Shown here one piece after another: positions 1 to 64,000 of a stretch of DNA of 64,000 bases (position 1 is its first letter; every line of letters starts with the position of its first letter). The stretch is from IMG/VR virus record IMGVR_UViG_3300022744_000022, positions 144,487 to 208,486 of that record, one strand, 5' to 3'. The notes below the pieces were generated by a model that made no database searches, had not been told where the DNA came from, and saw only the letters and a list, made by a program, of their open reading frames with translations. The translations under genes were made by a program, and so were the position numbers.

Positions 1-1035
1 CTGATCACTCTTGAACGAGACGCCCTCGTCACGAACATGTTCCAGGTAACCGCGAACCGTCTTCGTGAGGCTCACCGTGGGAAAGGGCGTCACGGGTCCT
101 GTGGCCTTGGAATCGGGGAAACGGTGGCGGATGCTCTCCAGCACCCGGATCAAGCGTTGCGTATCGGTGACCTCCAGGATCGCGAGCTGACCCGCAAGAA
201 GCTCACGTTTTCCCGTGACCTAAAGTTCGCCGAGTTCGGTGGACGAGGACCTTCTGTAGATCACCCCTTCAGCGATCAGCGTCTTGAATTCTACCTAGAC
301 CTCTACGCGGACTTCGCCAAACGCTATCAAATCGTGGACCGGCAGTACCTTGAGCAGCAGCTCAAGCAAGAAGGCACCGTGATCTTCGAGGGGGCTCAGG
401 GCGTCCTATTGGATCAGGACTACGGATTCCACCCGTACACAACGTGGTCCGACACGACCTTCGGCAATGCCCACGACCTGCTCCAAGGGTTCGATGGGCC
501 GGTACGTAAGATTGGCGTGCTCCGGGGCTACATGACCCGGCACGGTGCGGGACCTTTCCCGACCGAGCTACCTGACGACGTTCGATTGGACTGCGACATC
601 CAAACGGACCTGCACAACAAGTGGGGTGAATTTCAACGGCACTTCAGGGTCGGGCATTTCGATGCCGTGTTGGCCCGTTACGCCTTGGAAGTCATTGGGG
701 GTGTGGACGAGTTGGCGATCACCAACCTCGATAAGCTCGGGGCAAAGCCGCAGATCTGCCCAAGCTACCGTGACGACTTCGGTCGCAAAGTTCACCGCAT
801 CGCGCCCAAGAAGCTCGATGACTTCATGTTGGAACAAGGTGCCCACCACTGGACGCGGATCTTACCCACCTTGAAGCCCAACTACGTGACGCTGCCTGAT
901 CGAGTCAGCATCGTAGACTGCATCGCCGAAGAACTTAGAACCTCTGTGACGCTGTGCTCAGTCGGACCCAAGACCCAGCATAAGTGGCCAACCCGTTACC
1001 TCCGAGACCTACAGGCGAGCCAATGGAACTCCTGA
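1..1035 (+). CDS. Adenylosuccinate synthetase-like protein (divergent PurA family), 5' end outside window
   Basis: Motifs HGSCGLGIGET, VIFEGAQGVLLD-YG-HPYTT-S, YMTRHGAGPFPTE, RVGHFD, LAITNLD; frame is open back to base 1. Confidence 0.85.
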   Translation: MITLERDALVTNMFQVTANRLREAHRGKGRHGSCGLGIGETVADALQHPDQALRIGDLQDRELTRKKLTFSRDLKFAEFGGRGPSVDHPFSDQRLEFYLDLYADFAKRYQIVDRQYLEQQLKQEGTVIFEGAQGVLLDQDYGFHPYTTWSDTTFGNAHDLLQGFDGPVRKIGVLRGYMTRHGAGPFPTELPDDVRLDCDIQTDLHNKWGEFQRHFRVGHFDAVLARYALEVIGGVDELAITNLDKLGAKPQICPSYRDDFGRKVHRIAPKKLDDFMLEQGAHHWTRILPTLKPNYVTLPDRVSIVDCIAEELRTSVTLCSVGPKTQHKWPTRYLRDLQASQWNS

Positions 1036-2219
1036 CCATCGCCACCAACATCAAGGCTGCCAAGTGCCCTGAGGACATCTTCGGTGGCCCTCCGGATGGC
1101 AGCACCGTTACGCCGGTCTACCGCCAGCTCATCCTCGTGATCCACCCTGATCACTTCGATGGAAAGCCCACAGAGCTGGCCACTGCCACGGAAGCATTCC
1201 GGCTCCTGGCTCAGCTCCGGGGTGAGGCCGAACGCAAGATCAAGGCGGGCAAGTACGGCCAGAAGAAGGTCAAGGCACCGCCACCCAAAGAGCCCTTCCG
1301 CCCCTCAGTGGTTGAGGCCAACGGCAAGCGCTACATCTTGACGGATCAGGTTGCCTCGGGGGACCTGTGCGACATCTTCCTGTGTACGATCTCCAACGGA
1401 TCTGCCGACCACAAAGCCATTTTTAAGATCGTCAAGAACGGGGCTGACAACGATCTCGTTGAAAACGAGATCAAGGTACTTGCGAAGCTCCACGCGCCTG
1501 GGGTCAAGTTCGACGAACGCTTTTTCCCGAAAACGAACGACTCGTTCGTCATCCGGGGACCCGGGTTTCAACGTCAAGTCAACGTCCTGTCGTGGTTTCC
1601 AGAGCACCGAGGACTTGACGAGGTGCTGAGAGTCTTCCCGGACGGCATCGACTACCGTGACATGGTGTGGATGTTCAAACGCATCCTGCACGGCGTAGGG
1701 TTCGCCCACGAGAACCAGATCGTACACGGGGCCCTGATCCCGCCTCACATCCTGATCCACCCGGTGGACCACGGGGCCAAAATCATCGATTGGTCGTATG
1801 CGGTGGACATTACGCCTAAAGTCAAGGCGGTCAAACCCAAGACTCACCGCAGCCTTTACGACCTCTTGGACGCGGACGACATCCTTACTCCAGACCCGCA
1901 CGTCAAGGCAATCAGCGCCGACTACAAGTTGTATTACCCGCCGGAGATCCTTAAGAAAGAGATCCCGACGCCCGCCAGCGACATTTACATGGCAGCCAAG
2001 TGTGCGGTAGCCTTGGTGGGTGGTGACTTGAAAACGAACGCAATGCCCAACGAGATCCCTGGAACTGTCCGGGCCTTCTTTGAGCGTTGCCTTCATGCGG
2101 TTCCGGCCAAGCGTCCGCAGAACATGTGGGACGCCCATGAGGAGCTGGACCGAATCTTGAAAGCAGCCGTGGGCAAACGAACTTACCGACCCTTCCCCAT
2201 GCCTGAGGTACGCCCGTGA
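1023..2219 (+). CDS. J-domain-like (HPD) + Ser/Thr protein-kinase-like fusion
   Basis: YRQLILVIHPDHF; kinase-fold elements FKIVK..NE, IVHGALIPPHILI, IIDWS, YYPPE, SDIYMAA; ATG 1023 overlaps the upstream gene end. Confidence 0.75.
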   Translation: MELLTIATNIKAAKCPEDIFGGPPDGSTVTPVYRQLILVIHPDHFDGKPTELATATEAFRLLAQLRGEAERKIKAGKYGQKKVKAPPPKEPFRPSVVEANGKRYILTDQVASGDLCDIFLCTISNGSADHKAIFKIVKNGADNDLVENEIKVLAKLHAPGVKFDERFFPKTNDSFVIRGPGFQRQVNVLSWFPEHRGLDEVLRVFPDGIDYRDMVWMFKRILHGVGFAHENQIVHGALIPPHILIHPVDHGAKIIDWSYAVDITPKVKAVKPKTHRSLYDLLDADDILTPDPHVKAISADYKLYYPPEILKKEIPTPASDIYMAAKCAVALVGGDLKTNAMPNEIPGTVRAFFERCLHAVPAKRPQNMWDAHEELDRILKAAVGKRTYRPFPMPEVRP

Positions 2220-3418
2220 TGATCCGTTATGAAGACCGCCTCGCACAGCTCCGAGAGCTGCCCGTACGGATCTACTGTGCGGCAGCCGGGGCAGGAGCTG
2301 GGATTCAACAGATCCTCTGGAACCCCGTCGGAGCATCGGCCTATCTGGCTGGGGCTGCCTTCCCGTACTCCAAGGAGTTGTCCACAGACTTCTTGGGTTT
2401 CCAGCCCCCGAGCTTTGTGTGCCTTGATGAAGCCATCGACCTCGCGATCTCGTCCTATCTCAAGGCCGACAACGGGGATCCGACCAAGCAGCCCATCGGC
2501 CTAGGTTTGACCGCTGCGGTCGCCACGGCAGTGCAGCACCGTGGGGATCACCGAGTTCACGCGGTCGTGATCACGAGGGATCGTGTGCTTGCCTCGGAGA
2601 TGACGCTCCCCAAAGAGGGTCCGCACGTTCGTAACCGAGACGGCAGCATCGCGGACACGCTCGGGATCGAATTGATTTTGGCGGCAGCCAACCTGATCCC
2701 CGAGCCCGTCCGAGAGGCATACTTGGAAGCCACCGACGGACAGTGCCTCAAAGACATCACGCAGAGGGCCCGCCAGCACTTCCTGAGCCGACCGCTGTTT
2801 ACCCGGTACGGTCAACGCCTTGAGGCACCTGCGGGGAACCTGACGCTGTTCCCGGGCAACTTCGACCCGCCTCACGAGGGGCACTTCGCCAACGCGGGCG
2901 AAGAAGTGACGTTCCAGATCACCGCGAGCCCGCCGCACAAGCCGGGTTTGAGCCTCACGGACATGTTGGGCCGCGTTCGCCACTTCCGGCACAAGCGGGA
3001 CGTGCTGTTCATGGAAGGCGGGGCACTCTACCTGGAGAAGGCCCGGAGGTTCCCTGGTTCGACTATCATCCTGGGGAGCGATGCCCTCGAACGGATGCTT
3101 GATCCCAAGTGGGGCGTGGAAGTGCTGCCGTTGCTGACCGAGTTCCGCGAGCTGGGGACCAGGTTCAGGGTTGCGACACGTGAGGGGGACGAGTTCGCAC
3201 GGCTCCCGATCCCAGGGACCTTCCGAGACATGTTCACTGAGCTGCCCAAAACCCCGTACGCGGGCTTGAGTTCGACGCAGATCAGAGAGGGCGTATTGGC
3301 CCCCACCTCTCACGCGCCCCCCGGCACGGGCCAAGTGTGTGGTGCCGCTAATGATTGCACCCGGTTCAAAGGACACACAGGGCAGCACGCCAATCTCTAC
3401 AACCAGCGTGTTTGGTAA
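2216..3418 (+). CDS. CinA-like N-terminal domain + HxGH cytidylyltransferase/NMNAT-like nucleotidyltransferase
   Basis: N-terminal GAS..L.....PYS; C-terminal LFPGNFDPPHEGH, IILGSD, LSSTQIR; overlaps kinase stop. Confidence 0.7.
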   Translation: MMIRYEDRLAQLRELPVRIYCAAAGAGAGIQQILWNPVGASAYLAGAAFPYSKELSTDFLGFQPPSFVCLDEAIDLAISSYLKADNGDPTKQPIGLGLTAAVATAVQHRGDHRVHAVVITRDRVLASEMTLPKEGPHVRNRDGSIADTLGIELILAAANLIPEPVREAYLEATDGQCLKDITQRARQHFLSRPLFTRYGQRLEAPAGNLTLFPGNFDPPHEGHFANAGEEVTFQITASPPHKPGLSLTDMLGRVRHFRHKRDVLFMEGGALYLEKARRFPGSTIILGSDALERMLDPKWGVEVLPLLTEFRELGTRFRVATREGDEFARLPIPGTFRDMFTELPKTPYAGLSSTQIREGVLAPTSHAPPGTGQVCGAANDCTRFKGHTGQHANLYNQRVW

Positions 3419-4045
3419 TCACAAGTCGTCTTCGTCCTCTAGAGCAGCCCACAAGCCGCCGCCGCTGCCCCGGAGTTGGTTCTGCATCACACGTTGAAGT
3501 GGTGTGACGGCTTTGAACATGGCCTCCCGTCCAGAGTCATCGGGGACGGTCAGCGTAAAGAGCATCACGGAGTGCGTTTCATCGAGTAGCGTCAGAAGCC
3601 GGGTGCCTTCTTTGGGGCCAGGATCGAAGATGAAGTGGAGCCGCCAAACCCCACCGCCCGCACCCTGCTGGTTCTGGAACCCAGTCACCACGTGGTAGGG
3701 CTCGTCCGAGAGGGGCTCTGCTTGATACTGCGTCCCAATGGCTCGCAACCGAACGGCGAGATCCGACGAGTTTGCCAGCCCGAGGTTCCGCTCTCTAGTT
3801 TCTTGTATCACCTGCTCGGGGGTCTTCTTCACGGGGACGTGCAGGATCGTCTCCATGTATTCGTGGACACCCTGCGTCACTTTCGCTTTTGGGGTGGCCG
3901 TGTAGCTGATCGTCCGATTCCGTGGGTGCTCTTGGTGTAGTAACCCATTAGCCTTGCCCTGGACCCCCATGGTCCGGATCACGATCACCGTCGGACATTC
4001 CTCAGGGTTCAACCGAATCGGCCTACGTGTGACATCGATGAGCAC
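3419..4045 (-). CDS. Hypothetical protein with C-terminal LWAALEDEDDL tag
   Basis: 208-aa ORF; GGTGTA 9 nt before GTG. Confidence 0.65.
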   Translation of the reverse strand: MLIDVTRRPIRLNPEECPTVIVIRTMGVQGKANGLLHQEHPRNRTISYTATPKAKVTQGVHEYMETILHVPVKKTPEQVIQETRERNLGLANSSDLAVRLRAIGTQYQAEPLSDEPYHVVTGFQNQQGAGGGVWRLHFIFDPGPKEGTRLLTLLDETHSVMLFTLTVPDDSGREAMFKAVTPLQRVMQNQLRGSGGGLWAALEDEDDL

Positions 4046-4069
4046 CCCCTGTACTACACCGAACGGACT

Positions 4070-4624
4070 ATGAAAGACCTCCGGACAACCGAATTTGTGC
4101 GCGCCTGGGGCGTCAAGGATGTGCCCACGGCGTCAGTCTCCCACGGGGCTGTACGTCCAGGCAGTTACCCGGCGTTCGCCTTGCTGGGCTGGGTGGAGCA
4201 GCGGAAAGCGGGCTGGCCCGTCGTGGGGCTCCGCCTGACCTTGCTCCAGAACGAGCTAGACGAGCCTGCTGGCGGGCTCACGATGGGCCTACCGCTCACG
4301 CCAAAGAGCGAGCGGCACGTCTGCTGCTTCTTGCAGGACCTAGGCTGGGATGGCCGCGTGTGGCCGTACAAGGACCATGGGTGGCCCGAGGGTACGCCCG
4401 ATGAGGACGGCTTGCTACTCCTACTCAAGGCATCCAAGCTCGGGGCCACCCTGACGTTCCCCTCGGACCCCGAGAAGGGTACCCCGACAGTCAGGATCCC
4501 AGTGCTGCAACGAACCGGGACCTTCTCGGTGGCACCCTTCGGCGAAGAAATCGTGCCCCGGTACCTCGATGCTCTCAGGACCCTTGCGGCAAACCCCACA
4601 CCATTCAAATCGGATTGGGCATGA
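4070..4624 (+). CDS. Hypothetical protein
   Basis: 184-aa ORF, ATGA-coupled to the NADAR gene. Confidence 0.55.
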   Translation: MKDLRTTEFVRAWGVKDVPTASVSHGAVRPGSYPAFALLGWVEQRKAGWPVVGLRLTLLQNELDEPAGGLTMGLPLTPKSERHVCCFLQDLGWDGRVWPYKDHGWPEGTPDEDGLLLLLKASKLGATLTFPSDPEKGTPTVRIPVLQRTGTFSVAPFGEEIVPRYLDALRTLAANPTPFKSDWA

Positions 4625-5127
4625 CCATCAGCTTCTATGGGGAGACCAACGAGCGGTACAGTTGGCTCTCGAACTTCCACGTGGCGATCTTCACACTCCA
4701 AGGGCACCAATGGGCTTCGACGGAACACTTCTACCAAGCCATGAAGTCTGAGGACCCCGAGGTTCAGCTCCAGATCAGGAGCGCCGCGACCCCGGGACAG
4801 GCTAAGCGGTTGGGTTCCAAGTGTGAACGGCGTGCTGATTGGGAAGAACCCGTAGGTACCCCTGCGTTGCACGACATTTTTCGAGATGACCGGGGGATCG
4901 TGGTGGAACTCGTGAAGGACCACTTCATGTACCAAGCGCTCACCGCGAAGTTCACGCAACGTCCCGAGCTACGTGAGGCGTTGATCTTGACGGGCACTGA
5001 GGAGCTGCAAGAAGCCTCACCCAAGGACTACTACTGGGGCGTGGGAGCCGACGGTTCGGGGCAGAACAAGCTCGGTCGAATGCTCCAGCTCGTGCGGGCT
5101 CAACTACCGAACCGCTGGTCACCGTAG
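4621..5127 (+). CDS. NADAR (YbiA-like) family N-glycosidase
   Basis: LSNF, TEHFYQAMK, AKRLG, AKFTQ, EASP.D.YWG, GQNKLGRML. Confidence 0.9.
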   Translation: MTISFYGETNERYSWLSNFHVAIFTLQGHQWASTEHFYQAMKSEDPEVQLQIRSAATPGQAKRLGSKCERRADWEEPVGTPALHDIFRDDRGIVVELVKDHFMYQALTAKFTQRPELREALILTGTEELQEASPKDYYWGVGADGSGQNKLGRMLQLVRAQLPNRWSP

Positions 5128-5394
5128 GCGTTGAGCCGTGAAACCGTTCAGGTAGACTTTCGCCTGAGCCCCGCCAAGTGTCCCGATTTGAATGTACGCC
5201 TTGCAGCAAGGGACCGCGACGATCTCTGCTTCGCGCAAAATCCCGCGAGACGCCACATCGATCAAAACCTCTACGGGTTGAGTGAACCCCGAGGGCCATC
5301 GGATGTAGAGGCGATCCCCGGCCTTGAGTGTTACCCCATCGAGGCTGTCATGGTACCCATCGTCCTGTTGGACAGTCACGACCTTGCTCGCCAA
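5119..5394 (-). CDS. Hypothetical protein
   Basis: 91-aa ORF in minus-strand block. Confidence 0.5.
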   Translation of the reverse strand: MASKVVTVQQDDGYHDSLDGVTLKAGDRLYIRWPSGFTQPVEVLIDVASRGILREAEIVAVPCCKAYIQIGTLGGAQAKVYLNGFTAQRLR

Positions 5395-5396
5395 AA

Positions 5397-5768
5397 CTAG
5401 CCCTCGTCATCATCTCGCCGCCGGTCTTTGACACGGGGCATTGGCGTAGTGCTACGGGGTCTGGGTTGTGGGGTTGGGATCCGTTGCGTGGGCTGGGACG
5501 GGGTGCGAGGCCGAACAACAGGCATCGGCCCGGCCGGTGTCGGGGTTCTGACTGCCTGCATACCACGTGGGGGTGTCAACGAGCGTACTGGGGGTTCGGT
5601 GGGGCGATCATGCTCGTGTTCACCCCCACGCTTGAACGCCTCCAGCAAACCCCGGGTGACGACGGACTCGACCTCAACCGACAGATGCTCCTGCGTGGTG
5701 CGCGCCTCTTGAGCCACCGCGTTGAGCACGATCTCGATCAGGTCTGCGATGTGACTGTGGGCAGTCAT
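5397..5768 (-). CDS. Pro/Thr-rich low-complexity protein
   Basis: Helical N-terminus, then repeated TP/PTP tail. Confidence 0.5.
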   Translation of the reverse strand: MTAHSHIADLIEIVLNAVAQEARTTQEHLSVEVESVVTRGLLEAFKRGGEHEHDRPTEPPVRSLTPPRGMQAVRTPTPAGPMPVVRPRTPSQPTQRIPTPQPRPRSTTPMPRVKDRRRDDDEG

Positions 5769-5858
5769 AGCCGGTCTTTCCCGGCGGTCAGGCACGGACT
5801 TGAGTCGTCGGTATGGCCGCTCGACTTACCAGACGCGACCGTGCCAGGGGCGTGCTGG

Positions 5859-7043
5859 TTACGCTTTGCCTCCGAACCGTGCTTTGGCTTGTTCTTCAAC
5901 TTGCGACTCCAACTCACGGGGATTCAGGGCTAACTCAGGGTTTTGCAGAAGCAGCGACCGGGCCATGGGTACAAGCGCTCCGCGATCTTGCCCCTTAAGC
6001 TGATACACCTCAAACAGACGCACCTGATCGATCTCCGGCTTCTTTAGCATCTCAAGAAAACGCTTCTCGAAGGCGGGATCATCTGCGTGGGACAACAGAA
6101 CTTCCCTGAGTCGCGCAAGCCCGTCCTGCGACAAGAATGACACAGGCGTGCGAACGGTCCACCCCAGATCCAGCAGGTCCAGTAGTAGGTGGATTTCTTG
6201 TTCGGGCAGCCCACGGCTGAGCGCTGTGGCGAACCCGGGTTCTTCCGCGAGCATTTCCTTGAGCACTTCTCCGAGCCCCAAGTCATGTAGCAGCTCTACT
6301 GAGCGGCGAGGCTGTGGCGACTCCAAGATGTCCTCGACAAGGATTTTGCGAACCGCATCCCAAGGCATCTGTTTAAGCTTGTGCGCGTTCTGCTGAATGC
6401 TCGTCCGCACATCGGGCGAGATTTTGAACCCGTACTTCGCCACGAACTTGACAGCACGAAGCATCCGGGTCGGGTCATCCGAGAACGTCTTGTCGGGGTC
6501 CACCGGCGTGGTGAGCAGGCGATCCTCAAGGTGCTGTCGGCCGTTGCCGAGAAGGTCCAGCACTTCGGCACGATCAGGTCCGTGCTCCAGGTCTAGAAGC
6601 CGCCAGAGTAGCGTGTTGAACGTGAACTCGCGACGCTGCAAGTCTTCTTGGATGGTCGCAGGTTCGACCATGTGCGGCTTGTAACCTTTGCCCGAGGGAT
6701 CGCCGTAGCTCTCTTTGCGAGCGTTGGCGATCTCCAGGACTTCACCCTTGAGATCATGCCCGTCAAGGACCCACGAGTCCGCGACGGTGAGGATCGCCAC
6801 CCCATATTGGTTAGTCGTCAAATTCGTGCGGGTCGGAATGATCCGTTGGAGCTGCTCCGCGAACCACGCAGAGTCCTTCCTACCCCCGAGAGCTACGGAA
6901 TCGACCACTACGTCCACGTCTTTAGGCGCAAGGCCCATCAAGTGGTTTCGTACTGCGCCACCGACGATGTAGACGTGTTCTCCAACGCCAAGGCGCTTGG
7001 TGGCCAAGGACAAGAAACGTAGGAGTGCCGTTATTTTTGTCAT
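5859..7043 (-). CDS. cca: Class II tRNA nucleotidyltransferase (CCA-adding/poly(A) polymerase family)
   Basis: YIVGGAVR..KDVDVV, EDLQRREFTFN, DDPTRMLRAVKF; no PAP-specific (L/I)VGRRF signature seen. Confidence 0.8.
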   Translation of the reverse strand: MTKITALLRFLSLATKRLGVGEHVYIVGGAVRNHLMGLAPKDVDVVVDSVALGGRKDSAWFAEQLQRIIPTRTNLTTNQYGVAILTVADSWVLDGHDLKGEVLEIANARKESYGDPSGKGYKPHMVEPATIQEDLQRREFTFNTLLWRLLDLEHGPDRAEVLDLLGNGRQHLEDRLLTTPVDPDKTFSDDPTRMLRAVKFVAKYGFKISPDVRTSIQQNAHKLKQMPWDAVRKILVEDILESPQPRRSVELLHDLGLGEVLKEMLAEEPGFATALSRGLPEQEIHLLLDLLDLGWTVRTPVSFLSQDGLARLREVLLSHADDPAFEKRFLEMLKKPEIDQVRLFEVYQLKGQDRGALVPMARSLLLQNPELALNPRELESQVEEQAKARFGGKA

Positions 7044-7071
7044 GCTAGCGCTTTACTGAAAAGGAAACGAC

Positions 7072-7269
7072 ATGCCCCCAAAGCCACCGCCGATACCGCT
7101 ACAAGCCGTTGCTTGGGAGTACAAGGCCTTGTCCTTGGATCCTAAGTACGTGGCAGACTACGAGCGTACCCTAAACAATCTGGGCGAACAAGGCTGGGAA
7201 CTGGTTTCAATGGTCCCTGATTCGGGGAAAGCCATCGCGACCCTGAAGCGTAGGAAGCGAGTTACTTGA
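7072..7269 (+). CDS. DUF4177-like small protein
   Basis: WEYK...LNNLGEQGWELVS. Confidence 0.75.
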   Translation: MPPKPPPIPLQAVAWEYKALSLDPKYVADYERTLNNLGEQGWELVSMVPDSGKAIATLKRRKRVT

Positions 7270-7978
7270 CCTTTGCCTCAAGCTGCTGAAACGCTTTCCC
7301 GAGAGCCCCGTTGCCGCCCTTGTCCCCCATCGCGTAAGGGACATCCTTGACTTTGCAGGCGGCTGAGATCTTCCGAAAATCCTTGTGGGTCATGAGCCCT
7401 TCGAGGATGATCACCGCCCCGACTTTGCCGTTCTTGATTCGAGCCTCAATGGAGTCGATGATGCGAGGACTCCCCTTCTCGAAGACCACCCAATCCAGGT
7501 GGATCCCGTAGTTTGCGACGATAGACTCCAACTTGCCCGGGACCTTGAAGCCACCGACCATCATGATTCCCTTGGTTGGGAAAGCCTTTTGAAGTCTGGG
7601 GTAGGGGGAAGACTTGGGGACCACCACCGGCTTGGGGGCTTCCACCTTGGGAGCCGCCTCCGGTTTAGGGTTAGGCGGGGTGGGGTCCAGAATCCGGGGC
7701 TCGGTTCTTTCAACCCGTTCCGCTGCCTCCGTCTGATCCAACAGGCCCAAAGCCCGTGTCAGAGCTTGCTTGAACGCTTGCCGTTCAAAACTCAGGTCCA
7801 CGACGGGATCAGGCCCCAGGCCCAGGCGGACCGCCATCGGGGCCTCTACGACCTGCTGGCACTGCGCCAGGAATGCACCTTCGTAGTCCTGGAGCGTTCT
7901 GCGCAGCGCCTCCAGGACCTCCCGGGTTGGACGTGACGCCGTTTCAACTTTGCCTTGAATTACCGCCGAAATGCTCAT
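7262..7978 (-). CDS. Protein with C-terminal DUF2325-like domain
   Basis: IMMVGG..., VIILEGLMTH...ACKVKDVPY; start moved to ATG 7978 (AGGAG SD and GGTGTA upstream). Confidence 0.65.
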   Translation of the reverse strand: MSISAVIQGKVETASRPTREVLEALRRTLQDYEGAFLAQCQQVVEAPMAVRLGLGPDPVVDLSFERQAFKQALTRALGLLDQTEAAERVERTEPRILDPTPPNPKPEAAPKVEAPKPVVVPKSSPYPRLQKAFPTKGIMMVGGFKVPGKLESIVANYGIHLDWVVFEKGSPRIIDSIEARIKNGKVGAVIILEGLMTHKDFRKISAACKVKDVPYAMGDKGGNGALGKAFQQLEAKVK

Positions 7979-8114
7979 GTCTCCTTGTACTACACCGACA
8001 AGCCAAGGGCTAGGGGCAAACGGGCAAGAAACGATTCCCTGGACGCCACAGGACGATCCGGTGTAAAGCAGAAACAGGGAACCCATCGCTAGCTGTGGGT
8101 GAGGTGCGTACAGA

Positions 8115-8543
8115 GTGGCCCGGACCAGACAACGATTCACGAGCAAGGTGACGGTTAGGACAACGCTGCCGTTAGGTCGTAGTGAAACGCTCGGTTCGGT
8201 GCAGAACAAGCAAATCCGGCGTCCCGATGCCCCCGGGTACATCACGGGGATGCTGGGTAAGTGGTTCCTCGTGTTGCATGAGGGGGAAACGACCCCCGCT
8301 ATCTACAACCCAGAGGAACTCAGGCTTGAGCCGCACGCCTACTGGCGGGTCACCCACACCCTGGCAGGACAGCCCTACTTCAAGGAATTCGGAACCTACC
8401 GCGAGGTCGAGAAGCATTTGAAAGCGCTGGGCAAGTTGGGCGGTGTAGCCCTTGGTATCGAAGGCCCTTTCTACTCCGCAAAGGAGTTGGAAGAGGGGCC
8501 TGTCCCCACCCGAAATCTTTTTGATCATTTGAACGACGCATGA
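8115..8543 (+). CDS. Hypothetical protein with C-terminal RNLFDHLNDA tag
   Basis: 142-aa ORF, GAGGTG SD, coupled to next gene. Confidence 0.6.
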   Translation: MARTRQRFTSKVTVRTTLPLGRSETLGSVQNKQIRRPDAPGYITGMLGKWFLVLHEGETTPAIYNPEELRLEPHAYWRVTHTLAGQPYFKEFGTYREVEKHLKALGKLGGVALGIEGPFYSAKELEEGPVPTRNLFDHLNDA

Positions 8544-8923
8544 CCCAACCCTCAACGAATTGTGCCTTTCATTGTGGGCGTCCAGCCTATCGAGGAAAGC
8601 GCTTGTGCAAGACGCATCTGGAGCACCAGCGCCAAAAAATGGCGGAGTACCGCCTCAAGCGAAAGCAAGAGGGGCTTTGTTCGAGATGCGATAACCCGGC
8701 TCGCGTCATGCCCAACGGGACCGTCAGTACGTTGTGCGAGAGGTGCCGAACTCGTGTCCGTACGTTGGAGCAGCTTGAGCGTAACAAGGTAAGTCGCTTG
8801 GTACGGTCTATCCTCAAGGCCAAGGCTGAGGGCAAGACGCTCAAAGAAATCGGAGCCCGCAAGAAGCTCACCGTCGAGCAGATACGGCAACTGCTTGCAG
8901 ACGCAAAAGCTAAGACCGACTGA
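8540..8923 (+). CDS. Cys-rich Zn-ribbon + C-terminal HTH-like protein
   Basis: CxxxC, CxxH, CSRC, CERC; KTLKEIG...LTVEQIRQ. Confidence 0.6.
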   Translation: MTQPSTNCAFHCGRPAYRGKRLCKTHLEHQRQKMAEYRLKRKQEGLCSRCDNPARVMPNGTVSTLCERCRTRVRTLEQLERNKVSRLVRSILKAKAEGKTLKEIGARKKLTVEQIRQLLADAKAKTD

Positions 8924-8955
8924 TCCCGTACGCACGCCCGGTGTACTGGCCCGGG

Positions 8956-9351
8956 ATGCCGCACAACAAAGGGATGGATTGGGTACGGCTGCCGAAAAGG
9001 ATGTCGGTCTATTTTCGCGACTCCTTTGACTGCGTATGGTGCCGGGGTGTGTTCCCCTTGGACCATCTCGGGTATGGCTTGACCCTGGATCACGTGGACC
9101 CTACCCAAGGGCATGACGCGGCCAATCTCGTGACCTGCTGTGGGCCTTGCAACAGCGCCAAAAAAGATCTGTCGCCCGACGAGTGGTACAAACGTCTGGC
9201 TGAGCGGGGCTACAACACTCGACGCATCAAAGAACGGGTGGCTCGGCTAACACGCAAAACCCTGAACCTGCATGCCGGTGCTTGGCTCGCAAGTCTTCGC
9301 CGTCCGAACTACAAGAACTACGCCACCCCTAAGAAAAACCGTAAGCCATGA
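8956..9351 (+). CDS. HNH endonuclease
   Basis: RD...CVWC, LTLDHV, NLVTCCGPCNSAK; GGTGTA (8940-8945) 10 nt before ATG. Confidence 0.85.
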   Translation: MPHNKGMDWVRLPKRMSVYFRDSFDCVWCRGVFPLDHLGYGLTLDHVDPTQGHDAANLVTCCGPCNSAKKDLSPDEWYKRLAERGYNTRRIKERVARLTRKTLNLHAGAWLASLRRPNYKNYATPKKNRKP

Positions 9352-9731
9352 ACGATGATTACGTTGATGACGACCCTGAGGGGGTACTGGACGAGGCCGA
9401 CCTACTGCTTGAGGTAGTCCGATCTATCGTGCGTAACCCTCAGAAGGTTGAGGTCTCAGCCAAACGCGGCCCCACCACCACCGTGCTCACAATCACCGTG
9501 GATCCTTCGGATCGCGGTCATGTGATCGGCCGAGATCGCAAGACGATGGACGCGCTCATTCACCTTTTCTGTAAATCTGCTACTATTGAAGGCCGCCGAA
9601 CCCTCATCCATCTGGGCGGTGCCGACCTTCGACCCCGGCATCCGCAGCAGCGCGGCCCCCAACAGCGCTCTCAACGTGATGGCCGTCCAGACCAAACCAG
9701 GCCGCCCCAGCAGCCCAGACACCGACGATAG
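9348..9731 (+). CDS. KH-domain RNA-binding protein (KhpA-like)
   Basis: IVRNPQKVEV, VDPSDRGHVIGRDRKT; the GxxG loop reads GRDR. Confidence 0.8.
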   Translation: MNDDYVDDDPEGVLDEADLLLEVVRSIVRNPQKVEVSAKRGPTTTVLTITVDPSDRGHVIGRDRKTMDALIHLFCKSATIEGRRTLIHLGGADLRPRHPQQRGPQQRSQRDGRPDQTRPPQQPRHRR

Positions 9732-9734
9732 AAC

Positions 9735-10712
9735 ATGCGACTCCTTTGGGCCACAGACATCCATCTGAACTTCTTGAAGGCCCCCGGAGCTGCTCAAACC
9801 TTCGGAGCGTATCTCGGGGTTGAGCAAGAGTTCGACGCTGTGGTGGTCACAGGGGACATCGCGGAAGCCCCTTCGGTCCGGGTGCTCCTGGAGAGCTTCG
9901 CTCGCGGGGTGGGTAAACCGATCTACTTCGTGCTGGGCAACCACGACTTCTACTTCGGCAGCATCGCGGGTGTCGAGAAAGAGCTGAGCGAGATTCTGTT
10001 GCCCAACCTCGTGTGGTTGGACCAGGCCCCCGATCCCATTCTGCTTGATCCTGACACGGCACTTGTTGGGCAGGGCGGGTGGTACGACGGCCTTTTGGGT
10101 GACGCTGAAAAGTCTAGGGTCTTGCTGTCGGACTTCGAGCTGATCCGAGACTTCAAGCCGCTGTTTCACGAGCAGACCTGGCTCTTTGAGTACGGGGGCC
10201 GTGCGGACCTGTTGGACAAGATCAGGACGCTGAGCAAGCAGCACGCCGGGGCAGCCAGAGCCAAGCTGCTTGAGGCCGTGAAGCTCCGCAAACACGTGAT
10301 CCTAGCCACCCACTACCCACCGTTCGCGGGGGCGTGCTGGCACGAGGGCAAAATCTCGGACCAACACTGGATGCCCTGGTTCACCTCGGGGGCCATGGGG
10401 GCGATGCTTGGGGAGGTGGCGGCAGAGCACCCGGACCATCGCTTCCTGGTTCTCTGCGGGCACACGCACAGCCCTGGGGTCTACGAGCACCTGCCCAACC
10501 TGCTTGTATTGACCGGCAAAGCGGTCTACGGGGCTCCCGATGTGGCTGGCCTACTGGAACTGCCCCTAGACCCCCTCTGGGCTAGACCTGAGCGTTGTGA
10601 TCGCTGCGACACCGCTGACTTCCGAAGCTCGGCAACGATCATGGAATGCAAGCTCTGCACCAGGGTCTGGGAGCGGGTCGGTGGGGCTTGGGTCCTTGAC
10701 CCCAAGTCATGA
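9735..10712 (+). CDS. Calcineurin-like metallophosphoesterase
   Basis: TDIH, TGDI, GNHD, THYPP, GHTH. Confidence 0.9.
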   Translation: MRLLWATDIHLNFLKAPGAAQTFGAYLGVEQEFDAVVVTGDIAEAPSVRVLLESFARGVGKPIYFVLGNHDFYFGSIAGVEKELSEILLPNLVWLDQAPDPILLDPDTALVGQGGWYDGLLGDAEKSRVLLSDFELIRDFKPLFHEQTWLFEYGGRADLLDKIRTLSKQHAGAARAKLLEAVKLRKHVILATHYPPFAGACWHEGKISDQHWMPWFTSGAMGAMLGEVAAEHPDHRFLVLCGHTHSPGVYEHLPNLLVLTGKAVYGAPDVAGLLELPLDPLWARPERCDRCDTADFRSSATIMECKLCTRVWERVGGAWVLDPKS

Positions 10713-10951
10713 GCTACCAGGCTCAGTACCGCTGCGTTCGCTGCCAGCAGCGGTTCGAGGTCACACAGGGCGTCTTCGGGTGCCCTCCGGGGCACCAAGC
10801 AGACCCTGATAGCCCGTGCGGGCGTAGCCAGCGCCAGTACCGTTGTGCGAGCTGCGCCAAAGCCCAGAGGTGCCCCCAATGCGAACACCTCTGGGTCGAG
10901 TGGCTCAACTACCAGACCCTCGTGGCAACGCATAAACTTCCTGTGCTGTAG
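10709..10951 (+). CDS. Small Zn-ribbon protein
   Basis: Multiple CxxC. Confidence 0.5.
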   Translation: MSYQAQYRCVRCQQRFEVTQGVFGCPPGHQADPDSPCGRSQRQYRCASCAKAQRCPQCEHLWVEWLNYQTLVATHKLPVL

Positions 10952-10958
10952 CCAAGGT

Positions 10959-12677
10959 ATGCTCCCCGAACGAGTGCTTCGCAGGTACCTGCGAGCGAAA
11001 AGCACCAAGAAGCGCATGGTCGTCATGATGGGCCCACCCGCAGCGGGTAAAGGCTTCTTCTTGGGCGAGCCGCCGCCGAAGTTCGGCTGGAAACTCCCCA
11101 AGATGCTCGTGGACGACAAGGGCAACCCGCTCTTGACCGAGGACGACATCCCGGAACGTCCGCACTCAGAGGAATCCGACAACCACCTGCGAGCTATCCA
11201 GTTCGAGGAAGCAAAGAAGCACTTCGACACGCTCAAGGCGGCACACGAAGAAGGTCCGGAAGCCTTCAAGAAGGCGCTCTCCGACCACTGGTACGCGACC
11301 AAGGATGGGGATCGCGTAGACCTCAGCAAGACGGTCAACTACGACGATTTCCCTGAGACCTTGAAGGACTACCACGCCAAGACGAACAAGGATTTCTACG
11401 TCTCGATGCGGGGTTGGCACGACGACGCGAAAGAAAAGAACGAGGTTACGGGTAAGCCCAAGGAGCGCTTCAAGGACGAGGCGAGGCACCGCTTCGAGGA
11501 GACGCTGCACAAGAAGATCGAAGAAATCGAGGACATGTTGATCGTGGACTCGGCAGGCGAGGACATCGACGCCCAAGACTACAAGGGCCAGATCGCTGCC
11601 GCCAAAGAGGCTGGATACGAAGTTACGGTCATCTTCCTGCATCCTGAGCAAGCCGACACCGAGCTGTCCAACCTGGCTCGCGGTAAGGTGCAGGGCAAGC
11701 GCATGGTGGACCAGTCGGATATCTCGAACTGGTACGAGAAGAACGCTGAGGCTCTCAAGGACATCCAAGAAGCAGCCCCCGACAACTTCGTGCATTACCG
11801 GAAAGGGCCGCCTGACGCGGACCCCAAGAAGGCGGCTGAGTTGCGGGCCAAGGCTCGCGACATGATGAACAAGCTCTCGGGCCTAGAGGGCGAAGAAAAA
11901 GAGAAGGCCAAGCAGGAGATCAATCAAGTCTTGTACGGGGCTGCTTCGTACAAGCTGCACAAGCCTACGTCGTACGGCTCGGCTGTGAGCGGGCTTCCTG
12001 AGAAGCCCGAGGAAAGTAGCATCGCCGACGCCGTAGAGGCCATGAACACCGAGGCTGAGAAGCGATCAGGTTCAGGCCAGCCCAAGAAGGTCAAGCCTGA
12101 GGGTGAGCAGACTCCGGAGAAGCAGACTCCGGAGAAGCAGCCTCCGGAGAAGCCCGAGGGTAAAGCCAAACCGGAGGCCGGGTCGGAGAAAACCCGGATG
12201 AACTTCCTACGGGAGCTGGGGGATCAGAAGGTCAAGAACCCCAACCCGGAGTCGCGGGATCGCTTCCCTCAAATTAAGATCAGGTCGCTACCCTGGACAT
12301 ACCAGAAGCCCTACTACGAAAAGTGGCGGGGCAAACAGGCAGCGCAACGTGTGGCAAAACGCTACCTGGAGGCAACGATGGCTGGTAAGGGATGGCTCGC
12401 AGGTTGGATGCATGAGCTTGCGGACGAGCTTGGGAAGACCAAGGTCGAGGGCTACAAAGTTTCTGCTGAGGCCGGTAAAGGTCCGCTGGTCCTGGTGACC
12501 ATCAAGGGTGCTACCGAGGACTCAACGACTGCCCGCAAGGCCAAACAATCGATCGAGAAGGTGATGGAGCACTCCATCAAGAAGCACTCAGAGGGTGTCC
12601 CCGGGTTCAAGCACCGCGTCAAGAGCTTCAACAAAGGTGCGGATCTCATACTTGAGTGCGAGGTCTTGTTTCCTTGA
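10959..12677 (+). CDS. Zeta-toxin-like/AAA_33 P-loop kinase with charged C-terminal extension
   Basis: VVMMGPPAAGKG, LIVDSAG, GYEVTVIFL, R....KRMV; start moved to ATG 10959. Confidence 0.65.
   Translation: MLPERVLRRYLRAKSTKKRMVVMMGPPAAGKGFFLGEPPPKFGWKLPKMLVDDKGNPLLTEDDIPERPHSEESDNHLRAIQFEEAKKHFDTLKAAHEEGPEAFKKALSDHWYATKDGDRVDLSKTVNYDDFPETLKDYHAKTNKDFYVSMRGWHDDAKEKNEVTGKPKERFKDEARHRFEETLHKKIEEIEDMLIVDSAGEDIDAQDYKGQIAAAKEAGYEVTVIFLHPEQADTELSNLARGKVQGKRMVDQSDISNWYEKNAEALKDIQEAAPDNFVHYRKGPPDADPKKAAELRAKARDMMNKLSGLEGEEKEKAKQEINQVLYGAASYKLHKPTSYGSAVSGLPEKPEESSIADAVEAMNTEAEKRSGSGQPKKVKPEGEQTPEKQTPEKQPPEKPEGKAKPEAGSEKTRMNFLRELGDQKVKNPNPESRDRFPQIKIRSLPWTYQKPYYEKWRGKQAAQRVAKRYLEATMAGKGWLAGWMHELADELGKTKVEGYKVSAEAGKGPLVLVTIKGATEDSTTARKAKQSIEKVMEHSIKKHSEGVPGFKHRVKSFNKGADLILECEVLFP
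12107..12152 (+). repeat. 15-bp tandem repeat x3 (QTPEK/QTPEK/QPPEK)
   Basis: cagactccggagaag cagactccggagaag cagcctccggagaag, in frame. Confidence 0.8.
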
Positions 12678-12682
12678 AATGA

Positions 12683-12712
12683 ACAGGGGCCCTGGTTGCC
12701 CAAGGCCCCTGT
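12683..12712. terminator. Hairpin between convergent genes, probable terminator
   Basis: ACAGGGGCC...GGCCCCTGT 9-bp stem; no strong U-tract. Confidence 0.5.
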
Positions 12713-12719
12713 CGCTCAC

Positions 12720-12887
12720 CTAGTTCTTGGAACGCTTACGTTCGAGCGCTACGAGGTAGCGTTCGTTGCGTTCAACGAGGCCCGGGAGCTTCTGGATTAC
12801 GGCCAGCACCACAGCAAGCTGGCCGTTCAAGGCGTGGTTGTGCTTGGCCCAAGTCTGAGCCAAACCGTTCGATTTTACCCCAGGCAT
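12720..12887 (-). CDS. Small hypothetical protein (55 aa, not in ORF track)
   Basis: MPGVKSNG...RKRSKN*, starts 3 nt after the upstream stop. Confidence 0.5.
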   Translation of the reverse strand: MPGVKSNGLAQTWAKHNHALNGQLAVVLAVIQKLPGLVERNERYLVALERKRSKN

Positions 12888-12890
12888 GGT

Positions 12891-13736
12891 TCACCCGGAA
12901 ACCGTGCAGCCGTGGGGCAAGGAAGGATCGAACATGACGCGCCGCTGGTTGATCTGCTTCCACGACCTCGGGTCCTTCGGGTCCATCAACTCCGAAATGA
13001 AGAGACGGACCGTGGTCCCCAGCGTGAGGTGGAAGGCACGGACGTAGTAGGTACGCCCGTCACCAACGTGATCGTAGCTCTCCACGACCACGCTATCGTT
13101 CTCGAACAACAAGTGATCAGGACCGAGCTTGTTGAGCGTGATGCTGCCAATAGCGCAGTTGAGGTTGGTCTTCTCGCCCGTAGCCTTGGCGGTACCCACA
13201 CTGGTGGGGATCAACATGACCGTAGGGTTAGCGACTGACCGACGAACGAAAAACGGCTTGTCCTTCGTCCACTTCGAGGCAACGTCTCGCACGTAAGCGT
13301 GCATCTCAGCACGAAGTGGGGACGGGGCGGCCGTAGGCTTTTCCGCCGCAGACGGAGGGGCCTCGTTGAGATCCAGGTCATCCAAGAACCCGAAGTCGAT
13401 CTCAGCCGCCGCTTGCTGCGTCACGTTGGGCTCAGCAGCCACCTGCGTAGTCTCTTGACGAGCAGCCGCTTGAAGCGAAAGCGCCTTGCTAAGCTGCTTG
13501 CACGCTGCGATCACTTCCGGTTTAGCGCCGGACAAGGTAAGCACCTGGTCCACCGTCTCTCGGAACTCGCTCATCCCAATCTGGGGCTTGTCGTAGTAGT
13601 GCAGGGAGTAGTCCCCGTGCATCCGGGTAATCTCCGCAGGCCAAGCATCGGGGCCCAACAGTTGAAAGTGCCGCAAATGGCTCGGCATCAGACTCTGGGC
13701 GTACTTGGACCGCGAACCCACAGGTTCTCTGGGCAT
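12891..13736 (-). CDS. Hypothetical protein
   Basis: 281-aa ORF with AGGAGAG SD. Confidence 0.7.
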   Translation of the reverse strand: MPREPVGSRSKYAQSLMPSHLRHFQLLGPDAWPAEITRMHGDYSLHYYDKPQIGMSEFRETVDQVLTLSGAKPEVIAACKQLSKALSLQAAARQETTQVAAEPNVTQQAAAEIDFGFLDDLDLNEAPPSAAEKPTAAPSPLRAEMHAYVRDVASKWTKDKPFFVRRSVANPTVMLIPTSVGTAKATGEKTNLNCAIGSITLNKLGPDHLLFENDSVVVESYDHVGDGRTYYVRAFHLTLGTTVRLFISELMDPKDPRSWKQINQRRVMFDPSLPHGCTVSG

Positions 13737-13901
13737 TGTCAGCTCTCCTTCGCGCTAGAACGCGCTTTCGTTTTCAGTTCGCTTCGTTCGCATTGGCGGG
13801 GGTTACCCCTCGCCAACAACCCCCCGTACACCAACGAAATGCGAATCTCGGACGAAAACGACCAAGCCCGTACGAATTCGGAAAGCCTTTGTACCAGCCC
13901 T

Positions 13902-14123
13902 TCAAGCCTTTAAGGTTGAAGGGAATCCGTTGACGCTGATCCGGAAAGCCGCAGTCAAGATGGCGGCTTGCACCGCCTGGGGAACCGCGATATCTAGGGC
14001 CCGCATGGCTTGGTCCAAGGCATCCCCGTAACGAAGTCCGGGGTCCTTTGAGACCAGATCAACCACCCGCTCCAGGACGGGCGCATAGCGCTGCATGTCA
14101 GCATCAGACATCGAGGTCTCCAC
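13902..14123 (-). CDS. Hypothetical protein
   Basis: 73-aa ORF; true start may be ATG 14111 (GGAG SD). Confidence 0.5.
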   Translation of the reverse strand: METSMSDADMQRYAPVLERVVDLVSKDPGLRYGDALDQAMRALDIAVPQAVQAAILTAAFRISVNGFPSTLKA

Positions 14124-14143
14124 CTTGAAAGGGTAGGGCTAGC

Positions 14144-14422
14144 ATGAAACTTACAGGACGTATCCCCGCACTCCAGACTTGCATAACCCAACAATGGACC
14201 GCTGGGCAACAGTTGGGTAGCAAGAGCTGGAAGACGCCTCGCAAATTGATGGGGTCCATCACATTCGATGCGAAGGCCGCCAAGGACTCGACTCAAGCCG
14301 TACGGGTCGTGGTTTTGAAACCTGACGGGACCATGCTGCGAGAAGAATTCCTCTATACCCTCCCTGAGGATGTCTACCCTCTCCCACTAAAGGGAACCAA
14401 TGGCATCGGCTCAATGGCGTGA
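14144..14422 (+). CDS. Hypothetical protein
   Basis: 92-aa ORF. Confidence 0.45.
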   Translation: MKLTGRIPALQTCITQQWTAGQQLGSKSWKTPRKLMGSITFDAKAAKDSTQAVRVVVLKPDGTMLREEFLYTLPEDVYPLPLKGTNGIGSMA

Positions 14423-14708
14423 AGTCCTCAAGGATAAAGTGTACGCGCTCTATGTGTACGAGCATCATCGCGTAGCGATTGCGCAACTCCTGGATCAGAA
14501 TTGGGTCGTCACACTACCCGACGATCCCACAACCAAGCATTCGGCTAAAGATCAAGAGGACGCCTTCAAAATCGGGCGTCGGATCTCGGTCGCTTGGTTG
14601 CAGGGTGCCCTCAAACAGCTCGCCCCCGAGGTTGTCCCCCGACGCGACCTAACCCCAACCGAGGCCCAGGCCGAAATCAAGCGGCGGCAGAGGCGTTCAA
14701 AAAACTAG
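14400..14708 (+). CDS. Hypothetical protein
   Basis: 102-aa ORF. Confidence 0.55.
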   Translation: MASAQWREVLKDKVYALYVYEHHRVAIAQLLDQNWVVTLPDDPTTKHSAKDQEDAFKIGRRISVAWLQGALKQLAPEVVPRRDLTPTEAQAEIKRRQRRSKN

Positions 14709-14745
14709 CGTTTCCGGCGATTTACCTGGGGCAGATCAGAGACTC

Positions 14746-14786
14746 TTGACGTTCTGCGGTCATCCGGTGTAATAGTGGACGGTGTA
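14746..14786 (+). promoter_or_regulatory. Putative promoter TTGACGTT-N12-GGTGTAAT plus a second GGTGTA
   Basis: sigma70-like TTGACG in the slot where other copies have CTAGAG. Confidence 0.6.
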
Positions 14787-14821
14787 GTAGTAACCGTTCA
14801 CCTAACTCGAAGGGACCGCCT

Positions 14822-15307
14822 GTGACCGTCAAAGCCACTCTTGCTACGAAGCTGAAAGACATCCGTGACCTCAAGTCCAAAGGGGCGGGCTTTGAGGTTC
14901 AGGCCATGTACGAGGTCCTCGCCCTGGAGAAAGCCTCGGTGTTGTGGCGTCGAGACGGTACCGAGACGTTCACCACCGTGCTCAAGGAAGAGGTCGGGGT
15001 CTGCACCCCGACACGGTTCAAGGCCTTCAAGAAGGCCGCCGAATACTTCACGCAGGACACCATCGAGAAGCTCGGTGTTCCGTGCGTGTGCCTGATCGCC
15101 ACGCAGAACCAAAGCGTCCGGCAACGGATGCTCAAGGACGCGCTCACGTACCGGAAGGATCACGGGTCTGAGCCCACCTACCAATACTTCTCGCGCTTCT
15201 TGCGCAAGCCTGGAAAGGCCGTGTCACGGACCCGGCTTCTCAAGTACGTCGAAGTGCTCAAGGCCGAGATCAAGAGCCTCGGTGGGCGCGTTCCGGTGAT
15301 GGAGTAA
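14822..15307 (+). CDS. Hypothetical basic protein
   Basis: 161-aa ORF, AAGGGA SD. Confidence 0.65.
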   Translation: MTVKATLATKLKDIRDLKSKGAGFEVQAMYEVLALEKASVLWRRDGTETFTTVLKEEVGVCTPTRFKAFKKAAEYFTQDTIEKLGVPCVCLIATQNQSVRQRMLKDALTYRKDHGSEPTYQYFSRFLRKPGKAVSRTRLLKYVEVLKAEIKSLGGRVPVME

Positions 15308-15345
15308 CCGACCCGATCTCGGGTCCCAGATGAAAGACAGATCAG

Positions 15346-15894
15346 ATGAAAAAGAGCAAGCTACGGTTCCTGTTGAGTCTGCACGAGAACATCAATCAAG
15401 GCTGCGAGATCCTCGCCGTCGATCGTGCCACCTTCATGCCGACTCTGGATCGCTTCTTCGAGACCGTCAGTCTCGGCATCGAGATGGGACTCAAGATGAA
15501 GGGCTCGAAGTCCTCACTGGCCGCCAAGAAGCCGGTGGCCGCCAAGGGGAAGGCCAAGAAGTCGGTGGCCGCCAAGGGGGAGGCCAAGGCCAAGAAGTCA
15601 GGGAAGGGCGGCAGCAGGAAGCACGACCCTCAACGAACCCTCAACGTGCTGACGGCCGTCAAGACCCACCTGGGGAAGACTTCCCCGATGCGTTTGAAGG
15701 ACATCATCGAGGCGGTCAAGCCGCTCTTGAAGGGGATCAAGGACCCGCAGCAAGCCGTCTGGAAGATGCTCACGGACTGCCCTGAGATCGAGAGCGTCCC
15801 CAAGCAGCGTGGCTTCTACCGTTTGAAGCCCTCGAAGAAGGTCTTGAACGGCAAAGCCAATGGCAAGGCGACGCACGCCGTTGCCTTGAACTAG
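15346..15894 (+). CDS. Lys/Ala-rich histone-H1-like linker + probable winged-helix DNA-binding protein
   Basis: AAKKPVAAKGKAKKSVAAKG repeats; C-terminal ...RGFYRL wing. Confidence 0.6.
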   Translation: MKKSKLRFLLSLHENINQGCEILAVDRATFMPTLDRFFETVSLGIEMGLKMKGSKSSLAAKKPVAAKGKAKKSVAAKGEAKAKKSGKGGSRKHDPQRTLNVLTAVKTHLGKTSPMRLKDIIEAVKPLLKGIKDPQQAVWKMLTDCPEIESVPKQRGFYRLKPSKKVLNGKANGKATHAVALN

Positions 15895-16970
15895 GTTCGG
15901 GACGCGAGATAGCGGCTCACCACAGCGGCGGCAGTTTTCTTGTCCTTTGCTTCCGCTCCCATGGAGTTGAGGACTTCTTGGAAGTCCTCATCGGTGAGCT
16001 GCTCGATCTCTTTGGCCACCGCTGCCATCATGAACTTGGCCATTGCGTCCTCGGCAGAGTCGCCTTTTGCGTCCTTGTCCTCGGAAGCGATGTGCTGAAT
16101 CAGGTGGGCCACGCCATGTCCAACGTGCCCCAGCTCTTCTAGCATGTGCAGGTCCCCAAGGTGTTTAGACACCGACTTCATCGCCACATGCCTAGCCAGA
16201 TTTTTGGCGAACACCCCAGCGGCCATCAACGGGCCTGACGCAGCAAACGCAGCGGCAGCTCCGCCAATCGCCATGTGGGTGGCTACTTCCTTGAAGGCGG
16301 ATTTCTGCTTCTTGGTCATCTTGCCGCCCTGCATCACGGCCTTGACGCCCTCTGCGGCAGTTTTGAACTCGTGAACCTCGTGCTTGGCGGTAGTCACGAG
16401 GTTCGTGATCATCTTCTTGGGGGCGTTCACCAGGGCGTCTTTCGCTTCACCCAACGCCTTCTTGCGGAACTCATCGTCCCCGAAGAAGTGCTTGACCGCT
16501 TTCGGGGCTGCCTCCACGAACTTCGTGGCTGACTCAGAGAGGCCTTTGAACCGGGCCTTCCAAGCGTCGAACTTGCCCGCAGGCTTGGCGGTCTCCTTGG
16601 GGGCCTCGGGAGCCTTGGCTTTGGCGGGCGGGGCCTTGGGCTGAGGCTTGGCCTCTGGCTTGGACTCAGGCTTCTTCTTGGCCTTGTCCGGGATGGGCGG
16701 CGGGGTGCTCTTAGGAGCCTTAGGCGGAGTGCTCTTGGGGCCAGCCGGGGGCGGGGGCTTGGGGGGCGTCTTACCGCCCGCTGGCGGGGGTGCTTTGGGC
16801 TTCTTGACCCCGGGCTTCTCAGCCGGGCCGCCTTTGGCCTTGTTCTCGTTGACCGAGTGCTGGGTCCTGTCGGCGTCCGGGTGTTCCTTGAGGTACTCGT
16901 TCAAGGCCTTCTCGGAGGGGAACTCCTTGGCTTGACGGTACCTGGACGCGACTCGTGCTGCTAGACCCAT
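15891..16970 (-). CDS. Pro/Lys-rich protein, possible virion-associated; RVAxRY-like motif at both ends
   Basis: 359-aa ORF; MGLAARVASRY...AAAVVSRYLAS. Confidence 0.7.
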   Translation of the reverse strand: MGLAARVASRYRQAKEFPSEKALNEYLKEHPDADRTQHSVNENKAKGGPAEKPGVKKPKAPPPAGGKTPPKPPPPAGPKSTPPKAPKSTPPPIPDKAKKKPESKPEAKPQPKAPPAKAKAPEAPKETAKPAGKFDAWKARFKGLSESATKFVEAAPKAVKHFFGDDEFRKKALGEAKDALVNAPKKMITNLVTTAKHEVHEFKTAAEGVKAVMQGGKMTKKQKSAFKEVATHMAIGGAAAAFAASGPLMAAGVFAKNLARHVAMKSVSKHLGDLHMLEELGHVGHGVAHLIQHIASEDKDAKGDSAEDAMAKFMMAAVAKEIEQLTDEDFQEVLNSMGAEAKDKKTAAAVVSRYLASRT

Positions 16971-17002
16971 GCAGACGCGAGATCATCGAAGGATCTTTTG
17001 GA

Positions 17003-17281
17003 TCAGTCCCGGATCACGCTCAGCGTCAAGTCCGCCGGGGCCTTGCAATGCACGGCCCGCTCCACCTTCCGGATCGCCACCACCGCCTCCCCTGACCACC
17101 CCCGAGGCAACACCTGCCCTCGACCGCACAGGTTGAAGCGAGTGTCCTGACGAGACGATGTGGCCCAAGAGCCTGGCGCGAGGTTCCCTAATTCGGATTC
17201 AGGGGGCCGTGGGACAGGGTACGCCACCATCATAAACAGCTCACCCGTAGGCAAAACAGGAAGTTCATCGCTTTCAGACAT
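17003..17281 (-). CDS. Hypothetical protein
   Basis: ORF; GGTGTA 12 nt before ATG 17281. Confidence 0.45.
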   Translation of the reverse strand: MSESDELPVLPTGELFMMVAYPVPRPPESELGNLAPGSWATSSRQDTRFNLCGRGQVLPRGWSGEAVVAIRKVERAVHCKAPADLTLSVIRD

Positions 17282-17301
17282 GATGGACCAGATTACACCA
17301 G

Positions 17302-17733
17302 TCACGCCGCAACGTGTCGCACACCCTCGGCAATAGCCCGCTCAATGTCTTCTTCGGTCAACTCCCACCCATCGTAGGGTAGCCGGGCCACCACTCTGGT
17401 CTTGAACTTCTGGAAGTAACGGATCGCTAGGTACTCATGAAGTTGGAGCCCCAGCCACTCATCTTCGGGCGGCAGCACACTGATCCCCAGAGCGGCCAGC
17501 ACGATCCGATGGTTCTCGGGATCGATCAGGTGCGAGACCAAGATGGCCAACGCGGTTTGTCCGGGACCCGATCCATGATACCCCCACTCGAAACCCGTCG
17601 GACTTTTGGTCAAGAGGTCGAGCCTGGGATTCAGAGCCCACCCACTGCCCGAGTTCAGATCCTCGACAGTAATCGAACAGACCTTCGTCTCGGGGTCACG
17701 GCGACCCGTGTACTTGAAGTAAGCTCTAGACAT
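17302..17733 (-). CDS. DUF6166-like protein
   Basis: SPTGFEWGYHGSGPGQTALAIL...FK..VVA.LP..GW. Confidence 0.75.
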   Translation of the reverse strand: MSRAYFKYTGRRDPETKVCSITVEDLNSGSGWALNPRLDLLTKSPTGFEWGYHGSGPGQTALAILVSHLIDPENHRIVLAALGISVLPPEDEWLGLQLHEYLAIRYFQKFKTRVVARLPYDGWELTEEDIERAIAEGVRHVAA

Positions 17734-18133
17734 TCTTCAACGTCCCTTCGATCAACTTGAGGCACCGTTTGCAGGTAACCTCCGCTTCGTTGGAGGTCAA
17801 ATTCTTGTACGAGACGTGCGGCGTCTCGCAGATCTGTGCTGACCTGCCGTTGACCTTATGGGCCATGTGAATCTTGCGAGGAAGGATCGAGAGCAGTTCC
17901 TCTTGCGTCATAGGCTTCACGAGCCCGGCCCGCATGTAGAGCTTGAAGCCCTCTTTCGCAAAACGCTTCTCCAGGTCCAGGATGGCCTTTTCGATGACTT
18001 GCTCCAAGACACCCGCCTCCGAGATCTTGGCACTCGTTGCAAACGACAGCTCAACCGACATTGGGACATTCAGGTCTTGAATGTCCTCATCGGGTTGAAG
18101 CCGTTTCAGCAAGGGTCGGGGCCGATCAGGCAT
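17726..18133 (-). CDS. Hypothetical protein with C-terminal Zn finger
   Basis: H...C...VTCKRC. Confidence 0.55.
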   Translation of the reverse strand: MPDRPRPLLKRLQPDEDIQDLNVPMSVELSFATSAKISEAGVLEQVIEKAILDLEKRFAKEGFKLYMRAGLVKPMTQEELLSILPRKIHMAHKVNGRSAQICETPHVSYKNLTSNEAEVTCKRCLKLIEGTLKNV

Positions 18134-18368
18134 TCAGCAACTCACGCAGATGCGCTGCAAGAAAGCGCCCGGTGGGCTGGTTCTCCATGCTCGCCGCTGA
18201 CTGCTCGATGCGTTCCTTCAGCGCTACGAACGCTCGCAGTTCCTCGATCGCAGCCTTGAACGCATCCCCGTCAACCTCAAAGTAGGTTGGGCTCATGTCC
18301 TCGGTTGCCGACCCGTCTTGAAGCTCAGTGACTTGTTCAAGACGATCCAGAAGTTGTTGCGTGGTCAT
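18126..18368 (-). CDS. Hypothetical protein
   Basis: Coupled ORF. Confidence 0.55.
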   Translation of the reverse strand: MTTQQLLDRLEQVTELQDGSATEDMSPTYFEVDGDAFKAAIEELRAFVALKERIEQSAASMENQPTGRFLAAHLRELLNA

Positions 18369-18556
18369 GTGCGCGTTGCTCCCGTGAACTTGCGATCCAA
18401 GTAGTCCCCATCATCCTCGGGCTCGGGGGTCGGTTCCTCCGCCACCTTGGGCATCCGCTGCTTGAGCCAATCGGCGGCATCGTAGAGGCCGTTCTGGTTG
18501 GCCAACCCCAAAAGGGTCTGGAGTTGGTCGGTGACTGAACGTTGGTCGGGCATCAT
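18365..18556 (-). CDS. Hypothetical protein
   Basis: First gene after bipartite promoter. Confidence 0.6.
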   Translation of the reverse strand: MMPDQRSVTDQLQTLLGLANQNGLYDAADWLKQRMPKVAEEPTPEPEDDGDYLDRKFTGATRT

Positions 18557-18564
18557 GCGGGTAC

Positions 18565-18590
18565 TACACCGGGGCTTGGGAAAACTCTAG
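18565..18590 (-). promoter_or_regulatory. Bipartite motif CTAGAGTT-N12-GGTGTA
   Basis: Reverse complement ctagagtt ttcccaagcccc ggtgta. Confidence 0.7.
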
Positions 18591-18610
18591 AAACGGGTTA
18601 CGCTTCTCAG

Positions 18611-18895
18611 GTGAAAACCTTACGCGAACGCCTTCAAGACTGGCACGATTGCGATGTTGCCGAATATGAACTCGGCGTAACTCTTGGGCTTTGGCCAGAA
18701 TGGGGCGGCGGGCCTCCTGGGGAAGACCCTTGGCATGGGCACAAAGGCGTCTTTTGGACCGCCAACCCCCTGGGGACCATGCTTCACGAGACCTTGGTGA
18801 GCCTGACTACACTCGGGATGCTGGAATCGAGGGAAGACGGGTTGAGCTTCCGGTGGAACCCTGCTTGGGACTCGAATTCGTTGAAGGGTGCCTAG
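18611..18895 (+). CDS. Hypothetical protein
   Basis: ORF from GTG 18611 (KTLRERLQDW...FRWNP). Confidence 0.55.
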   Translation: MKTLRERLQDWHDCDVAEYELGVTLGLWPEWGGGPPGEDPWHGHKGVFWTANPLGTMLHETLVSLTTLGMLESREDGLSFRWNPAWDSNSLKGA

Positions 18896-18917
18896 AGTTT
18901 CTCTGCTCTCCGGTGTA
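18892..18917 (+). promoter_or_regulatory. Bipartite motif CTAGAGTT-N12-GGTGTA
   Basis: ctagagtt tctctgctctcc ggtgta; ATG 8 nt downstream. Confidence 0.7.
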
Positions 18918-18925
18918 GTACCAAC

Positions 18926-19210
18926 ATGTACCGCACCGTCGAAGAACTGGCAACAGACCTCGTGGACGACGACCGTACCTCTTTCACGTTCGCGGAAGCG
19001 GACGAGCTGGCGGAGACGCTTCAAGTCACGACCGCCAAGGTGATCCGTGACCTCAAGGCGTATGGGCTGACTTACGAAGGCCGTCCGAACGAGAAGTCGG
19101 TTCGCGGGTTCACCTCAAACCCGCATGACCGTTGGTACGGTCCGGGCTCAAGTCCCACGCATGGCGGCTCGGGCTGGGAACAGATCGCTGGTTTCGGAGG
19201 TCGGGAATGA
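18926..19210 (+). CDS. Hypothetical protein
   Basis: 94-aa ORF after promoter motif. Confidence 0.65.
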   Translation: MYRTVEELATDLVDDDRTSFTFAEADELAETLQVTTAKVIRDLKAYGLTYEGRPNEKSVRGFTSNPHDRWYGPGSSPTHGGSGWEQIAGFGGRE

Positions 19211-19536
19211 AACTCCGGATGTTCACTCGGGTTGGGGTCATCAGTGCGACCGGGAAGCGCCGAAGCCGCAATGTGAGCGCTCGCAAGTGCGTCTCGATCG
19301 AAGACCTCGTTCGATGCTTTGAGCACAACCTCCGGTTCGTGACGGACCCTACGATTCAATCCATCCGTATCGATGTTCGCCGTCCGAGCAGCAACCCCGA
19401 ACTGAAAGAGTTCGAGAACGACCCGGACGGGGACTTCTCCTGGCAGCACGACGCAAAGCTTTCGGCAGAAGTGGCCGGTGTGCTCAAGAACAAGTACCCC
19501 GAGCTGCCCGTGACCATCGGGTACATTTTCGTATGA
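19207..19536 (+). CDS. Hypothetical protein
   Basis: ATGA-coupled on both sides. Confidence 0.55.
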   Translation: MKLRMFTRVGVISATGKRRSRNVSARKCVSIEDLVRCFEHNLRFVTDPTIQSIRIDVRRPSSNPELKEFENDPDGDFSWQHDAKLSAEVAGVLKNKYPELPVTIGYIFV

Positions 19537-21104
19537 AGCGCAAACCTAAAGAGACCAAGAAAGAGCGCAAGCAGCGCCTGGTCCAAGGGATCAAGGCGGC
19601 TCGCAACGCCCAGCCCGCAGCACCCCTGCACTTGGCCGATTCCGCCTACGTGGAAGCGATGCTGGACGGTTCCACTCGTCTGAATGTGGCTGCCGAAGTG
19701 GCGGCCGATCCCCGAGTCTCGATCTGGCTGCAACAGCTCGACAAGCGCATGGACCTGATCGCGAGTCGGGGCAGCGTTACCCGCAAGCAGTGTGACGTGA
19801 TCCTGAGCATCGTCCAAGAGTGGGAGAACGCCAACGCCACCAATCGGTTCAAGTCCAAGGCGGAGGCCTCTGTCTCGGTGGCCCGGATGCTCGATAGCGT
19901 GATCAAAGCGCTCCCGAAATCCAAAGTCCCGCTCACCCCTGAGCAGATACGACGCGAGGCCGAAGACATCGGAGAGCTGTCTGACGCGATCCTAGACACC
20001 AAGTCCAACTTCGTGAAGACCGCCGGTCGGGTTGTACTCCCCGAGGGTCAAGCTGCCGTTGAAACTTACCTCTACTGCATGCAGAAGCTCATGGAGGGGG
20101 CCAACGGCATCGTCAAGGACTTGGACGACAAGGGTAAGCGTGCAGGTATCGAGGCAGCCCGGCAGATTTGGGCTCAAGCTCGGGACGCGAGGGTGTTCGA
20201 GATCCCCGCTCAGATCTGGCAGAGCCAGCACCGCATTCACGAACAGCACTTCATGATGGCGATTGCCAAGCAACAGATCCCCCAAGAGGAAGCGCTGGAA
20301 TTCCTGCGTGTGAACGCACAGGTCCAACCCTTCCCGGAGAAGCTCCCGTTCGACTACTGCTACATCGGGCTCGGGGCTGGGGTCATGCTCGACTTGGCGC
20401 TGGCGAAGATGCGGATCTCCGGTTCGGACAAGAAAGAGAACGTGGTGGGGGTGTGCTTACTCGGGTACCTGATCTGCGGTCCGAACAAGCAAGTCTACGA
20501 GATGCTCCACGTCATCTTGGAGGACACCGACTTCTTTCTGCCGTTGGCCCAGCGCTACGATGGTTCATGGCCTTTCGGTGAGACTCTCGCGGCATGGCTC
20601 GTGGCTCAGATGGTGGACCTGATCAACGAGCACAACACCGTGGTAATCAACCACGAGCCCTCGCAGAAGATGAAGGCCGCTTACCGTAAGACCGGCAAAG
20701 GCGCTCCAGGCTTCCTCCCCCGGCCCTACTACACACTGCACCTGAAGCACTCGATCATTGACGAGTCCGAGCTTGAGCCCCGGAGCGAGAACGGTTTTGG
20801 CCGGACCCTGGCGTACCGCTACGACCGACGGGGGCATGAACGCTGCTACGTGGCACGCGGCCCTCTACCCATTGACGAGAAGACCGAGAAGAAGCTGCTC
20901 AAGTACGGGTACCGCTTCATCGTGGGCAAGCCTGACGCTGAGGATGCCGCTCGGCTGGCCTACCGCAACTTCCCACCCAAACGCTCGGACGAGTGGATGG
21001 CGGTCAAGGTTCGCTGGATCGAAGACGTAGTGGTGGGAGACGAGAAGCTACCGTACATCCCGGCGGTCAGAGTTCCCGAGAAGCCTCAGGTGCTAGCCCC
21101 ATGA
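19533..21104 (+). CDS. Large hypothetical protein
   Basis: 523-aa ORF with GC3-biased codons. Confidence 0.75.
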   Translation: MKRKPKETKKERKQRLVQGIKAARNAQPAAPLHLADSAYVEAMLDGSTRLNVAAEVAADPRVSIWLQQLDKRMDLIASRGSVTRKQCDVILSIVQEWENANATNRFKSKAEASVSVARMLDSVIKALPKSKVPLTPEQIRREAEDIGELSDAILDTKSNFVKTAGRVVLPEGQAAVETYLYCMQKLMEGANGIVKDLDDKGKRAGIEAARQIWAQARDARVFEIPAQIWQSQHRIHEQHFMMAIAKQQIPQEEALEFLRVNAQVQPFPEKLPFDYCYIGLGAGVMLDLALAKMRISGSDKKENVVGVCLLGYLICGPNKQVYEMLHVILEDTDFFLPLAQRYDGSWPFGETLAAWLVAQMVDLINEHNTVVINHEPSQKMKAAYRKTGKGAPGFLPRPYYTLHLKHSIIDESELEPRSENGFGRTLAYRYDRRGHERCYVARGPLPIDEKTEKKLLKYGYRFIVGKPDAEDAARLAYRNFPPKRSDEWMAVKVRWIEDVVVGDEKLPYIPAVRVPEKPQVLAP

Positions 21105-21388
21105 TCTCTCATGCCCGCAAGCTTCATATCAACGGAGAGACCTACCACTGGACGGGCTCCAAAAACGGGATTGTGCTCGATCTCGGGGCACACGGTCGGT
21201 TCGAGGTCGGGCTCGAAGTGATCAATCCCGAGAATTACTGCTGGAGCGGCTGTTGCGATCCGGCCCCTCATCCGACACCTGGCCTCGCAAGTCACATCGC
21301 ACGCATTCAACTGGCAACGGATCTCGTGTTGGAACCTGGTGTCGAGATTGACCACGTGTGGAAAGTCACATCCGTGAGGAAGCTGTGA
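21101..21388 (+). CDS. Hypothetical protein
   Basis: Coupled ORF. Confidence 0.5.
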   Translation: MISHARKLHINGETYHWTGSKNGIVLDLGAHGRFEVGLEVINPENYCWSGCCDPAPHPTPGLASHIARIQLATDLVLEPGVEIDHVWKVTSVRKL

Positions 21389-21837
21389 CGGTACGGATCC
21401 TCACGAACTTCCTGACTCAAGTGGACATTGAGCAGCTCTTGCTCTTTGCTGAACAAGGTAACTTCGAGCCCGGCCGTCAAGGCACTGGCTACGTCAAGGC
21501 GTGCATCCCGCCCCAACTCTTTCCCGAGCTACGCAAAGACTCGCTCAAGCAGCTCGGGGCAACCCTGGACGTTGGGCACGACTGCTATCTCGTACGGTAC
21601 GGGGTGAACACCTGGATCCCGTCTCACAAGGATGATGCCCCGCTTGCTCAAGAGCACCACCGCCTCAATGCCATGGTCACGATGCCCGAACGAGGTGGCC
21701 AGCTCATCGTGGAAGGCCAGTCCATCGAGCTTGCAGTCCGCGATGCCTACGTTTTCCGACCGGACCTTCAGGAGCACGAGGTGCAACGTGTCGAAGCCGG
21801 TGTACGGCTCATTTGGTCCGTTGGCGTTCTGGTCTAA
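21385..21837 (+). CDS. 2OG-Fe(II) oxygenase superfamily protein
   Basis: YLVRY..IPSHKD, GGQL, FRPD...HEV..V..GVR. Confidence 0.8.
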   Translation: MTVRILTNFLTQVDIEQLLLFAEQGNFEPGRQGTGYVKACIPPQLFPELRKDSLKQLGATLDVGHDCYLVRYGVNTWIPSHKDDAPLAQEHHRLNAMVTMPERGGQLIVEGQSIELAVRDAYVFRPDLQEHEVQRVEAGVRLIWSVGVLV

Positions 21838-21851
21838 CCCCTGAGCCCTTC

Positions 21852-22241
21852 ATGAAACCCAACCAACTCTTGGTTCACCGTCTCTGGTCCCTCTGGAACC
21901 CCGTGGCAGCCCTGGGCTTACGCCCCAAGGACGTAGGGCGCTTTGGCCAAGTAGAGCCTCTGACGACCTTCCGAGAAGACCGCCGGGGCATCAAGTACCA
22001 TCAGGGCCGGATCCACTACTTCGTGCAGTGTCTCCGAGACGGCATCGAGTTGGATCCGATTTCCATCGACAACGATTGTGGGCACAACCTGATCCTGCCT
22101 ATCCCCGTTGTGCTCGACGGCAACCACAGATTCATCGCGCACATCCTCCTGGGGATCCCCCGGATCCCCGCCCATTACGGAGGTCGAGTGGACCTTCTGC
22201 GCTACCTGGAGGGGAAGCGGATGACGCCCCCGAAAGACTAG
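21852..22241 (+). CDS. ParB/Srx-like N-terminal domain protein
   Basis: LDPISID...VVLDGNHRFIA...LG. Confidence 0.6.
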   Translation: MKPNQLLVHRLWSLWNPVAALGLRPKDVGRFGQVEPLTTFREDRRGIKYHQGRIHYFVQCLRDGIELDPISIDNDCGHNLILPIPVVLDGNHRFIAHILLGIPRIPAHYGGRVDLLRYLEGKRMTPPKD

Positions 22242-22465
22242 CCAGCGTGGCAGTCGTAAGCGCCCGAGAATGTGGCGAGAATTCGTTCCGTGAATGTGGT
22301 GGGACGCCCTTCGGGGCACTGTGCCAAGGGGATGGGCAGGCTTTTCACTTGCTCGGCATCGAGCCCAACAGAGCTACCGCATGCCTCACAACGATACATT
22401 GACCAGCGGTAACCCTCGGTCTGAATCTGCGAATCTAGCTTGAACAGGTGTACTCGTTTGGCCAC
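22238..22465 (-). CDS. Small Zn-ribbon protein
   Basis: YRCEACG; GGTGTA 9 nt before GTG 22465. Confidence 0.55.
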   Translation of the reverse strand: MAKRVHLFKLDSQIQTEGYRWSMYRCEACGSSVGLDAEQVKSLPIPLAQCPEGRPTTFTERILATFSGAYDCHAG

Positions 22466-22524
22466 AGACAAGACTACACCAAAAGCGCTTGGATCTGGTG
22501 CTGCCGTGCGCTACAGAGCACAGA

Positions 22525-22607
22525 AGGTGGGTTTGAGGCGGGATAGCGCCCCACGGTCGAGACTCCCCAGTCCTTGGCCCGGCCGCTATTCCGCCTCAAA
22601 CCCATCT
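22525..22607 (+). ncRNA. Candidate structured RNA: 24-bp stem with inner hairpin
   Basis: AGGTGGGTTTGAGGCGGGATAGCG / CGCTATTCCGCCTCAAACCCATCT; both mismatches are G-U on + strand. Confidence 0.45.
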
Positions 22608-22696
22608 AGACGCTTGACGCCTCGTTCTGGACCGTGTTAGGCAGGGAACACGGATCGCGCCCTACGGGCCCCGTCCGCACAACCTAAGGACACCAG

Positions 22697-23248
22697 ATGG
22701 GCCACCCCGCAGGTAGCTTCTGTTCCCTTTGTCTCAAATCTGAGTCAGAGGTCCCCCGCTTGATTGTGAGCGGCACGATGGCAGCGGTTTGCACCGAGTG
22801 CATTCAGCTCTGCAACGAGATTTTGGAGGGGGACGACGAGCCTTTCACAGAGGAACCCCCGCCCCGCTACGTGGGTGGCGAGAGACCCCCTGTGCTCCCC
22901 GATACGCTCTCGATCGAGCTGTTCTACCACGCCACCGAGGTGATGCTGAACACGTTGGTGCTCTCGGGAGAACCCCAGCCCTATAGTACGGTGGCCCCCA
23001 TCGTGGGCTACCACCACCGGGACCGGAACTTCTATCGCATGCTCGGGCGGTCCCTACGTGAGGACCACGCCGCTGGACGCCCCCTCAGGGCCTCCATGGT
23101 CATCAACAAGGCTCTGGGGATGCCTGGGCAGGCCTACTTCATGGTCTGCCGTGAGCTGGGCCTGGAAGTCCCCAAGGGCGGTGAAGCGGCCTTCTGGACT
23201 GCCCAGCTCGACCGCCTCGCCCTAGAGTTTTCCGAAGTCCAAGTGTAG
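22697..23248 (+). CDS. ClpX-type C4 zinc-finger domain protein
   Basis: FCSLC.KSESEV.RLI......VCTECIQLCNEIL; no AAA+ domain. Confidence 0.7.
   Translation: MGHPAGSFCSLCLKSESEVPRLIVSGTMAAVCTECIQLCNEILEGDDEPFTEEPPPRYVGGERPPVLPDTLSIELFYHATEVMLNTLVLSGEPQPYSTVAPIVGYHHRDRNFYRMLGRSLREDHAAGRPLRASMVINKALGMPGQAYFMVCRELGLEVPKGGEAAFWTAQLDRLALEFSEVQV
23222..23247 (+). promoter_or_regulatory. Bipartite motif CTAGAGTT-N12-AGTGTA
   Basis: ATG 23257 is 9 nt downstream. Confidence 0.7.
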
Positions 23249-23256
23249 TACCCTCC

Positions 23257-23475
23257 ATGAAAGCCCTCTTGAACACGGTCTTTGCAGACGCCGCCAAGTG
23301 CCTGCACCCCAAGGCTCAGACCAAGAAGTACGTGGGCTCCACCGAGACCTACCACTACTGTCCGGACTGCATGACGACCTGGGGCGGCGAAGAGGGCCCC
23401 CGGAAGGTTGCGTTGATCGCGGCGGCGGCCCGGTACGAAGAAAGCCTTCCGATCTGGGAGTCGAGTCTGCTCTAG
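23257..23475 (+). CDS. Small Zn-binding protein
   Basis: CLH...YCPDC. Confidence 0.55.
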   Translation: MKALLNTVFADAAKCLHPKAQTKKYVGSTETYHYCPDCMTTWGGEEGPRKVALIAAAARYEESLPIWESSLL

Positions 23476-23511
23476 GTGCGGATTTAGGGCGGCGGCGGTG
23501 TAGCCTAAAGG

Positions 23512-23913
23512 ATGAGCACAGGCGTCAAACAAGTGATCGTGGTCCGTAAAGACCTCAACATGCGCAAGGGTAAAATTGCTGCCCAGGTTGCGCACGCGGC
23601 CATGATGTTCCTGATCAAGCCCGCCGAGGTCTACTGGGCTACAGACACTGTGGCTTCGTTCAAGACCCTGGTGACCCCACACCAACACGCTTGGCTCACC
23701 GGGTCCTTCACGAAGGTCGTGCCTTACTGCAACTCCGAGGCCGAGTTACGCGACCTAATCCAGAAAGCCCGAGATGCAGGAGTTGTGGTTCACGAGTGTA
23801 CAGACAACGGTCTCACCGAGTTCCACGGGGTCAAGACGCTCACCTGTGCCGCTTTTGGTCCCGATCTACCGGCAGTTCTCGACCCGATCACCGGCCACCT
23901 GTCCTTGTTGTGA
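23512..23913 (+). CDS. pth2: Peptidyl-tRNA hydrolase, Pth2 type
   Basis: KQVIVVRKDLNMRKGKIAAQVAHA, KVV, DNGLTEF, TLTC.AFGP, DPITGHLSLL. Confidence 0.92.
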   Translation: MSTGVKQVIVVRKDLNMRKGKIAAQVAHAAMMFLIKPAEVYWATDTVASFKTLVTPHQHAWLTGSFTKVVPYCNSEAELRDLIQKARDAGVVVHECTDNGLTEFHGVKTLTCAAFGPDLPAVLDPITGHLSLL

Positions 23914-23923
23914 TCAGAAACCC

Positions 23924-23949
23924 CTAGAGTTCTACCCTTCCCATGTGTA
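23924..23949 (+). promoter_or_regulatory. Bipartite motif CTAGAGTT-N12-TGTGTA
   Basis: Upstream of the RNA ligase gene, which also has a GGAGAGG SD. Confidence 0.65.
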
Positions 23950-23970
23950 GTACCGGGAGAGGTTACGGCC

Positions 23971-24618
23971 ATGTCTCCCAAGTACCCCCGCACCTTTCAT
24001 CTCCCGTACAGCCCTGGCGGCACGTCGGATGACCGTCGCCTGACGGACACCCGGTCGCTGATCGGTCGTCCGTTGGTCATCACTGAGAAAATGGACGGAT
24101 CCAACGTGTCGATGGAGCGCCAAGGGTGCTTCGCTCGAAGCCACGCTTCGGCTCCGAACCACCCGAGCTTCGATGCCTTCAAGGCGTCCCATGCAGCGGT
24201 CAAACACCTGATCCCGGAAGGGGTCCAGGTGTTCGGTGAGTGGCTGTACGCCCTGCACAGCATCGGCTACCAGGCTCTCCCGAGCTACTTCCAGGTGTTC
24301 GGAGTGCGGGCCAACGGGCTGTGGGCCTCGTGGGCGGAAGTCGAGCTGTGGGCTCAAGAGCTGGGCACCGTGACGGCCCCGCTGCTAGTCGGTCCCCGCT
24401 GCTTCGAGAACCAGAACGACCTTCAGGACTGCGTAGAGCAGTTGGTCCGCAAGCCCTCGGCCTGCGGGGGCGAGCGGGAAGGCTGTGTGGTTCGCCTGGC
24501 TGGCGAGTTCGCGGATCAGGACTTCGGTACCTCGGTAGCGAAGTGGGTCCGAAAAGATCACGTCAACACGGACGACCACTGGAGCACCCAAGAGATCGTC
24601 AAGAACCGCTTGGGGTAA
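23971..24618 (+). CDS. ATP-dependent RNA ligase (Rnl2-like nucleotidyltransferase)
   Basis: KYPRT.HL, TEKMDGSN (motif I), FGEW, FQVFGV, EGCVVR, AKWVR. Confidence 0.85.
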   Translation: MSPKYPRTFHLPYSPGGTSDDRRLTDTRSLIGRPLVITEKMDGSNVSMERQGCFARSHASAPNHPSFDAFKASHAAVKHLIPEGVQVFGEWLYALHSIGYQALPSYFQVFGVRANGLWASWAEVELWAQELGTVTAPLLVGPRCFENQNDLQDCVEQLVRKPSACGGEREGCVVRLAGEFADQDFGTSVAKWVRKDHVNTDDHWSTQEIVKNRLG

Positions 24619-24643
24619 AAACAACGAAACACCGGAGAGGGGG

Positions 24644-24669
24644 CTAGAGTTTAGCCTCTCTCCGGTGTA
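24644..24669 (+). promoter_or_regulatory. Bipartite motif CTAGAGTT-N12-GGTGTA inside an inverted repeat
   Basis: ATG 24679 is 9 nt downstream; ACACCGGAGAG...CTCTCCGGTGT stem. Confidence 0.7.
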
Positions 24670-24678
24670 GTAGTAATC

Positions 24679-25077
24679 ATGGGCCTGCCGCAACACCGCG
24701 TCGTTCACATTCTGCACCAAGGGCTTGCGCTCTGCGGCGCTGGACTGCCCAACAGTTGGCCCACAGCTCACCGCTGGGTGTCGATTGCGGACTACCCGAA
24801 CGAGATCGGCAAGAACAGCTTCTGTCACGAGTGTGAGGCGGTCATGACCATCCCGATCAAACAGCAAGAAGACCCTGAGCCCCCTTTCGAGGAGTGCTGC
24901 TTCTGCTTCAAATCCACACGGTTCTGGACCGTGCTGCCGGACCGCAAGGGCGGGGAGCAGGTAGCGTGCTGCCAACCGTGTTCCAAGCTCCACATCCCGT
25001 CGCAGGTGCCCTCAAAGCCCGACTGGTGTGCGGAAGCGCGTAAGAGGCGTCCCAGACTCTACCCGGGGCAACCATGA
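24679..25077 (+). CDS. Cys-rich hypothetical protein
   Basis: Several CxxC. Confidence 0.6.
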   Translation: MGLPQHRVVHILHQGLALCGAGLPNSWPTAHRWVSIADYPNEIGKNSFCHECEAVMTIPIKQQEDPEPPFEECCFCFKSTRFWTVLPDRKGGEQVACCQPCSKLHIPSQVPSKPDWCAEARKRRPRLYPGQP

Positions 25078-25367
25078 CCCGCCGTTCCGCAGTCATGCAG
25101 ATCAGCTCGCAAGAGGTCTTCTGGGTCCCTGAGTCCAAGTGTGTGGACCTACCGGGGAAGCCGCTCAGGGTGTGGACCCTGGCGTCCCACTCGGACCCCA
25201 ACACGAAGCCGAAGTTACCCATCACCCCACAGCACGGGTTCAACGCCTTCCTCGAAGACGAGAGGCATGACTGGACCTACCACATGCTCGGGGGAGAGCC
25301 TTGGCTCAGGTACAACAGCCGAGTGCGAGATCACTCGGTCTGGATCCTCTGCGAGTTCAAGCCGTGA
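25074..25367 (+). CDS. Hypothetical protein
   Basis: Coupled ORF. Confidence 0.5.
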   Translation: MTRRSAVMQISSQEVFWVPESKCVDLPGKPLRVWTLASHSDPNTKPKLPITPQHGFNAFLEDERHDWTYHMLGGEPWLRYNSRVRDHSVWILCEFKP

Positions 25368-25789
25368 CCCCACAAGCCATCGATCAGGAACTCCGCCACC
25401 TTCGCTTGAAGTTCGAGCGCGAGCCCTCGGAGTTTCTCAAAGGACGCATCGCCCTCATGGAGCGGGTCCAAGAGGCGTGCCGAGCAGTCCAACCCGCTTC
25501 GATTCTAGAGGGGAGTTTGGCTGAGTGCCGTGATTGCAAAGGTTATGTGCCTGGCTTCATGGTCTTTGATTGGGTGTGGTTGGAGGGGTGGCCCTCGTAC
25601 CCAGCCGAAAAGAACGCTTTGGAGGAACGCTTTGGGAGTGGGGATCTCAGGGCAATTCTAGAGTTGTGTGTGCCTTGCCTAGAGGCTCGTTTGAAGCGCC
25701 CCCTCAGGACAGAGGATGTCTTGGCGATCCCTTTCAACGCTTGGCTTCTTACTCGACTTTATATCGCGAAATTGGGGCAAAATGATTGA
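25364..25789 (+). CDS. Hypothetical Zn-binding protein
   Basis: CRDC...FMVFDWVW...LCVPCLEARL.RPL. Confidence 0.55.
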   Translation: MTPQAIDQELRHLRLKFEREPSEFLKGRIALMERVQEACRAVQPASILEGSLAECRDCKGYVPGFMVFDWVWLEGWPSYPAEKNALEERFGSGDLRAILELCVPCLEARLKRPLRTEDVLAIPFNAWLLTRLYIAKLGQND

Positions 25790-26102
25790 CCCTCACCTGT
25801 TCACGGTCGAGAGCTTGCTCAAAGCGTTGCTTGACGACGCATACGGCAACCGCGACATGTGGCGGCAGTTGGCAGAGATCATTCCGAACTACTTCCCGCC
25901 AAGCCCAAGACCTGAGGTCGAGGTTCAGCAAGTCCTACCTGAGTTGCAACCTAAATGCGTGGTGCGGGTAGGATCGTCGTTCTTGCGTTACTCAAAAGGG
26001 CCCCGCCAGGGTTTCTTTTGGGACCTATACGGGGACGACTTCCAGACTCCTGAACTGGCATTGCTTGCCCTTCTACAAGCGCCCGTTCCACCTATGCCTT
26101 AG
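25782..26102 (+). CDS. Hypothetical protein
   Basis: ORF from ATG 25782. Confidence 0.5.
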   Translation: MIDPHLFTVESLLKALLDDAYGNRDMWRQLAEIIPNYFPPSPRPEVEVQQVLPELQPKCVVRVGSSFLRYSKGPRQGFFWDLYGDDFQTPELALLALLQAPVPPMP

Positions 26103-26133
26103 AGATTCGTGAGGCGCGAGCCAGAGCCCTACG

Positions 26134-26493
26134 ATGAGCTACTCGTACACAGAACCACCCCCGTGTAACGAGTGCGGGATCTGTTGCACCACCAACCTGG
26201 AGTTTGGGCGAGGGGGCTACGTCCAGCTCACCGAAGCAGACTACGCACGGTTGCCTGAGAAGTATCGGCTCAAGGTCGTTCTTGAATCCGACCTCAATGT
26301 GGACCGGCTAGGGATCAAAGGAACGCCTGAGACGGGGTACCGTTGCACGGCCCTCAAAGGGATCCCTAATCACAAGACTTCGTGCGACATTTACGAACAG
26401 CGCCCTACGGTTTGCCGGACCTTCGAGCGAGGATCACCGGATTGCCGTAAAGAACGTGCCAACTGGCTCTTCAACGATCGGAATCGTCCATGA
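26134..26493 (+). CDS. YkgJ-like CxxCxxCC cysteine-cluster protein
   Basis: CNECGICC, RCTAL, CDIYEQRPTVCRTF. Confidence 0.85.
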   Translation: MSYSYTEPPPCNECGICCTTNLEFGRGGYVQLTEADYARLPEKYRLKVVLESDLNVDRLGIKGTPETGYRCTALKGIPNHKTSCDIYEQRPTVCRTFERGSPDCRKERANWLFNDRNRP

Positions 26494-26981
26494 CCACTGA
26501 CACCAAACCTCGGATCAACACCATCCACAATCTCGGGCCCATCGACCCCGTGGAGCCCGGACACACGTACGAGTTCCTGTTTGGCATGAGCACACGAGCC
26601 GGTCACGTACACGAGCGGGGCTCGCTCCTGCACGTCGAAGACCGCACCACCCGAACCCCGCATGGGGAGATCAGTGAATCCGGAAGCAACTGGGTGTGCC
26701 GAACCCAGCACGGCACGTCCGTGTGGGCTACTCTTGAGCAGTGCCTGTCCCGGGGCATGCTCAAACGCCTGAGGGACTACACGGTTTACTTCTGGAACGG
26801 GGAGCTGGGGGCAGACCCCAAGGACCGTCGGGGACGCCCTCTCGTACACAACACCGTCATGGGCTTCACAGCCGACGACCTCGAAAATCTGACGGGCCAC
26901 TACGACGTGATGATCACGACGAGCACTTGCCCGCCCGTCCTATACCTCAACAAGGTCGGTGGGAAATTCGGCCAGCGCTAG
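26490..26981 (+). CDS. Hypothetical protein
   Basis: 163-aa coupled ORF. Confidence 0.6.
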   Translation: MTTDTKPRINTIHNLGPIDPVEPGHTYEFLFGMSTRAGHVHERGSLLHVEDRTTRTPHGEISESGSNWVCRTQHGTSVWATLEQCLSRGMLKRLRDYTVYFWNGELGADPKDRRGRPLVHNTVMGFTADDLENLTGHYDVMITTSTCPPVLYLNKVGGKFGQR

Positions 26982-27460
26982 TCGTCTGCCAGATGATCCC
27001 AAAGGGTCACTGGCTTAGCAGCGGTCTCCGGCGTAGGGGTGTCTCGCCTGTAGAGACGACGCTGATACAGGGGTTGCAGATCAGGCTCAACCCGTTCCCC
27101 AAACCGGGTGAGCGCTTCGATCATCCCACGTGAGATCCTGGCATCCGAACGTATACGGATCCTGACCCTGGAGGGGTGGACTTCCACACCGTGAAATCCG
27201 ATCTCGGCGGCGAGCGCTTGGATCGTTTGAACGAGGTGCCGATCCAGATCCCGTTCACCGGCCACGTGATCCTCGACCTCAAGCCACCCTTCACGATCTC
27301 GGGAGCGTGCAGGGTTCACGATGAGCCGACGCAGGTAGCTTAGCGCCAAGACCGTGGAACGCCCTGTACGGCGGTAGTCCTCGGTCCCATCATGGAGCCA
27401 GTCCAAGGCTTCCAGAGCCCTGCGTTGAGGCGGCGTGAGCGAGAAGACGGGTGGGGGCAC
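26978..27460 (-). CDS. Hypothetical protein with C-terminal VTLWDHLADD tag
   Basis: GGTGTA 9 nt before GTG; RTGRST degenerate P-loop-like. Confidence 0.65.
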   Translation of the reverse strand: MPPPVFSLTPPQRRALEALDWLHDGTEDYRRTGRSTVLALSYLRRLIVNPARSRDREGWLEVEDHVAGERDLDRHLVQTIQALAAEIGFHGVEVHPSRVRIRIRSDARISRGMIEALTRFGERVEPDLQPLYQRRLYRRDTPTPETAAKPVTLWDHLADD

Positions 27461-27479
27461 TCTGTAGAGTACACCGGGT

Positions 27480-27713
27480 TCAGTCGAGCAGCCGGTGGGC
27501 GCTCAGCACCGATCCATCCGGCTTGAAGACAACGAGCACGGGGGTCCCATTCTCAATCGCCCGTTTGGAGTGCCCGTTTGCGTACACGACCAACGGGAAA
27601 CGAACCGAGGTATCGTCGTCCAGCCGCACCTGTATCGAGAGCGACCTCGGGTAGACGTTGAGGATCACGCCTCGCTGGGTCTTGACCTCAGGGGTTTTCG
27701 GCTTCTTTGCCAC
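27480..27713 (-). CDS. Small OB-fold-like hypothetical protein
   Basis: 77-aa beta-rich ORF. Confidence 0.45.
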   Translation of the reverse strand: MAKKPKTPEVKTQRGVILNVYPRSLSIQVRLDDDTSVRFPLVVYANGHSKRAIENGTPVLVVFKPDGSVLSAHRLLD

Positions 27714-27753
27714 CCCTACGCCTGTGCCTTATGAAGTGTGTCCACCAAAGGGC

Positions 27754-27939
27754 CTACACCACCAAAAGCCAGTAGGCGATCCCTGCGAAGACCGCGACGG
27801 TGATTCCAAACAACGCCCCCACAACCAGCCGATCCCCAAGCTGCAAGCTACGCCCCACAGGACAGACGCAGTAGCGGTACCGATCATCATCTGGTCCCAC
27901 AGGAAGCGAGCCCGAATCTTGGCACCAGCGGCATGTCAT
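27754..27939 (-). CDS. Small Zn-ribbon membrane protein
   Basis: CRWC..CVC plus C-terminal TM. Confidence 0.5.
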   Translation of the reverse strand: MTCRWCQDSGSLPVGPDDDRYRYCVCPVGRSLQLGDRLVVGALFGITVAVFAGIAYWLLVV

Positions 27940-28274
27940 GTGTGCCTGGTCTTGATATCCGTAGCCACAACCTGCACGAACCGCTGGTACGCCTCAGGGT
28001 CCTTTTCTTTGAAGAGTTCCAGGGCGCGATAGAGATTCATGTACGCGGGGTTGAACACGGGGACCCCCTGCACCTCAACCAAGATAGCGGCCATCACCGT
28101 GTGGTTCCCGAGGATGCGAATGTCTGTCGCATCCTCAAGAACTTGACGACTTGTCCACACTCTTGTGTCCCCAGGGAGGGCTTCAACCCGAGTGGCGGGG
28201 TACCGCTCTGCGATAGCTTCCTCGGCCTGTACTTGCTCTCTGGAGTGTTGGAGCCCCTCTTGGATCGTGGTCAT
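27936..28274 (-). CDS. Hypothetical protein
   Basis: Coupled ORF. Confidence 0.55.
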   Translation of the reverse strand: MTTIQEGLQHSREQVQAEEAIAERYPATRVEALPGDTRVWTSRQVLEDATDIRILGNHTVMAAILVEVQGVPVFNPAYMNLYRALELFKEKDPEAYQRFVQVVATDIKTRHT

Positions 28275-28627
28275 GACGCAACCGCCCACTTGAGGTTGCT
28301 GAATCGAACCTCGATAGACGAGGTAAGGTGATGCCGCAACACCTTATCCTCACTGACCTGGAGTTCCCGGTTGGACATCTTCGATAGGTACTCGAAGATG
28401 TTACCGTCCTGATCAAGAAGCTTGAGCACCGTTCCAGGGTCGGGATCCGCAGGCAAGTCCACCGTGATCTCATCGTGCGTCATCATCACGATACGGGGCT
28501 CTTGGAGCGAGAACCCGAGCGGTGCAACAGGGGCCTTTGCGGAAATCTTGCGACGGGGCGCTTGGCCCACAACAAGGCCAACAGCCACTGCGCCCAAGGC
28601 GGTCAAGAATCGTCTTCGCGTGGTCAT
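28271..28627 (-). CDS. Protein with Tat-like signal peptide
   Basis: MTTRRRFLTALGAVAVGLVVG. Confidence 0.55.
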   Translation of the reverse strand: MTTRRRFLTALGAVAVGLVVGQAPRRKISAKAPVAPLGFSLQEPRIVMMTHDEITVDLPADPDPGTVLKLLDQDGNIFEYLSKMSNRELQVSEDKVLRHHLTSSIEVRFSNLKWAVAS

Positions 28628-29151
28628 AGGGTGTCCCTTTTCATGTCAGGCCCACGCGGGGTTTCGACTGCTTTCAACCACGGGGTAATGCACTGCCCCT
28701 CAGCAAGATCTTCTGTGTCTGGGGGGACCCAACAAGCCCAAAAGCTGTCTAGGGTAGCGGCACCGCCCACCCCCTCGGTGATGCAGCTCGTCTCCCACTC
28801 TTTACCGCAGCAGGCATACGCGAAGAGCGTTGTTCTTTGTTCCGCAGCTAGAATGCGAAGGGGGCGACACGGTTTTTGACAACTAGGGCAAAATCGACAG
28901 TATTGGTTCCAAGCACGACGTACATACAGGTAAGCACGTCGTAGGATCCCCCAGTTGTCCTCCATCCGTCCGATCGTTTGATTGCACCGGCCACAAAGCA
29001 AACCCCGCACCTGCCCCGTTTGATGATCGTGATCTACAGCGAGCGAACGGTTTTCAACCCGTTCTGGTTTCAAACAGATCCAACAGCGATCACCGCTGAT
29101 CTCAACCATTTGAGCACGATCATCCTTGGACACTTTAGCCTGTACCCTCAC
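28624..29151 (-). CDS. Endonuclease VII-family (His-Me) nuclease
   Basis: CWIC...LAVDHDHQTGQVRGLLCGRCNQTIG. Confidence 0.85.
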   Translation of the reverse strand: MRVQAKVSKDDRAQMVEISGDRCWICLKPERVENRSLAVDHDHQTGQVRGLLCGRCNQTIGRMEDNWGILRRAYLYVRRAWNQYCRFCPSCQKPCRPLRILAAEQRTTLFAYACCGKEWETSCITEGVGGAATLDSFWACWVPPDTEDLAEGQCITPWLKAVETPRGPDMKRDTL

Positions 29152-29957
29152 AGCGACACCTCGTGAAAGCCGTTGGGGAAGATCCGCTTAGGCTTGGATC
29201 CCTGACGAACCCAGAAGTCGCCGTTCGGTTGCTGTCCGTTGGGACGTAGCGCACTCAACCTCGGAACGATCAAGGGCAAGATAGTCGGGGGCAACGGTTG
29301 ACGCTGGCTCGGGGCTTGGTTCATCGGGCCCACAAGGTTCGACTCGAACTCGCCCGCTGGGTCGCCCCAGATCAACGTGTGGTCTACTCGAACATCACCG
29401 GGGACAGGCGGCCGACCATCATGGGCATCGACCGTCGGGAAGAACAACCACTTCGGGAACCGGGGCCGGTACCACCAAAGCAAGGGTTCAGCCTTGATCG
29501 TGCCCGACCAGCAGCACACCGCGATGGGCCACCCCGGGTAAAGCTTCTGGTACTCCGTGAAGAAGCCGGGGGCCACCGTCGGGCGCTTGTGCTCCGCCAC
29601 GTACCCGAGGGCCTGCGGGATCGCTTCAGCGTCGGTCGCGAGCACCACTGTGTACGAACCTGAATCGAAGATCTGGACCCCAGCCCCAATGAGCGGGCCA
29701 CCCTTGGTCATCGACCGGGACCGCATCCGGCACATCATGTCCATGTCTTCGAGAAGCCAAGGGGTCGCCCGAGTGTCCACGAGGTTGTGGGGCCCCATGG
29801 CCTCAAGAGTCGGGATCGGGAGGATCATCGCGTTGGGTCCGCGAGAGTTGGCCCGGTTCTGGTACCCGAGCACATGGGCCTCAGCCCCCTCGTGCTGGAC
29901 AGAGGCCGTGTAGATGATGGTGCCGGAGAGGGTGGCTTGGCCGAGCGTGACGCACAT
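29148..29957 (-). CDS. Hypothetical protein
   Basis: 269-aa ORF; GGTGTA 10 nt before ATG. Confidence 0.7.
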   Translation of the reverse strand: MCVTLGQATLSGTIIYTASVQHEGAEAHVLGYQNRANSRGPNAMILPIPTLEAMGPHNLVDTRATPWLLEDMDMMCRMRSRSMTKGGPLIGAGVQIFDSGSYTVVLATDAEAIPQALGYVAEHKRPTVAPGFFTEYQKLYPGWPIAVCCWSGTIKAEPLLWWYRPRFPKWLFFPTVDAHDGRPPVPGDVRVDHTLIWGDPAGEFESNLVGPMNQAPSQRQPLPPTILPLIVPRLSALRPNGQQPNGDFWVRQGSKPKRIFPNGFHEVSL

Positions 29958-30047
29958 GGCTCTTATCTACACCGGCTGGCTCTGTTGAAAAAGGCTCTTG
30001 ACGCCCCACTAGGTCTTCTGTCAGTCTCCTGCCTGTAGTGGGCTCAG

Positions 30048-30166
30048 TGGCTGCTGGCCCGGTACGCAACGAAAAGTGGTCTCCGTTCGGCCTCCCGAAC
30101 TGGATCTGACCGCTCGCCCTGTCGTGCGTCCTGAAACTGCCGGTGAACCCGGCTTGCCAGTAGCCA
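30048..30166 (+). ncRNA. Candidate structured RNA / 5' leader of rtcB
   Basis: Nested stems TGGCTGCTGGC/GCCAGTAGCCA, CCGGTA/TGCCGG, GTGGTC/GACCGC, GTTCGG/CCGAAC. Confidence 0.45.
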
Positions 30167-30169
30167 AAA

Positions 30170-31588
30170 ATGTCCAAGACCCTTGGGGCCCTGCGTGCCC
30201 TGTTGCGTGAGGGGTTGTCCGTCGAACAAGACGGCAACCTCGTGTGTGTTCGGCCTCTAAACCACCCTGACGGCCTCCCGGCGGAAGTGCTGCTTCCCCG
30301 GGATCACCCGCTCGAACCGAAGGCTCTCAAACAGCTCTCGGATTTCGCACAGGTGCGTCACCCGGCAGGCGGGGAGGTCCTGCAAGCGTTCGCCACCCCG
30401 GACTTCCACCCGGGATCCGTGGTGCCGATCGGGTGCGTCTTGGCCACCAGCCAAGACATCGTGATCCCCGATGCCATTGGGACCGATATCAACTGCGGAA
30501 TGCGTATGCATATTGCGGACTTGACGGTCGATCAGCTCATGGCCAAAAAGCCCGAGTGGCTCAAGGCCATGAAGGGCGACCTGTTGATGAGCACTCGGGA
30601 CCTTCCGATGTCGGTGGCTCAGATCAGGGCGATGTTCCGCACAGGACCGTTTGGGTGGCTCGAAGAAGTCGGGAAGCGGCCCTTGGGTATGCTGGGGCGC
30701 TCGGACCTCAGGCAGCTCCAGGGGGAGCTAGACCAGAGCTTCGGGCTCGGGAGCCTCGATGGGGATGACCGTTACGCCCCACAGGAAATGATGCCGGAGG
30801 ACCGGGACACCATCCGGGACTGCTTCATCGGCACCATTGGGGGCGGCAACCACTTCGTGGAACTCCAGGTTGTCGAGGAGATCTTGGACAAGGGTTGGGC
30901 GTTCCGGTGGGGGATCAGGAAGAACCAGATCGCCGTGATGGCCCACTCAGGGTCCCGTCGAGTTGGCATCATCGTGGGGCAGTCCTGGATGCAGCATGCC
31001 CGGGAGCGGTGGCCCCAAGGAGTCCCGCACCCTGAGAACGACATCTTCGCCCTGCACGGCAAGGATGCCTTGGCCTACGTGACCGCGATGAACACGGCAG
31101 CCAATTACGCGGCGGTGAACCGGCTCTTGCTTGTGGAGATGGTCCGGGACCGGCTCCGCCAGAGCTTCCCCGGGCTTGAGCTACCGCTGGTGTTCGACGC
31201 CCCGCACAACATCGTGACCCAAGAGAACGGGTTCATGATCCACCGGAAGGGCGCTACGCCTGCCCACCTGAATCAGCCGGTCCTGATCCCGGGCTCCATG
31301 GGACAACCGAGCTTCTTGATGGTCGGGCACGGCAACCAACGCTTTCTACAGTCAGCCTCGCACGGGGCGGGTCGGAAACTGTCCAGGCGAGACATGCACC
31401 GGCTCGACAAGCAAGGCCTGGACCTTGGGCTCGATGCCGTGGAGTGCATCACGCTCAAGAATGAGCGGCTCGTGCAAGAAGCGCCCGCTGCCTACAAGGA
31501 CATCGGTCCCGTGGTGCAGGTGCAGGCTGAGGCGGGGATTGCTTCGCCGGTAGCGAGGATGCGGCCGTTGCTGACGTTCAAGGGGTAA
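30170..31588 (+). CDS. rtcB: RtcB family 3'-5' RNA ligase
   Basis: PDFHPG, GTDINCG, GTIGGGNHF, HSGSR, HN, HRKGA, PGSMG, SHGAGR, EAPAAYK. Confidence 0.95.
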   Translation: MSKTLGALRALLREGLSVEQDGNLVCVRPLNHPDGLPAEVLLPRDHPLEPKALKQLSDFAQVRHPAGGEVLQAFATPDFHPGSVVPIGCVLATSQDIVIPDAIGTDINCGMRMHIADLTVDQLMAKKPEWLKAMKGDLLMSTRDLPMSVAQIRAMFRTGPFGWLEEVGKRPLGMLGRSDLRQLQGELDQSFGLGSLDGDDRYAPQEMMPEDRDTIRDCFIGTIGGGNHFVELQVVEEILDKGWAFRWGIRKNQIAVMAHSGSRRVGIIVGQSWMQHARERWPQGVPHPENDIFALHGKDALAYVTAMNTAANYAAVNRLLLVEMVRDRLRQSFPGLELPLVFDAPHNIVTQENGFMIHRKGATPAHLNQPVLIPGSMGQPSFLMVGHGNQRFLQSASHGAGRKLSRRDMHRLDKQGLDLGLDAVECITLKNERLVQEAPAAYKDIGPVVQVQAEAGIASPVARMRPLLTFKG

Positions 31589-31592
31589 GCAC

Positions 31593-31814
31593 ATGAACTG
31601 CATTGTTAAATGGACTGGCTGGGTCATGAACGAAGAAAAACGGTGGCTTCGTGTTGAGTACCGCCACACGCAAGTGAGCGTACGCTTGGTGTCGCAACAG
31701 GAGGCCACCGTCTTTCCCATGCGCCGCGATGCTACGGCATTCTGCAAAAAGCACATACGCAAAGGGCGGTTCGGCGGTGATCTCAAGGGGCTAGAGTTTC
31801 TCCCGGCCGGGTGA
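31593..31814 (+). CDS. Hypothetical protein
   Basis: 73-aa ORF. Confidence 0.45.
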   Translation: MNCIVKWTGWVMNEEKRWLRVEYRHTQVSVRLVSQQEATVFPMRRDATAFCKKHIRKGRFGGDLKGLEFLPAG

Positions 31815-31855
31815 TCGGGATTGCTTCTATCGGGAACCCTCAGTGGAGGTCCCCG

Positions 31856-32041
31856 ATGGTGAACCTGTTCAACTTCAACCCCGCTCAACCCGCGACCCCG
31901 CCATCTGCGCCCCAACCCGCAGCCCCTGGGGACACGCCCCCACTCATGGCTCAGGACGAGAACGGGAAGTGGAAGTTCCACCGTAACCCTGTGAGCGCTT
32001 TGTTCTGGGATCGCCTCCCCGCCTCTTTGAAACACGAGTGA
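31856..32041 (+). CDS. Small Pro-rich hypothetical protein
   Basis: GGAGG SD before ATG 31856. Confidence 0.5.
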   Translation: MVNLFNFNPAQPATPPSAPQPAAPGDTPPLMAQDENGKWKFHRNPVSALFWDRLPASLKHE

Positions 32042-32084
32042 ATCTCGCCAGACAGCAGCAGCGCCTTACGCCGGAGAAAGCCTC

Positions 32085-34019
32085 ATGGGACTTAAAAAGT
32101 ACGTTGTTGAGAACCTGATCAGCAACACCACGGAATTTCACCTCTACATCCATGAGGCACACGCTAACGCGAGTGACAGCAACTCAGGTCTAGATCCTAA
32201 CTTCCCGTTAGCCTCCTGGGCGGCGGCAGAAGCCAAGACCCCGCTCGACACCAAAGCCCATTTGTTCTGGCACATGGGCCCCCACTCGGGAAGCGGCTAC
32301 ACCCTGACCCCGTGCCGACAGCGCATCCTACGCAACTGCAACTGGTACATCCTGGGTGACGGCGGCGGAAACGATGCACTGGCCCGTAACGTCTTGACCA
32401 GCGGCTCCGTAGCCAGTTCGGCAGACAATGCAATCTTCATCCCCGTCAGTGTTCCGGCGGCCCACGCTTGGAAGGGTAAGTCGCTGCGTTGGACCTCAGG
32501 CGCTAACTCGGGGGCCGGGTTCGATCAAGAACTGCGAACCATCACATCACAGACGGGTGGCATCATTTTGGCCAACCCGGTCGCGAATACGATCCAACCG
32601 GGCGACACCTTCGAGGTCTTCATCGGGACCACGAACCTGTTGCTGCTCGATAGTAGCGCAAACCCGCCGAGCGCCGACCTAGAACCTATATTCAACGCAA
32701 CAGGGCTCATCCCGTCTCAAGCTCCCCGAGATATCAGTGCCCCGCCAACCCCCAACTACGTTTCGCAAGACAACTCTACGGGACGTATCGTTCTAGTGAA
32801 CGTCAATTTGCTGGGCACCCTGGCGCTACCCAGCTCGCACTTCTTGGTCATCCGCGAGAGCGCTCTTGTCATGTACGGCGTCACCAACATGACAGGGCTT
32901 GGGGACGATACTGGAGGTTCGTACCAAGGCTTCTATCAAGGGGCGGACATCTTGATGGGGTACGATACGGTGCTCACTTACGTCGGAGCAACATTCTCCG
33001 CCAAAAACGGACCCTTTACAGGTTTGGCCTCAACGGACTCACAGTGGGTGGGCTGGGGACGTGGCCACGGTCACGGAAATCAAGCGGTCAGCCAAGATAC
33101 CCCTTTCCTACTGTGTCTCGGTGGAAACCACCGGGGCTTCGTATCCTCACCTTCCTTTGTCATCACCAACGGTAGATTGGGTCTCTATGGGAACTCGATC
33201 GTTGAGCCCGGAAGCATCATGGGCTTTGGGGTATCCGGTTTGGGTGGGGTGCTTGAACTCGGCCTGTTTGCCGGAGGGATTTGGGACTACACAACGATCA
33301 CTGGCGACGGCCCCTTGGCGTTGGACCTCAGCTCTGCTGTTAACGCAGGGTTTGATTTGGTGAGCAACTTATCTGGTTCCCCTGCGTTGGAGCTGGGAAG
33401 TGGGAGCCACGTCCTTTGGTTGGGAGGCGACATCACTTGTACCCCCGCCACGGCCAACACCGAAGTAGTGCGCCTCTTAGAGGGGTCGAGCTTCACCACT
33501 AGCGCCAATCTTAGCATCACCGACGGTAATGGAGCGCAAGACGTGATGACCATCGGGGGTATCACCAGGTTGACTCAAATCCCGGGCATAAATTATGCCG
33601 ATGCAGGGTGCAGGTGGACCACAGAAGTGGGTACACCTGCTGGGGGTACAATCGCGGACTACTCAGACTCCCGTACCGTCCAGACCACGGACGCCACGGT
33701 CACCACTATCCTGACCTACACAACCCGTTCAGATCTCAGCGTGATCTCAATTCACGCAACCGTCTGGGGCATCGCAACTGGAACAGGGGACGCCGCCAAG
33801 TACGTGATCGAAGCCACGTTCTACCGCGATGGGTCCAGTGTGGTAACCCAGAAAAACGTGGCCTTCCTCTCGACCTACGAATCGCAAGCCGCTTGGAACG
33901 CGAGTTTCACCATCTCGGGGCAAGACATTTGGATGCAAGTGCAAGGCGACGTTGGAACAGTCGTTGACTGGCGCTGCAAAGCCACCATCGATGAGAGCGT
34001 CGGCACGGGTGGTGCCTAA
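32085..34019 (+). CDS. Probable virion structural / tail-associated protein
   Basis: 644 aa, Gly/Ser/Thr-rich beta-type composition; C-terminal TVQTTDATVTT domain. Confidence 0.55.
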   Translation: MGLKKYVVENLISNTTEFHLYIHEAHANASDSNSGLDPNFPLASWAAAEAKTPLDTKAHLFWHMGPHSGSGYTLTPCRQRILRNCNWYILGDGGGNDALARNVLTSGSVASSADNAIFIPVSVPAAHAWKGKSLRWTSGANSGAGFDQELRTITSQTGGIILANPVANTIQPGDTFEVFIGTTNLLLLDSSANPPSADLEPIFNATGLIPSQAPRDISAPPTPNYVSQDNSTGRIVLVNVNLLGTLALPSSHFLVIRESALVMYGVTNMTGLGDDTGGSYQGFYQGADILMGYDTVLTYVGATFSAKNGPFTGLASTDSQWVGWGRGHGHGNQAVSQDTPFLLCLGGNHRGFVSSPSFVITNGRLGLYGNSIVEPGSIMGFGVSGLGGVLELGLFAGGIWDYTTITGDGPLALDLSSAVNAGFDLVSNLSGSPALELGSGSHVLWLGGDITCTPATANTEVVRLLEGSSFTTSANLSITDGNGAQDVMTIGGITRLTQIPGINYADAGCRWTTEVGTPAGGTIADYSDSRTVQTTDATVTTILTYTTRSDLSVISIHATVWGIATGTGDAAKYVIEATFYRDGSSVVTQKNVAFLSTYESQAAWNASFTISGQDIWMQVQGDVGTVVDWRCKATIDESVGTGGA

Positions 34020-34381
34020 TGCAGTAGGCGCTGGACCTCGGTGAAACGCACCGTACCCTCGTGGGTACGGTGCAGGTCCAGGATCACTTTCACGTTGGGC
34101 CGTTCGTAGATAGAAGCGAGGAACGTGGCCTCGTCTTGGATCTGCTTGATCGTCTCCCACGTAATGTTCCCCGCCTCCAGCACTTCCCTGAGCTTCTCAG
34201 CGGATGAAAAGCACGGGAGGTACAGGTCAGGGCTACCCGGCAGCTTGAGAAAAACGGGCTCTGTCCCGGCCCAAGGAAAGACAGCGCCCGTAAGTGTGAT
34301 AACACTGGGCTCTCTACCTGTGGGCTGTGGGCCATCGCCTTCGTTCACACTTGCCGCCTTCTCGTGATAGCCGTGGATCAA
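34016..34381 (-). CDS. Hypothetical protein (start uncertain)
   Basis: ORF; LYLPCFSSAEKL. Confidence 0.45.
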   Translation of the reverse strand: MIHGYHEKAASVNEGDGPQPTGREPSVITLTGAVFPWAGTEPVFLKLPGSPDLYLPCFSSAEKLREVLEAGNITWETIKQIQDEATFLASIYERPNVKVILDLHRTHEGTVRFTEVQRLLH

Positions 34382-34545
34382 AAAGTTCGCGATCGTAAGA
34401 CGCTATATCGTAAAGCCCGCTCATGGGCGCGTCACCATAAAAGCGCTGCAAGCTTCGAGGATTTCATCCGCAGCCGCTGGCCCACAGTAATCGAACGGCT
34501 TGGCGAGGTTGAGTTCCAGCACCTGATCGCCTACGTGTGGAAGCT

Positions 34546-34941
34546 CTAACGTTTGGGGAGCGCTGCAACAAGAACCCGAAGGGCCTCACGGGCCCGCTTC
34601 CCGGGCTTGAGCCCCAGCTCGGTATCCTCGAAGTCTTCGATGAACTCCCCGCAAGGACGATCTGGGAAGAACCCGATCGCCACATAGGACTCGGGATCCG
34701 CGTAGAACTGAACCGCGTGGATCAGGAGCCCTTGTTGATCCGCCACGATCGTGTGGACCAACGCTGCATCGAGCGCCCTGATTTCGCTCAACAGGCCTTT
34801 GCACAAGGTTCTGAGCCCGCTGGTCCGAACCCCTGCGGTCCTCAGCCCTAAAGCGTCCTGGAGGGCCTTGTACCGTTGATCACGCAACGCCTGAAGCACC
34901 TGAACGTGCTTCGATTGCGGACCGGCAGTCGTGTCCCCCAT
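34546..34941 (-). CDS. Hypothetical protein
   Basis: GAGG SD before ATG 34941. Confidence 0.55.
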   Translation of the reverse strand: MGDTTAGPQSKHVQVLQALRDQRYKALQDALGLRTAGVRTSGLRTLCKGLLSEIRALDAALVHTIVADQQGLLIHAVQFYADPESYVAIGFFPDRPCGEFIEDFEDTELGLKPGKRAREALRVLVAALPKR

Positions 34942-34954
34942 GGCGGTACCTCGC

Positions 34955-35245
34955 TTATGCTTTTGGAATGAAGCTTTCCACGTCAAGCATTTGGATGTCT
35001 TCCACTGAGGCCAAACCGAGCTGAACCAGTGAGCCTTCGATGAACCCAAGCCAACGTGCGGCTCGCTCCAAACGACCTTGCTCCAGCACGCTTCGCGTTT
35101 CAGCGATCATCCACCGCAGGTGGCTCGCTTCTCCCAAGATAGGGATCACGGCATCGGGCTTCCGAGAAACAGTGGCGCTAGGGAACGTCGCGATTAACCG
35201 CGAGTCGTAGTGGTCCAGAAGGCGGCGGATGTGAGGGGCGTTCAT
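34955..35245 (-). CDS. Hypothetical protein, paralog of 57788-58051
   Basis: HLRWM...RAARWLGFIEGSL. Confidence 0.65.
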   Translation of the reverse strand: MNAPHIRRLLDHYDSRLIATFPSATVSRKPDAVIPILGEASHLRWMIAETRSVLEQGRLERAARWLGFIEGSLVQLGLASVEDIQMLDVESFIPKA

Positions 35246-35446
35246 GGTTTGCCCTTACACCGTCGCAGCCACTGATCGACCCAGAGTGTCCACCGTGTCA
35301 GGCGCGAGAGATCCCCGTGGGCTTGCAGCCACTTGGCATTCTCGACGTGGTACACCCACACCCAGGGCAACCAGATCGTGAAGAAAAAAGCCACGACGCC
35401 CAGGCAACCAAGCAGGATAAGGGCACCGCCGAACGCTTCCATCAAC

Positions 35447-35632
35447 TTAGCTCTGTCCACCGGCGGCCCTCCAGGCATCCCGAGCCATCGCGACGAAGCC
35501 TTCGGCAGTGATGTCCGCTTCGGTTTCAGCGAACCGGACGATACCGCGAAGCGCTTCAAGGACTGCCTCAGCAGGCGGGCATTCCGAATTGAGCAACGCG
35601 GCCTCGACCTCTTGGTACACGGGATGCGCCAT
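35447..35632 (-). CDS. Small hypothetical protein
   Basis: GGTGTA 9 nt before ATG 35632. Confidence 0.55.
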   Translation of the reverse strand: MAHPVYQEVEAALLNSECPPAEAVLEALRGIVRFAETEADITAEGFVAMARDAWRAAGGQS

Positions 35633-35656
35633 CCCCTGCACTACACCAACCCGTAA

Positions 35657-36202
35657 TCAGTCCCCGCTGGATCCGCCACTGCCCCCGTCGTAACCCCCAC
35701 CGCCGCTATCGTGAGACGAATAGGACGACGAATCGTGGGAGTGGCTTGGGGTGTCGTGGTGATAGGACGGTTCATGATGATGCACCGCCGGAGTATGCGG
35801 CGCAGGCTCGTAATGGTGGTGCGTCGCGACAGGGTGCTGCCGCACAGGTTCAGGGTCGTTAGAGAAGGCACTGAGGGGCACCAAATCCACCGCATCGGGC
35901 AGCGAATAGGGCAACGGATCCTCGACTGGTTGTGCCAGAGGCCGCGCCGACGAGTACAAGGGCTTTGAGGGTCTCGCCCTCTGTACACTCAAAGCTAGCG
36001 TAAGAGCTTGCGGAGTCCCCGAAGGCCGAACTGCGAAAGAGCTGCCCTGATCTTCGTCCTGATCCTCGTCCCCCTCCGCAGGATCTTCCGTGAAGGGTTG
36101 CTCAAGGTTGCGTCGGCGAGTCCGCTGATACAGCGCAAACCCGCCAAAGATTACGGTCACTAGAGTTACGAGTAGAACGACGTTTTCCATCAAGCCCCTC
36201 AA
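35657..36202 (-). CDS. Membrane-anchored protein with His/Ser/Gly-rich tail
   Basis: N-terminal TM; HHHEPSYHHD...SGGGGYDGGSGG. Confidence 0.6.
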   Translation of the reverse strand: MRGLMENVVLLVTLVTVIFGGFALYQRTRRRNLEQPFTEDPAEGDEDQDEDQGSSFAVRPSGTPQALTLALSVQRARPSKPLYSSARPLAQPVEDPLPYSLPDAVDLVPLSAFSNDPEPVRQHPVATHHHYEPAPHTPAVHHHEPSYHHDTPSHSHDSSSYSSHDSGGGGYDGGSGGSSGD

Positions 36203-36384
36203 TCAAGATCAATGTCGATATCTGAGACTGCATCCGCGACGGCTTCGATTACAGCCACCGCACCATCCGCCACAACGTCCGCCCCCAGGTCAGCGGCCAC
36301 GGAATTCTTGGACGAACGCCTGGTACTGGCGATCAAGATCCAGGTCACTACGCCAATGCCGAGAAGCCACCACACCCACGCCAT
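36199..36384 (-). CDS. Small membrane protein
   Basis: N-terminal TM, acidic tail. Confidence 0.55.
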   Translation of the reverse strand: MAWVWWLLGIGVVTWILIASTRRSSKNSVAADLGADVVADGAVAVIEAVADAVSDIDIDLD

Positions 36385-36393
36385 AGCCTAACC

Positions 36394-37083
36394 TCAACGT
36401 TGCAAGAACGGTTGCAGTGCTGCGAGGCGCTGGAACATCTCAGCCTCACGTTTCTCAATCCCATGGTAGTGCTCACGCCACTTCTTGGACAGAGCCTCAT
36501 ACAGCTCTTGGTCACGAGCATCGCCAGCCTTCCGCATCTCGGCGGACATCAAGTTGTCAGCCTCGTGCTCAGCTTTCCGCTCTACCGTCCAGTAGCGATA
36601 GAGCGCTTGAGCTTCATCGTAACGAGCCTTGTCCTCTGCGTACCAGGGCTCCGCCTTATCCTCATCGGTGAAACCCCTGAGTGCCGGATCCTTGGGCTTT
36701 TCCTGCTCGATGTAGAGCATGAGCGCTTTCCAGGATGCGAGCCACATGACAGCGGAAGGGAGCAAGTGATCGTACTCGTACGGCCACAGGTTATCCACAC
36801 CCCTCAGGTCCACCAAATGGTCCCGGTAGATCCAACGCGACTTGAACCGACGAAACCGATGCCCCGCGAAGCTGGCTTGAAGGGAGAGCCACTTCCCGAC
36901 TCGCTCAGACAGGAAGTAACGGACCGGGTACTCTCGCTTCACCCGTTCATCCCAGTCTTCCCACGTCGGACCTTCTTGGAACGGCGTCAGTCTGCGACAC
37001 CCGAGGGCGTCACAATCGGACATCCCGAGCGCTTGAGGGCCCGGGACTTCGAGCAGCTTGCGAATCTTGAGGCGAAGACTCAT
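36394..37083 (-). CDS. Hypothetical protein
   Basis: Start moved to ATG 37083 (GGTGTA 11 nt upstream), which removes the overlap with the HD gene. Confidence 0.65.
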   Translation of the reverse strand: MSLRLKIRKLLEVPGPQALGMSDCDALGCRRLTPFQEGPTWEDWDERVKREYPVRYFLSERVGKWLSLQASFAGHRFRRFKSRWIYRDHLVDLRGVDNLWPYEYDHLLPSAVMWLASWKALMLYIEQEKPKDPALRGFTDEDKAEPWYAEDKARYDEAQALYRYWTVERKAEHEADNLMSAEMRKAGDARDQELYEALSKKWREHYHGIEKREAEMFQRLAALQPFLQR

Positions 37084-37094
37084 TGGCCCCTTTG

Positions 37095-37131
37095 TACACC
37101 GAAAGCTAGAAGTTTTCTGCCAGTTGGTGTA
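37095..37131. promoter_or_regulatory. Back-to-back divergent GGTGTA elements
   Basis: TACACC 37095-37100; CTAGAAGT-N12-GGTGTA 37106-37131. Confidence 0.6.
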
Positions 37132-37145
37132 ATGTTTATTCAGCC

Positions 37146-37922
37146 ATGACTTTGACTCGCCACGACTGGGACATGCTCTTGATTGCTCAAGATGCCGACG
37201 TGCGTCTTGAGGCGATTCAGCAAGAGGGCCTTCTCCAGGCCACATTCCCGGCATTACAGACTCTTGTGGGCTTTGGGGGCCAGGATTCCGGGCATAAAGA
37301 CCTCTGGGCACACACCAAGCAAGTGGTGATCCAAACGGTCCCTCAGGTGTTGTGTCGGTGGGCAGCCCTGTTTCACGATGTAGGGAAGCCACAGTCGTTC
37401 ACTCGCGTGGACGGTAAGATCGCCTTCCACCATCACGAGGAAACGTCGGCTCGCATTTTCAAGCGGGTTGCACGTGAAACCGCGCTATTTCAGCCCGGAG
37501 AGCTTGACGAGATCACGTTCGTGATCCGGCATTTGGGGCATGTAGAGGCCTACGAGTCTGATTGGACCGATTCGGCGATCCGGCGGCTCACCCGCGAACT
37601 CGGTACCCACCTTGATTCTGTGTTTGCGGTGGCAAGGGCGGACTGCACAACTGCCCGACCTGAGAAGCGGCAACGGCAGCTCAAGCGAGTTCACGAGCTT
37701 CGGACGCGCATCGACACTCTTGCGGCCTTGGACGCAGTGCCACCGGCGCTCCCCACGGGGCTTGGGGACGTGCTGATGCAGCGGTTGGGCATGCAGCCCG
37801 GCCCCGAGTTTGGAGCCGTCATGCGGGGGCTCAAGGCCCGTGTCGAGGCTGGGGAACTGCCCCGCAACGCGGACTTTGAAGTTTACCTCGCGACCTTGGA
37901 CAAGCAACGTGGCGGACTCTAG
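37146..37922 (+). CDS. HD-domain protein resembling the C-terminal half of multifunctional CCA-adding enzymes
   Basis: FPAL..L.G..Q...HKDLWAHT, WAALFHDVGKP, FHHHE..SA, ADCT, TG..LM..LG..PGP.FG. Confidence 0.8.
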   Translation: MTLTRHDWDMLLIAQDADVRLEAIQQEGLLQATFPALQTLVGFGGQDSGHKDLWAHTKQVVIQTVPQVLCRWAALFHDVGKPQSFTRVDGKIAFHHHEETSARIFKRVARETALFQPGELDEITFVIRHLGHVEAYESDWTDSAIRRLTRELGTHLDSVFAVARADCTTARPEKRQRQLKRVHELRTRIDTLAALDAVPPALPTGLGDVLMQRLGMQPGPEFGAVMRGLKARVEAGELPRNADFEVYLATLDKQRGGL

Positions 37923-38243
37923 GCACTGGCGTCGTATTGGACGCAACCTGATCTTCCGCGTGATCCTTGATCGACGGGACTTCGCGTGGGAGTCCCGCAT
38001 GACTGTCCGGGGCTGGCTCCGCACGTGGGCGGCCCCGGACATCACGCTCTTGGGCTGGCCCGGGAAACGGTTCTGGCACGCCCACCTACGGTACCGGCTT
38101 CTCTACGGTGATGCAGATTGGCAGCACCACCGAGAGTACGCTCAGAAGCGTCACGCCGAGTGGGTTCAGAAGGCCAAGCCTCTGGAGCTACGGCGCAACG
38201 GCCTGGGATCGCTCTACGTGCATGCCCCTCAAGACGACGCCCG

Positions 38244-38432
38244 CTAACCGTTCGTGAAGCGCTTCCAGAGTGTCTGGGGCTGTACGCCGACCGCTTCGGC
38301 GTCGTTTGGTCCTGGGGTTGGGATCAAACGCCCGTGCTCGATGGCGAGGTAGACCACCTTACCGCTGGGATCCAGGGTGCAGAGGCGATCTTCCTCATCG
38401 ACGTACAGGTTCAACACTCGTAGCTCGGGCAT
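38244..38432 (-). CDS. Small protein, paralog of 47777-48115
   Basis: [21 protein letters not shown]. Confidence 0.6.
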   Translation of the reverse strand: MPELRVLNLYVDEEDRLCTLDPSGKVVYLAIEHGRLIPTPGPNDAEAVGVQPQTLWKRFTNG

Positions 38433-39036
38433 GCTCTTGCGCTACACCATCGGCCATGGCCTGCGCTTGGAAGAAAGCCCGCTTCTTAGCACAAGAGGTG
38501 CCTTCCAAGGGACATGTAGGTCCCGTTCGCTTAGCCCAATTACAATTTGCGCACAAAGTCTGAAAGCCTGGGGGAAATTTCTGCGCCACCAACCAAGAAA
38601 AAATCTGCGTGACTTTCTTACGGTGCTCTCTACCCCCACCGGCTACATGATCAATTTGCAGTAACCTCTCTTCTGGCTCTCCACAACAAGCACAAGCCTT
38701 CCCGTAATGTGCAAAGCATGCTAAACGGTCACGTTCGTAACGAGCTGTGGCCCAACGTCGAGCAGCAAATCGGTGATCCGCGTAATACCTGTTGTTGTAG
38801 TCAAAACACCTAGGGCATTTCCGATACCCCTCTTTGACTGGACGCCCGCACTCGCAAATCCCGCGATCCCGTAGTTTCTTCTTGCGGTTAGCCCGGTATT
38901 CATTCTGGACCAGATTACAAGGGTCACAATGATTCTTGGATACGCCCGGCTGAAATGGCTGGCGGCACTTCATACAGAGCCCCGCCTCTTTGAAGCGTTT
39001 TCTACGTGCCTTCTCTGCTTCAGATGCGGCTGACAT
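38395..39036 (-). CDS. Cys-rich HNH-like endonuclease
   Basis: CxxC repeats, [27 protein letters not shown]; visibly more AT-rich. Confidence 0.7.
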
Positions 39037-39577
39037 TCTCCTGAAGCATCTTTATAAATAGTTCCCCCTGTTCCTGTGCATCGGACAGGGCGACATGGGT
39101 ATGGGGGTTCTTGGAAAACCAACGCTTGGGCATGTTCCGCTTAGTAGCCTTTCGGAAGTCGCTCTTGAGCATGCACATGGCGAACGTCTTGATGTCTAGG
39201 CCGGAGAACGAGAAGGGGCTCTCGCCCGCGAACCTGATCAAGTACCAGTACACGAACATGAAGTCGTACGTGGCGGGGTACCCGACGAACACAGGCTTGC
39301 CAGGAAGGCCCTTGAGCCACTCTAGGTAGCCCTTCATGGCATCCACGGGGGTCACAAGGCCTTGACGGCACGCTGCCCAAGCCTCGGGCTGCCCCGCCCA
39401 CCATTCGGCGGTTTTGGGGTCTGCGGAGGCCCCTGGTAGCGTTTCTAGATTCCGCGTGAAGGTGTCGAGCAACGTGCCCTCTGACGAGAAGGCAGCGGAT
39501 CCGAAGCTCAGCATCGAGTTGGGGCCGGGGATTGGGCCGTCGGATTTAATGTCTGTGGAGACGTAGATTTCTTGCAT
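39020..39577 (-). CDS. DEDDh 3'-5' exonuclease (RNase AS-like); ExoI Glu reads Lys
   Basis: [33 protein letters not shown]. Confidence 0.8.
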
Positions 39578-39586
39578 CCTGGCCGC

Positions 39587-39603
39587 TACACCAAGCCGGT
39601 GTA
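39587..39603. promoter_or_regulatory. Divergent pair of GGTGTA elements
   Basis: TACACC-aagcc-GGTGTA; starts 9 nt (39577) and 10 nt (39614) away. Confidence 0.65.
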
Positions 39604-39613
39604 CTCTGCCCGG

Positions 39614-40036
39614 GTGCTCATCAACCTACTCGGCCCGATCATCCTTGCACCGTACGCGGATCGGGATGAACTCAGCTTCTTGACCAAGGACACGCGCCCT
39701 AAGGGCCTCGTGACTGTGATCCACGACGGCCTTGTGTACAAACAGCAAGGGGGCGAGCGGCAGGTCTTGGTTGAGGCGTACTGGCAAGTCCAAGAAGGTG
39801 TGATCCGAACCGCAATCCCGCTCAACCAAGCCTGTGGGCATAAGTTCTACTGTGGACACGTCTGGACCTCAGAACACGGCGAGTTCAACGTCAACAACCG
39901 CATCGTCTCAGTGTGCCTCAATGACGACATCTTGATCGTTACCCCTACGGGCGGGCAACCGCTGATGCTTGACCTTGGGCTAAAGATGGAAATCACGCAG
40001 GAAAAGCGAACCCTCTGGGATCTCTTGGCTGACTAG
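39614..40036 (+). CDS. Hypothetical protein with C-terminal RTLWDLLAD tag
   Basis: GTG 39614. Confidence 0.65.
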
Positions 40037-40058
40037 GACGCCTGGTGTATAGAGCGCC

Positions 40059-40439
40059 ATGCCAGATATCAATCCAGGGATCCGCCTTACCGTCGGGATG
40101 TTGAACGCAGCCGGACACAAAACCACTGACTCGGGGGATGGCGAAACCCGCGACTTCACGTGCGATCGTGAAAAACCCTACGTGGTCGTGGTTTCGACCC
40201 CCGAGCGCCTCGTTCAAGAAGCTCAAGAGATCGTCCAACTCTTGAAGGCCAACGGGATCTTGGTTTCGCCCATCGGGGACGACGAAGCCGGTGGCGTACA
40301 AATCCAAGCTACCTACGACCCCAGCATGGGGCAGGAACACGGCGCAGCACTGATCGATCTTTCCGGGATTCACGACCGGATGCTGCCGCCGGTCATCATT
40401 TTCATGGGGCCCTGCGTGCCCTTTTGCACAGGCAGTTGA
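40059..40439 (+). CDS. Hypothetical protein
   Basis: GGTGTA 9 nt before ATG; INPGIR..V..LN..G..T.DSGDG. Confidence 0.65.
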   Translation: MPDINPGIRLTVGMLNAAGHKTTDSGDGETRDFTCDREKPYVVVVSTPERLVQEAQEIVQLLKANGILVSPIGDDEAGGVQIQATYDPSMGQEHGAALIDLSGIHDRMLPPVIIFMGPCVPFCTGS

Positions 40440-40537
40440 AAACAAGCCTTGCGCCCTTCTCGGTCGGTGTAGTAGAACCGGGTGTCCTTGAATCGGTGTA
40501 GTAAGGGGACCCGGACTACCCGGCGAGAAAGAGTCGA

Positions 40538-41221
40538 ATGACGAACGCATTCTGGAAGGGTCTGGCCAAGGTCGGACTTGTTGAGATCAACGAAGACGCC
40601 CCCGCCGCCTCTCAAGGCGAGACGGCTGCACAGCATACGGCGGTCACGGCTCGCCCTGCGGCCACACCGGCGGCACCTCCTGTCGGCGACCCTGGGCTCG
40701 TGGCAACCCTAGACGAGTCATCCAGGGCACAGCTCGTGGCTTCGATGGAGGCATCGGGGGCACAGCTCGTAGAAGACCTGATGGACATGCTCGGGACGCT
40801 CCGGGAGAACATCACCGATGAAGCGGCGCTCTACAAGGCGGCGCTCAAGATCCTGATCAAGCAGGGCAACACAGTCCTGGCGATTCGTCAGGACTTCGAC
40901 AAGTGCATCGGGGCCCTCGAAACCACAAACCGCGAGTTTGCGGCTCAACTCAAGAGCCAACTTGACAAGCGGGTGGGTGGTAAGCTCAAGACCGCTCAAG
41001 ACTGCAAGGCTCAGATAGCTGCCAAGCAGCAACAGATCGAAGCACTTCAGAACGAAGTGGCCAACCTTGCGGCCCAAGCTCACGAAGCTGAGGGCAGTGT
41101 GGCCGATGAACAGGCCAAGCTCGATCTCGCTCAACAGCGGTTCACACACAACTACACAGCGATTCGCGGAGAAATTGAAGCCAACTGCGCGAAGGTCGCC
41201 CAGTACGGGGAGAAGCTATGA
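40538..41221 (+). CDS. Coiled-coil protein (operon gene 1)
   Basis: Long heptad-like C-terminal half; coupled to next gene. Confidence 0.75.
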   Translation: MTNAFWKGLAKVGLVEINEDAPAASQGETAAQHTAVTARPAATPAAPPVGDPGLVATLDESSRAQLVASMEASGAQLVEDLMDMLGTLRENITDEAALYKAALKILIKQGNTVLAIRQDFDKCIGALETTNREFAAQLKSQLDKRVGGKLKTAQDCKAQIAAKQQQIEALQNEVANLAAQAHEAEGSVADEQAKLDLAQQRFTHNYTAIRGEIEANCAKVAQYGEKL

Positions 41222-42282
41222 ACGAGATCACGACCAGTCAGCCAAAGAAGTGGTACGAGAAGCCGGAGAACGTCCTGGTCTACGGCGTGCTTGGGGGCGT
41301 GGCTGTCTACAGCATCAAGCACATCGAGTCGATCGTTGCCTCGATCGTCCACATCATCGAGATGGGGGTCTGGGGGCTCGCGTTGCTGCTGGTGGGTTCC
41401 GTGCTGGGCTTCATGCTCGTCAACGGCGACTTCCACCGTGCCGCATGGCTGCTGTACGAAAACGCCATGCGTAAGGTTACGGGCCTGATCGTTGAGCTGG
41501 ACCCTATTGGGTCCATGAAGTCCTTCCTCAAGAGCTTAGGCAAGTACCAACAACAGCTCAAGACGAGTTTGCAAGCCATGCGTGGGCAGGCTGAGAAGCT
41601 CACGGACAAGCTCTCTCGTTCGGATCAGGCACAAGAGCACAGCCTCAAGCTGATGTCGCAGGCTCAGTCCCGTTCAACCGAAAAGGGCATGGCCCTTGAG
41701 ATGCGCAAGCAAGGTCGGAAAGCCTCTCGCGCCGAAGATCTCTCGATCACGTACCAAGGCCTACTCAACAAGGTCCGCATGATGATCGCGGTCATGGAGA
41801 AGGTCGAGGAAGCCACGGACTTCATGGTCGTGGACATCGCGGAAACCATCGAGACGGAATCCGAAAAGCGGGAGACCATCAACGAAGCTTGGAAGGCTAT
41901 GAACGCCGCCAAGCGTATCCTTGCCAAGAACAAGCAGCGTGAGATCTACGACATGGCGTTGGAAGCGACGCAGCGTGACTACGCCTTCAAGGTCGGCGAG
42001 ATCAAACAGTTCATGCGGGACACCGAGAGCTTCATCAACACGATGGATCTCGAAAACGGTGTGGCAGACGCCGATGCCCTCAAGATGCTTGAGCGTTGGG
42101 AGCAACGTTCCCTTGCTCTGCTCGAAGGCGGCTCGGGTAAGACCAAGTACCGTGTGGCCCCCGTCACAGCGGGCAGCTCACGCATGCTCGTGTCCAGCAC
42201 CGGCGCTCAAGTGATCGATGCCGAGATAGTTGAAGGCGACCGGCCTTCGTTCGCCACTCTCTTCGACAAGCTCGACAAGTAG
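41218..42282 (+). CDS. Membrane-anchored PspA/IM30-like coiled-coil protein
   Basis: Two N-terminal hydrophobic helices, then ELDPIGSMK.. and a long coiled coil. Confidence 0.6.
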   Translation: MNEITTSQPKKWYEKPENVLVYGVLGGVAVYSIKHIESIVASIVHIIEMGVWGLALLLVGSVLGFMLVNGDFHRAAWLLYENAMRKVTGLIVELDPIGSMKSFLKSLGKYQQQLKTSLQAMRGQAEKLTDKLSRSDQAQEHSLKLMSQAQSRSTEKGMALEMRKQGRKASRAEDLSITYQGLLNKVRMMIAVMEKVEEATDFMVVDIAETIETESEKRETINEAWKAMNAAKRILAKNKQREIYDMALEATQRDYAFKVGEIKQFMRDTESFINTMDLENGVADADALKMLERWEQRSLALLEGGSGKTKYRVAPVTAGSSRMLVSSTGAQVIDAEIVEGDRPSFATLFDKLDK

Positions 42283-42306
42283 ACCTCAGGAAAGAAGGCT
42301 ATTGTT

Positions 42307-44142
42307 ATGAAAGACGTTACGTTCAAGAAAGGCCCACTTTTTACCCTACTCGGTATCCTGGGGGCAGGTTTCGGGCTCTACTACGCCTACAACCACGGCT
42401 ACCTCGGGCCCTCCAGTGCTGGTCCCGCTTCGATCCCTCAGGTGGCGGCCCTTCCGGATGCCCCCGAAGCGGTGATCCCGCAGGTGGCGGTCCCGATTGC
42501 TCCACTACCGTCGGCCACCCCGGCGGCCGTTCCTGGACCTAGCGTCCGGTTCCTCGGGATGGCGTGGAACTCGCAGATGGGTCTGGCGTTCGCCAATGGC
42601 GGCCCCAAGACCACCGTGGGCAGTCTCATGGAGCAGCACAAGGTCAACCTGACCTTCACCCGTGAGGATGACTGCGGCAAGATGCAGACGCAGCTCATTG
42701 CGTTCGCCAAGTCCCTCAAGGACGGGGATCCCAACCCTACGGACGGCGCTCACTTCGTCGCTGTGATGGGCGATGGTTCCGCAGCCTTCATTGCAGGCAT
42801 GTGGGACGAGTTGAAGAAGCTCGGTCCCGAGTACCTGCCCGAAGTGATCGGCTCCGCTGGTTACTCGCGTGGCGAAGACAAGCTCATGGGGCCCGCCGCA
42901 TGGAAGCAAACCCCCAAGCTCATGCGGGGCAGCCTGATCGCTGGCTACCTGCGGGATGGTGACTGGAACATCGCCCTCAAGTTCGGTGCGGACAACGGGG
43001 TCAAGAACAACCCGGATGAACGGACCTGGGACCCGGATGCCATGAACTGGTACTCCACCAGCGACTTTATCGCGGCGGGTGACGCCTACATCAACGGCGT
43101 TTGCGAAGATCGTCCTGTAGTCCGTGACGGCAAGCGTACGGGCGAGACCAAGCACATTTGCGTCAACGGTGTCGTGACGTGGACCCCGGGTGACGTGAAC
43201 ATCGCGACTCAAAAGGGTGGCCTCGTCTCGATCGTCTCGACGGCTGACGGTCGTTTTGGCCCAGGGTCAATCGGTTACCGTTCGCAGATGCCCAACACCA
43301 TCATCGGTATCAAGAAGTGGAACCAGGCCAATCGTAAGACGGTCGAGAACTTCCTGGCCGCCATGTACGAAGGCGGAGATCAGGTGAAGGCCAGCCCGGC
43401 GGCTTTGACCCGGGGTGCTCAGGCCTCAGCGGTCATCTACCACGACAAGGATGCAGCGTACTGGGAGAAGTATTTCAAGGGCGTCGTGGAGAACGACAAG
43501 ACGGGTGTGCCGGTCGAGCTTGGCGGTTCCTCTGTCAACAACCTGCAAGACGCGGGCCGCCTCTACGGTCTTACCCAAGGTGCTCCGAATCTCTTTGCCG
43601 CCACCTACACGGTGTTCGGTGACCTCGTGAAGCAACAGTACCCGAAGCTTGTCCCGAGCTACCCGCCGGTCCAGGACGTGCTCAACGCGAGCTACACCCA
43701 AAACCTACTGCAAGCGCAACAGGCGTCGGGCGTGGCCGTGGTAGCAGCGGACAAGCCGGTGTTCGAGGCCAAGACCGAAGTCACGCAAGTCGTCTCAAAG
43801 CGTGAGTGGCCCATCAACTTCGAGACGGGCAAGGCCACCTTTACCCCTGAGACACTGACGCAACTAAACGAGCTGTACAACGGCCTCTTGGTTGCGGAGG
43901 AATTGGGGATCGTGATTGAGGGCCACACGGACTCCACGGGTGACCCCATCAAGAACCAGACCCTCAGTCAGATGCGTGCCGATGCGGTTCGTGACTGGCT
44001 CATGCAGCAAGGTGCATCGAGCTTCCCTCGTGACCGCTTCATCAAGGTCAAGGGGCTCGGGGACACCAAGCCGGTGGCCACCAACGATACCGACACAGGG
44101 CGGGCCAAGAACCGTCGTGTGGTCGTCATCTTGGGCACCTGA
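42307..44142 (+). CDS. Periplasmic substrate-binding (SsuA/NMT1-like) domain fused to OmpA-like peptidoglycan-binding domain
   Basis: N-terminal TM; SAGYSRGED; C-terminal INFETGKA, IEGHTDSTG, N.TLS..RA.AV, G.G..KP, GRAKNRRV. Confidence 0.85.
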   Translation: MKDVTFKKGPLFTLLGILGAGFGLYYAYNHGYLGPSSAGPASIPQVAALPDAPEAVIPQVAVPIAPLPSATPAAVPGPSVRFLGMAWNSQMGLAFANGGPKTTVGSLMEQHKVNLTFTREDDCGKMQTQLIAFAKSLKDGDPNPTDGAHFVAVMGDGSAAFIAGMWDELKKLGPEYLPEVIGSAGYSRGEDKLMGPAAWKQTPKLMRGSLIAGYLRDGDWNIALKFGADNGVKNNPDERTWDPDAMNWYSTSDFIAAGDAYINGVCEDRPVVRDGKRTGETKHICVNGVVTWTPGDVNIATQKGGLVSIVSTADGRFGPGSIGYRSQMPNTIIGIKKWNQANRKTVENFLAAMYEGGDQVKASPAALTRGAQASAVIYHDKDAAYWEKYFKGVVENDKTGVPVELGGSSVNNLQDAGRLYGLTQGAPNLFAATYTVFGDLVKQQYPKLVPSYPPVQDVLNASYTQNLLQAQQASGVAVVAADKPVFEAKTEVTQVVSKREWPINFETGKATFTPETLTQLNELYNGLLVAEELGIVIEGHTDSTGDPIKNQTLSQMRADAVRDWLMQQGASSFPRDRFIKVKGLGDTKPVATNDTDTGRAKNRRVVVILGT

Positions 44143-44151
44143 AATAGCCCC

Positions 44152-44931
44152 ATGACCAACGCCTTTCGACCCAACCGAAGCCTCACCGGACAAGCCTGGA
44201 CCATCCTCTTGGGTGTGGAGGCCGCTGCGTTCCTGCTTATCTGGACCTTCGGGGACGCCTACTCGATCCCGGGGCCCTACGAGGTGCTGCAAGCTCTCGG
44301 AAGGGCTATCCGGGACGACGGGCTGCTCTACGAGCTAGGGGTCAGCTTCCGGATCAACGTGGAGGCCTTGGCGATCTCCACGTTGATCTCGGTAGGGCTC
44401 GCATGGCTCTCTGTCCTGGCTGCCGTACGCCCCATCGTGGCCGTGCTGTCTAGGGCCAGGTTTCTCAGTCTCGCGGGATTCGTGACCGTGTTCACGTTTG
44501 CCTTTGGGGGCGGCCATGCCCTCAAGGTGTCGCTCCTGACCTTCGGTATCTCGGTCTTCTTTCTCACGTCGATGGCCTCGGTGATCGCTTCGATCCCCCG
44601 AGCCGACTGGGATCAGGCCCGGTCCCTGAGAATGTCGGACTGGCGGAGTGTCTGGGAGATCGCTGTGCTCGGGAAGGCCGACGAAACGTTCGAGATGTTC
44701 CGCCAGAACGCTGCGATCGGCTGGGTGATGCTCACCATGGTCGAGGGTTTGGTCCGCTCTGAGGGCGGCGTGGGTGGCATCCTGCTCAACTCCACCCGCT
44801 ACCGAAACTTCGCCGCCGTGTTCGCAGTGCAAATTGCCGTGGCTCTCTTGGGTGCCGGACAAGACCGCCTGATCGCGTACCTCAAGCACAAGGTGTGCCC
44901 TTACAGTGCCCTCACGTTGGAGCGTAACTAA
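44152..44931 (+). CDS. ABC transporter permease (SsuC/TauC-like)
   Basis: About 6 TM segments; IP....DQARSL.MS.W, E......GGVG. Confidence 0.85.
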   Translation: MTNAFRPNRSLTGQAWTILLGVEAAAFLLIWTFGDAYSIPGPYEVLQALGRAIRDDGLLYELGVSFRINVEALAISTLISVGLAWLSVLAAVRPIVAVLSRARFLSLAGFVTVFTFAFGGGHALKVSLLTFGISVFFLTSMASVIASIPRADWDQARSLRMSDWRSVWEIAVLGKADETFEMFRQNAAIGWVMLTMVEGLVRSEGGVGGILLNSTRYRNFAAVFAVQIAVALLGAGQDRLIAYLKHKVCPYSALTLERN

Positions 44932-44933
44932 TC

Positions 44934-45878
44934 ATGGGTTTCAACGATCTTGCCAACCAAGCTCTAGAGGGCGCTTCCGTACGAGCCCCCGAGACCCGGC
45001 ACTCTAAAGTGGGGCAATACTCTCTCGGGGAAGTGCTGGTACGAGTCACGGACGTGACGCTCAGCTTCCAGAACAAAGACAACCCGGATGAGCCTCCGAA
45101 AGTTGTGCTCAAGCCTACGAGCATCGAGGTTCGGAACATCAGCCGTCCGAGTCTTGAGCAGGGACAGGTTGTGGGGCTGCTCGGGCCCTCGGGCATCGGC
45201 AAGTCGCAATTCAGCCGCATCCTCGCGGGGCTCCAGAAGCCTACGAGTGGCCAAGTGCTGGTCAGTGACTTCGAGGCGGACAAGACAGGGGCTCAGCTTC
45301 GCCCTGTCGAAGCCGGGCACGTCGGGATGGTCGCTCAGGACTACCCGTTGTTTCGGTGGCGTACTGTGCTCGGGAACCTGATCGTCGCGTTGGAGCACAC
45401 CACGCTGTCCAAGAAGGACAAGATCGAGAGGGCTCAAGAGTACCTCAGGCTGTTTGACGTTCAAGAGCTGGCCCCCAAGTACCCGGCTCAGCTCTCGGGT
45501 GGGCAACGTCAACGGATCGCGATCATCCGGCAACTCTTGTGTGCCGAGCACTTCATCGTGATGGACGAGCCCTTCACGGGTCTAGACCCGATCTCGAAGG
45601 ACATCGTGTGCGAAGTGATCAACAAGGTCGCGACACTGCACGAGCACAACACCATCTTCGTGGTGGCTCACGACATCACCGCGTTGTGCCAAATTTCCGA
45701 TCAGCTCTGGCTCTTTGGCCGGGACCGTGACGAAGAAGGCAAGGTGATCCCCGGTGCTACGGTCAAGACCAAGTTCGACCTCATCGAGCGAGGGCTAGCG
45801 TGGCAGCCCGGCATCTACGAGACGCAGCCTTTCACGGATTTCGTGCGTGAGGTTCGTTCGGAATTCAGGCACCTCTAG
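44934..45878 (+). CDS. ABC transporter ATP-binding protein (SsuB/TauB-like)
   Basis: GPSGIGKS, Q-loop, LSGGQRQR, IVMDEPF, AHD. Confidence 0.95.
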   Translation: MGFNDLANQALEGASVRAPETRHSKVGQYSLGEVLVRVTDVTLSFQNKDNPDEPPKVVLKPTSIEVRNISRPSLEQGQVVGLLGPSGIGKSQFSRILAGLQKPTSGQVLVSDFEADKTGAQLRPVEAGHVGMVAQDYPLFRWRTVLGNLIVALEHTTLSKKDKIERAQEYLRLFDVQELAPKYPAQLSGGQRQRIAIIRQLLCAEHFIVMDEPFTGLDPISKDIVCEVINKVATLHEHNTIFVVAHDITALCQISDQLWLFGRDRDEEGKVIPGATVKTKFDLIERGLAWQPGIYETQPFTDFVREVRSEFRHL

Positions 45879-45887
45879 GAGTAAATT

Positions 45888-46898
45888 ATGCACACCTTCA
45901 CCGTTGGCACCGAGAAGATGGCCGAGTGGTTCCTTCAGTCGCTCACGGAGGGGCACCGCTACGGTCCTCAACCCTTCGTTAAAGCGCTGGAGGGGTCGAG
46001 TATCTTGAGTGAGCCGACGGGACCGCTCTTGGGCACGACGGCTCGCAATGCCTTCTACTGGGGGCTGACGACGGCGTTCAGCCAACACGTGCCGCTTCGG
46101 ATCTCTCCCGACGCGGTGTGGCTGACGATCTTGAACGGGCTTACGCAGCACATCGACGAGAACCCCGAGGGGCTCCGGCACCACTTCGTGGAGCATGCGG
46201 GTAAGGAAACCTTGCAGGTTTCGGTCGAAGGCTCGCGGTGGGCCGAGCAAGGCGTGCAGCTCATGTCGGCGGCGTTGAAAGAGCGCCTTGGCAAGCGTCA
46301 CGACCTGATCGTGTCGTCGTTTTCGACAACGGCGGACGTGGATCGTGTTGCCTCGGAGATCATGCTCATGGGGGCGATGAAGCACTACTTCGAGTATCGT
46401 ATGATGCTCTGCTGCGGCTTGACCAACGTGACGATCTTGGGCGAGCCCGCCGACTGGGAGAACATCAAAGTTCGGCTCGGGGCAATGAGCGAGTTCGATC
46501 TCAAGTGGTGGACCGATCACTTGATCCCGATCGTGGACCAATTCAAGTCCGCCTGTGAGGGCAACCCAGACGTGGACTTTTGGAAGCGTCTGTACGTTCG
46601 CGAAGGCTACGGCTCGGGCGGCCAGCATGGTTTCACGGGGTGGCTGACGGCGTTCTACCCGTACTTGCAGGCTGCTCGCGGGGCCCGCGAGCGCAACCCG
46701 AAGGTCAACTGGGCTGCGGCTGGCCGTGTGGATGCGGACGACCTTCCTTCAGGGCTGGCGTTTGCTCCAGTGACCGTCGTATACCCAGACGGCTCGGAGC
46801 ACCCTCACAAGTTCTACGGGGGCGTCGTGGGCTGTACGTTCGAGGAAGGGGCCATTCGGCCGATCTCAGGCTGGTCAGCGCAAGAGCAACCAGCGTAG
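45888..46898 (+). CDS. DUF4419-like protein
   Basis: AFSQHVPLRISPDAVWLTI, FSTT, LMGAMKHYFEY....CG...VT..G...DW. Confidence 0.8.
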   Translation: MHTFTVGTEKMAEWFLQSLTEGHRYGPQPFVKALEGSSILSEPTGPLLGTTARNAFYWGLTTAFSQHVPLRISPDAVWLTILNGLTQHIDENPEGLRHHFVEHAGKETLQVSVEGSRWAEQGVQLMSAALKERLGKRHDLIVSSFSTTADVDRVASEIMLMGAMKHYFEYRMMLCCGLTNVTILGEPADWENIKVRLGAMSEFDLKWWTDHLIPIVDQFKSACEGNPDVDFWKRLYVREGYGSGGQHGFTGWLTAFYPYLQAARGARERNPKVNWAAAGRVDADDLPSGLAFAPVTVVYPDGSEHPHKFYGGVVGCTFEEGAIRPISGWSAQEQPA

Positions 46899-46899
46899 A

Positions 46900-47199
46900 T
46901 CACCCCAGGATCTCTTTCACTCGCTCGTCCAGGGTCTCTTTACCGTGGACGATTTCGATGATGTGCAGCGAGCCCCGCCAACGATTCAGGCCGTCGTCCT
47001 TCGGATCCTTGACGCCCAGGCCCGTCAGATCGTCGTCAAGCCCGCGTTGGACCTTGGCTTCGGCTTCAACGCGCCCCATCTCGTCACGGCAGACTTCGAG
47101 CGCTTCCTCTTCGGTCATCCCGTAGTGCGTGAAATCGTCCACGACGGTGGAGAATCTGGCCAACAGACCGTTGGGTTGTTTCACGATCCGGGATGGCAT
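46900..47199 (-). CDS. Hypothetical protein
   Basis: KQPNGL.ARFSTVVD.FTHY.MTEEE. Confidence 0.65.
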   Translation of the reverse strand: MPSRIVKQPNGLLARFSTVVDDFTHYGMTEEEALEVCRDEMGRVEAEAKVQRGLDDDLTGLGVKDPKDDGLNRWRGSLHIIEIVHGKETLDERVKEILG

Positions 47200-47441
47200 G
47201 TCTCTTTCGCTTTCCAGCCCTCTTTACGGGCCTTCTCTAACAAGTCGAGGGTGTCGTCGGGCCTGGAAACCGAGACCCGAGTGTGTGGGATCCCGGCGGA
47301 CTCCAGGTCATCCAATTCGATGCGATGGACCTCGCCGTCCTCTTGGTCGCCCATCTCGAAGTAGCCTTCAAGCGGTCGCCAAGTCCAGAGCCAACCGCAG
47401 CGTTCCTTACCGTCCTTGGTTCGGATCACCAGGTCATGCAT
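47181..47441 (-). CDS. Hypothetical protein
   Basis: Overlapping ORF in block. Confidence 0.55.
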   Translation of the reverse strand: MHDLVIRTKDGKERCGWLWTWRPLEGYFEMGDQEDGEVHRIELDDLESAGIPHTRVSVSRPDDTLDLLEKARKEGWKAKETCHPGS

Positions 47442-47823
47442 TGGGCTTTTTCTGGTCCGCCTTGAACCCGCGAGTTTTGGCCCGGGTGATCCGCTTGATC
47501 CGCTTCTCGACCAGCTCTTGGATCACTTCCTCGCGAGCCTTTGTACAAGCCTGTACCAAGAGCGTGTCTTCGTAGAGCCGCAGCTTTCGCAACGCTTCCT
47601 CAGGCGTGTAGTCGGGGTAGACCTTCGTGGGCTCGTCCGTGTCGTGAAGCCAAACGCGACCCTCACGTGGGTTGCACATGACCACGAACATACCGCCAGA
47701 GCTGAGGCTCAGAATGCCGCGAGCCTTCGTGACGGAGTGCCCCGTCTCTGGGTAGCTCGCGTACTGCCCCAGCCGATCAATCCGCCGAGCCGTGTCCTGA
47801 ATCTTTTGCAGTAGAGTTGCCAC
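47434..47823 (-). CDS. Hypothetical protein
   Basis: GGTGTA 10 nt before GTG. Confidence 0.6.
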   Translation of the reverse strand: MATLLQKIQDTARRIDRLGQYASYPETGHSVTKARGILSLSSGGMFVVMCNPREGRVWLHDTDEPTKVYPDYTPEEALRKLRLYEDTLLVQACTKAREEVIQELVEKRIKRITRAKTRGFKADQKKPNA

Positions 47824-48115
47824 GCCCTACTGTTACACCGGGCTCATCTTCTTTCAAGTGATCCCAGAGCGTCCTGAGGCTACGAGCAGGGGGCTCCAGC
47901 AATTTGGACGGTTCGACCGGGGATTCTAACTTGTACTCAGGGGGCGAGATCAGTGCCCCCTGTACAGGCGGGGTGGTGGTCGCGACCAAGTACGTGATGG
48001 TACCCCGGGAGTCCATCAAGCAGAGGCGGCCCAGCTCATCTAGGAACATGGAAGCGTACCCCCTAGGCGGGGTCTGAACGCTACTCGTTGAGGCACGTCG
48101 GAAGCGTAGCGCCAT
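47777..48115 (-). CDS. Small protein with RTLWDHLKEDE tag; paralog of 38244-38432
   Basis: MFLDELGRLCLMDSRGTITYL; GGTGTA 10 nt before ATG. Confidence 0.65.
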   Translation of the reverse strand: MALRFRRASTSSVQTPPRGYASMFLDELGRLCLMDSRGTITYLVATTTPPVQGALISPPEYKLESPVEPSKLLEPPARSLRTLWDHLKEDEPGVTVGRGNSTAKDSGHGSAD

Positions 48116-48134
48116 ACCCGAGGCCTACACCGCA

Positions 48135-48437
48135 CTAGCGGTGTCGAGCAACGGTTTGACTCAACTCATGAACCGCCCGAGCTTGTTCATTTGTCCGGGC
48201 CACGAGTTGAGTCAGCACTGCGTTTTGGGCCTCAGCCGCCCGAGCCTGGCGCTCTTGAGCCAGGGCTTGACGCTGGCTCCAGTAGACGAGCTTCCACTGA
48301 GCGTCTGAGGAGCTTTTCGCGGAGCCCGCGATCTTGTAAAGGGCCTCCGCCACGTTGGAGAAATTGTAGTAGCCCGCCTGTACCGGGACCGCGATCGTGA
48401 GCACAACCCCGAGGGCAAAACCGAATAGTACGCGCAT
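48135..48437 (-). CDS. Secreted coiled-coil protein
   Basis: Signal peptide ending VQA; GGTGTA 10 nt before ATG. Confidence 0.6.
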   Translation of the reverse strand: MRVLFGFALGVVLTIAVPVQAGYYNFSNVAEALYKIAGSAKSSSDAQWKLVYWSQRQALAQERQARAAEAQNAVLTQLVARTNEQARAVHELSQTVARHR

Positions 48438-48470
48438 GGGGTACTATTACACCGAATCAGGACACGGCGT

Positions 48471-48875
48471 CTAGTTCACCCCCGAAGGGGTCTTACCCGC
48501 CTTCGGCACCGTGGGGTCCAACCGACACCCGTGTCCCGTGTGATCGGCAGCTTCCTGCTCATGGGCTTCTCGATGGGAAGCCATGGCGAGCAAGCGTAGC
48601 GCGATGGCCTGTAGGCGGCCCCCCATCTCGAACAAGACCGCCGCTGGTACCTCGGGATGCACCAACCAGTCCTCCATGAGCGTGTCGTCACCCAAGGTCA
48701 CGAGCACCGAACACACGGGGTCATCGGAAACGACGGCTTCCAGAGCAGCGGTCAACGCCCCGGCGATCCCCGTGGCGGCTTCACGCAAGGGTTCTGTCTT
48801 GATCGCTTTCACGATCCCCTTGAGCTGTTGTGCCAACTCTTGTTCAAATGTCTCGTCTTCGGCGGCCATCGTCAC
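48471..48875 (-). CDS. Hypothetical protein
   Basis: Coupled ORF. Confidence 0.55.
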   Translation of the reverse strand: MTMAAEDETFEQELAQQLKGIVKAIKTEPLREAATGIAGALTAALEAVVSDDPVCSVLVTLGDDTLMEDWLVHPEVPAAVLFEMGGRLQAIALRLLAMASHREAHEQEAADHTGHGCRLDPTVPKAGKTPSGVN

Positions 48876-49159
48876 CCCACCAATTGGATCGAAAGCAAGG
48901 CATTCTCTGCAATGTCCTGCCAGAACTCCACCGCGATCTGCTCATGAGCGAAATGCCGCTCCTCGAACGTGACCTCACGGACTTGGTTGTTCGGTCCGTG
49001 GCCCCAGATCGTCACGGTCACCACCACAACGAACAGATCGAAAGACAGTTGTCCAGGTCTCGCGACTTTCTTCTGCGTGACCCGAACGTCACACCCAAGC
49101 CCAGGAGCCGCTTTCTTGATAGCGGTAGTGAGACGCATTGCACGAACCGACCAGTCCAT
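48872..49159 (-). CDS. Hypothetical protein
   Basis: Coupled ORF. Confidence 0.5.
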   Translation of the reverse strand: MDWSVRAMRLTTAIKKAAPGLGCDVRVTQKKVARPGQLSFDLFVVVVTVTIWGHGPNNQVREVTFEERHFAHEQIAVEFWQDIAENALLSIQLVG

Positions 49160-49162
49160 AGA

Positions 49163-49351
49163 TTAGCGAGCATCCAGCCTTTCAGTGAACTTGTCGATAC
49201 GTGCCCGCACCGCACGATCCTCACCATCGGGCAAAAACCCGTGGATGTGCAAGAAGGCCCGAGCTTCCCGCGCCCTCTTGGCAACGCTGACTTCTCGGAC
49301 CCGCTTTTCTTTGGCAAGGATCTGCTTGGGAGAAGCCGCCATCAGGCGCAA
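49163..49351 (-). CDS. Small basic protein
   Basis: ORF following HU. Confidence 0.5.
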   Translation of the reverse strand: MRLMAASPKQILAKEKRVREVSVAKRAREARAFLHIHGFLPDGEDRAVRARIDKFTERLDAR

Positions 49352-49635
49352 GCGTCCTTGATGGCCTTGGCAGGCGATGCCTTGACCTTCGTGGACTCCG
49401 GCTTGGCGGCGATCGTCACCGCTTGCTTGGTGAAGGGGTTGATGCCCTGGCGCTCTGCCTGAGCAGCCTTCTTGACCGCCTTGAGCTTAACGATGCCCGG
49501 GATGGCAGCTTCGCCTGCGGTCTTGAGGCCCTCGGTCACGACCTCCGCCATCGAATCGAGCACCCCCGTAAGGTCGTGCTTGGTGAGGGTGGGGTTCTTG
49601 GCTTGCAGTGCTGCGAGAAATTCAGTCTTAGTCAT
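49342..49635 (-). CDS. hup: HU/IHF-family DNA-binding protein
   Basis: MTKTEF, IPGIVKL, ERQGINPFT....IAAKP....VKA. Confidence 0.9.
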   Translation of the reverse strand: MTKTEFLAALQAKNPTLTKHDLTGVLDSMAEVVTEGLKTAGEAAIPGIVKLKAVKKAAQAERQGINPFTKQAVTIAAKPESTKVKASPAKAIKDACA

Positions 49636-49690
49636 TGGTTCCCTTTTCGTGACCGTCCTGGCGACGGCGTAGTCCTGGTTACACCAAAAA

Positions 49691-50161
49691 TCAGCGCTTT
49701 GGTCCGCCGCCAAACAAGCGAGCAAAAAACTCTGCGCCCTCTGCTCGCTTGGCATCTCCCCGCCCGGCTAGCATCTTGACCCGCTCTTTACGCGCCATCT
49801 TTTGAGCCATACAAGCGAGGCAGGTCCCCCCGTGAAGCAGCTTGGTTCCGCAGGCCTTACACACAGGGGCCCACCATGAAGCGTAACGGAACCACAGGCC
49901 GCCGACCCGATACTGGATAGCCCACCACCATTCGGAATTACGAACCCGGTACCAGGTGAACATCAGCACCCGGAACCGCCAGTGCATGAACCGAGGGTAC
50001 CGCCGGTACAGCTCTACCCCGAACTCACGTTGACGTTCCCGCATCCGCCAATGCTGGTACCATAGGAATTGCAGGAATGCCCTGGTCCGGCTGAACTGCC
50101 AGCGGGCAACCAACACGGACCCGGCGAAGATCCCGAACACTACCCAAGCAATAGTCCTCAT
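49691..50161 (-). CDS. Trp/Arg-rich membrane-anchored hypothetical protein
   Basis: N-terminal TM, C-terminal CxxC pairs. Confidence 0.45.
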   Translation of the reverse strand: MRTIAWVVFGIFAGSVLVARWQFSRTRAFLQFLWYQHWRMRERQREFGVELYRRYPRFMHWRFRVLMFTWYRVRNSEWWWAIQYRVGGLWFRYASWWAPVCKACGTKLLHGGTCLACMAQKMARKERVKMLAGRGDAKRAEGAEFFARLFGGGPKR

Positions 50162-50352
50162 ACCCGGGCGTTCCAGATTTCGGCCGCCAACGATCCGTCC
50201 TGATCCCCCATCACGATCTTGGTCCGTGATTCACACCCGCTACACTCAACCCTCGCATACGGACGCAGGCGATCCAGAGACACAACGATCTTGCCGGGTG
50301 CCCCACAAAACGGACAAGGCTTAAGATGCTGACTCACCTTCCAGACAACCAC
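50158..50352 (-). CDS. Lar-like restriction-alleviation Zn-ribbon protein
   Basis: LKPCPFCG...VECSGC...AAEIWNAR. Confidence 0.75.
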   Translation of the reverse strand: MVVWKVSQHLKPCPFCGAPGKIVVSLDRLRPYARVECSGCESRTKIVMGDQDGSLAAEIWNARV

Positions 50353-50993
50353 TCGTGGAAGCGATCCTCAACTCGCTTCTTGGCCACTGCCATCGTGTGC
50401 TGCCCCGGGATGTGCTCCTGTCTTGAGCCCACCTGAGACCCAAAGGTAGCGTCATAGAGGCCGCCCCCACCATCATCCGCCACCCGCACGATCGAAACGG
50501 TGCCGATCACGACCGGGCCCACCCAACACTCTTCCGACATCGGGCTGCGGGACACCCAAGAGAACAGGGAGCCGCTCTTGTAGGGAGGGTTCGTAGGCGG
50601 GTTGGTTAGCACCTTGGCGAGCACTGGGGACTTGGCCGAGAGTTTGGCGACGATCAATTCCTCGATCGCGTGTACGACCTGATCCGCTGCATCGTCAGTA
50701 GTGTCTTCGGACCCGAAAACCAAATCCCGTAACCGCATGGCCAAGAGATCGTGGGCGTGAGACTCGGGTGGCCCCGACATCGCCTGCATCGACCTCAAGA
50801 CCCCCTGGACCCGGGTCAGCCGGGCGCTCTGCCGCAGCTTCCGGAACTTCCTCAGCGCTTCTTCGGCAGCGGTACCGTAGTCAGGCCCCCGGTACTTCTC
50901 GCACGAAAGGGAATCCGTGACCACGTGGGCCGAACTAGACCCCACTTCCCGAGCTTGACGCCGGATCAACTCATCGACGGTCCAGTTCACCAT
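50334..50993 (-). CDS. Hypothetical protein
   Basis: GGTGTA 9 nt before ATG. Confidence 0.6.
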   Translation of the reverse strand: MVNWTVDELIRRQAREVGSSSAHVVTDSLSCEKYRGPDYGTAAEEALRKFRKLRQSARLTRVQGVLRSMQAMSGPPESHAHDLLAMRLRDLVFGSEDTTDDAADQVVHAIEELIVAKLSAKSPVLAKVLTNPPTNPPYKSGSLFSWVSRSPMSEECWVGPVVIGTVSIVRVADDGGGGLYDATFGSQVGSRQEHIPGQHTMAVAKKRVEDRFHEWLSGR

Positions 50994-51024
50994 GGCTTCT
51001 ACTACACCGAAAACCGGGATCGAT

Positions 51025-51525
51025 TCAAGAGTCGTTCAATTTGTCCCACAGGGAAGTGGGCGGCGGTTCTTCCCGGGGCTCATCGAACATCGCCTCATCG
51101 CTCAACTGGACCAGCACCGGGGCGTTCCGCAGGGGGCACCAATCGGGAGTTCCGCTCTGAGGTACCGGCCGTTCCGCCAACCTGGTGCATCTCTGGATAG
51201 AGCAGAACGGGCAGCTCTGGCACCCGTCCACCGACTGGGATCCGACTTGCAGGGTCCTCAGGGACGGTTCTTCGGTGTCCCAGCACGCCATGCAGGCCGA
51301 ACGCATCCGCCCATCCGCAGAGATACTCGCGGAGAACCGTTCTCCACAGGACACGCAAGCGTGTGTCCACACGGGGGTGTCGTCTTCCTCAGGTGCCGCC
51401 ATGGGTTGAACGTAGTCTTCAAGGTGAAGCGGTTCCATCGCGTACACACGGCAGTCCGAGCACTCGCCCCTTCTCAGACGCAGCTCATCTTCGACTTCAA
51501 CACCGCAGCCGGTACAAGTGGGCAC
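51025..51525 (-). CDS. Cys-rich protein with C-terminal TSLWDKLNDS tag
   Basis: Multiple CxxC, PDWCPL; GGTGTA 9 nt before GTG. Confidence 0.65.
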   Translation of the reverse strand: MPTCTGCGVEVEDELRLRRGECSDCRVYAMEPLHLEDYVQPMAAPEEDDTPVWTHACVSCGERFSASISADGRMRSACMACWDTEEPSLRTLQVGSQSVDGCQSCPFCSIQRCTRLAERPVPQSGTPDWCPLRNAPVLVQLSDEAMFDEPREEPPPTSLWDKLNDS

Positions 51526-51628
51526 CCGGAAGCCTACACCACCCGAAGGTAGCTAATCTTGATACCCCTGTGAATCCACCTATGCCCGCAGCTCTACAGA
51601 AGGCCCTTTCGCCTCCCGTGGAGCGTTC

Positions 51629-54600
51629 ATGGCAACCAGATACACCCAAGTTGGACCCACCCCCTCTCCGGCGGCAGGCGGTGCCTCAGAGCTGGCGACC
51701 ACCACGAACCCGGTCGTAATCTCAGGTGCCTCTGCCCCCTCGGTGGGGCAAGTGCTCACTGCCACGAGCGCTACGGCGGCTAACTGGCAGAGCCCTGGGG
51801 GTGGAAGCCTGACGGGTCAGACCCAAGGGGCCACGCAGTACAACGTTGCGCTGGGTGTCGCGGCCCTCACGGCGTTGACATCCGGCAACTTCAACACCGC
51901 GATCGGCAGCAGTGCGCTCGATGTCCTCACCTCAGGGTCGGACAACGTGGCGGTGGGTTACAACGCTCTTGGGGCTAACGTTACGGGTGGCGAGAACGTT
52001 GCGATCGGTAACTCGGCGCTATTGGGTTTCAACCAAACGCCCGGAGTCGGACAGAACGTAGCGGTGGGGCATCAGGCGCTCTCCGCTAGCATGAGTGGCT
52101 CTAGCAACACGGCGATCGGTTACCGGGCTCTCCAAGTCAGCACTGCGTCTAACTTGACCGCCGTAGGTGCTGGTGCTCTCGACGCCAATACTTCGGGCAC
52201 TGGAAACACTGCTGTTGGATCCGACGCCCTTGGTGCCAACTCCACAACGAGCAGGAATACTGCGGTCGGAGCGAGTGCCCTCGCAGCCACCAACGGCGAC
52301 GACAATACCGCAGTTGGGTACAACGCGCTCACTGCGAACAACTCAGGTTCCAACAAGAACACAGCAGTGGGCTCTACCGCCCTCGATGCCAACACCTCAG
52401 GGACGAATAACACTGCTGTTGGATACAACGCGCTAGGGGCCAACACCTCAAACGGAAATAATACCGCCGTCGGTTCTGACGCTCTCGCAGTGTCTGGGGG
52501 TACGGCAAACACCGCGATCGGTAGACAGGCACTCCTGTCCCTCACGATCGGTGGCCACAATACAGCTCTAGGCGCAGGAGCCGGTGCTGGGCTTACGACG
52601 ACCGACCACAACGTGGCAATTGGTTCCAACACCAGCAACGCGGTTGGAGGCGGAGATACCGTAGCGGTCGGTTATCAAGCGTTGATTTTGAATACAGCTT
52701 CAGGAAGCGTAGCCATTGGCTCACAAGCCCTCGACGCTAACACCTCAGGACTTCGTAATACTGCGGTCGGCACCGAAGCCCTCGGTGCCAACACCACTTC
52801 CGCAAACAGTACAGCGGTCGGCTACAACGCTCTCCTGCTCAGCACGGGGAGTCAGAACACTGCTGTCGGCTCTCAAGCTTTAGATGCTAACACTTCGGGA
52901 CTCAGTAATACCGCCGTAGGTTTTGACGCTCTAGGACTCAACTCGTCAGGCGGTGCCAACACCGCCGTCGGGAACGAAGCCCTACGATCGGTCACCACTG
53001 CAAATGATGGGACAGCGGTTGGTTGGCGGGCTCTTTACCTAACTACAGGCTCAGACAATACAGCCGTAGGATACAACGCCGGATCTCAACTCTCTACGGG
53101 CACCAACAACACGGCGCTAGGGTCCGGTACTTTTGCTACCTCCGTAGCCAGCTCGGGATCGTTCAATACGGCGATTGGTTCGTTAGCGATGGCGGCCCAC
53201 ACCACGGGTAGCAGCAACACGAGCGTTGGTGTTCAGGCCCTCAATACCACAACCGGATCCCAAAACGTAGCCGTCGGGCGTTCCGCTTTGGCCGTACCTC
53301 TTACGGCTAACGATAACGTGGCGGTGGGCTACCAGGCTCTCACTGTCAATACTGCCGCAGGTAGCGTAGCTGTGGGTGCTCGCGCTCTCGATGCCAACAC
53401 CACAGGTACAGGGAACACCGCCGTTGGAACCGATGCTCTTGGAGCAAACACAACGGCTGCGGATTCCACGGCGGTTGGTTACAACGCTCTCTTGGTCAGC
53501 ACGGGGGCAGGTAATACTGCGGTCGGTTCCGCTGCCCTCGATGCCAACACCACCGGCACAGACAACGTAGCGCTGGGCCGCAATGCAGGCGGAGCAGTCA
53601 CCACAGGTGCCAACAACACGCTCATCGGCACGGGCACGGGTAGCACCCTCACCACAGGCTCCGACAACCTCGTTATCGGTCGTAACCAAGACGTTCCGAC
53701 CGCCGGGACCTCGAACTACCTCAACATCGGTGGAGCCATCACCGGCGAGACTTCAACCGGCAATGGTCAGATCCAGTTCCGCCTCACCACCACCGCTGGA
53801 ATCACCGCCTCGACCACGCAGACACAAGGCAACGGGGCGCTCACTTCTAGAGTGAACCAAGTCTCAGTGGTCGCCAACGCTAATGACGTGGTGACCCTCC
53901 CGGCTGCGGCTGCGGGCCTAGAAGTGTTGGTCACGAACAATGGAGCGAATACGCTTCAAGTGTTCCCGGCTTCTGGCGATAACCTTGGAGCAGGCGTCAA
54001 CACTTCAACTACGCTTGCGGCTGGCGATACAGTTCGTTTTACAGCGTACGACGCTACCACCTGGACCCCTCAGACTGAGGGTGGTGGGGGTAACTTTGTA
54101 CCTACTGACACAGGCAGCGCAGGTACCGCAGGTGAGAATGCGGCCCAGCTCGCTTGGACAAGCCAAGATGGTGGAAGTAACACCGGGGGTGCAGCGGGCA
54201 ATGGCGGTACTCTACTCCGTCAAGGGGGCAACGGCGGCCTTGGTGATACGGGCGGTGGTGCTGGTGGTGACGCGGTTACCTATGGCGGCAATGGTGGCAA
54301 TTCCAGCACGTCAGGTAACGGTGGTAACGGCGGCGATGCAGACCTCATTGCAGGTACAGGTGGTGTTGCCCTAGGTGGCGCTGGTAATGGCGGTGACGGT
54401 GGTCGCGCGTACATCAGCCCTGGTAATGGTGGTAACAGCACATCGGGTAATGGCGGCAACGGTGGCTTCACCCAAATCTACTCCGGTAGTGGCGGTTCCG
54501 GACCTACCGGGGACGGTGACGCGGGCTACATCCAGATCATCGGTGGCAACGGTGGCACCTACCAAGGTGGCGGTGGTGGCGGTGCTCGCATCTCCATCAA

Positions 54601-55384
54601 GGCAGGTGACAACTCCGACCCTGCACTCAACCCTTTCGCCAATCAACTCACCTCGGGCAACCTGTTCCTGATCTCAGGTAACGGTGCCCCCAATGCCGCA
54701 GGCGCTGGCGGTGCTGCGGGTTTCTACGCCGTACAGGGCGGCACTGGCGGTAACGGAACCTCCGGCAACAACGGTGGCGCTGGCGGCCTGGGCATCGTGG
54801 GCGGAGGCCAAGGCGGCACCTCGGACTCTGCCACTGGAGGCGCTGGCGGCATGTCAGCAATCAGTGGCGGTCTTGGTGGAACCAGTGGAGGCACCGGAGG
54901 TACGGGCGGCGATGTTGCCTTGGAAGGCGGCAATGGTGGATCTGGTGCAAACGCTGGTCGCGTCCTCATCGGCACCAACCAACCTCTCCTTGCTGCGTTC
55001 GGTTCTAGAACGCGAACCATCGAGATGGGCAACACGACGCACTACCCGCCGATCACACAGGTGGGCTCTGTGCGTCAGCCCAAGGCAACCTTAACGCCTG
55101 GCGCAAACATCGACGTAAATCTCGCGCAAGTTACCAACGCAGAAGTTACGCTCGATCAAAACAGCACGCTCGACTTCAGCAATCTGGCAAACGGCGTTCG
55201 CGGGTCCATCGTCGTGAAGCAAGACGGCACGGGTGGCTGGACCCTCTCGAATGGCACAAACATGAAGACGCCAGGCGGGACCGCTCCAGCGATCAGCACG
55301 GCTGCTAGTAGTGTCAGTGTGCTCGACTACTACTGCGATGGCACAGACGTGTTCGTGACGCTTCGTGGGGCAAACTTCTCGTAG
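51629..55384 (+). CDS. Tail fibre / adhesin-like protein with YadA-head-like ~14-aa repeats and Gly-rich region
   Basis: GQVLTAT....WQ; dozens of NTAVG.xAL..NT.G repeats; GGxGGxGG stretches. Confidence 0.75.
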   Translation: MATRYTQVGPTPSPAAGGASELATTTNPVVISGASAPSVGQVLTATSATAANWQSPGGGSLTGQTQGATQYNVALGVAALTALTSGNFNTAIGSSALDVLTSGSDNVAVGYNALGANVTGGENVAIGNSALLGFNQTPGVGQNVAVGHQALSASMSGSSNTAIGYRALQVSTASNLTAVGAGALDANTSGTGNTAVGSDALGANSTTSRNTAVGASALAATNGDDNTAVGYNALTANNSGSNKNTAVGSTALDANTSGTNNTAVGYNALGANTSNGNNTAVGSDALAVSGGTANTAIGRQALLSLTIGGHNTALGAGAGAGLTTTDHNVAIGSNTSNAVGGGDTVAVGYQALILNTASGSVAIGSQALDANTSGLRNTAVGTEALGANTTSANSTAVGYNALLLSTGSQNTAVGSQALDANTSGLSNTAVGFDALGLNSSGGANTAVGNEALRSVTTANDGTAVGWRALYLTTGSDNTAVGYNAGSQLSTGTNNTALGSGTFATSVASSGSFNTAIGSLAMAAHTTGSSNTSVGVQALNTTTGSQNVAVGRSALAVPLTANDNVAVGYQALTVNTAAGSVAVGARALDANTTGTGNTAVGTDALGANTTAADSTAVGYNALLVSTGAGNTAVGSAALDANTTGTDNVALGRNAGGAVTTGANNTLIGTGTGSTLTTGSDNLVIGRNQDVPTAGTSNYLNIGGAITGETSTGNGQIQFRLTTTAGITASTTQTQGNGALTSRVNQVSVVANANDVVTLPAAAAGLEVLVTNNGANTLQVFPASGDNLGAGVNTSTTLAAGDTVRFTAYDATTWTPQTEGGGGNFVPTDTGSAGTAGENAAQLAWTSQDGGSNTGGAAGNGGTLLRQGGNGGLGDTGGGAGGDAVTYGGNGGNSSTSGNGGNGGDADLIAGTGGVALGGAGNGGDGGRAYISPGNGGNSTSGNGGNGGFTQIYSGSGGSGPTGDGDAGYIQIIGGNGGTYQGGGGGGARISIKAGDNSDPALNPFANQLTSGNLFLISGNGAPNAAGAGGAAGFYAVQGGTGGNGTSGNNGGAGGLGIVGGGQGGTSDSATGGAGGMSAISGGLGGTSGGTGGTGGDVALEGGNGGSGANAGRVLIGTNQPLLAAFGSRTRTIEMGNTTHYPPITQVGSVRQPKATLTPGANIDVNLAQVTNAEVTLDQNSTLDFSNLANGVRGSIVVKQDGTGGWTLSNGTNMKTPGGTAPAISTAASSVSVLDYYCDGTDVFVTLRGANFS

Positions 55385-55386
55385 CC

Positions 55387-55629
55387 CTACCCTCTAGGTC
55401 GGGCCAAGAAACCGTGATAGCCACGTCCCTTGGCCTTTTTGATCGAACACACCCTGCACTTCTCGGGCGTCTGGTGGACCCAACGTGACAACGGGATCTC
55501 CACGGTTCGCCCGCACCCACAAAGAAGCCTTACCATCCGTTGCCGGTAAGGCCTCTCGTCACGCATGACCATGACCGAGAACTCTTCCACGAGAGTCAAG
55601 GTCCCTGAGCTTTGCCGTATCTCAGTCAC
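55387..55629 (-). CDS. Small Zn-ribbon protein
   Basis: CGCG...CRVC. Confidence 0.5.
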   Translation of the reverse strand: MTEIRQSSGTLTLVEEFSVMVMRDERPYRQRMVRLLCGCGRTVEIPLSRWVHQTPEKCRVCSIKKAKGRGYHGFLARPRG

Positions 55630-56081
55630 TAGACCAACCCGTACCCTTTGGCCCAGTTACGGACCGCAACATCCGAGACGCCGAACTGAGCCCCGAGCTG
55701 AACCCACGTTACCCGCCCAACCAGCGGGGCCAGTTCCTCACGTGGGGGCTTGACGCCCTTCTTGGTCAACCTAGGGAGCTTCAAGGCCGCAAGTTTCGCT
55801 TTTCGTGCCTGGTTGTACTCTCTGGCACACACGCGACAGGTCCTCGCCAGGTACCTCCCGTACGGCGTATGGTGCTTGTATCGCCGCTCGTTCTGCTTCG
55901 TGAGCGGGTGTCCCTTGCTGCACACCCGCTTCTGCGGGGCCACCAGTTTGTAGTCAGTCACGGTGTCGCACCTGACACAGAAGCGGCTCAGAGTGGTAGC
56001 CCCCACACATCTCACAGAAGTCAGGTTGCTTCCGAGCCCACTCCAACCACTCGGGAGTGTAGGGCGGATCCGGCTCAACAT
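55629..56081 (-). CDS. Zn-finger + HTH protein
   Basis: CSKGH...RTCRVC; WVQLGAQFGVSDVAVRNW. Confidence 0.6.
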   Translation of the reverse strand: MLSRIRPTLPSGWSGLGSNLTSVRCVGATTLSRFCVRCDTVTDYKLVAPQKRVCSKGHPLTKQNERRYKHHTPYGRYLARTCRVCAREYNQARKAKLAALKLPRLTKKGVKPPREELAPLVGRVTWVQLGAQFGVSDVAVRNWAKGYGLV

Positions 56082-56117
56082 CCTCGGTGGGATCAGGATT
56101 CGAGGGTAACTCAGGCA

Positions 56118-56510
56118 TCAATCATCCCCGCCCAACAAGCCCCAAAGTAAATCAGGGGTCTTGGGGTAGTGCAAGAACGGTTCCGGTAGCAAATCACCGT
56201 GACGGTTCTTAAGGTACCCCATCATGACACCTTGACCCATCACGAAGCCCGTGGTGATCAAGTCGGCCATCTTCGCCGCATCATCGGGAACGTCCCGAAC
56301 ATGAAAATGTCCAGCGTTGCGTTGAGCACTCCTGAGCACCGAACCACTGGCCCGGATCTCCAGCAGCACCACGATCTTTTCCTCAAGGGCCCGATGCTTG
56401 GCCGCCCACGCATCCCCTTTCATGACCACGAGGTTTGCAGGGAACAGCTCTAGGGGCCGTTGCCCCAGGTGGACCCAAAGATCCCCTGGTTTTAGCTCGA
56501 AATGGAACAC
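56118..56510 (-). CDS. Hypothetical protein with C-terminal LLWGLLGGDD tag
   Basis: GGTGTA 9 nt before GTG 56510. Confidence 0.6.
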   Translation of the reverse strand: MFHFELKPGDLWVHLGQRPLELFPANLVVMKGDAWAAKHRALEEKIVVLLEIRASGSVLRSAQRNAGHFHVRDVPDDAAKMADLITTGFVMGQGVMMGYLKNRHGDLLPEPFLHYPKTPDLLWGLLGGDD

Positions 56511-56645
56511 GCCACAGTCTACACCGAAACAGCATCGGTGTGCAGCAGCCCCGTGAGACGCTGCACTTCTTGCCGTAAAGCATCTCGGTCTGCACGGCAC
56601 AGGTCAGCGCAGCCTTTGGCGCAAACCTTTCCGGTCGTCGGGCAA

Positions 56646-57779
56646 CTATTGCTCATAGGTGACTTGGAATAGGGTCGGGTTGATCACCGAGACGTAGCTG
56701 CTCACGTCGCAGTGATCATCGGACTGGAAGGCGTACGCGAGGCCGTCTTGGCAATTCGCGTGGATCTCTTTCGAGTAGTGGTTGGTGATCGGGTCCTGGT
56801 AAAAACCAGCCTTGTCCTTGCACCACTGGCAGTCCGAGGAATTGGCGAGCGTCTGGACCGTGAGCATAACCGAGCGGTTGAACGCGGCACAGAGCGTACC
56901 CATGAGCTGGTTCGCGTAGTTCTCTTGCAGCGACCCCGGTGCCCCGCGTCCCGAAAAGCAGAAGCGGAAGTTGTTCTCGAACAGGTCCTGGGTCGAAGGG
57001 ACGCTCAAGACGATCGGCTCCAGGGGCAGATCGCTCGTCTTGAACACGAACAGGCCCTCTTGAACTCGCCCCACCCACTGCACGAAGGTGTTGGAACCTG
57101 GGGGCGGATCGCCCACGAAGGTCAAGTCAGCGCTCTCGAAACGATCCCAAACCTGATCGCAGTACATCTTGAGGTACTGGGCATCGATCAAAGGCTTGGG
57201 GATCACCCCCTGCTTGAACGCCGTGATCGCGGTTCCCGGAGCGAGCACTCGTTCAGGGAGTATGAGTCCACGGAAGTCCGGGTTGGCCTGCATGGCCTCC
57301 AGGAACTTGCTGTAGCCGCCTGAGAGCCACCCACGCTGGTAGTCCACGGGTTGCCGGGTTGAGGGTTCCTGGCCCGCACAACGGAACGACAGGGGCATGC
57401 CAGCGCTCTGGACGTTCGACAGGTTCAGGTTGAACAGGCCGTCTTGGCCCACCGGGACGTACGTAACCTCGAAAAAGTCCCACCGGGTCCCGTAGTTGAG
57501 ATCCTGAGGATCCTGCGGCCTCGGGGGGATCGCGTTGCCCGCCTGATCCACCGTGAGCCACAGGGGCTTATCCGAGAGATACAGACGGGCTGCCGACAAC
57601 ATGGGAAAGGGCAGGGACCCCGTGACGGGGAACGACAAGGCCTCAGTGGGCTTCTCCGACGGTACCGACGGCACCGCATTACCCTGTGCGTCACAATGGC
57701 GGGGCTTGCCGCTCACGGGATCCAGGCCGTAGTAGGTGAACCACAGGCCTTGGGCGTTCAGGAATTCGAGTTGGAGCAT
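56646..57779 (-). CDS. GH64 beta-1,3-glucanase-like protein
   Basis: DP.D.NY...WDFFEVT, NLSNV, RVLAP, LCAAFNRS, NHYSK.IH, G.AYAF..DD; start ATG 57779. Confidence 0.8.
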   Translation of the reverse strand: MLQLEFLNAQGLWFTYYGLDPVSGKPRHCDAQGNAVPSVPSEKPTEALSFPVTGSLPFPMLSAARLYLSDKPLWLTVDQAGNAIPPRPQDPQDLNYGTRWDFFEVTYVPVGQDGLFNLNLSNVQSAGMPLSFRCAGQEPSTRQPVDYQRGWLSGGYSKFLEAMQANPDFRGLILPERVLAPGTAITAFKQGVIPKPLIDAQYLKMYCDQVWDRFESADLTFVGDPPPGSNTFVQWVGRVQEGLFVFKTSDLPLEPIVLSVPSTQDLFENNFRFCFSGRGAPGSLQENYANQLMGTLCAAFNRSVMLTVQTLANSSDCQWCKDKAGFYQDPITNHYSKEIHANCQDGLAYAFQSDDHCDVSSYVSVINPTLFQVTYEQ

Positions 57780-57787
57780 GGCCCTCT

Positions 57788-58051
57788 TTACACCGTAGGT
57801 GCGTTGTCCCGACGCATCGCATCGATCCCCCGCAGGCCCATCACCCACAGAGCACCTTGAACGAAGCCGAGCCAACGCATCGCCTTGTCGAGATCCTGAG
57901 TCAAGAAGACCTCGATCTCACCGCACATCCAGAGCAAGTGCCGGGCTCGCTCAAGCGGCTCCAGGGCTTCGATGTTGCGGACCGGCCCCAAGTCCGGGTA
58001 AGCGGTCCGGAGCGTCTCTCGGGCCGCCTCGATGGCTCGTAGGGCCTGCAT
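57788..58051 (-). CDS. Hypothetical protein, paralog of 34955-35245
   Basis: HLLWM...KAMRWLGFVQGAL. Confidence 0.65.
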   Translation of the reverse strand: MQALRAIEAARETLRTAYPDLGPVRNIEALEPLERARHLLWMCGEIEVFLTQDLDKAMRWLGFVQGALWVMGLRGIDAMRRDNAPTV

Positions 58052-58368
58052 CACGGCCACCTGATCGTGCAGCCCTTTAGGATGCCGCAGCACAAGGTAC
58101 CTTCGACGGTCACCCGGGTCAGCGGCTTGCCGGGTTCCACGACCTCGGGACGCTTCGCTCGAAAAGACTCGACCCAAACGTCCCCGGTCCCGCACTCAAA
58201 GAAGTCGTAGCCCTTCCTCGACACGTCTTGAAGCCCCTCGGAATGCATGGCCCCTTGAAGCCTAACCTCGGAAGGACTACACCCCCCGTACTTGGCCACC
58301 GTGACGTACAGAAAGATGTAGGCCAGGGGCCAGATCAAGGACCAACCCGAGGATGAAGATCTCGTCAT
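58051..58368 (-). CDS. Membrane-anchored Cys-containing protein
   Basis: TM, F.CG..D...F.A...V.G.LCCG..KGCTIR; GGTGTA 9 nt before ATG. Confidence 0.6.
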   Translation of the reverse strand: MTRSSSSGWSLIWPLAYIFLYVTVAKYGGCSPSEVRLQGAMHSEGLQDVSRKGYDFFECGTGDVWVESFRAKRPEVVEPGKPLTRVTVEGTLCCGILKGCTIRWP

Positions 58369-58387
58369 GGTGCTTAGTACACCGCCG

Positions 58388-60568
58388 CTACTCGACCACC
58401 ACCAAATCACGGGGCTGCATCATCCGGATACACTTCCCGTTTGGCATCTCTTCCCCAGCATCGGTGAGCTGTGAAATCGTCAGCCCACCGCCCGCACAGC
58501 TCGTGACCTCCCAGAGAGAGCCTTCCTCGTACTCAGCGCCACCTTGCGTCGTGACCTTACGGCGGAGCTTCACCTGCTTCCCCACAAGCTGTTGACGCTC
58601 CTTTCGGCGACGATACGCCATCTGCCCCTCGTACGAGGGATTCTGTTTGGACGGTGGGGGCGGCTCCAGGACCGTGCGGTTACCCGCGTGGTATTCCTCA
58701 GCCTCCAAGAGCAAGGGAGCCCACTCCAGGTACTCAGCCCTGGTCCTTGGGTCCGCGAAGAACTGCCGGAAGTCTCCCGGCTTGTAGTCGTCTACGTTGA
58801 GAACCTGATCCACACTGCACGAGAACCGGACCCGAATCTGCTTCCCATAGGTTTCTTGGGTCTCGCCCTCACGGTACCAGGCATACCCGACCCGGCCCTT
58901 AGAGCGCTGGAATTCCGTAACCTGGGCCAAGTACCCGGGCCCAGGATCGTTGTAGTGCTTCTTACGGCTACGGCGCTCCCCATCTTCGTCTTCACCCCCG
59001 AGCTTCCAAGCAAGCCGCTGTCCGACCGTCACTGAGCCCACCTTGAGGCTCTGGTTGAGCCGCTGGCGGTACTGCTCGAAGTCCGGCTTCTCTCCGCCCA
59101 CAAGAGCCCTGGTGGCGTCGTAGACAAGCTCCAAGGCTTGCTCGGACTCGGACCAGATCTTCCACGGCGGGTGAGGGTGCAGCACCACAGAGCGGTCCAA
59201 GAGCCCTTGGATGATCACGGCAATCCGGTTGGACTGCTGGATCTCCGCCGAGATCTTCTTCTGCATGTCGTCGTAGTAGATGTTGTCGGGCTCGTAGGGC
59301 TGGTGCTCGTCAACGGGATCCCGATCAGAGAAACTGAACAGGTAAGGTTCGTGCTCCCGGAACTCGCGGCCTGCCTCTTTGGCCGCCTTCTTGGCCTCAC
59401 GCCACTGCTTGACCGCTAGCTTGTGGGCCGCTTCCTTGACCTTGTGCTGCTGTTTCGCGGCCTCGTAGTCCTCCAAGAGCCCCTGGTACTGTGCGTCCGT
59501 GATGATGCGATCTACGCGACCTGCAAACATCTTGGCCCACAGCTTAGTGCCCAAGGTCAGCTTGTTGTGGTCAGTGTCCGGAAACAGGTGCGGACCGAAC
59601 TCCAACTCGGTGTTCATCCGGTAAAGCCGCTCGCCGTTCCGGATGTACAGGAACGTCAGCTCATCGGTCGCCATTTTGTTGAGCAGCTCTAGGAAGCCAA
59701 TGAGGGACTCGGGGACCGCTCGCCGCTTGGGGTCACGTCGAACTCTGAAAGCCACGATACAACGCGGGAAGGGTAGGATCCGATTCAGGTTCTCCGGTTG
59801 AGCAAGCCACCGATCGAACTCCCCGATGTCTTTGAACTCCATACCGCCCACACGGTACTGGGCCAAGCATTCCTCGTCCATGTAGCAGCGGCGCTGCATG
59901 AGCCGGACCTTCTCGGTCATCCCGGCGGGCTCGCCATCCGTGATCTGCTCGATCGTTTCGGTTAGACCCGCGTACAGCTCAATCGAGAAAATGCGGTTGT
60001 TGATCCGCCCGATCACGTCCTTCATCTGGCCCGTCTGGGCCCGCATGGGAAGGATCTCAGCTTTCATCCAGCGAGCCATCGCCTCGTTGGACTTCTCAAT
60101 CCGCTTGAACAACGCGGGAAGGTCTTCTGACTTGGCCTTTACCAAGTCCGCTTTGTAAGCCTTCACGTCTTGGTTGGGATCCAAGCGTGCAAGAGCGTGG
60201 GTCTCCTGTTGCCCTTGGCTCAAGTACGCGGGTGCTGCCCCTACGCCAAGCCTGGCCGTGATAGCCGAGATTTCCGCCATCAAGGCTCGCACCTCACCTT
60301 GGTGCTTCGTGACCTCGCCCTCGATCACTTGCTTGGCATTGGATTCGAGCCGACACCGCTCCGAGAAACTGTCCAGGTGGATCCGTTCCGAGCCCTCGTA
60401 GAGGTTCTGGATCTCCGCGTAGTTGGACCCCAGGTGCATCAAACACCCGAGCCACTCGCTACCGTCATCGTCCTTGACCCAGTACCACTGGCCAAGCTCA
60501 AGCGAGTCTTGCTCGTGAGGCTCGACCGTTGCGGTCACCACCGTGGGGTTTCGGACAATAGAGGTCAT
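58388..60568 (-). CDS. Large hypothetical protein with coiled coils
   Basis: 726-aa ORF. Confidence 0.75.
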   Translation of the reverse strand: MTSIVRNPTVVTATVEPHEQDSLELGQWYWVKDDDGSEWLGCLMHLGSNYAEIQNLYEGSERIHLDSFSERCRLESNAKQVIEGEVTKHQGEVRALMAEISAITARLGVGAAPAYLSQGQQETHALARLDPNQDVKAYKADLVKAKSEDLPALFKRIEKSNEAMARWMKAEILPMRAQTGQMKDVIGRINNRIFSIELYAGLTETIEQITDGEPAGMTEKVRLMQRRCYMDEECLAQYRVGGMEFKDIGEFDRWLAQPENLNRILPFPRCIVAFRVRRDPKRRAVPESLIGFLELLNKMATDELTFLYIRNGERLYRMNTELEFGPHLFPDTDHNKLTLGTKLWAKMFAGRVDRIITDAQYQGLLEDYEAAKQQHKVKEAAHKLAVKQWREAKKAAKEAGREFREHEPYLFSFSDRDPVDEHQPYEPDNIYYDDMQKKISAEIQQSNRIAVIIQGLLDRSVVLHPHPPWKIWSESEQALELVYDATRALVGGEKPDFEQYRQRLNQSLKVGSVTVGQRLAWKLGGEDEDGERRSRKKHYNDPGPGYLAQVTEFQRSKGRVGYAWYREGETQETYGKQIRVRFSCSVDQVLNVDDYKPGDFRQFFADPRTRAEYLEWAPLLLEAEEYHAGNRTVLEPPPPSKQNPSYEGQMAYRRRKERQQLVGKQVKLRRKVTTQGGAEYEEGSLWEVTSCAGGGLTISQLTDAGEEMPNGKCIRMMQPRDLVVVE

Positions 60569-60690
60569 GGCAAATTCTTATCTAGCCACCGCCCTACCCA
60601 CGGGCGGAACTTGAACAGGATCAGGTAGGAGCCGCCGACAAGCCCGAAGAAGTGGACGGCCACCATGAGCACGCCAAATGCGTCTTCCAT
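60565..60690 (-). CDS. Small membrane protein (41 aa, not in ORF track)
   Basis: MEDAFGVLMVAVHFFGLVGGSYLILF...; ATGA-coupled. Confidence 0.5.
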   Translation of the reverse strand: MEDAFGVLMVAVHFFGLVGGSYLILFKFRPWVGRWLDKNLP

Positions 60691-61404
60691 TCAACCCCTC
60701 ACCAGGTCACGGATCTCGGGAGTCAACCCGTCCACCCTGATCCCCTCAGCCTCCAGGTAGTCCAAGAAGCCTTGGCGGCTATCCTGCGGGCCCAGGTGAA
60801 CGTCGTACCCGAAGCCGTGCCCGTTGGTAGCGTAGAAGCAATGCAGGCCATCGGGGGCCCTCACCACCGCCCAGGGATCGGAGATGTCCCAACCCATGTG
60901 CCAGATCTTGCCTTGAGCGATCACTTCTGACCCGGGCATCGAAGCCAGCAAGTCATCCGTGGTCTTAAGCCGCTCGGGCTTACCCACGAGCTTGTGCTCC
61001 GAGAGTTGAACCGGGATCCCCAGTTCATCGGTCAGCTCTTGGCACGCCGCTTCCAACGCAGCCGGGTCGAAAGGGAACTTGATTCCCTCCAAGAGCTTGT
61101 GCGCGTAGGCGTCACTGCCGCCCAGGTAGCCTTGATACCACGTCCACCGACCCGAGATTTTCGTGAACGTGCGGTCGCCCACATAATGAGCACACACGTA
61201 GACCGAGGGTTCCCACGTCGAAGTGGCGGATCCAGCGTTCAAGCTGCCCAACACCTTGACCTGGAACGCCTTGAGCCGTTCGTCGCAGATCTTCTGGACT
61301 TGACGGCCCAGGCGCTCGATCAACTTCTGGTTGGCCTCAGCTCGGGCCATCAGCTCACGCTGATCCTTGACCAAAGCCTCCAAATTGTCTCTGACGTTGG
61401 TCAC
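60691..61404 (-). CDS. Hypothetical protein
   Basis: ORF, likely GTGA-coupled start. Confidence 0.6.
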   Translation of the reverse strand: MTNVRDNLEALVKDQRELMARAEANQKLIERLGRQVQKICDERLKAFQVKVLGSLNAGSATSTWEPSVYVCAHYVGDRTFTKISGRWTWYQGYLGGSDAYAHKLLEGIKFPFDPAALEAACQELTDELGIPVQLSEHKLVGKPERLKTTDDLLASMPGSEVIAQGKIWHMGWDISDPWAVVRAPDGLHCFYATNGHGFGYDVHLGPQDSRQGFLDYLEAEGIRVDGLTPEIRDLVRG

Positions 61405-61592
61405 GGTCCGTAGCCTTCCGCCTGATCCGCACACTCATCGCACTGGTACCCCAGCGCCTTGTCCTTGGGCGTCAGCCGATTGGGCTGCTTGCAGGTAGGG
61501 CAGGGGAGGTTCCGAGGGTTGCTCTTGGAAGCCGCCCGTAGGGCCGACTTACCCCCTGGATCCGCGAAGTCCATGTCGTTGTCGTCGTCCAT
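61401..61592 (-). CDS. Small Zn-ribbon protein
   Basis: PCPTC..PNRLT..D...GYQCDECAD. Confidence 0.65.
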   Translation of the reverse strand: MDDDNDMDFADPGGKSALRAASKSNPRNLPCPTCKQPNRLTPKDKALGYQCDECADQAEGYGP

Positions 61593-61600
61593 ACCGCTAA

Positions 61601-61626
61601 CACACCTGGGATCTGGAGAACTCTAG
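61601..61626 (-). promoter_or_regulatory. Bipartite motif CTAGAGTT-N12-GGTGTG
   Basis: ATG 61592 is 8 nt downstream. Confidence 0.65.
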
Positions 61627-61815
61627 TCTTTCCACACCGACGGAGAAATTCGCGGTCCACGTTGCGCTCTCTTACCCTTGGGGGACCCCACGATTGCATT
61701 CAGCACGGCCCGTATCGACCTGATCTCTTGCGCTGTCAACTCACCACAACGAAGCCGAAGCGCATCAGCCGAGAGCCCGTGCCACTCCCGGAGACGTTTC
61801 AAAGTAGCGGCGTCA

Positions 61816-62355
61816 TCAGGCTTCTGGGGCATCGACCTCGACCTCGATCTCGGATGTGGATTCCGTAGCGGACAGGACACCCGGTTGGGCACCCTTCAAC
61901 TCTTGAATCTGGTGTGCCAGCTTGGCAGCACGCTCGACCAACTGTTGTTGGTCTGCTTCCAACGCGGCCACCAACGCCTCAGGGGACGTGCGGAGCTGCT
62001 TGGCCCGCAACACCGCCTTCGCCCCTGACTCGCACTTCTCGACCTGGAGAAAGTCATCAGTCTTCGCTGTTACCACCCCGTACCAGCGATCCCGCTTCTT
62101 GTTGCCGAAGCTGGTCGTGTAGTCGGCCGCAAACTCCACGGCGTCGAACAAACCCACCTGCTCCACCACGTATAGGCACTCGCCCTTGCCGCGATTCATG
62201 AACCGCCGCGACAACCCTCCGGGGGACGTGGGGTCGATATCGATCACAGCGAGCCAGTTAGACCCACGGTAATGCGACTCGTACACAGGGGCGTTCAAGA
62301 GTGCCCCGTTCGCGAGCGTACACTTCAAGACAACGGGTTGAGCTGGTTCAGTCAT
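61816..62355 (-). CDS. Hypothetical protein
   Basis: ATG 62355, GGTGTA 14 nt upstream. Confidence 0.6.
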   Translation of the reverse strand: MTEPAQPVVLKCTLANGALLNAPVYESHYRGSNWLAVIDIDPTSPGGLSRRFMNRGKGECLYVVEQVGLFDAVEFAADYTTSFGNKKRDRWYGVVTAKTDDFLQVEKCESGAKAVLRAKQLRTSPEALVAALEADQQQLVERAAKLAHQIQELKGAQPGVLSATESTSEIEVEVDAPEA

Positions 62356-62368
62356 GGTAGGGTCACTA

Positions 62369-62632
62369 TTACACCGGACGGCCAACAGGGTCAACGGCCC
62401 CGGGTGGGGGCGGTGGCGTCCCCGTCTGACGCACCGAGCCTTTGCGGACCCGATGAAGCAAGCAGTATCGAGTCTTGCCCGAGCGCCGAAACAAGGCCTT
62501 GCAGTCCGGATCCCCGCACTCGATCATCACAACCTTGGGCTTGCGGCACTCAAGACAGAGCTTACGGACCCCGTGCCCGGTCCAATCCCCACAGCCCTCG
62601 CACTTGCCTGACTTGAGATCGTGCGGCCTCAT
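62369..62632 (-). CDS. Cys-rich small protein
   Basis: CxxC pairs. Confidence 0.5.
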   Translation of the reverse strand: MRPHDLKSGKCEGCGDWTGHGVRKLCLECRKPKVVMIECGDPDCKALFRRSGKTRYCLLHRVRKGSVRQTGTPPPPPGAVDPVGRPV

Positions 62633-62985
62633 TTGCGAGGTATGTTCGGCCTCGGGTTCATGAGATCAGGAAGCTTCACCTCTTCCCCCTGCTTGAACGA
62701 GTCGGACCGCTCGCACTCCCGAAAGCACCACTTGTTCATCTGAGCGCCGTCCTGATCGGTGAGCGGCACCGCACTCGGCTTCATGTGCCCGCCCTCAGAG
62801 AGCCCTACGGTCTCACCTGGCCCCGGCGCTGTACCCAGCTTGTCGTCAGCCAGATACACGTAATCGTCGAGATCCTCCGACAACATTGTCTTGGGCCGCC
62901 CGTTGTGCCCCCACGCTTTGTCGCAACGCCCGTCACAGGCCATCGTGAGCTGCTGGCCGTACCCCAGGATCTGTTTGGTTGGCAT
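62629..62985 (-). CDS. Hypothetical protein
   Basis: ACDG.C.KAWG...NKWC.RECER; GGTGTA 10 nt before ATG. Confidence 0.65.
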   Translation of the reverse strand: MPTKQILGYGQQLTMACDGRCDKAWGHNGRPKTMLSEDLDDYVYLADDKLGTAPGPGETVGLSEGGHMKPSAVPLTDQDGAQMNKWCFRECERSDSFKQGEEVKLPDLMNPRPNIPRK

Positions 62986-63041
62986 CGAGACAGGTTACAC
63001 CGGCCCCGAGGACTTTGCCTAGCCCGTCGTCACTTGGGGGT

Positions 63042-63323
63042 TCATGGAGCGGGTTCGTCCAACCGCCGACCCAGGTTCCGTTCCTTGGCCTCGACGTACC
63101 GTGACCTGTTGTGCATGATCATGCGGGTCAAGATGCGTTCAGCGATCCCCGCATCGCCAGCCGCGATGCGGGCGGTCACTTCACGTTCGAGCGTCTCGAA
63201 CTCCGCCGTCGTGAGGATGTGTGGATCGTAGGCGCGAAACCGGATGACAGCTTCGAGCTTCTCGGGTTTCTTGTCGTCGGTCATGGCTCTTCTTCTTTTG
63301 GGAGAGGGTAGCGGACCCGCCAC
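63042..63323 (-). CDS. Hypothetical protein
   Basis: ORF after bipartite motif. Confidence 0.5.
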   Translation of the reverse strand: MAGPLPSPKRRRAMTDDKKPEKLEAVIRFRAYDPHILTTAEFETLEREVTARIAAGDAGIAERILTRMIMHNRSRYVEAKERNLGRRLDEPAP

Positions 63324-63335
63324 GCTGTCGGGTAC

Positions 63336-63361
63336 TACACTTGAGGCCCAGGGAACTCTAG
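63336..63361 (-). promoter_or_regulatory. Bipartite motif CTAGAGTT-N12-AGTGTA
   Basis: Reverse complement ctagagtt ccctgggcctca agtgta. Confidence 0.65.
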
Positions 63362-63570
63362 ACTTCCGGGTGGCACTCAGGATCGTGCTCGCAAGTCAGG
63401 CAGTTGCCGCCCACCCCGTCGTCTCGATAGAGCCTACAGACGGGCTGGATCACCCCATGCTTCCAATGCATGGGGTTGCACCGGCACTTGCCAGGTCGGA
63501 CAGCGGGCTCAAAAGCGTGAGGGTGCTCCGACTCCAGGATTCCACAGTGTTTGCAGGGGAGGTCAGGCAC
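63358..63570 (-). CDS. Cys/His-rich small protein
   Basis: CKHC..H, CRC, CLTC.H. Confidence 0.5.
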   Translation of the reverse strand: MPDLPCKHCGILESEHPHAFEPAVRPGKCRCNPMHWKHGVIQPVCRLYRDDGVGGNCLTCEHDPECHPEV

Positions 63571-63838
63571 GGTTCTTCTCCTTGCGAAGCAACCTGATCG
63601 CCTCCCAGACCCACGCCAAGTTGCCCGTGACCAACACGATGCCAGCAGTGAAGCTCACCCACTGCCCCAGGCTCGGGTAGTACCAGAGGTTCCAAAGACC
63701 CCAAAGCGAATAGAACCCGTAGACGGGCCAGTAGACGCCCCGGATGGCCCGGTCCCTGCGGAGCTGCACGTAGTTCTTCCAGGCCGCTACAGCGCCGCCA
63801 GCCTCGAACAAACCGTTGATCAGGTCAGGTATCTGCAC
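63563..63838 (-). CDS. PQ-loop/SemiSWEET-like three-helix membrane protein
   Basis: Three hydrophobic helices with QL.RD....GV loop; GGTGTA 10 nt before GTG. Confidence 0.55.
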   Translation of the reverse strand: MQIPDLINGLFEAGGAVAAWKNYVQLRRDRAIRGVYWPVYGFYSLWGLWNLWYYPSLGQWVSFTAGIVLVTGNLAWVWEAIRLLRKEKNRA

Positions 63839-64000
63839 CCGCAGTCGCTACACCAACTCACGGCATGCACCACAAACTGTGCGAGATTGCCCCCATCCCG
63901 CAACGGGAGCACGAGGCCTCGCTCGAATACTCTGTCTCGTACCCCGGCCCGTCCCACGAGTGCTCGCACGGACCACCCTTGGCACACTCGCATTTGCACT

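Follow-up and report, generated by a model that had tools for sequence, protein, structure and literature searches.

The window analysed here is a stretch of 64,000 nucleotides (positions 144,487 to 208,486) of the 208-kb phage contig IMGVR_UViG_3300022744_000022 (referred to below as G000). Near its start lies a gene for a 398-aa protein (P0001) with an N-terminal J-like domain and a predicted kinase fold, and elsewhere in the window are several ORFs ending in variants of one short peptide. The features of the J-domain plus kinase-fold gene are as follows (window coordinates).

1023..2219, plus strand: gene for the J-domain plus kinase-fold protein; its start ATG at 1023 overlaps the end of the upstream PurA/PurZ-like gene
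1023..1250, plus strand: N-terminal J-like domain, with HPD at 1143-1151
1722..1754, plus strand: catalytic-loop equivalent, VHGALIPPHIL
1782..1802, plus strand: DFG-equivalent, IIDWSYA
1806..1850, plus strand: basic linker, DITPKVKAVKPKTHR
1830..1898, plus strand: 23-residue insertion in the activation segment, VKPKTHRSLYDLLDADDILTPDP
1851..1880, plus strand: internal copy of the tag, SLYDLLDADD, with the core LYDLL at 1854-1868
1932..1946, plus strand: APE-equivalent, YYPPE

A J-domain plus kinase-fold protein with an inserted peptide

The protein matches the Pfam Pkinase family (PF00069; E=9.3e-8, 32.2 bits against a cut-off of 31.7) and phrog_3043 'kinase' (E=5.8e-44). Its AF2 model has a mean pLDDT of 94.9, and the best Foldseek matches of the model are PknB (E=5e-12, TM by target 0.76) and PknA. 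We found 244 relatives with E<=1e-5, and the consensus of the homologs begins M-x-L, which fits the start at 1023. Among 120 homologs the beta3 Lys (K135) is invariant, and the alphaC Glu (E149) and the metal-binding Asp of the DFG-equivalent (D256) are conserved in at least 90%; Y305 and E308 of the APE-equivalent are invariant. The catalytic loop, however, is not canonical: a profile alignment to Sky1p pairs HGAvlPph with HTDIKPEN, so that Ala, Ile and His stand at the positions of the usual Asp, Lys and Asn. H235 and G236 are invariant, and A237 and H242 are conserved in at least 90% of the 120 homologs. The protein should be called a kinase-fold protein or a possible pseudokinase, rather than a proven kinase.

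The J-like domain has its HPD motif at residues 41-43, flanked in the model by helices 29-40 and 49-74 (a further helix covers residues 2-12), and HPD is in the family consensus. The match of this protein to the DnaJ HMM is weak (E=0.007, 14.6 bits, below the cut-off), but the relative at locus L014 has a full-scoring DnaJ domain (E=3e-27).

An earlier note, made from the sequence alone, had claimed that a basic linker and a copy of a C-terminal tag lie between the DFG-equivalent and the YYPPE loop, and our analysis confirms this observation. The protein reads IIDWSYA, the basic linker, SLYDLLDADD, and then ILTPDP, HVKAIS and YYPPE. BLASTP against the Bixzunavirus kinase (32% identity) leaves one 23-residue gap exactly over VKPKTHRSLYDLLDADDILTPDP, so the segment is a true insertion. 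Activation-segment length is bimodal among the 120 homologs. In the model the insertion has a pLDDT of 69-78 (against more than 94 in the flanking regions), with a short helix predicted at residues 278-283 (pLDDT about 70-78).

The same peptide at the ends of phage proteins

The motif, roughly [S/T/N/D/G]-L-[W/F/Y]-D-x-L followed by acidic residues, ends about 10 ORFs of the contig, seven of them in the window. The ORFs of the window that carry it are:

3419..4045, minus strand: ORFan (208 aa, P0002; no Pfam or PHROG family) ending in GLWAALEDEDDL; the ortholog in G001, a 416-kb relative, ends in GLWGAVLDDDF
8115..8543, plus strand: ORFan ending in NLFDHLNDA; a relative on a 433-kb contig ends in SLFDHLKDGD
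26978..27460, minus strand: ORFan (160 aa, P0242) ending in TLWDHLADD; the G001 ortholog ends in NLWDHLTDPQ
39572..40036, plus strand: ORFan ending in TLWDLLAD; the G001 ortholog ends in TLWDHLKL
41218..42282, plus strand: 354-aa protein with membrane-like segments (hydrophobicity peak 2.25), ending in TLFDKLDK
47777..48115, minus strand: small ORF with TLWDHLKEDE 25 residues before its end; the G001 ortholog ends in TLWDHLRDDEGKDGQ
51025..51525, minus strand: Cys-rich ORFan ending in SLWDKLNDS
56118..56600, minus strand: ORFan ending in LLWGLLGGDD, a degenerate copy of the tag

In six-frame ORFs of the whole contig, L[WFY][DGA][HLKA]L occurs 14 times, and 10 of these occurrences lie within 7 residues of a stop codon. 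In the selected gene set there are 6 hits in 3,406 tail positions against 3 in 63,343 body positions (Fisher test, odds 37, p=1.3e-6). From the body rate, the chance of a hit in a 398-aa protein is about 2%; here the hit falls inside the one large insertion and is conserved in homologs.

Other genomes of the clade have their own versions of the tag. Six-frame counts of tagged ORFs are 10, 45, 9 and 22 in G000, G001, G002 and G003, respectively: those of G001 end in LWDHL, and those of the two further relatives G002 and G003 in TRF(D/E)RI. With each genome's own motif, C-terminal enrichment is significant in G001 (odds 72, p=2e-29), G002 (odds 33, p=2e-7) and G003 (odds 36, p=8e-19), and blind 4-mer counts recover LWDH in G001 (23 tails against 4 in bodies) and RFER in G003 (21 against 4). 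In contrast, two phages whose kinase lacks the insertion (G004 and G005) have no tail hit for either version of the motif, and their enriched tail 4-mers do not form a coherent motif. An internal LWDHL in G001 (300234-301481) is a buried helix of a folded protein and is not conserved in its orthologs, so we take it as chance.

The tag is selected as a peptide, because its codons vary freely: all six Arg codons and five Leu codons are used at tag positions, and orthologs at 33-47% identity keep the tag. The 20 residues before the tags are 11-16% Pro, against 6% in the proteome. The internal copies are also kept under selection: the 61%-identical ortholog of P0001 keeps the insertion as PTLYDYLTDD, and among the 120 homologs 39 have the tag in the activation segment, 14 in an N-lobe loop and several near the N-terminus, with no homolog carrying both loop insertions. 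The internal copy in P0001 scores 17.4 with the matrix built from the C-terminal tags of its own genome and at most 2.1 with the matrices of the other three genomes. Each kinase's copy scores best with the matrix of its own version of the motif (its own genome's in G000-G002, a near-tie between the two TRF(D/E)RI genomes for G003). Three further versions found in other loci again match neighbouring C-terminal tags: TNAWEA, TVWDRL/TMWDHL and TAWARL/NAFSRL. Within 10 kb of tag-bearing kinases, 10 of 287 ORF tails fit a general pattern, against 4 of 599 near tagless kinases (p=0.003). There are exceptions: two loci with tag-bearing kinases (L096 and L091) showed no C-terminal tags within 10 kb, and one locus with a tagless kinase (L114) has a tag-like tail. 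Moreover, the genomes compared are related, so the co-occurrence counts are not independent.

What the internal tag may do

The best explanation is that the insertion is an internal copy of a short docking peptide that this clade of huge phages otherwise places at the C-terminus of many small accessory proteins; we put its probability at about 0.55. A Pro/Lys-rich flexible linker leads into a helix-capping residue (S, T, N, D or G), followed by the core (a hydrophobic or Arg residue, an aromatic, Asp or Glu, any residue, then an aliphatic) and usually by an acidic run; the model folds the core as a one-to-two-turn amphipathic helix. We propose that this helix plugs into a shared receptor acting in trans, which would bring the J-domain (thought to recruit host DnaK) and the kinase-fold domain to the same place as the C-terminally tagged proteins. 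Both ends of the protein are occupied, by the J-domain at the N-terminus and a conserved tail at the C-terminus, so in this view the tag was placed in whichever surface loop tolerates it.

The inference in the earlier note that the tag is modular and works internally is thus supported, on the basis of conservation rather than an assay, and homologs from the phages without C-terminal tags (G004 and G005) lack the segment. The note left open whether the copy recruits the kinase or regulates it; its independence from position favours recruitment, but this is inference. That the tag binds a receptor is likewise inferred, as is a phage origin of the receptor, which is suggested by the phage-specific versions. 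No receptor was found: no Hsp70, ClpP or TPR_12 is encoded, but several AAA+ proteins and J-proteins are present. The candidates we rank highest are the phage's own AAA+ unfoldases, including a ClpX homolog, in which case the tag would act as a tether or degron. The J-protein that is present in all four tag-bearing genomes and absent from both tagless ones has a C-terminal domain with no fold match in the PDB. The kinase copies prefer Tyr or Phe where most C-terminal tags in G001 have Trp, which could mean a different use, and a moderately confident helix in a monomer model is also compatible with docking in cis on the kinase itself.

It is possible, though doubtful, that the kinase-fold domain is itself the reader of the tags. 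C-terminal tags would then dock small proteins onto it, as substrates or as clients to be handed to DnaK through the J-domain, and the internal copy would occupy the same groove in cis as a pseudo-ligand that sets a threshold. Kinase folds bind peptides next to the activation segment, where 39 of the 120 homologs carry the tag, and the other sites have linkers long enough to reach that groove. The replacement of the catalytic Asp, Lys and Asn means that the domain may bind rather than catalyse, and the insertion is not modelled as fully disordered. Every tag-bearing genome examined encodes this protein, although these genomes were found through the kinase. However, the variable position of the tag is unexpected for a precisely placed autoinhibitor, tagless orthologs in phages without tags show that the fold does not need the tag, and no contact information could be read from the model.

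Somewhat less likely is a special case of a receptor in trans, in which the tag is a degradation or unfolding signal read by a phage AAA+ machine (for example the phage ClpX homolog working with host ClpP) and marks the protein for timed removal together with early accessory proteins, rather than recruiting its activity. Tags lie within about 12 residues of a free end on flexible linkers, on small accessory ORFans of which about 15-20% look membrane-anchored, and no tag was seen at the ends of the structural or replication proteins examined. The phages encode a ClpX homolog with a zinc finger, a GYVG pore loop and an [LI]GF ClpP-docking loop (G000 86278-87549), although what is probably the region of the E. 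coli ClpX RKH loop does not read RKH; they also encode two further classic AAA proteins. ClpX is present in the tag-bearing genomes G000-G002 and absent from the tagless G004 and G005, but G000-G002 share about 50 or more genes that G004 and G005 lack, so this co-occurrence is weak evidence. In addition, ClpX homologs occur in many unrelated huge phages, no ClpP is encoded by these phages, and the known ClpX signals appear to be non-polar or basic, not acidic.

A classical activation-loop site, with the Ser or Thr (or the Tyr) of the motif as an autophosphorylation or phospho-dependent binding site and the C-terminal tags as substrates of the kinase, is very unlikely. The motif often begins with Ser or Thr and has Asp at +3 (resembling an acidophilic kinase site), it lies in the activation segment in this protein, and CK2 is among the sequence matches to solved structures. 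But the first position is freely N, D or G in many tags (9 N, 4 D and 9 T among 29 in G001), which fits a helix N-cap and not a phospho-acceptor; the tag lies outside the activation segment in other homologs; the catalytic base is missing (Ala at this position in at least 90% of the 120 homologs); and no FHA domain is encoded in G000-G004. Finally, chance resemblance, a neutral low-complexity linker or a translated DNA-level signal (promoter or terminator) is contradicted by the data, even though the motif is short and degenerate in this genome and GC-rich genomes produce many spurious ORFs (e.g. the antisense ORF at 1305-2336), because enrichment at ORF ends is strong in four genomes and absent in two, synonymous codons vary freely, and the motif is always in frame and is conserved between diverged orthologs and inside 39+14 kinase homologs.

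A more far-reaching reading, which we consider tentative, is that a clade of huge phages runs its own protein-addressing system: up to about a tenth of the ORFs called in some genomes (small accessory proteins, some membrane-anchored) end in a phage-specific address helix that is recognised by a dedicated phage-encoded reader, perhaps an AAA+ unfoldase, and the J-domain pseudokinase carries the same address in a loop, so that host DnaK is brought to, or acts on, that hub. This would be a viral analogue of organelle-targeting or degron systems, with tag and reader co-evolving from phage to phage. Most genes of huge phages are unannotated ORFans, and a shared, easily recognised tag sorts dozens of them per genome into one class. 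Short linear motifs are well known in eukaryotes and their viruses; here they may organise a large share of a phage proteome and move between the ends and internal loops of proteins, and searches for the motif strings and for related concepts found no published description. The result also bears on a widely annotated 'serine/threonine kinase' of large phages, including mycobacteriophage cluster C: it appears to be a J-domain protein whose catalytic loop lacks the canonical residues, so it may be an adaptor that links host DnaK to the tag system rather than a conventional kinase.

Comparison with known systems

Hub-docking motifs of replication proteins (PMC11139829), such as the bacterial beta-clamp-binding motif, the PIP box and the T4/RB69 polymerase C-terminal clamp peptide, likewise seem to have a hydrophobic/acidic core of 5-8 residues on a flexible linker, usually C-terminal but also working internally, and shared by unrelated proteins that meet on one hub. 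The carriers here, however, are accessory ORFans and a J-domain kinase-fold protein. No protein of the replication modules of G001 (20-62 kb) and G002 (95-125 kb), which include a DnaN-like gene, carries the tag, and for this reason we rejected a sliding-clamp peptide; the RNase HII tail DLFALFEAIDS is not conserved in its orthologs. The conserved Gln of the bacterial motif is also absent.

The SspB-type adaptor tail that tethers to the ClpX zinc-finger domain, and C-terminal degrons of AAA+ proteases, appear similar in architecture (a folded domain, a long flexible linker and a short terminal peptide), and these phages encode their own ClpX. The tag, however, is acidic and aromatic, and ClpX is not specific to this clade. 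Encapsulin cargo-loading peptides and phage capsid-targeting sequences are comparable in that they appear to be short terminal address peptides shared by unrelated cargo proteins and read by a virus-type shell or scaffold, but several tagged proteins have membrane-like segments, which fits capsid loading poorly, and no link to capsid genes was found. The pathogen 'DDVF' motif that hijacks host RSK kinases (PMC12548433) is a short acidic-hydrophobic motif used by unrelated viral and bacterial proteins to bind one partner, and some kinase copies here even read EDDVFD; that motif targets a eukaryotic host kinase, whereas here the motif lies inside the phage kinase-like protein and on the phage's own proteins, and the likeness is probably only compositional.

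The combination of a J-domain with a kinase is known from the human DNAJB1-PRKACA fusion (PDB 4wb7), which Foldseek aligns with our model over 406 columns, and phage J-proteins such as RB43 Rki (cited in PMC12619734) are thought to recruit host DnaK. As in the fusion, an N-terminal J-domain with HPD is joined to a bilobal kinase fold, but the protein described here belongs to a natural, widespread phage family with a non-canonical catalytic loop and an embedded, putative docking tag.

The kinase-fold protein and its insertion

The window is the last 64 kb of a single 208,486-bp IMG/VR viral contig (hereafter G000; GC 0.59, estimated 44% complete). The features around the insertion are as follows.

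Window 1023-2219, + strand: ORF encoding P0001, a 398-aa kinase-fold protein.
Window 1722-1754 (P0001 residues 234-244): equivalent of the catalytic loop, reading VHGALIPPHIL.
Window 1782-1802: IIDWSYA.
Window 1830-1898: the 23-residue insertion.
Window 1932-1946: YYPPE.
Window 1-1035, continuing upstream to G000 144193: an adenylosuccinate-synthetase-like gene.
Window 2216-3415 and 4615-5124, and G000 139244-141866 (locus records L009 and L010): a cluster of NAD- and nucleotide-related genes.
Window 1305-2336, - strand: an antisense ORF overlapping the kinase gene.

P0001 matches Pfam Pkinase only just above the cut-off, but it clearly matches the phage family phrog_3043 ('kinase'). Between IIDWSYA and YYPPE the protein reads DITPKVKAVKPKTHR, then SLYDLLDADD, then ILTPDP. 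The best-annotated relatives are the 'serine/threonine kinases' of Bixzunavirus mycobacteriophages, at about 32% identity, and the pairwise alignment has one 23-residue gap exactly over window 1830-1898. The earlier note, which had placed a copy of a C-terminal tag in the activation segment, is therefore correct in its observation, and the segment is an insertion.

AlphaFold2, run with 120 homologs, gives a confident model (mean pLDDT 94.9), in which residues 1-75 form a helical J-like domain (with HPD at residues 41-43) and the rest is a bilobal kinase fold. The best structural matches of the kinase fold are PknB and PknA, and the model also aligns along its length with the human DNAJB1-PKA fusion. 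The ATP-anchoring Lys (K135), the alphaC Glu and the DFG-type Asp (D256) are conserved. However, the loop HGALIPPH stands in place of HRDxKxxN: in a profile alignment to Sky1p, Ala, Ile and His are found where the catalytic Asp, Lys and Asn should be, and this holds across the family (the Bixzunavirus version reads HGAITPDN). We therefore call P0001 a kinase-fold protein and a possible pseudokinase; the widespread annotation 'serine/threonine kinase' may be wrong, and the protein could also have another chemistry.

The adenylosuccinate-synthetase-like gene lies directly upstream of the kinase gene, and its best PHROG is the PurZ family of 2-aminoadenine (Z-genome) phages. The pair of PurA-like gene and kinase is conserved in four of the related viral records described below (G001, G003, G004 and G005) and in further metagenomic loci (L091 and L092), and Bixzunavirus also has both genes within a few kb. 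The gene cluster around the kinase includes NAMPT, cytidylyltransferase-like (NMNAT-type) genes, NUDIX, NADAR, a nucleoside deoxyribosyltransferase-like gene and a 2H phosphoesterase with a weak Acb1 (anti-CBASS) match, which suggests NAD salvage and counter-defence.

A recurrent peptide tag at ORF ends

Across the whole contig, L[WFY][DGA][HLKA]L occurs 14 times in six-frame ORFs, and 10 of these occurrences lie within 7 residues of a stop. Seven tagged ORFs lie in the window, and an eighth ORF has the motif 25 residues before its end. All lack Pfam and PHROG families, and two have membrane-like segments. Enrichment at ORF ends is significant (odds 37, p=1.3e-6), although the gene sets were made by a simple ORF heuristic and the counts are approximate; long antisense ORFs overlap real genes (window 1305-2336, - strand, over the kinase gene; G000 85720-87966, - strand, over a ClpX homolog gene), they are artefacts of the high GC content that can mislead simple gene callers, and three tagged ORFs were missed by our length-based gene selection for this reason. 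Synonymous codons vary freely at tag positions in all four tag-bearing genomes (all six Arg codons and five Leu codons are used); selection therefore acts on the peptide, not on a DNA signal.

The 20 residues before the tags are rich in Pro (11-16% against 6%). The first tag residue is S, T, N, D or G, which are the classic helix N-cap residues, and an acidic residue three places later completes a capping box. In P0001, the model folds LYDLLD as a short helix (residues 278-283) at pLDDT about 70-78.

Tag versions in related phages and in the kinase copy

We compared G000 with five related viral records fetched in full (G001-G005). All of these genomes are metagenomic with unknown hosts, and G000 and G003 are incomplete. 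The relatives have their own versions of the tag, or none.

Kinase and C-terminal tags in the related genomes (size or completeness; kinase; ORFs ending in the tag; blind 4-mer count, tails against bodies)
G001: 416 kb; 61% identical; 45, (T/N/D)LWDHL; LWDH 23 against 4
G003: 145 kb; related; 22, (P)TRF(D/E)R(I/E); RFER 21 against 4
G002: 407 kb, complete; related; 9, same version as G003; RFER 6 against 2
G004, G005: 92-94% complete; no insertion; none; no coherent motif

A version-neutral pattern is enriched at ORF ends in G000-G003 (p from 4e-3 to 1.5e-14) but not in G004 or G005. Orthologous ORFans of G000 and G001, at 33-47% identity, keep the tag while the rest of the protein diverges. 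In G003, a sub-version of the tag ends exactly in PPTRFERE(D/E)VI (e.g. the tails of 32897-33283, 51329-52138 and 69722-70003), which superficially resembles the Hsp70 EEVD tail.

The G001 kinase keeps the activation-segment insertion, reading PTLYDYLTDD. The G002 and G003 kinases have a short or untagged activation segment, and carry GTRFDRILDDEDE and RTRFDHILEDDDDD instead, in a loop of the N-lobe. Position matrices built from the C-terminal tags of each genome score each kinase copy highest with matrices of its own version of the tag, but for G003 the matrices of the two TRF(D/E)RI genomes score almost equally.

Scores of each kinase copy with the tag matrices (own genome; other genomes)
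G000: 17.4; at most 2.1
G001: 18.1; at most 1.0
G002: 16.9; 13.7 (G003, same version), below 0 for G000 and G001
G003: 27.9; 28.5 (G002, same version), 12-14 for G000 and G001

Among 120 homologs from public metagenomes, the length of the activation segment is bimodal: 39 homologs carry a tag-like motif in the activation segment, 14 carry it in the N-lobe loop, several that lack the J-domain carry it near the N-terminus, and no homolog has both loop insertions. The kinase copies (residue 279 in P0001, and its homologs) prefer Tyr or Phe at the aromatic position, whereas most C-terminal tags in G001 have Trp; this may reflect a weaker, tunable or modifiable copy.

Three more versions appear in 37 further IMG/VR loci, and each is mirrored by C-terminal tags of neighbouring ORFs: kinase TNAWEALMADDD with tails PTAWEKMDDDDI and TNAWEAILDDS, kinase TVWDRLLDEG with tail PTMWDHLLQDPV, and kinase TAWARLMDEDDE with tail NAFSRLLSDD. 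Within 10 kb of the kinase gene, 10 of 287 ORF tails fit a general tag pattern when the kinase is tagged, against 4 of 599 when it is not (p=0.003). But there are exceptions: two loci with tag-bearing kinases (L091 and L096) showed no tagged neighbours, and one locus with a tagless kinase (L114) has a tag-like tail.

A possible docking function and its alternatives

These facts, although all functional statements drawn from them are inferences from sequence and models, fit a portable docking peptide of the SLiM or MoRF kind: a short N-capped amphipathic helix with an acidic trail, held on a flexible linker and added to the free end of small proteins. In a protein whose two ends are occupied (by the J-domain and by a conserved C-terminal tail), it is added to whichever surface loop tolerates it. 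The variable position, with no homolog carrying both loop insertions, argues that the protein needs one copy somewhere, and argues against a precise activation-loop switch. The likely consequence is that the J-domain, and therefore host DnaK, together with the kinase fold, is brought to the same partner as the tagged ORFans. That each phage has its own version suggests a reader that co-evolves and so is probably phage-encoded, but different hosts could produce the same pattern.

We could not identify the reader. These phages encode no Hsp70, ClpP, FHA or TPR_12. They encode three to five J-domain-like proteins each (e.g. at G000 128262 and 59871, G001 219414 and 269853, and G002 177699 and 378619), which suggests heavy use of host DnaK. 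A second J-domain protein of G000 (P0122; G000 64669-65796, locus record L006:4669-5793) lies in the structural module, next to a probable major capsid gene (the ORF with the highest GC3); its roughly 270-aa C-terminal domain is confidently modelled but has no fold match in the PDB, and about 129 relatives (E<=1e-5) turn up in public collections, many on contigs of hundreds of kb. The phages also encode a ClpX homolog that keeps the zinc finger, the GYVG loop and an [LI]GF loop (G000 86278-87549, locus record L007:6278-7549; G002 280061-282385, locus record L084:61-2385), and the G002 copy is interrupted by an intein (Hint plus LAGLIDADG). In addition, they encode two further classic AAA proteins; classic AAA ATPases with long poly-Asp/Glu C-terminal tails are found at G002 334379-335626 and G003 28445-29662, their Atlas neighbours often carry DUF5925, and the family is present in the tag-bearing genomes G001-G003. 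As AAA+ machines read terminal peptides, a tether or degron role is our leading guess for the reader, but the evidence is thin: ClpX homologs are common in unrelated huge phages, and the genomes we compared are related to each other.

It is also possible, though we hold this only tentatively, that the kinase fold is itself the reader, with the internal copy as a pseudo-ligand acting in cis. This is attractive because the catalytic residues are missing and the main site adjoins the substrate groove; the variable position argues against it. A phospho-site or FHA-type reading of T-x-x-D is unlikely, as the first residue varies, other homologs carry the tag outside the activation segment and the catalytic base is missing. 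A clamp-binding motif is not supported, as the replication-module proteins of G001 and G002 lack the tag; some of them (G001 46493-48385; G002 95682-97775) end in a different acidic-hydrophobic tail (for example FQDMLDQV, VLSLLEEL and DFESLLQSL), which may be a separate docking motif for the phage replisome. Chance, or a DNA-level signal, is excluded by the enrichment, the codon variation and the conservation.

Our literature searches found no description of the motif or of a tag system in huge phages, and reviews mention phage J-proteins and ClpX only in passing. The logic of the tag resembles that of clamp-binding and PIP motifs, the SspB tail that tethers to ClpX, degrons, and encapsulin cargo peptides. 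It differs in sequence, in the proteins that carry it (accessory ORFans plus a J-domain kinase-fold protein) and in scale (up to about a tenth of the ORFs called in some genomes).

What the first reader, a model, noticed from the sequence alone, without database searches (positions are those of the whole stretch)
1848..56155. A shared peptide tag (L-[WFY]-D-x-L-x-D/E) at the C-terminus of many unrelated proteins
Seen: RNLFDHLNDA* (ends 8543), VTLWDHLADD* (26978), RTLWDLLAD* (40036), TSLWDKLNDS* (51025), RTLWDHLKEDE (about 47845-47880, near the end), ATLFDKLDK* (42282). Looser matches: GLWAALEDEDDL* (3419), LLWGLLGGDD* (56118), QTLWKRF (38244). Most follow a Pro-rich or flexible linker. Apart from one paralog pair, the proteins share nothing else. 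The DNA differs at synonymous sites (ctt/ctc/ctg, gat/gac), so conservation is at protein level. Inference: a phage-wide short linear motif that docks diverse cargo on one hub. Candidate hubs are a sliding clamp (compare T4 gp45-binding SLDFL and archaeal PIP QxTLxxF), RNA polymerase, a protease adaptor, or a capsid/compartment import factor. I know of no description of this tag.
Basis: partly seen in the sequence, partly recalled or inferred. Interest (0 to 1): 0.9.

Follow-up and report, generated by a model that had tools for sequence, protein, structure and literature searches.

The report
Shared C-terminal address tag in huge phages
Many unrelated proteins of this roughly 290-kb phage and its 200-420-kb relatives end in the same short peptide (T-L-W-D-H-L-K/R-D/E), an undescribed docking tag whose most likely reader is the phages' own specialised ClpX unfoldase.

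Summary
In the window, L[WFY]D.L falls within 3 residues of a stop five times (0.22 expected). All five lie in good coding ORFs that share nothing else. The window is part of a 291-kb phage contig. In its 398-kb and 416-kb relatives, about half or more of the genes in arrays of small genes end in [TSN]-L-W-D-H-L-[KR]-[DE]. Synonymous sites vary freely. Orthologues keep the tag while their linkers diverge. One family (67 clusters) has a hypervariable Pro-rich linker and a near-invariant W..L tail. The same DNA pattern in 185,000 bacterial genomes is almost never C-terminal. The reader protein is not proven. The tag resembles the T4/RB69 clamp-binding tails, and the phage RNase HII carries a similar tail. 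However, 171 kb of the genome holds a PolA/DnaB/DnaG replisome without the tag and no clamp or loader. All five contigs of tag-bearing phages tested encode a distinct ClpX clade (69-98% identical; other viral ClpX at most 46%). This clade keeps the zinc-finger N-domain, the GYVG pore loop and the ClpP-docking loop, but its RKH loop is replaced. Best reading: a tether or degradation tag for phage ClpX (about 0.35). No paper describes it.

The parts
8115..8543 (+). Tagged ORF, 142 aa, no known domain. The tag N-L-F-D-H-L-N-D-A is at 8514-8540, after a Pro-containing linker.
   Evidence: No Pfam or PHROG hit. The likely orthologue in the 416-kb phage ends DLFAHLDDDIV*.
26978..27460 (-). Tagged ORF, 160 aa. 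It has an N-domain of about 125 aa, a Pro/Thr-rich linker and the tag T-L-W-D-H-L-A-D-D at 26981-27007.
   Evidence: There are 67 homologue clusters, most with a Pro-rich linker and a W-[DE]-x-L tail. In the AF2 model the domain is confident, the linker is of low confidence and the tail is a short helix at residues 153-157. No PDB fold match.
39572..40036 (+). Tagged ORF, 154 aa. The tag T-L-W-D-L-L-A-D is at 40010-40033.
   Evidence: Homologues P0002-P0005, 65-81% identical, all end RTLWDLL.(E)D*.
41218..42282 (+). Tagged ORF, 354 aa, with an N-terminal transmembrane segment and a long coiled coil. The tag T-L-F-D-K-L-D-K is at 42256-42279. It lies upstream of a 611-aa OmpA-domain protein.
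51025..51525 (-). Tagged ORF, 166 aa, Cys-rich with several CxxC pairs. It has an acidic/Pro linker, and the tag S-L-W-D-K-L-N-D-S is at 51028-51054.
   Evidence: Called as a 166-aa gene on the ENA and JGI contigs.
47777..48115 (-). ORF with T-L-W-D-H-L-K-E-D-E at 47843-47872, followed here by 25 more residues that overlap the next gene. It is a paralogue of 38244-38432.
   Evidence: The orthologue in the 416/173-kb phage ends TLWDHLRDDEGKDGQ*.
3419..3988 (-). ORF, 189 aa, with the degenerate tag G-L-W-A-A-L-E-D-E-D-D-L at 3422-3457.
   Evidence: The orthologue in the 416-kb phage ends GLWGAVLDDDF*. TLWAAL and TLWGAI variants occur in the relatives' arrays.
56118..56510 (-). ORF, 130 aa, with a possible degenerate tag L-L-W-G-L-L-G-G-D-D at 56121-56150.
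   Evidence: It resembles the LWG.L variants of relatives. No orthologue was checked.
38244..38432 (-). ORF, 62 aa, paralogue of 47777-48115, with the decayed tail Q-T-L-W-K-R-F-T-N-G at 38247-38276.
1023..2219 (+). Ser/Thr-kinase-like protein, 398 aa, with an internal copy of the motif (S-L-Y-D-L-L-D-A-D-D, 1851-1880) in a loop insertion of about 25 residues.
   Evidence: Pfam and PHROG kinase hits. The insertion and motif are kept as TLYDYLTDD in the 416-kb phage. The insertion is missing from the distant kinase homologues L018, L019, L020 and L022.

Best explanation
The feature is a genuine short linear peptide tag selected at protein level. Its consensus is [T/S/N]-L-[W>F>Y]-[D>E]-[H]-[L/I/V]-[K/R]-[D/E], followed by 0-10 further, often acidic, residues and the stop codon. 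It usually follows a flexible Pro- or charge-rich linker. It is predicted to form one amphipathic helical turn that puts L, W and L on one face.

A clade of huge phages (about 116 to 416 kb and more) has appended it to dozens of otherwise unrelated proteins. These include small Cys-rich proteins, membrane proteins and a few enzymes. One copy sits in a kinase loop.

Inferred mechanism: the tag tethers its carriers to one common reader. The best candidate is the clade's own ClpX-type AAA+ unfoldase. This ClpX keeps the N-terminal zinc-finger adaptor-binding domain, the GYVG pore loop and the ClpP-docking [I/L/M]GF loop. It has replaced the RKH loop that canonical ClpX uses to read ssrA tags. Docking would work like the C-terminal XB tail of SspB on its long linker. 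It would deliver tagged proteins for unfolding, and with ClpP for degradation, giving the phage programmed turnover or remodelling of its accessory proteome.

Shown: the tag exists, it is selected at protein level, its distribution is as described, and it co-occurs with the ClpX clade.

Inferred: that the tag binds anything, that the binder is ClpX, and that the outcome is degradation.
For: The tag is real.
- In the window, 5 C-terminal strict hits against 0.22 expected.
- There are 46 distinct instances in the window plus about 45 kb of relatives. Synonymous positions are free: GAC 23 / GAT 18, CAC 21 / CAT 18, six Leu codons.
- A logo from 69 instances gives T/N/S, L, W, D, H, L, K/R, D/E.
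- In the arrays, 14-15 of 24 (L012) and 14-16 of 29 (L006) non-overlapping same-strand ORFs are tagged.
- The 56 tagged proteins fall into 39 BLAST clusters once the tail is removed.

Orthologues keep the tag.
- RTLWDLL.D in five homologues of 39572-40036.
- SLLDRLLDE / TVFDLLREE / NLYDHLLEDE / NLYDHLMGDE in four phages.
- GLWAAL / GLWGAV.
- In the 26978 family, W154 and L157 are near-invariant behind a hypervariable linker. The AF2 model shows a short tail helix after a low-confidence linker.

The tag is virus-specific.
- The TLWDHLxD DNA pattern is C-terminal in 8 of 12 hits in viral contigs, all in huge-phage contigs.
- It is C-terminal in 7 of 80 hits in 185,579 bacterial and archaeal genomes, and those are short spurious ORFs.

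The ClpX candidate.
- It is a 424-aa phage ClpX with zf-C4_ClpX, AAA_2 and D2-small domains.
- GYVG and LGF are kept and RKH is replaced. The replacement holds across the clade.
- It is 69-71% identical in the 398-, 416- and 203-kb phages and 98% in the 116-kb phage. Every other viral ClpX is at most 46% identical. Cultured phages reach at most 48%.

An internal copy in a kinase loop, specific to tag-bearing phages, fits a docking site that needs no free C-terminus.

From established knowledge: ClpX is the textbook reader of short terminal tags on unrelated proteins, and its N-domain binds adaptor tails.
Against: - No binding evidence of any kind exists.
- The motif resembles none of the known ClpX signals (ssrA ...LAA, MuA ...RRKKAI, SspB XB ...LRVVK; these are quoted from memory).
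- ClpX is part of a large syntenic core shared by these related phages, so co-occurrence with the tag may only reflect common descent.
- Other conserved candidates sit nearby: a Ycf46-like AAA ATPase and two J-domain proteins.
- No phage ClpP was seen.
- Only 171 of 291 kb of this genome was inspected.
- Acidic residues after the motif are unlike classic pore-engaged degrons.
Confidence: 0.35

Rival explanations
1. Sliding-clamp docking tail. The tag would be a PIP-box/gp45-type clamp-binding motif that tethers many proteins to a ring-shaped DNA clamp, either phage-encoded or the host's.
For: - There is a close resemblance to experimentally established clamp tails, which I read from the genome records. 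RB69 gp43 ends ...KKASLFDMFDF* and gp55 ends ...SPSLDFLYEDDN*. T4 gp43 ends ...KASLDFLFG* and gp55 ends ...SPSLDFLYEAND*. Compare NLFDHLNDA*, TLFDKLDK* and TLFDHLAKEDEPT* here.
- From memory, the Pyrococcus RFC-L PIP peptide is KQATLFDFLKK.
- RNase HII is a classic PCNA client in archaea and eukaryotes. In this phage it has a 24-residue C-terminal extension ending QDLFALFEAIDS*. Most of its 120 closest homologues, many on 260-512-kb contigs, carry tails of the same two flavours, including QRAWEHLEDES* and VNVWDLLGNETE*.
Against: - The replication module is PolA (1004 aa), DnaB with an intein, a DnaG-like primase and SNF2. None of them ends in the tag.
- No clamp or clamp-loader family appears in 171 kb screened with Pfam or PHROGs.
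- The invariant Q of PIP and beta-clamp motifs is absent.
- Clients include membrane proteins, a radical SAM enzyme and dozens of tiny Cys-rich proteins.
- The RNase HII of the 398-kb phage ends DIMELLDSLE*, not the canonical LWDHL used by that phage's other tags.
Confidence: 0.17
2. Docking on another, so far unrecognised hub. Candidates are the conserved Ycf46-like AAA ATPase, host DnaK via the phage J-domain proteins, host RNA polymerase or ribosome, or a virion or compartment targeting receptor that loads the tagged proteins into the capsid for injection.
For: - The SLiM properties are solid, but nothing ties them to a particular reader.
- A 514-aa classic-clade AAA protein is 70-72% conserved in the same four phages, 7 kb from ClpX.
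- Two J-domain proteins are present.
- From established knowledge, C-terminal targeting peptides after linkers are how encapsulins load cargo and how the HK97 protease is encapsidated.
- Arrays of small genes look like early or accessory genes that could be anti-defence cargo.
Against: - Several clients have transmembrane helices, which is awkward for capsid or proteinaceous-compartment cargo.
- The tagged genes are not clustered with the virion genes found at 51-60 kb.
- No chimallin-like or encapsulin-like feature was seen, but neither was specifically searched for.
- By established knowledge, DnaK disfavours acidic peptides.
Confidence: 0.3
3. No partner at all. The tail would be an intramolecular or protective element, for example a C-terminal cap that stabilises proteins or shields them from host tail-specific proteolysis. 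Alternatively it is a by-product of recombination that spreads a 3' gene cassette.
For: - The tail helix has fairly high confidence (about 80) in the AF2 model of one family.
- Tandem arrays with paralogue families exist, for example an 11-member cluster in L012, so some spread by duplication is certain.
Against: - The same tail cannot pack against 39 unrelated folds.
- The linker is hypervariable in length while W and L are near-invariant.
- DNA is not conserved at synonymous sites, which excludes a recently spread DNA cassette.
- An internal loop copy exists in the kinase.
Confidence: 0.08

Closest known systems
T4/RB69 gp45 sliding-clamp-binding tails and archaeal C-terminal PIP boxes
   Same: - Extreme C-terminal position behind a linker.
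- Core [S/T]-L-aromatic-D-x-hydrophobic, followed by acidic residues.
- Shared by functionally unrelated proteins of one virus.
- RB69 gp43 SLFDMFDF* matches NLFDHLNDA* position for position.
- RNase HII is among the carriers of a similar tail.
   Different: - No clamp or loader was found in 171 kb.
- The polymerase is family A and untagged.
- There is no conserved Q.
- W and H are strongly preferred here.
- There are dozens of clients, including membrane proteins, against a handful in T4.
ClpX recognition signals: the ssrA tag, MuA-type C-terminal degrons and the SspB XB tether
   Same: - Short terminal peptides that mark unrelated proteins for one AAA+ machine.
- The SspB architecture (folded domain, long flexible linker, C-terminal docking peptide for the ClpX zinc-finger domain) mirrors the 26978 family.
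- A dedicated ClpX is encoded by every tag-bearing phage contig tested.
   Different: - There is no sequence likeness to LAA, RRKKAI or LRVVK.
- 1-12 variable residues follow the motif, and one copy is internal.
- The tag is encoded in the gene rather than added co-translationally.
- Binding is untested.
Encapsulin cargo-loading peptides and phage capsid-targeting sequences (T4 CTS, HK97 protease tail)
   Same: - A common short peptide on a linker addresses diverse proteins to one destination within a virus-like system.
   Different: - The consensus is unrelated to these signals.
- Some clients are membrane proteins.
- There is no link to capsid genes.
- The T4 CTS is N-terminal and is cleaved.
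Chemoreceptor C-terminal pentapeptide NWETF, the CheR/CheB tether
   Same: - The pattern x-W-[E/D]-x-[F/L] sits at the very C-terminus of a long flexible linker and acts purely as a tether (from established knowledge). It resembles the AWERL and LWDHL flavours.
   Different: - It occurs on one protein family only.
- Its readers are chemotaxis enzymes, and nothing here suggests chemotaxis.
- It is an analogy of principle, not a candidate family.

Membership tests
gp45/PCNA-type clamp-binding tail | C-terminal peptide on a flexible linker with a hydrophobic/aromatic core that resembles validated tails | tested here: met
   The logo T-L-W/F-D-H-L-K/R-D/E compares well with the RB69 and T4 tails read from GenBank.
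gp45/PCNA-type clamp-binding tail | The genome encodes a sliding clamp and a clamp loader | tested here: inconclusive
   None was found in 171 of 291 kb, including the replication module. About 120 kb was not inspected.
gp45/PCNA-type clamp-binding tail | The replicative DNA polymerase carries the tail | tested here: not met
   The polymerase is PolA, 1004 aa, and ends ...AKLRKHNLLCAE*. DnaB, the primase and SNF2 are also untagged.
gp45/PCNA-type clamp-binding tail | The peptide binds the hydrophobic groove of the clamp | not testable with these tools
   No complex prediction or binding assay was available.
Canonical PIP box or bacterial beta-clamp motif | A conserved Gln at position 1 (QxxLxxFF, or QL[SD]LF) | tested here: not met
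   Positions -4 to -2 are P, K, S or R, with no Q preference. Only some RNase HII tails have Q-D-L-F.
ClpX degradation or tethering tag | A cognate ClpX is available | tested here: met
   The phage-encoded ClpX clade is present in all five tag-bearing contigs tested.
ClpX degradation or tethering tag | Sequence matches a known ClpX signal class (C-motif 1 LAA, C-motif 2 basic, XB LRVVK) | tested here: not met
   The tag is aromatic and acidic. The known classes are quoted from memory.
ClpX degradation or tethering tag | The signal must lie at the free C-terminus (pore-engaged degron) | tested here: not met
   1-12 variable residues follow the core, and an internal loop copy exists. This is compatible only with an N-domain tether.
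ClpX degradation or tethering tag | Tag-dependent binding, unfolding or degradation by ClpX(P) | not testable with these tools
   This needs biochemistry or complex modelling.
Encapsulin or capsid cargo-loading peptide | Consensus of known targeting peptides, with clients that are soluble cargo linked to shell genes | tested here: not met
   The consensus differs, some clients have TM helices, and there is no linkage to the virion genes.

The most novel reading that the evidence does not exclude
A lineage of huge phages runs its own proteome-addressing system. A genetically encoded C-terminal tag sits on a large share of its accessory genes, more than half of the genes in some arrays. A dedicated, re-specified phage ClpX reads the tag. 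The virus could then time the removal or remodelling of whole cohorts of its own proteins independently of host proteolysis signals. The tag could also be reused as a portable degron or tether.
Probability: 0.3. Interest if true: 0.9.

Novelty: new variant of a known kind. Interest (0 to 1): 0.85.

Why it matters
Short linear motifs that wire many proteins to one hub are well known in eukaryotes and their viruses. In phages they are limited to a few cases, such as the T4 clamp tails.

Here one motif marks dozens of otherwise unannotatable ORFan proteins in some of the largest known phage genomes. This gives three things:
- a handle for sorting "dark matter" genes into a functional cohort;
- a directly testable peptide-reader pair, with a concrete candidate in the phage ClpX that has an altered specificity loop;
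- if confirmed, a compact orthogonal tag for targeted tethering or degradation in bacteria.

It would also show that huge phages bring their own proteostasis logic rather than only borrowing the host's.

Tried and rejected
- **DNA-level repeat or regulatory site translated by accident.** Rejected, because third codon positions and Leu codon families vary freely.
- **Simple paralogy.** Rejected as the main cause. There are 39 clusters among 56 tagged proteins after removing the tail, although paralogue families exist in the arrays.
- **A host motif copied by the phage.** The genome scan found the same eight residues mainly as an internal TPR-like helix (gdaTLWDHLGDv) of a roughly 770-aa Planctomycetota protein, not as a C-terminal tag. 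This also means the scan gives no host assignment.
- **Domain annotation of tagged proteins.** Pfam and PHROGs found nothing useful. The AF2 model of the 26978 family has no PDB fold match. The ESM Atlas gives only a weak lead to terminase-like P-loop N-termini.
- **Cultured relatives.** No megablast hit. One virion protein is 38-40% identical to Mesorhizobium and Erythrobacter phages. There is no tblastn hit for the 26978 family, and no ClpX above 48%.
- **Metagenome scan for TLWDHLxD.** It returned mostly the same few phages plus chance hits.
- **A repeated 14-mer to fetch many loci at once.** None exists in 137 kb.
- **The 226-aa conserved gene just downstream of ClpX as a possible ClpP or adaptor.** No PDB sequence hit, a weak AF2 model (pLDDT 70) and no fold match.
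- **The 227-aa protein at 40538-41221 as a gp45-sized clamp candidate.** It is an acidic coiled-coil protein, not a clamp.
- **Literature.** No paper contains LWDHL as a motif, and none describes a phage-encoded ClpX tag system.

Full report
**What the window is.** The 64-kb window (GC 0.60, no tRNA) is the last 64 kb of IMG/VR contig UViG_3300022744_000022 (208,486 bp). It lies inside a 291,219-bp ENA contig of the same phage. It carries typical jumbo-phage accessory genes:
- a PurA/PurZ-like synthetase;
- a kinase;
- RtcB, an RNA ligase, a CCA-adding enzyme and PTH2;
- NADAR and an HU-like protein;
- a sigma region 4 protein;
- a GH64 tail-spike-like protein and virion proteins.

**Checking the observation.**
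- The strict pattern L[WFY]D.L occurs nine times in the six-frame translation, against 1.5 expected.
- Five of these end within three residues of a stop, against 0.22 expected (maximum 2 in 200 Markov shuffles).
- All five lie in ORFs with good coding statistics, or in ORFs called as genes on the public contigs.
- BLASTP among the tagged proteins finds only the tails, plus one paralogue pair.
- The codons differ at synonymous sites.

I then joined overlapping fetched loci and read 171 kb of the same genome, of which 137 kb was joined and screened statistically. This added TLFDHLAKEDEPT*, TLFDHLLMADDE*, TLWALLDGEPQEGS*, TYWDLLSQDDDERLP* and SLLDRLLDEGDDE*. C-terminal hits exceed the internal rate (11 against 2.4, p = 4e-5). 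About 15 of about 235 genes carry a tag. A permissive regex has a background of about 2.6% in unrelated viral loci, so single loose matches need support from an orthologue.

**The phenomenon is much larger in relatives.** I scanned 2.9 million viral contigs for the DNA encoding T-L-W-D-H-L-x-D. There were 12 hits. Eight are C-terminal, and all eight lie in huge-phage contigs of 173, 208, 398 and 416 kb.

Around those hits, arrays of small same-strand genes (50-220 aa) almost all end in the tag. Counts are 14-15 of 24 ORFs in an 11.8-kb stretch of the 398-kb phage, and 14-16 of 29 in a 10.4-kb stretch of the 173/416-kb phage.
- Across 46 distinct instances the synonymous positions are free: GAC 23 / GAT 18, CAC 21 / CAT 18, six Leu codons.
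- A logo from 69 instances reads T/N/S, L, W>F>Y, D>E, H, L/V/I, K/R, D/E, with 1-12 residues after the five-residue core.
- After the tail is removed, 56 tagged proteins fall into 39 BLAST clusters.
- About half are Cys-rich with CxxC pairs, and a few have transmembrane helices.
- Degenerate versions (TLWAAL, TLWGAI, FWDHL, LWGHL) occur in the same arrays.

**Evolutionary behaviour of the tag.** It behaves like a short linear motif.
- Homologues of 39572-40036 that are 65-81% identical all end RTLWDLL.D.
- One orthologue set in four phages reads SLLDRLLDE / TVFDLLREE / NLYDHLLEDE / NLYDHLMGDE.
- The orthologue of 3419 ends GLWGAVLDDDF.
- The orthologue of 47777 ends TLWDHLRDDEGKDGQ*.
- An exhaustive phmmer search with the 26978 protein found 67 clusters. 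They share a conserved N-domain of about 125 residues, a Pro-rich linker of very variable length, and a tail in which W and L are at least 90% conserved (TLWDHL, SLWERL, TAWERL and others).
- AlphaFold gives a confident domain, a low-confidence linker and a one-turn helix at the tag.
- The kinase carries the motif inside a loop insertion of about 25 residues. The 416-kb phage keeps this insertion as TLYDYLTDD, and more distant kinase homologues lack it.

By contrast, the same DNA pattern in 185,579 bacterial and archaeal genomes is C-terminal in only 7 of 80 hits, all in short spurious ORFs. The Planctomycetota-rich hits are an internal TPR-like helix of one conserved protein. The tag is therefore a virus-specific, protein-level feature.

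**What reads it? The clamp idea.** The tag looks like the clamp-binding tails of T-even phages. I read these from GenBank:
- RB69 gp43 ...KKASLFDMFDF* and gp55 ...SPSLDFLYEDDN*;
- T4 gp43 ...KASLDFLFG* and gp55 ...SPSLDFLYEAND*.

In addition, the phage RNase HII has a 24-residue C-terminal extension ending QDLFALFEAIDS*. The 55%-identical orthologue in a close relative lacks this extension. Most of the 120 nearest RNase HII homologues, many on 260-512-kb contigs, carry a tail. The tails are of a D-[ILV]-[FM]-x-[LM]-[LIF]-E type or a [RQ]-[EA]-[AL]-W-[ED]-x-L-acidic type.

Gene content argues against the clamp.
- The replication module is SNF2, an intein-containing DnaB, a DnaG-like primase and a 1004-aa family A polymerase. 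None of them is tagged.
- No clamp or clamp loader appears in the 171 kb screened.
- Clients include membrane proteins and a radical SAM enzyme.

**What reads it? The ClpX candidate.** About 58 kb upstream of the window the phage encodes a full-length ClpX.
- It keeps the C4 zinc-finger N-domain, the Walker motifs, the GYVG pore loop and an LGF ClpP-docking loop.
- Its RKH loop is replaced. The replacement, PRG.G.R[AS]VSG, is shared by the whole clade.
- Orthologues are 69-71% identical in the 398-, 416- and 203-kb phages and 98% identical in a 116-kb contig. Every other viral ClpX found is at most 46% identical, and cultured phages reach at most 48%.
- Twelve contig lengths recur in both the ClpX-clade hit list and the RNase HII hit list. 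I read these as the same contigs.

From established knowledge, ClpX is the archetypal reader of short terminal tags on unrelated proteins. Its N-domain binds the C-terminal peptide of the adaptor SspB, which sits at the end of a long flexible linker. That is the same architecture seen here.

I therefore rank "tether or degradation tag for the phage ClpX" first, at about 0.35.

The weaknesses are plain:
- There are no binding data.
- The tag does not resemble known ClpX signals.
- The co-occurrence could reflect shared ancestry alone.
- Other conserved candidates exist, namely a Ycf46-like AAA ATPase and two J-domain proteins.

**Comparison with known systems and novelty.** The tag works like a PIP box or gp45 tail, an ssrA or XB signal, or a cargo-loading peptide. 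It fails at least one defining test for each of these families (see the membership table). Full-text searches found no description of the motif or of a phage ClpX tag system. One comparative study only notes that some jumbo phages encode ClpX, ClpA, ClpP or ClpS (PMC7824862). I class the feature as a new variant of a known kind, a shared docking or degron peptide. The reader protein is still to be proven.

Noticed in passing
window 37-1035 (+); the full gene starts 293 nt upstream of the window, at L016:8685-10013: An adenylosuccinate-synthetase homologue whose best PHROG is the PurZ family. Elsewhere in the genome are a family A DNA polymerase, ThyX, NT5C, a dNMP kinase and a nucleoside deoxyribosyltransferase. 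The phage may therefore make modified DNA, possibly 2-aminoadenine.
   Followed up: partly
window 5859-7043 (-), 23971-24618 (+), 30170-31588 (+), plus PTH2 genes (one at L114:1230-1643): An RNA repair and tRNA maintenance set: a CCA-adding enzyme, an RNA ligase, RtcB and peptidyl-tRNA hydrolase. This suggests a counter-measure to host anticodon nucleases.
   Followed up: no
L016:3736-6358 (just upstream of the window) and window 2219-3418: An NAD salvage cluster: a NUDIX/NrtR-like protein, NAMPT and cytidylyltransferase-like (NMNAT-type) proteins. It resembles the phage NAD-reconstitution pathways used against NAD-depleting defences.
   Followed up: no
L182:3957-5231 (IMG/VR contig about 86.3-87.6 kb, 58 kb upstream of the window): A phage-encoded ClpX clade in which the RKH specificity loop is replaced by PRG.G.R[AS]VSG. 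The zinc finger, the GYVG loop and the IGF-type loop are kept.
   Followed up: yes
L219:1723-4494: A DnaB-type replicative helicase interrupted by an intein with a LAGLIDADG homing-endonuclease domain.
   Followed up: no
L120:16201-19314 (-), and the syntenic genes in L126 and L127: A polyvalent protein of about 1000 aa with an LPD1 domain and a eukaryotic-type topoisomerase IB catalytic core. It is conserved next to RNase HII and a Dam methylase in several huge phages.
   Followed up: no
window 26978-27460 (-): The conserved N-domain of this family has a Q...W...RRTGRST(V/L)LA motif. It looks like the adenine-binding Q motif plus the Walker A of terminase-type ATPases, with Lys replaced by Arg. 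The ESM Atlas gave weak leads to terminase N-termini.
   Followed up: partly
window 56646-57848 (-): A GH64 beta-1,3-glucanase domain protein that PHROGs annotates as a tail spike. It hints that the host carries a beta-1,3-glucan (curdlan-like) surface polymer.
   Followed up: no
Genome-contig loci L033-L100 (for example L036, Schlesneria sp. T3-172 chromosome): A protein of about 770 aa, conserved in Planctomycetaceae, contains the internal helix ...gdaTLWDHLGDv..., which looks like a TPR repeat. This accounts for most bacterial hits to the tag's DNA pattern and is unrelated to the C-terminal tag.
   Followed up: partly
L220:1570-2667 (-) and L220:6404-7531 (+): Two J-domain (HPD motif) proteins are encoded next to the replication module. 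Together with ClpX and a Ycf46-like AAA ATPase they make an unusually rich proteostasis gene set for a phage.
   Followed up: no
window 41218-46898 (+): A same-strand run of genes: the tagged TM/coiled-coil protein, a 611-aa OmpA-domain protein, a polytopic membrane protein, an ABC-type ATPase and DUF4419. It may be an envelope-associated module.
   Followed up: no

What the first reader, a model, noticed from the sequence alone, without database searches (positions are those of the whole stretch)
4055..63854. Genome-wide GGTGTA element 9-10 nt before start codons: a probable phage promoter giving near-leaderless mRNAs
Seen: GGTGTA (TACACC on the + strand for minus genes) precedes the first gene of most blocks. 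Gap of 9 nt at 4055, 22475, 23497, 24664, 27470, 35642, 39587, 40044, 51003, 51535, 56520, 57789, 58378. Gap of 10 nt at 8940, 29968, 39598, 47834, 48126, 48448, 62996, 63849. Gap of 8 nt at 18565, 18912. The 8-10-nt cases mostly lack an SD, whereas some longer-gap cases have one (7991 AGGAG, 23944 GGAGAGG). Inference: GGTG-TAnnnn is an extended -10-type element placing transcription start at or beside the start codon. Leaderless translation could sidestep host defences that attack the anti-SD or tRNAs. The spacing also corrects about ten ORF-track starts.
Basis: partly seen in the sequence, partly recalled or inferred. Interest (0 to 1): 0.8.

Follow-up and report, generated by a model that had tools for sequence, protein, structure and literature searches.

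The report
Phage promoter core beside start codons
A huge uncultivated freshwater phage (at least 291 kb) carries the exact hexamer GGTGTA 8-10 bases before about forty start codons; it most likely marks phage promoters that yield messenger RNAs with almost no leader, a strategy already shown in Thermus phages but written here in a different sequence.

Summary
All 23 coordinates check. GGTGTA occurs 49 times in the window against about 17 expected. In 25 of the 49 sites, an ATG or GTG that opens an ORF of at least 50 codons lies 8-10 nt downstream, against 3.6% for the other permutations of the hexamer. The rule holds over 159 kb of the same genome and in related metagenomic phages.

The motif behaves as a promoter element, not a ribosome-binding site:
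- A subclass is bipartite, CTAGAGTTY-N11-RGTGTRGTA. The 11-nt spacing was found in all 29 instances, while the distance to ATG runs from 8 to 46 nt.
- A few sites have TTGAC(G/C) 13-14 nt upstream.
- Sites with long leaders carry their own Shine-Dalgarno sequence; sites at 8-13 nt do not.
- The motif is rare before overlapping, coupled genes (2 of 26).
- It is depleted inside genes on both strands.
- Tandem copies and back-to-back copies in a 36-bp divergent gap occur.

No transcript data could be found, so the start sites are inferred. The element is not a canonical extended -10: the TG abuts the TA, and there is no conserved T at -7. No sigma factor or RNA polymerase was recognised in about two thirds of the genome. 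The host is unknown.

Closest precedent: the leaderless promoters of Thermus phages YS40 and Lalka27a. Verdict: a new variant of a known kind.

The parts
18565..18598 (-). Class I bipartite promoter-like site: CTAGAGTTT-N11-GGTGTAGTA, ATG 18556 at gap 8
   Evidence: The orthologue in L003/L029 keeps both blocks and the gap while the spacer varies.
18892..18920 (+). Class I site, divergent partner of the previous one; ATG 18926 at gap 8
23222..23250 (+). Class I site with AGTGTAGTA; ATG 23257 at gap 9
23924..23952 (+). Class I site with TGTGTAGTA and a 21-nt gap that holds GGGAGAGG (an SD) before ATG 23971 (RNA ligase gene)
24644..24672 (+). Class I site; ATG 24679 at gap 9
61598..61626 (-). 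Class I variant CTAGAGTTC-N11-GGTGTGTTA; ATG 61592 at gap 8
63333..63361 (-). Class I variant CTAGAGTTC-N11-AGTGTAGTA; GTG 63323 at gap 12
14746..14786 (+). TTGACG-N14-GGTGTAATAG followed 9 nt later by a second GGTGTAGTAG: tandem copies with a 35-50 nt leader (GAAGGGA before GTG 14822)
   Evidence: TTGACG, its 14-nt distance and both GGTGTA copies are kept in relative L003.
62370..62394 (-). TTGACC-N13-GGTGTAATAGT; ATG 62355 at gap 14. The only sigma-70-like hit of the consensus scan.
51003..51028 (-). TTGAAT-N14-GGTGTAGTAG; ATG 50993 at gap 9
47834..47857 (-). TTGAAA-N12-GGTGTA; GTG 47823 at gap 10. It lies in the 3' end of the upstream ORF.
40466..40500 (+). Tandem GGTGTAGTA copies 66 and 37 nt before ATG 40538, with a purine-rich leader GAGAAAGAG
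13827..13832 (-). GGTGTA 90 nt before ATG 13736. The leader begins with a G/C hairpin and ends with AAGGAG. The 30 nt upstream of the motif are identical in L003 apart from one C/T difference.
39587..39603 (.). Back-to-back class II copies (TACACC aagcc GGTGTA) inside the 36-bp gap between divergent starts 39577 (-, gap 9) and 39614 (+, gap 10)
   Evidence: The + copy and its 10-nt gap are kept in L029 while the spacer differs.
4055..4060 (-). Class II; GTG 4045 at gap 9
8940..8945 (+). Class II; ATG 8956 at gap 10. The database gene call starts there.
22475..22480 (-). Class II; GTG 22465 at gap 9 (weak 75-codon ORF)
23497..23502 (+). Class II; ATG 23512 at gap 9
27470..27475 (-). Class II; GTG 27460 at gap 9. 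The L029 orthologue keeps the motif and the gap with an unrelated spacer and an ATG.
29968..29973 (-). Class II; ATG 29957 at gap 10
35256..35261 (-). Class II copy inside the 3' end of the upstream ORF; ATG 35245 at gap 10 (ATGA overlap). Conserved in L029.
35642..35647 (-). Class II; ATG 35632 at gap 9
37095..37131 (.). Divergent pair: 37095 (-) with ATG 37083 at gap 11, and 37126 (+) with ATG 37146 at gap 14
38443..38448 (-). Class II; ATG 38432 at gap 10
40044..40049 (+). Class II; ATG 40059 at gap 9. Conserved in L029.
48126..48131 (-). Class II; ATG 48115 at gap 10
48448..48453 (-). Class II; ATG 48437 at gap 10
51535..51540 (-). Class II; GTG 51525 at gap 9
56520..56525 (-). Class II; GTG 56510 at gap 9
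57789..57794 (-). Class II; ATG 57779 at gap 9 (GH64 glucanase gene). The TAA stop of the upstream ORF overlaps the motif.
58378..58383 (-). Class II; ATG 58368 at gap 9
62996..63001 (-). Class II; ATG 62985 at gap 10
63849..63854 (-). Class II; GTG 63838 at gap 10
7991..7996 (-). GGTGTAGTAC with ATG 7978 at gap 12. The AGGAG lies only 2 nt from the ATG.
17294..17299 (-). GGTGTA with ATG 17281 at gap 12

Best explanation
GGTGTA is the shared core, in the -10 region, of this phage's promoters. An RNA polymerase holoenzyme reads it on double-stranded DNA. The holoenzyme is most simply the host core enzyme with a sigma-family factor whose specificity is host-unusual or phage-imposed.

Three promoter flavours share the core:
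- The core alone, yGGTGTA (class II).
- The core with a sigma-70-like TTGAC(G/C) 13-14 nt upstream.
- The core inside a rigid bipartite element, CTAGAGTTY-N11-RGTGTRGTA (class I), with a layout like an activator box at about -30 plus a -10 element.

At roughly 40% of sites the core lies 8-10 nt before ATG or GTG, so RNA synthesis should begin at the start codon or within about 3 nt of it. That gives leaderless or near-leaderless mRNAs, which are translated without a Shine-Dalgarno sequence. At other sites the same core lies 20-90 nt upstream and the leader then carries its own SD. Many short genes in co-directional arrays have their own copy, which predicts nested transcripts rather than long SD-driven operons.

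Shown: the motif, its spacing statistics, its architecture and its conservation. Inferred: promoter function, start-site position, leaderless translation, and the identity of the polymerase or factor.
For: 1. Position. The gap is sharply peaked at 9-10 nt (8 nt in class I). This holds in relatives too and agrees with independent gene calls.

2. Bipartite class. In all 29 distinct instances recovered with a search pattern that fixed the spacing at 11, the distance from block 2 to ATG varies (8, 9, 11, 12, 21, over 40 nt). GTA after the hexamer is 28-29 of 29 conserved, although the search pattern did not require it.

3. -35-like elements. TTGACG, TTGACC, TTGAAT and TTGAAA lie 12-14 nt before GGTGTA, which is 16-18 bp before the TA. 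TTGACG-N14-GGTGTA is conserved in relative L003 with a diverged spacer.

4. Leader rule. Gaps of 13 nt or less have no usable SD. Gaps of 20 nt or more carry one: GGGAGAGG at 23944, AGGAGG before contig position 76633, GGAG before the DUF932-family gene (ATG at contig position 121131), AAGGAG before 13736.

5. Gene context. The motif precedes 2 of 26 overlapping genes but 11 of 21 genes with a 16-60 nt gap (Fisher p = 0.0009). Two opposed copies fill a 36-bp divergent gap.

6. Tandem copies lie 35-66 nt upstream of two well-scoring genes.

7. Depletion inside genes on both strands. Sense: 11 observed against 19-23 expected. Antisense: 11 against 25-28 (Poisson p = 0.001). An RNA signal would not be selected against on the antisense strand.

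8. Canonical TTGACA/TATAAT promoters are not enriched (0 and 1 found, 3.3-3.6 expected), and TANNNT shows no positional peak. No other promoter signal was detected.

9. Orthologous sites keep the motif and the gap length while the spacer sequence is replaced (27470, 39598).

10. Composition. Mild A/T enrichment in the 4-5 nt after TA, then a G/C-rich stretch up to the start codon.

11. Precedent. Most transcripts of Thermus phages YS40 and Lalka27a are leaderless, with the A or G of the start codon at the 5' end. They have a phage-specific -10 variant, dense promoters and few terminators (bioRxiv 10.64898/2026.04.20.719267). A -10 motif 6-7 bp before ORFs drives leaderless genes in Deinococcus-Thermus (PMC12340547).
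Against: - No transcript evidence: no RNA run was listed.
- The sequence is not a standard -10. There is no conserved T at -7, the TG is directly adjacent to the TA, and all six bases are needed. That degree of exactness is more typical of a dedicated factor or of base pairing than of a housekeeping sigma.
- The register is unresolved. The 8-nt gap of class I leaves a 4-nt discriminator if TA is -12/-11.
- TAGAGT in block 1 itself fits TANNNT.
- A few copies do precede overlapping genes: 35256 (conserved in L029), 47834, and contig position 68250.
- No sigma factor or RNA polymerase gene was recognised in contig 40,909-208,486 plus about 26 kb of the second contig (regex).
- The host, and hence its capacity for leaderless translation, is unknown.
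- 22% of motif-linked starts are GTG. From my own knowledge, GTG is a poorer leaderless initiator than ATG in E. coli but is used in mycobacteria.
Confidence: 0.65

Rival explanations
1. GGUGUA is an RNA-level translation-initiation element: a non-Shine-Dalgarno ribosome-binding site, or the site of a phage-encoded initiation helper. It sits in a short leader 8-10 nt before the start codon. In class I the real -10 would be TAGAGT of block 1, which fits TANNNT. Transcription would start in the 11-nt spacer and give a leader of about 20 nt.
For: - The position, 8-10 nt before the start codon, is RBS-like.
- All six bases are required, as expected for base pairing.
- Class II has no other conserved position upstream.
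- TAGAGT fits TANNNT.
- A few copies lie inside the 3' end of an upstream gene before an overlapping start, and one of these is conserved in a relative.
- SD use is weak genome-wide, so some other initiation signal would be welcome.
Against: - Only GGUG can pair with the anti-SD tail (CACC). It would then sit 11-12 nt from the AUG, too far for that register, and the invariant UA would be unexplained (reasoning from the universal 16S 3' end).
- Block 2 recurs at exactly 11 nt from block 1, not at a fixed distance from the ATG, and long-leader copies have their own SD.
- Tandem copies 35-66 nt upstream make no sense for an RBS.
- It is rare before coupled genes (2 of 26).
- It is depleted on the antisense strand inside genes.
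- TTGAC elements sit at -35 distance from it.
- The 36-bp divergent gap leaves no room for separate promoters.
Confidence: 0.15
2. GGTGTA, and CTAGAGTTY as well, are binding sites of a phage DNA-binding regulator, an activator or repressor that overlaps core promoters. They would not be the element read by the polymerase or sigma factor itself.
For: - The short motif is exact and asymmetric.
- The genome encodes several HTH proteins, including a 296-aa protein with two winged-helix domains whose own gene carries the motif at gap 13.
- The class I layout resembles activator-dependent promoters such as T4 middle promoters (own knowledge).
Against: - No other promoter-like signal was detected for such a regulator to act on.
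- The fixed distance to the start codon is explained by start-site placement, not by regulator binding.
- The core occurs with three different upstream contexts.
Confidence: 0.12
3. GGUGUA marks an RNA processing site. A phage or host endoribonuclease would cut polycistronic transcripts there and release mRNAs with very short leaders.
For: - The motif lies between closely spaced co-directional genes (12 of 21 with 16-60 nt gaps).
- The phage carries many RNA-repair and RNA-modifying genes.
Against: - The motif occurs at divergent gene starts, where no upstream transcript exists (8 of 20), including a 36-bp gap.
- It is linked at a fixed distance to upstream DNA blocks.
- It is depleted on the antisense strand.
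- No conserved RNA structure was noted around class II sites, though this was not tested by folding.
Confidence: 0.05

Closest known systems
Leaderless promoters of Thermus phages phiYS40 and Lalka27a (bioRxiv 10.64898/2026.04.20.719267, which cites Sevostyanova et al. 2007)
   Same: Both have phage promoters placed so that the A or G of the start codon is the RNA 5' end. Both have a phage-specific variant of the -10 element in one temporal class (TAGGGT plus a conserved C at -25). Promoters are dense before collinear genes with few terminators. Opposed promoters sit in short divergent gaps.
   Different: In the Thermus phages the -10 is a regular TANNNT, 6 nt from the start site, and it is experimentally mapped. 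Here the core is GGTGTA with no conserved T at -7, nothing is mapped, the host is unknown, and the phage is an unrelated genome of about 291 kb with 60% G+C.
-10 motif adjacent to ORFs in Deinococcus-Thermus (PMC12340547)
   Same: A short promoter element sits at a narrow, fixed distance (6-7 bp) before ORFs that lack an SD. A second gene set uses GGAG. Adding a -35 element at 17 bp strengthens the promoter.
   Different: That motif is TANNNT (most often TACACT) and belongs to the host. Here TANNNT shows no positional peak and the element is phage-lineage-specific.
Extended -10 (TGnTATAAT) sigma-70 promoters
   Same: A conserved TG-containing block lies directly upstream of TA, and a -35 is dispensable at most sites.
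   Different: The TG is one base closer to the TA, the GG before it is invariant, and the rest of the hexamer is not conserved.
T4 middle promoters (MotA box at -30 plus a -10) and the T4 late promoter TATAAATA read by gp55 (own knowledge)
   Same: Class I resembles a middle promoter: a 9-bp box centred near -30 at a rigid distance from a -10-region element. Class II resembles a late promoter: a single short, exact element and no -35.
   Different: No MotA, AsiA or gp55 homologue was looked for specifically or recognised. The sequences are unrelated. T4 transcripts have leaders with SDs.
Start-associated sequences (SAS) of Cluster K mycobacteriophages (own knowledge)
   Same: A conserved short motif lies a few bases upstream of the start codons of a subset of phage genes.
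   Different: SAS is 13 bp, contains an SD-like GGAG, and is thought to act in translation. GGTGTA has no SD and behaves like a DNA element.

Membership tests
Extended -10 sigma-70-type promoter | TG at -15/-14, separated by one base from the hexamer TAnnnT | tested here: not met
   In GGTGTA the TG abuts the TA. The base before GG is C or T.
Extended -10 sigma-70-type promoter | Conserved A at -11 and T at -7 of the hexamer | tested here: not met
   If TA is -12/-11, the A is invariant in class II, but the -7 position is A12 C10 G16 T14. If the hexamer is TGTAGT, -11 is G.
Extended -10 sigma-70-type promoter | Where a -35 hexamer is present, it lies 17 +/- 1 bp upstream | tested here: met
   TTGACG, TTGACC, TTGAAT and TTGAAA lie 16-18 bp before the TA at four window sites. 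One is conserved in L003.
Extended -10 sigma-70-type promoter | Transcription starts 6-8 nt downstream of the hexamer | not testable with these tools
   No RNA run was listed.
Leaderless-gene promoters (Deinococcus-Thermus and Thermus-phage type) | Promoter element at a narrow, fixed distance before the start codon, with no SD in between | tested here: met
   The gap is 9-10 nt in class II and 8 nt in class I. There is no SD at gaps of 13 nt or less.
Leaderless-gene promoters (Deinococcus-Thermus and Thermus-phage type) | Element sequence TANNNT | tested here: not met
   No T at the sixth position. TANNNT has no positional peak before ORFs.
Leaderless-gene promoters (Deinococcus-Thermus and Thermus-phage type) | The mRNA 5' end is the A or G of the start codon | not testable with these tools
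   No transcript data. 78% of motif-linked starts are ATG and 22% are GTG.
Shine-Dalgarno ribosome-binding site | Complementarity to the 16S 3' tail at 5-10 nt aligned spacing | tested here: not met
   Only GGUG can pair (with CACC), and it lies 11-12 nt from the AUG. The invariant UA cannot pair. This is reasoning from the conserved tail sequence; the host 16S is unknown.
Shine-Dalgarno ribosome-binding site | Present before internal, translationally coupled genes as much as before first genes | tested here: not met
   2 of 26 overlapping genes against 11 of 21 genes with a 16-60 nt gap.
T4-type activator-dependent (middle) promoter | Activator box centred near -30 at a fixed distance from a -10 element | tested here: inconclusive
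   The layout fits: CTAGAGTTY spans about -34 to -26 if the ATG is +1, and the spacing was 11 in all 29 instances recovered with a pattern that fixed it. The start site is unknown.
T4-type activator-dependent (middle) promoter | Phage-encoded activator and sigma-appropriation factor | not tested
   Only generic HTH proteins were seen. About one third of the genome was not examined.
Promoter of a phage-encoded RNA polymerase | A phage RNA polymerase gene in the genome | tested here: inconclusive
   No RNA_pol Pfam family, and no NADFDGD or DxDGD motif in a plausible protein, in about 190 kb (regex). The 1,448-aa protein with DSDGD hits only a tail-fibre PHROG and no PDB sequence. The rest of the genome was not seen.

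The most novel reading that the evidence does not exclude
A clade of uncultivated huge freshwater phages expresses much of its genome through a private promoter code: an exact GGTGTA core, alone or with a CTAGAGTTY box. A phage-encoded or phage-modified sigma-like factor reads this code. It systematically produces leaderless mRNAs, which makes phage gene expression largely independent of both host promoter specificity and Shine-Dalgarno-dependent initiation.
Probability: 0.3. Interest if true: 0.75.

Novelty: new variant of a known kind. Interest (0 to 1): 0.55.

Why it matters
If the reading is right, it has several practical consequences.
- Gene starts in this phage lineage can be set to the base from sequence alone. 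About ten starts in the window, and more elsewhere, are corrected.
- Transcription units can be predicted for a genome of about 291 kb that has no cultured host.
- A new -10-region specificity is defined that some sigma-like factor must read.
- Genome-scale leaderless expression, shown so far for Thermus phages, would extend to a very different huge phage.
- The motif gives a handle for finding the factor, and for host prediction if the host's own promoters share the core.
- The exact hexamer is also a simple marker for recruiting further members of this phage clade from metagenomes.

Tried and rejected
- Transcript evidence. Two run searches gave one DNA run and no RNA run. Read laying was therefore not used, because DNA reads cannot show start sites.
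- Close cultured relatives. None were found by megablast of 20 kb. The tail-fibre-like protein and the DNA polymerase A hit only distant phages of many hosts.
- Host from a host-like gene. The ABC ATPase found only 22-31% identical proteins from scattered phyla.
- Canonical sigma-70 promoters and intrinsic terminators are not enriched.
- TANNNT at 6-7 nt before ORFs shows no peak, and SD k-mers show only faint peaks.
- Pyrimidine at -1 before the start codon as a start-site mark. C is frequent (52%) but not different from motif-less genes (p = 0.23), so this was dropped.
- tRNA genes and Rfam families in the window: none.
- Sigma factor or RNA polymerase. Pfam and PHROG scans covered about 55 proteins, the precomputed Pfam tables covered 168 kb plus 26 kb, and a regex searched for the polymerase metal-binding motif. 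Nothing convincing emerged.
- Literature search for GGTGTA as a phage promoter: only incidental primer hits.
- PhiKZ and AR9 giant phages were rejected as analogues. PhiKZ has no leaderless transcript, and AR9 UTRs are 26-491 nt.

Full report
**What the window is.** The window is the last 64 kb of IMG/VR contig IMGVR_UViG_3300022744_000022, which is JGI Ga0228700_1000016 (208,486 bp). Window position 1 is contig position 144,487. An ENA assembly holds the same sequence in a 291,219-bp contig. Its length and coordinates indicate that it joins the JGI contig to a second one, Ga0228700_1000112 of 82,756 bp. The object is therefore a phage genome of about 291 kb with 60% G+C from a freshwater metagenome. 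No close cultured relative exists in GenBank phages.

Recognisable genes in the window are accessory:
- an adenylosuccinate-synthetase-like protein,
- a kinase,
- a CCA-adding enzyme,
- NADAR,
- RtcB,
- an RNA ligase,
- an HD protein,
- a ClpX zinc-finger protein,
- an OmpA/ABC/DUF4419 cluster,
- a GH64 glucanase,
- a 1,251-aa tail-fibre-like protein.

There is no tRNA and no Rfam hit.

**The observation.** Every coordinate and gap in the finding is correct. GGTGTA occurs 49 times against 17 +/- 4 expected. In 25 of the 49 sites, an ATG or GTG that opens an ORF of at least 50 codons follows at 8-10 nt, against 3.6% for the other 59 permutations of the same letters. Counting ATG, GTG and TTG, the gap histogram is 8:3, 9:13, 10:10, 11:2, 12:3. 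GGTGTA and its overlapping words are the most enriched k-mers upstream of genes. The only other enriched family is CTAGAGTT, and no Shine-Dalgarno word is enriched.

I walked the contig with eleven of the twelve look-ups and assembled 158.6 kb. It holds 106 sites, with gap 9 at 20 and gap 10 at 20. At least 14 gene starts called independently in the public collection coincide with the motif-linked codon. In about 120 kb of related contigs, 20 of 63 distinct sites have the 8-10 nt gap, against 3% for controls. All six bases matter: single-base variants are at background, except AGTGTA and, weakly, GGTGTG.

**Anatomy.** Aligning the sites shows only yGGTGTA conserved in the general class, here called class II. 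No other position from -40 to the start codon carries information. There is mild A/T enrichment in the 4-5 nt after TA, followed by a G/C-rich stretch.

A subclass, class I, is bipartite: CTAGAGTTY, exactly 11 nt, then RGTGTRGTA(cc). Seven copies are in the window. A pattern scan of metagenome contigs recovered the element in the second contig of this genome and in relatives from other samples. Across the 29 distinct instances:
- They were collected with a pattern that fixes the spacing at 11.
- The spacer sequence is free.
- GTA after the hexamer, which the search pattern did not require, is 28-29 of 29 conserved.
- The A of GGTGTA may be G in 8 of 29.

Four window sites have TTGACG, TTGACC, TTGAAT or TTGAAA 12-14 nt before GGTGTA, which is 16-18 bp before the TA. 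The consensus scan's only sigma-70-like hit in the window is one of these.

**Promoter or ribosome-binding site?** Seven lines of evidence favour a DNA-level promoter element.

1. In class I, block 2 recurs at the same 11 nt from block 1 and not at a fixed distance from the start codon. The distance to ATG is 8 (most often), 9, 11, 12, 21 or more than 40 nt.

2. There is a clean leader rule. Sites 13 nt or less from the start have no usable SD. Sites 20 nt or more away carry one near the ATG. Examples are GGGAGAGG at 23944, AGGAGG before contig 76633, GGAG before the DUF932-family gene, and AAGGAG at the end of a 90-nt leader that begins with a hairpin at 13827.

3. TTGACG-N14-GGTGTA, followed by a second GGTGTA, is conserved in relative L003 although the spacers differ. 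Tandem copies also precede gene 40538.

4. The motif precedes 2 of 26 overlapping genes but 11 of 21 genes with a 16-60 nt gap (p = 0.0009). Two opposed copies fill the 36-bp gap between divergent starts 39577 and 39614.

5. Deep inside genes the hexamer is depleted on both strands. Sense is 11 against 19-23 expected; antisense is 11 against 25-28 (p = 0.001). Only a DNA signal predicts selection against the antisense orientation.

6. No alternative promoter signal was detected.

7. Orthologous sites keep the hexamer and the gap length while the spacer is replaced, for example ctctacaga against aaacccagg at 27470.

Against an SD-like role: only GGUG could pair with the anti-SD tail, it would be too far from the AUG, and the invariant UA would be unexplained.

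**What remains open.** No RNA run was listed, so start sites and leaderless translation are inferred.

The register of the -10-like element is unresolved:
- With TA as -12/-11, the -35-like blocks sit at 16-18 bp and class II gaps give 5-6 nt discriminators, but the 8-nt gap of class I leaves only 4 nt.
- With TGTAGT as the hexamer, the start codon falls at the canonical distance for class I, but -11 is G and the upstream blocks are 14-16 bp away.
- TAGAGT in block 1 itself fits TANNNT. This keeps alive a rival in which class I starts in the spacer and GGUGUA is a leader element.

A few copies do precede overlapping genes, and one of these is conserved.

No sigma factor or RNA polymerase was recognised in contig 40,909-208,486 plus about 26 kb of the second contig. 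About a third of the genome was not seen. The host could not be assigned. Bacterial features, such as the OmpA-like domain, the Amidase_2 family hit and the SD sequences in long leaders, argue for a bacterial host with a normal anti-SD.

**Comparison with what is known.** The closest precedent is the transcription strategy of Thermus phages. For Lalka27a, and earlier YS40, most transcripts are leaderless with the A or G of the start codon at the 5' end. Late promoters have a phage-specific -10 (TAGGGT with a conserved C at -25). Promoters are dense before collinear genes, and opposed promoters sit in short divergent gaps. In Deinococcus-Thermus hosts, a TANNNT motif 6-7 bp before ORFs drives leaderless genes while a second gene set uses GGAG.

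The present element works like these but is not a member by sequence: the TANNNT and TGn criteria are not met. Giant phages phiKZ and AR9 are not analogues, because phiKZ has no leaderless transcript and AR9 UTRs are 26-491 nt. The class I layout resembles T4 middle promoters and class II resembles T4 late promoters (own knowledge); no homologous factors were identified.

**Verdict.** This is a new variant of a known kind, of moderate interest.

Noticed in passing
whole window; L007, L008, L019, L022: The genome is larger than the IMG/VR contig. An ENA contig of 291,219 bp carries the same sequence. Its length and coordinates indicate that it joins Ga0228700_1000016 (208,486 bp) to Ga0228700_1000112 (82,756 bp).
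   Followed up: partly
window 1-7043, 23971-24618, 30170-31588; L005-L007; L040: There is a dense set of RNA-repair and anti-defence-like genes: CCA-adding enzyme, RtcB, RNA ligase, NADAR, 2',5' RNA ligase/Acb1-like, Acb5 family, PTH2, a zeta-toxin-like kinase, NAMPT plus a Nudix/NrtR-like protein (NAD salvage), and a nucleoside deoxyribosyltransferase.
   Followed up: no
window 37-1035 (full gene in L005:8685-10013): An adenylosuccinate-synthetase family protein falls in the PHROG labelled '2-aminooxy adenylosuccinate synthetase', which is PurZ-like. This raises the possibility of a modified adenine in the DNA. Not examined.
   Followed up: no
window 40538-46898: A bacterial-looking operon encodes a coiled-coil protein, a 354-aa protein, a 611-aa OmpA-domain protein, a permease-like protein, an ABC ATPase and DUF4419. 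Its internal genes use overlaps or GGAG/AGGAG, and only the first gene has upstream GGTGTA copies (in tandem).
   Followed up: partly
window 51629-55384: A 1,251-aa tail-fibre-like protein has flat G+C across codon positions (0.59/0.61/0.60), unlike other genes. It is 37-45% identical over part of its length to tail fibres of Pelagibacter, Methylophilales and Prochlorococcus phages.
   Followed up: no
window 13740-13832 (- strand): The 90-nt leader after the GGTGTA at 13827 begins with a G/C-rich hairpin (cgGGGGGTT...AACCCCCg). The 30 nt upstream of the motif are identical in relative L003 apart from one C/T difference.
   Followed up: partly
L045:9114-10004 (contig 60,929-61,819, - strand): A 296-aa protein with two winged-helix (MarR-like) domains has a gene that carries GGTGTA at gap 13. 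It is a candidate transcription factor.
   Followed up: partly
L019 (second contig of the genome): Eight class I elements lie in 11.5 kb, each before a small gene, several with GGTGTGGTA instead of GGTGTAGTA. This looks like a dedicated (early?) gene cluster.
   Followed up: partly
L043:179-2950: The DnaB-like helicase gene is interrupted by an intein with a LAGLIDADG domain.
   Followed up: no
window intergenic regions, e.g. 7045, 13760, 14135, 37106: CTAG is frequent in intergenic DNA, also outside class I elements (CTAGC, CTAGG). Not analysed further.
   Followed up: no
L046:13931-21000; L045:11997-16343: Three very large proteins (1,499, 856 and 1,448 aa) have no Pfam or PHROG family, apart from a weak tail-fibre hit for the 1,448-aa one. 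They are probably structural.
   Followed up: partly
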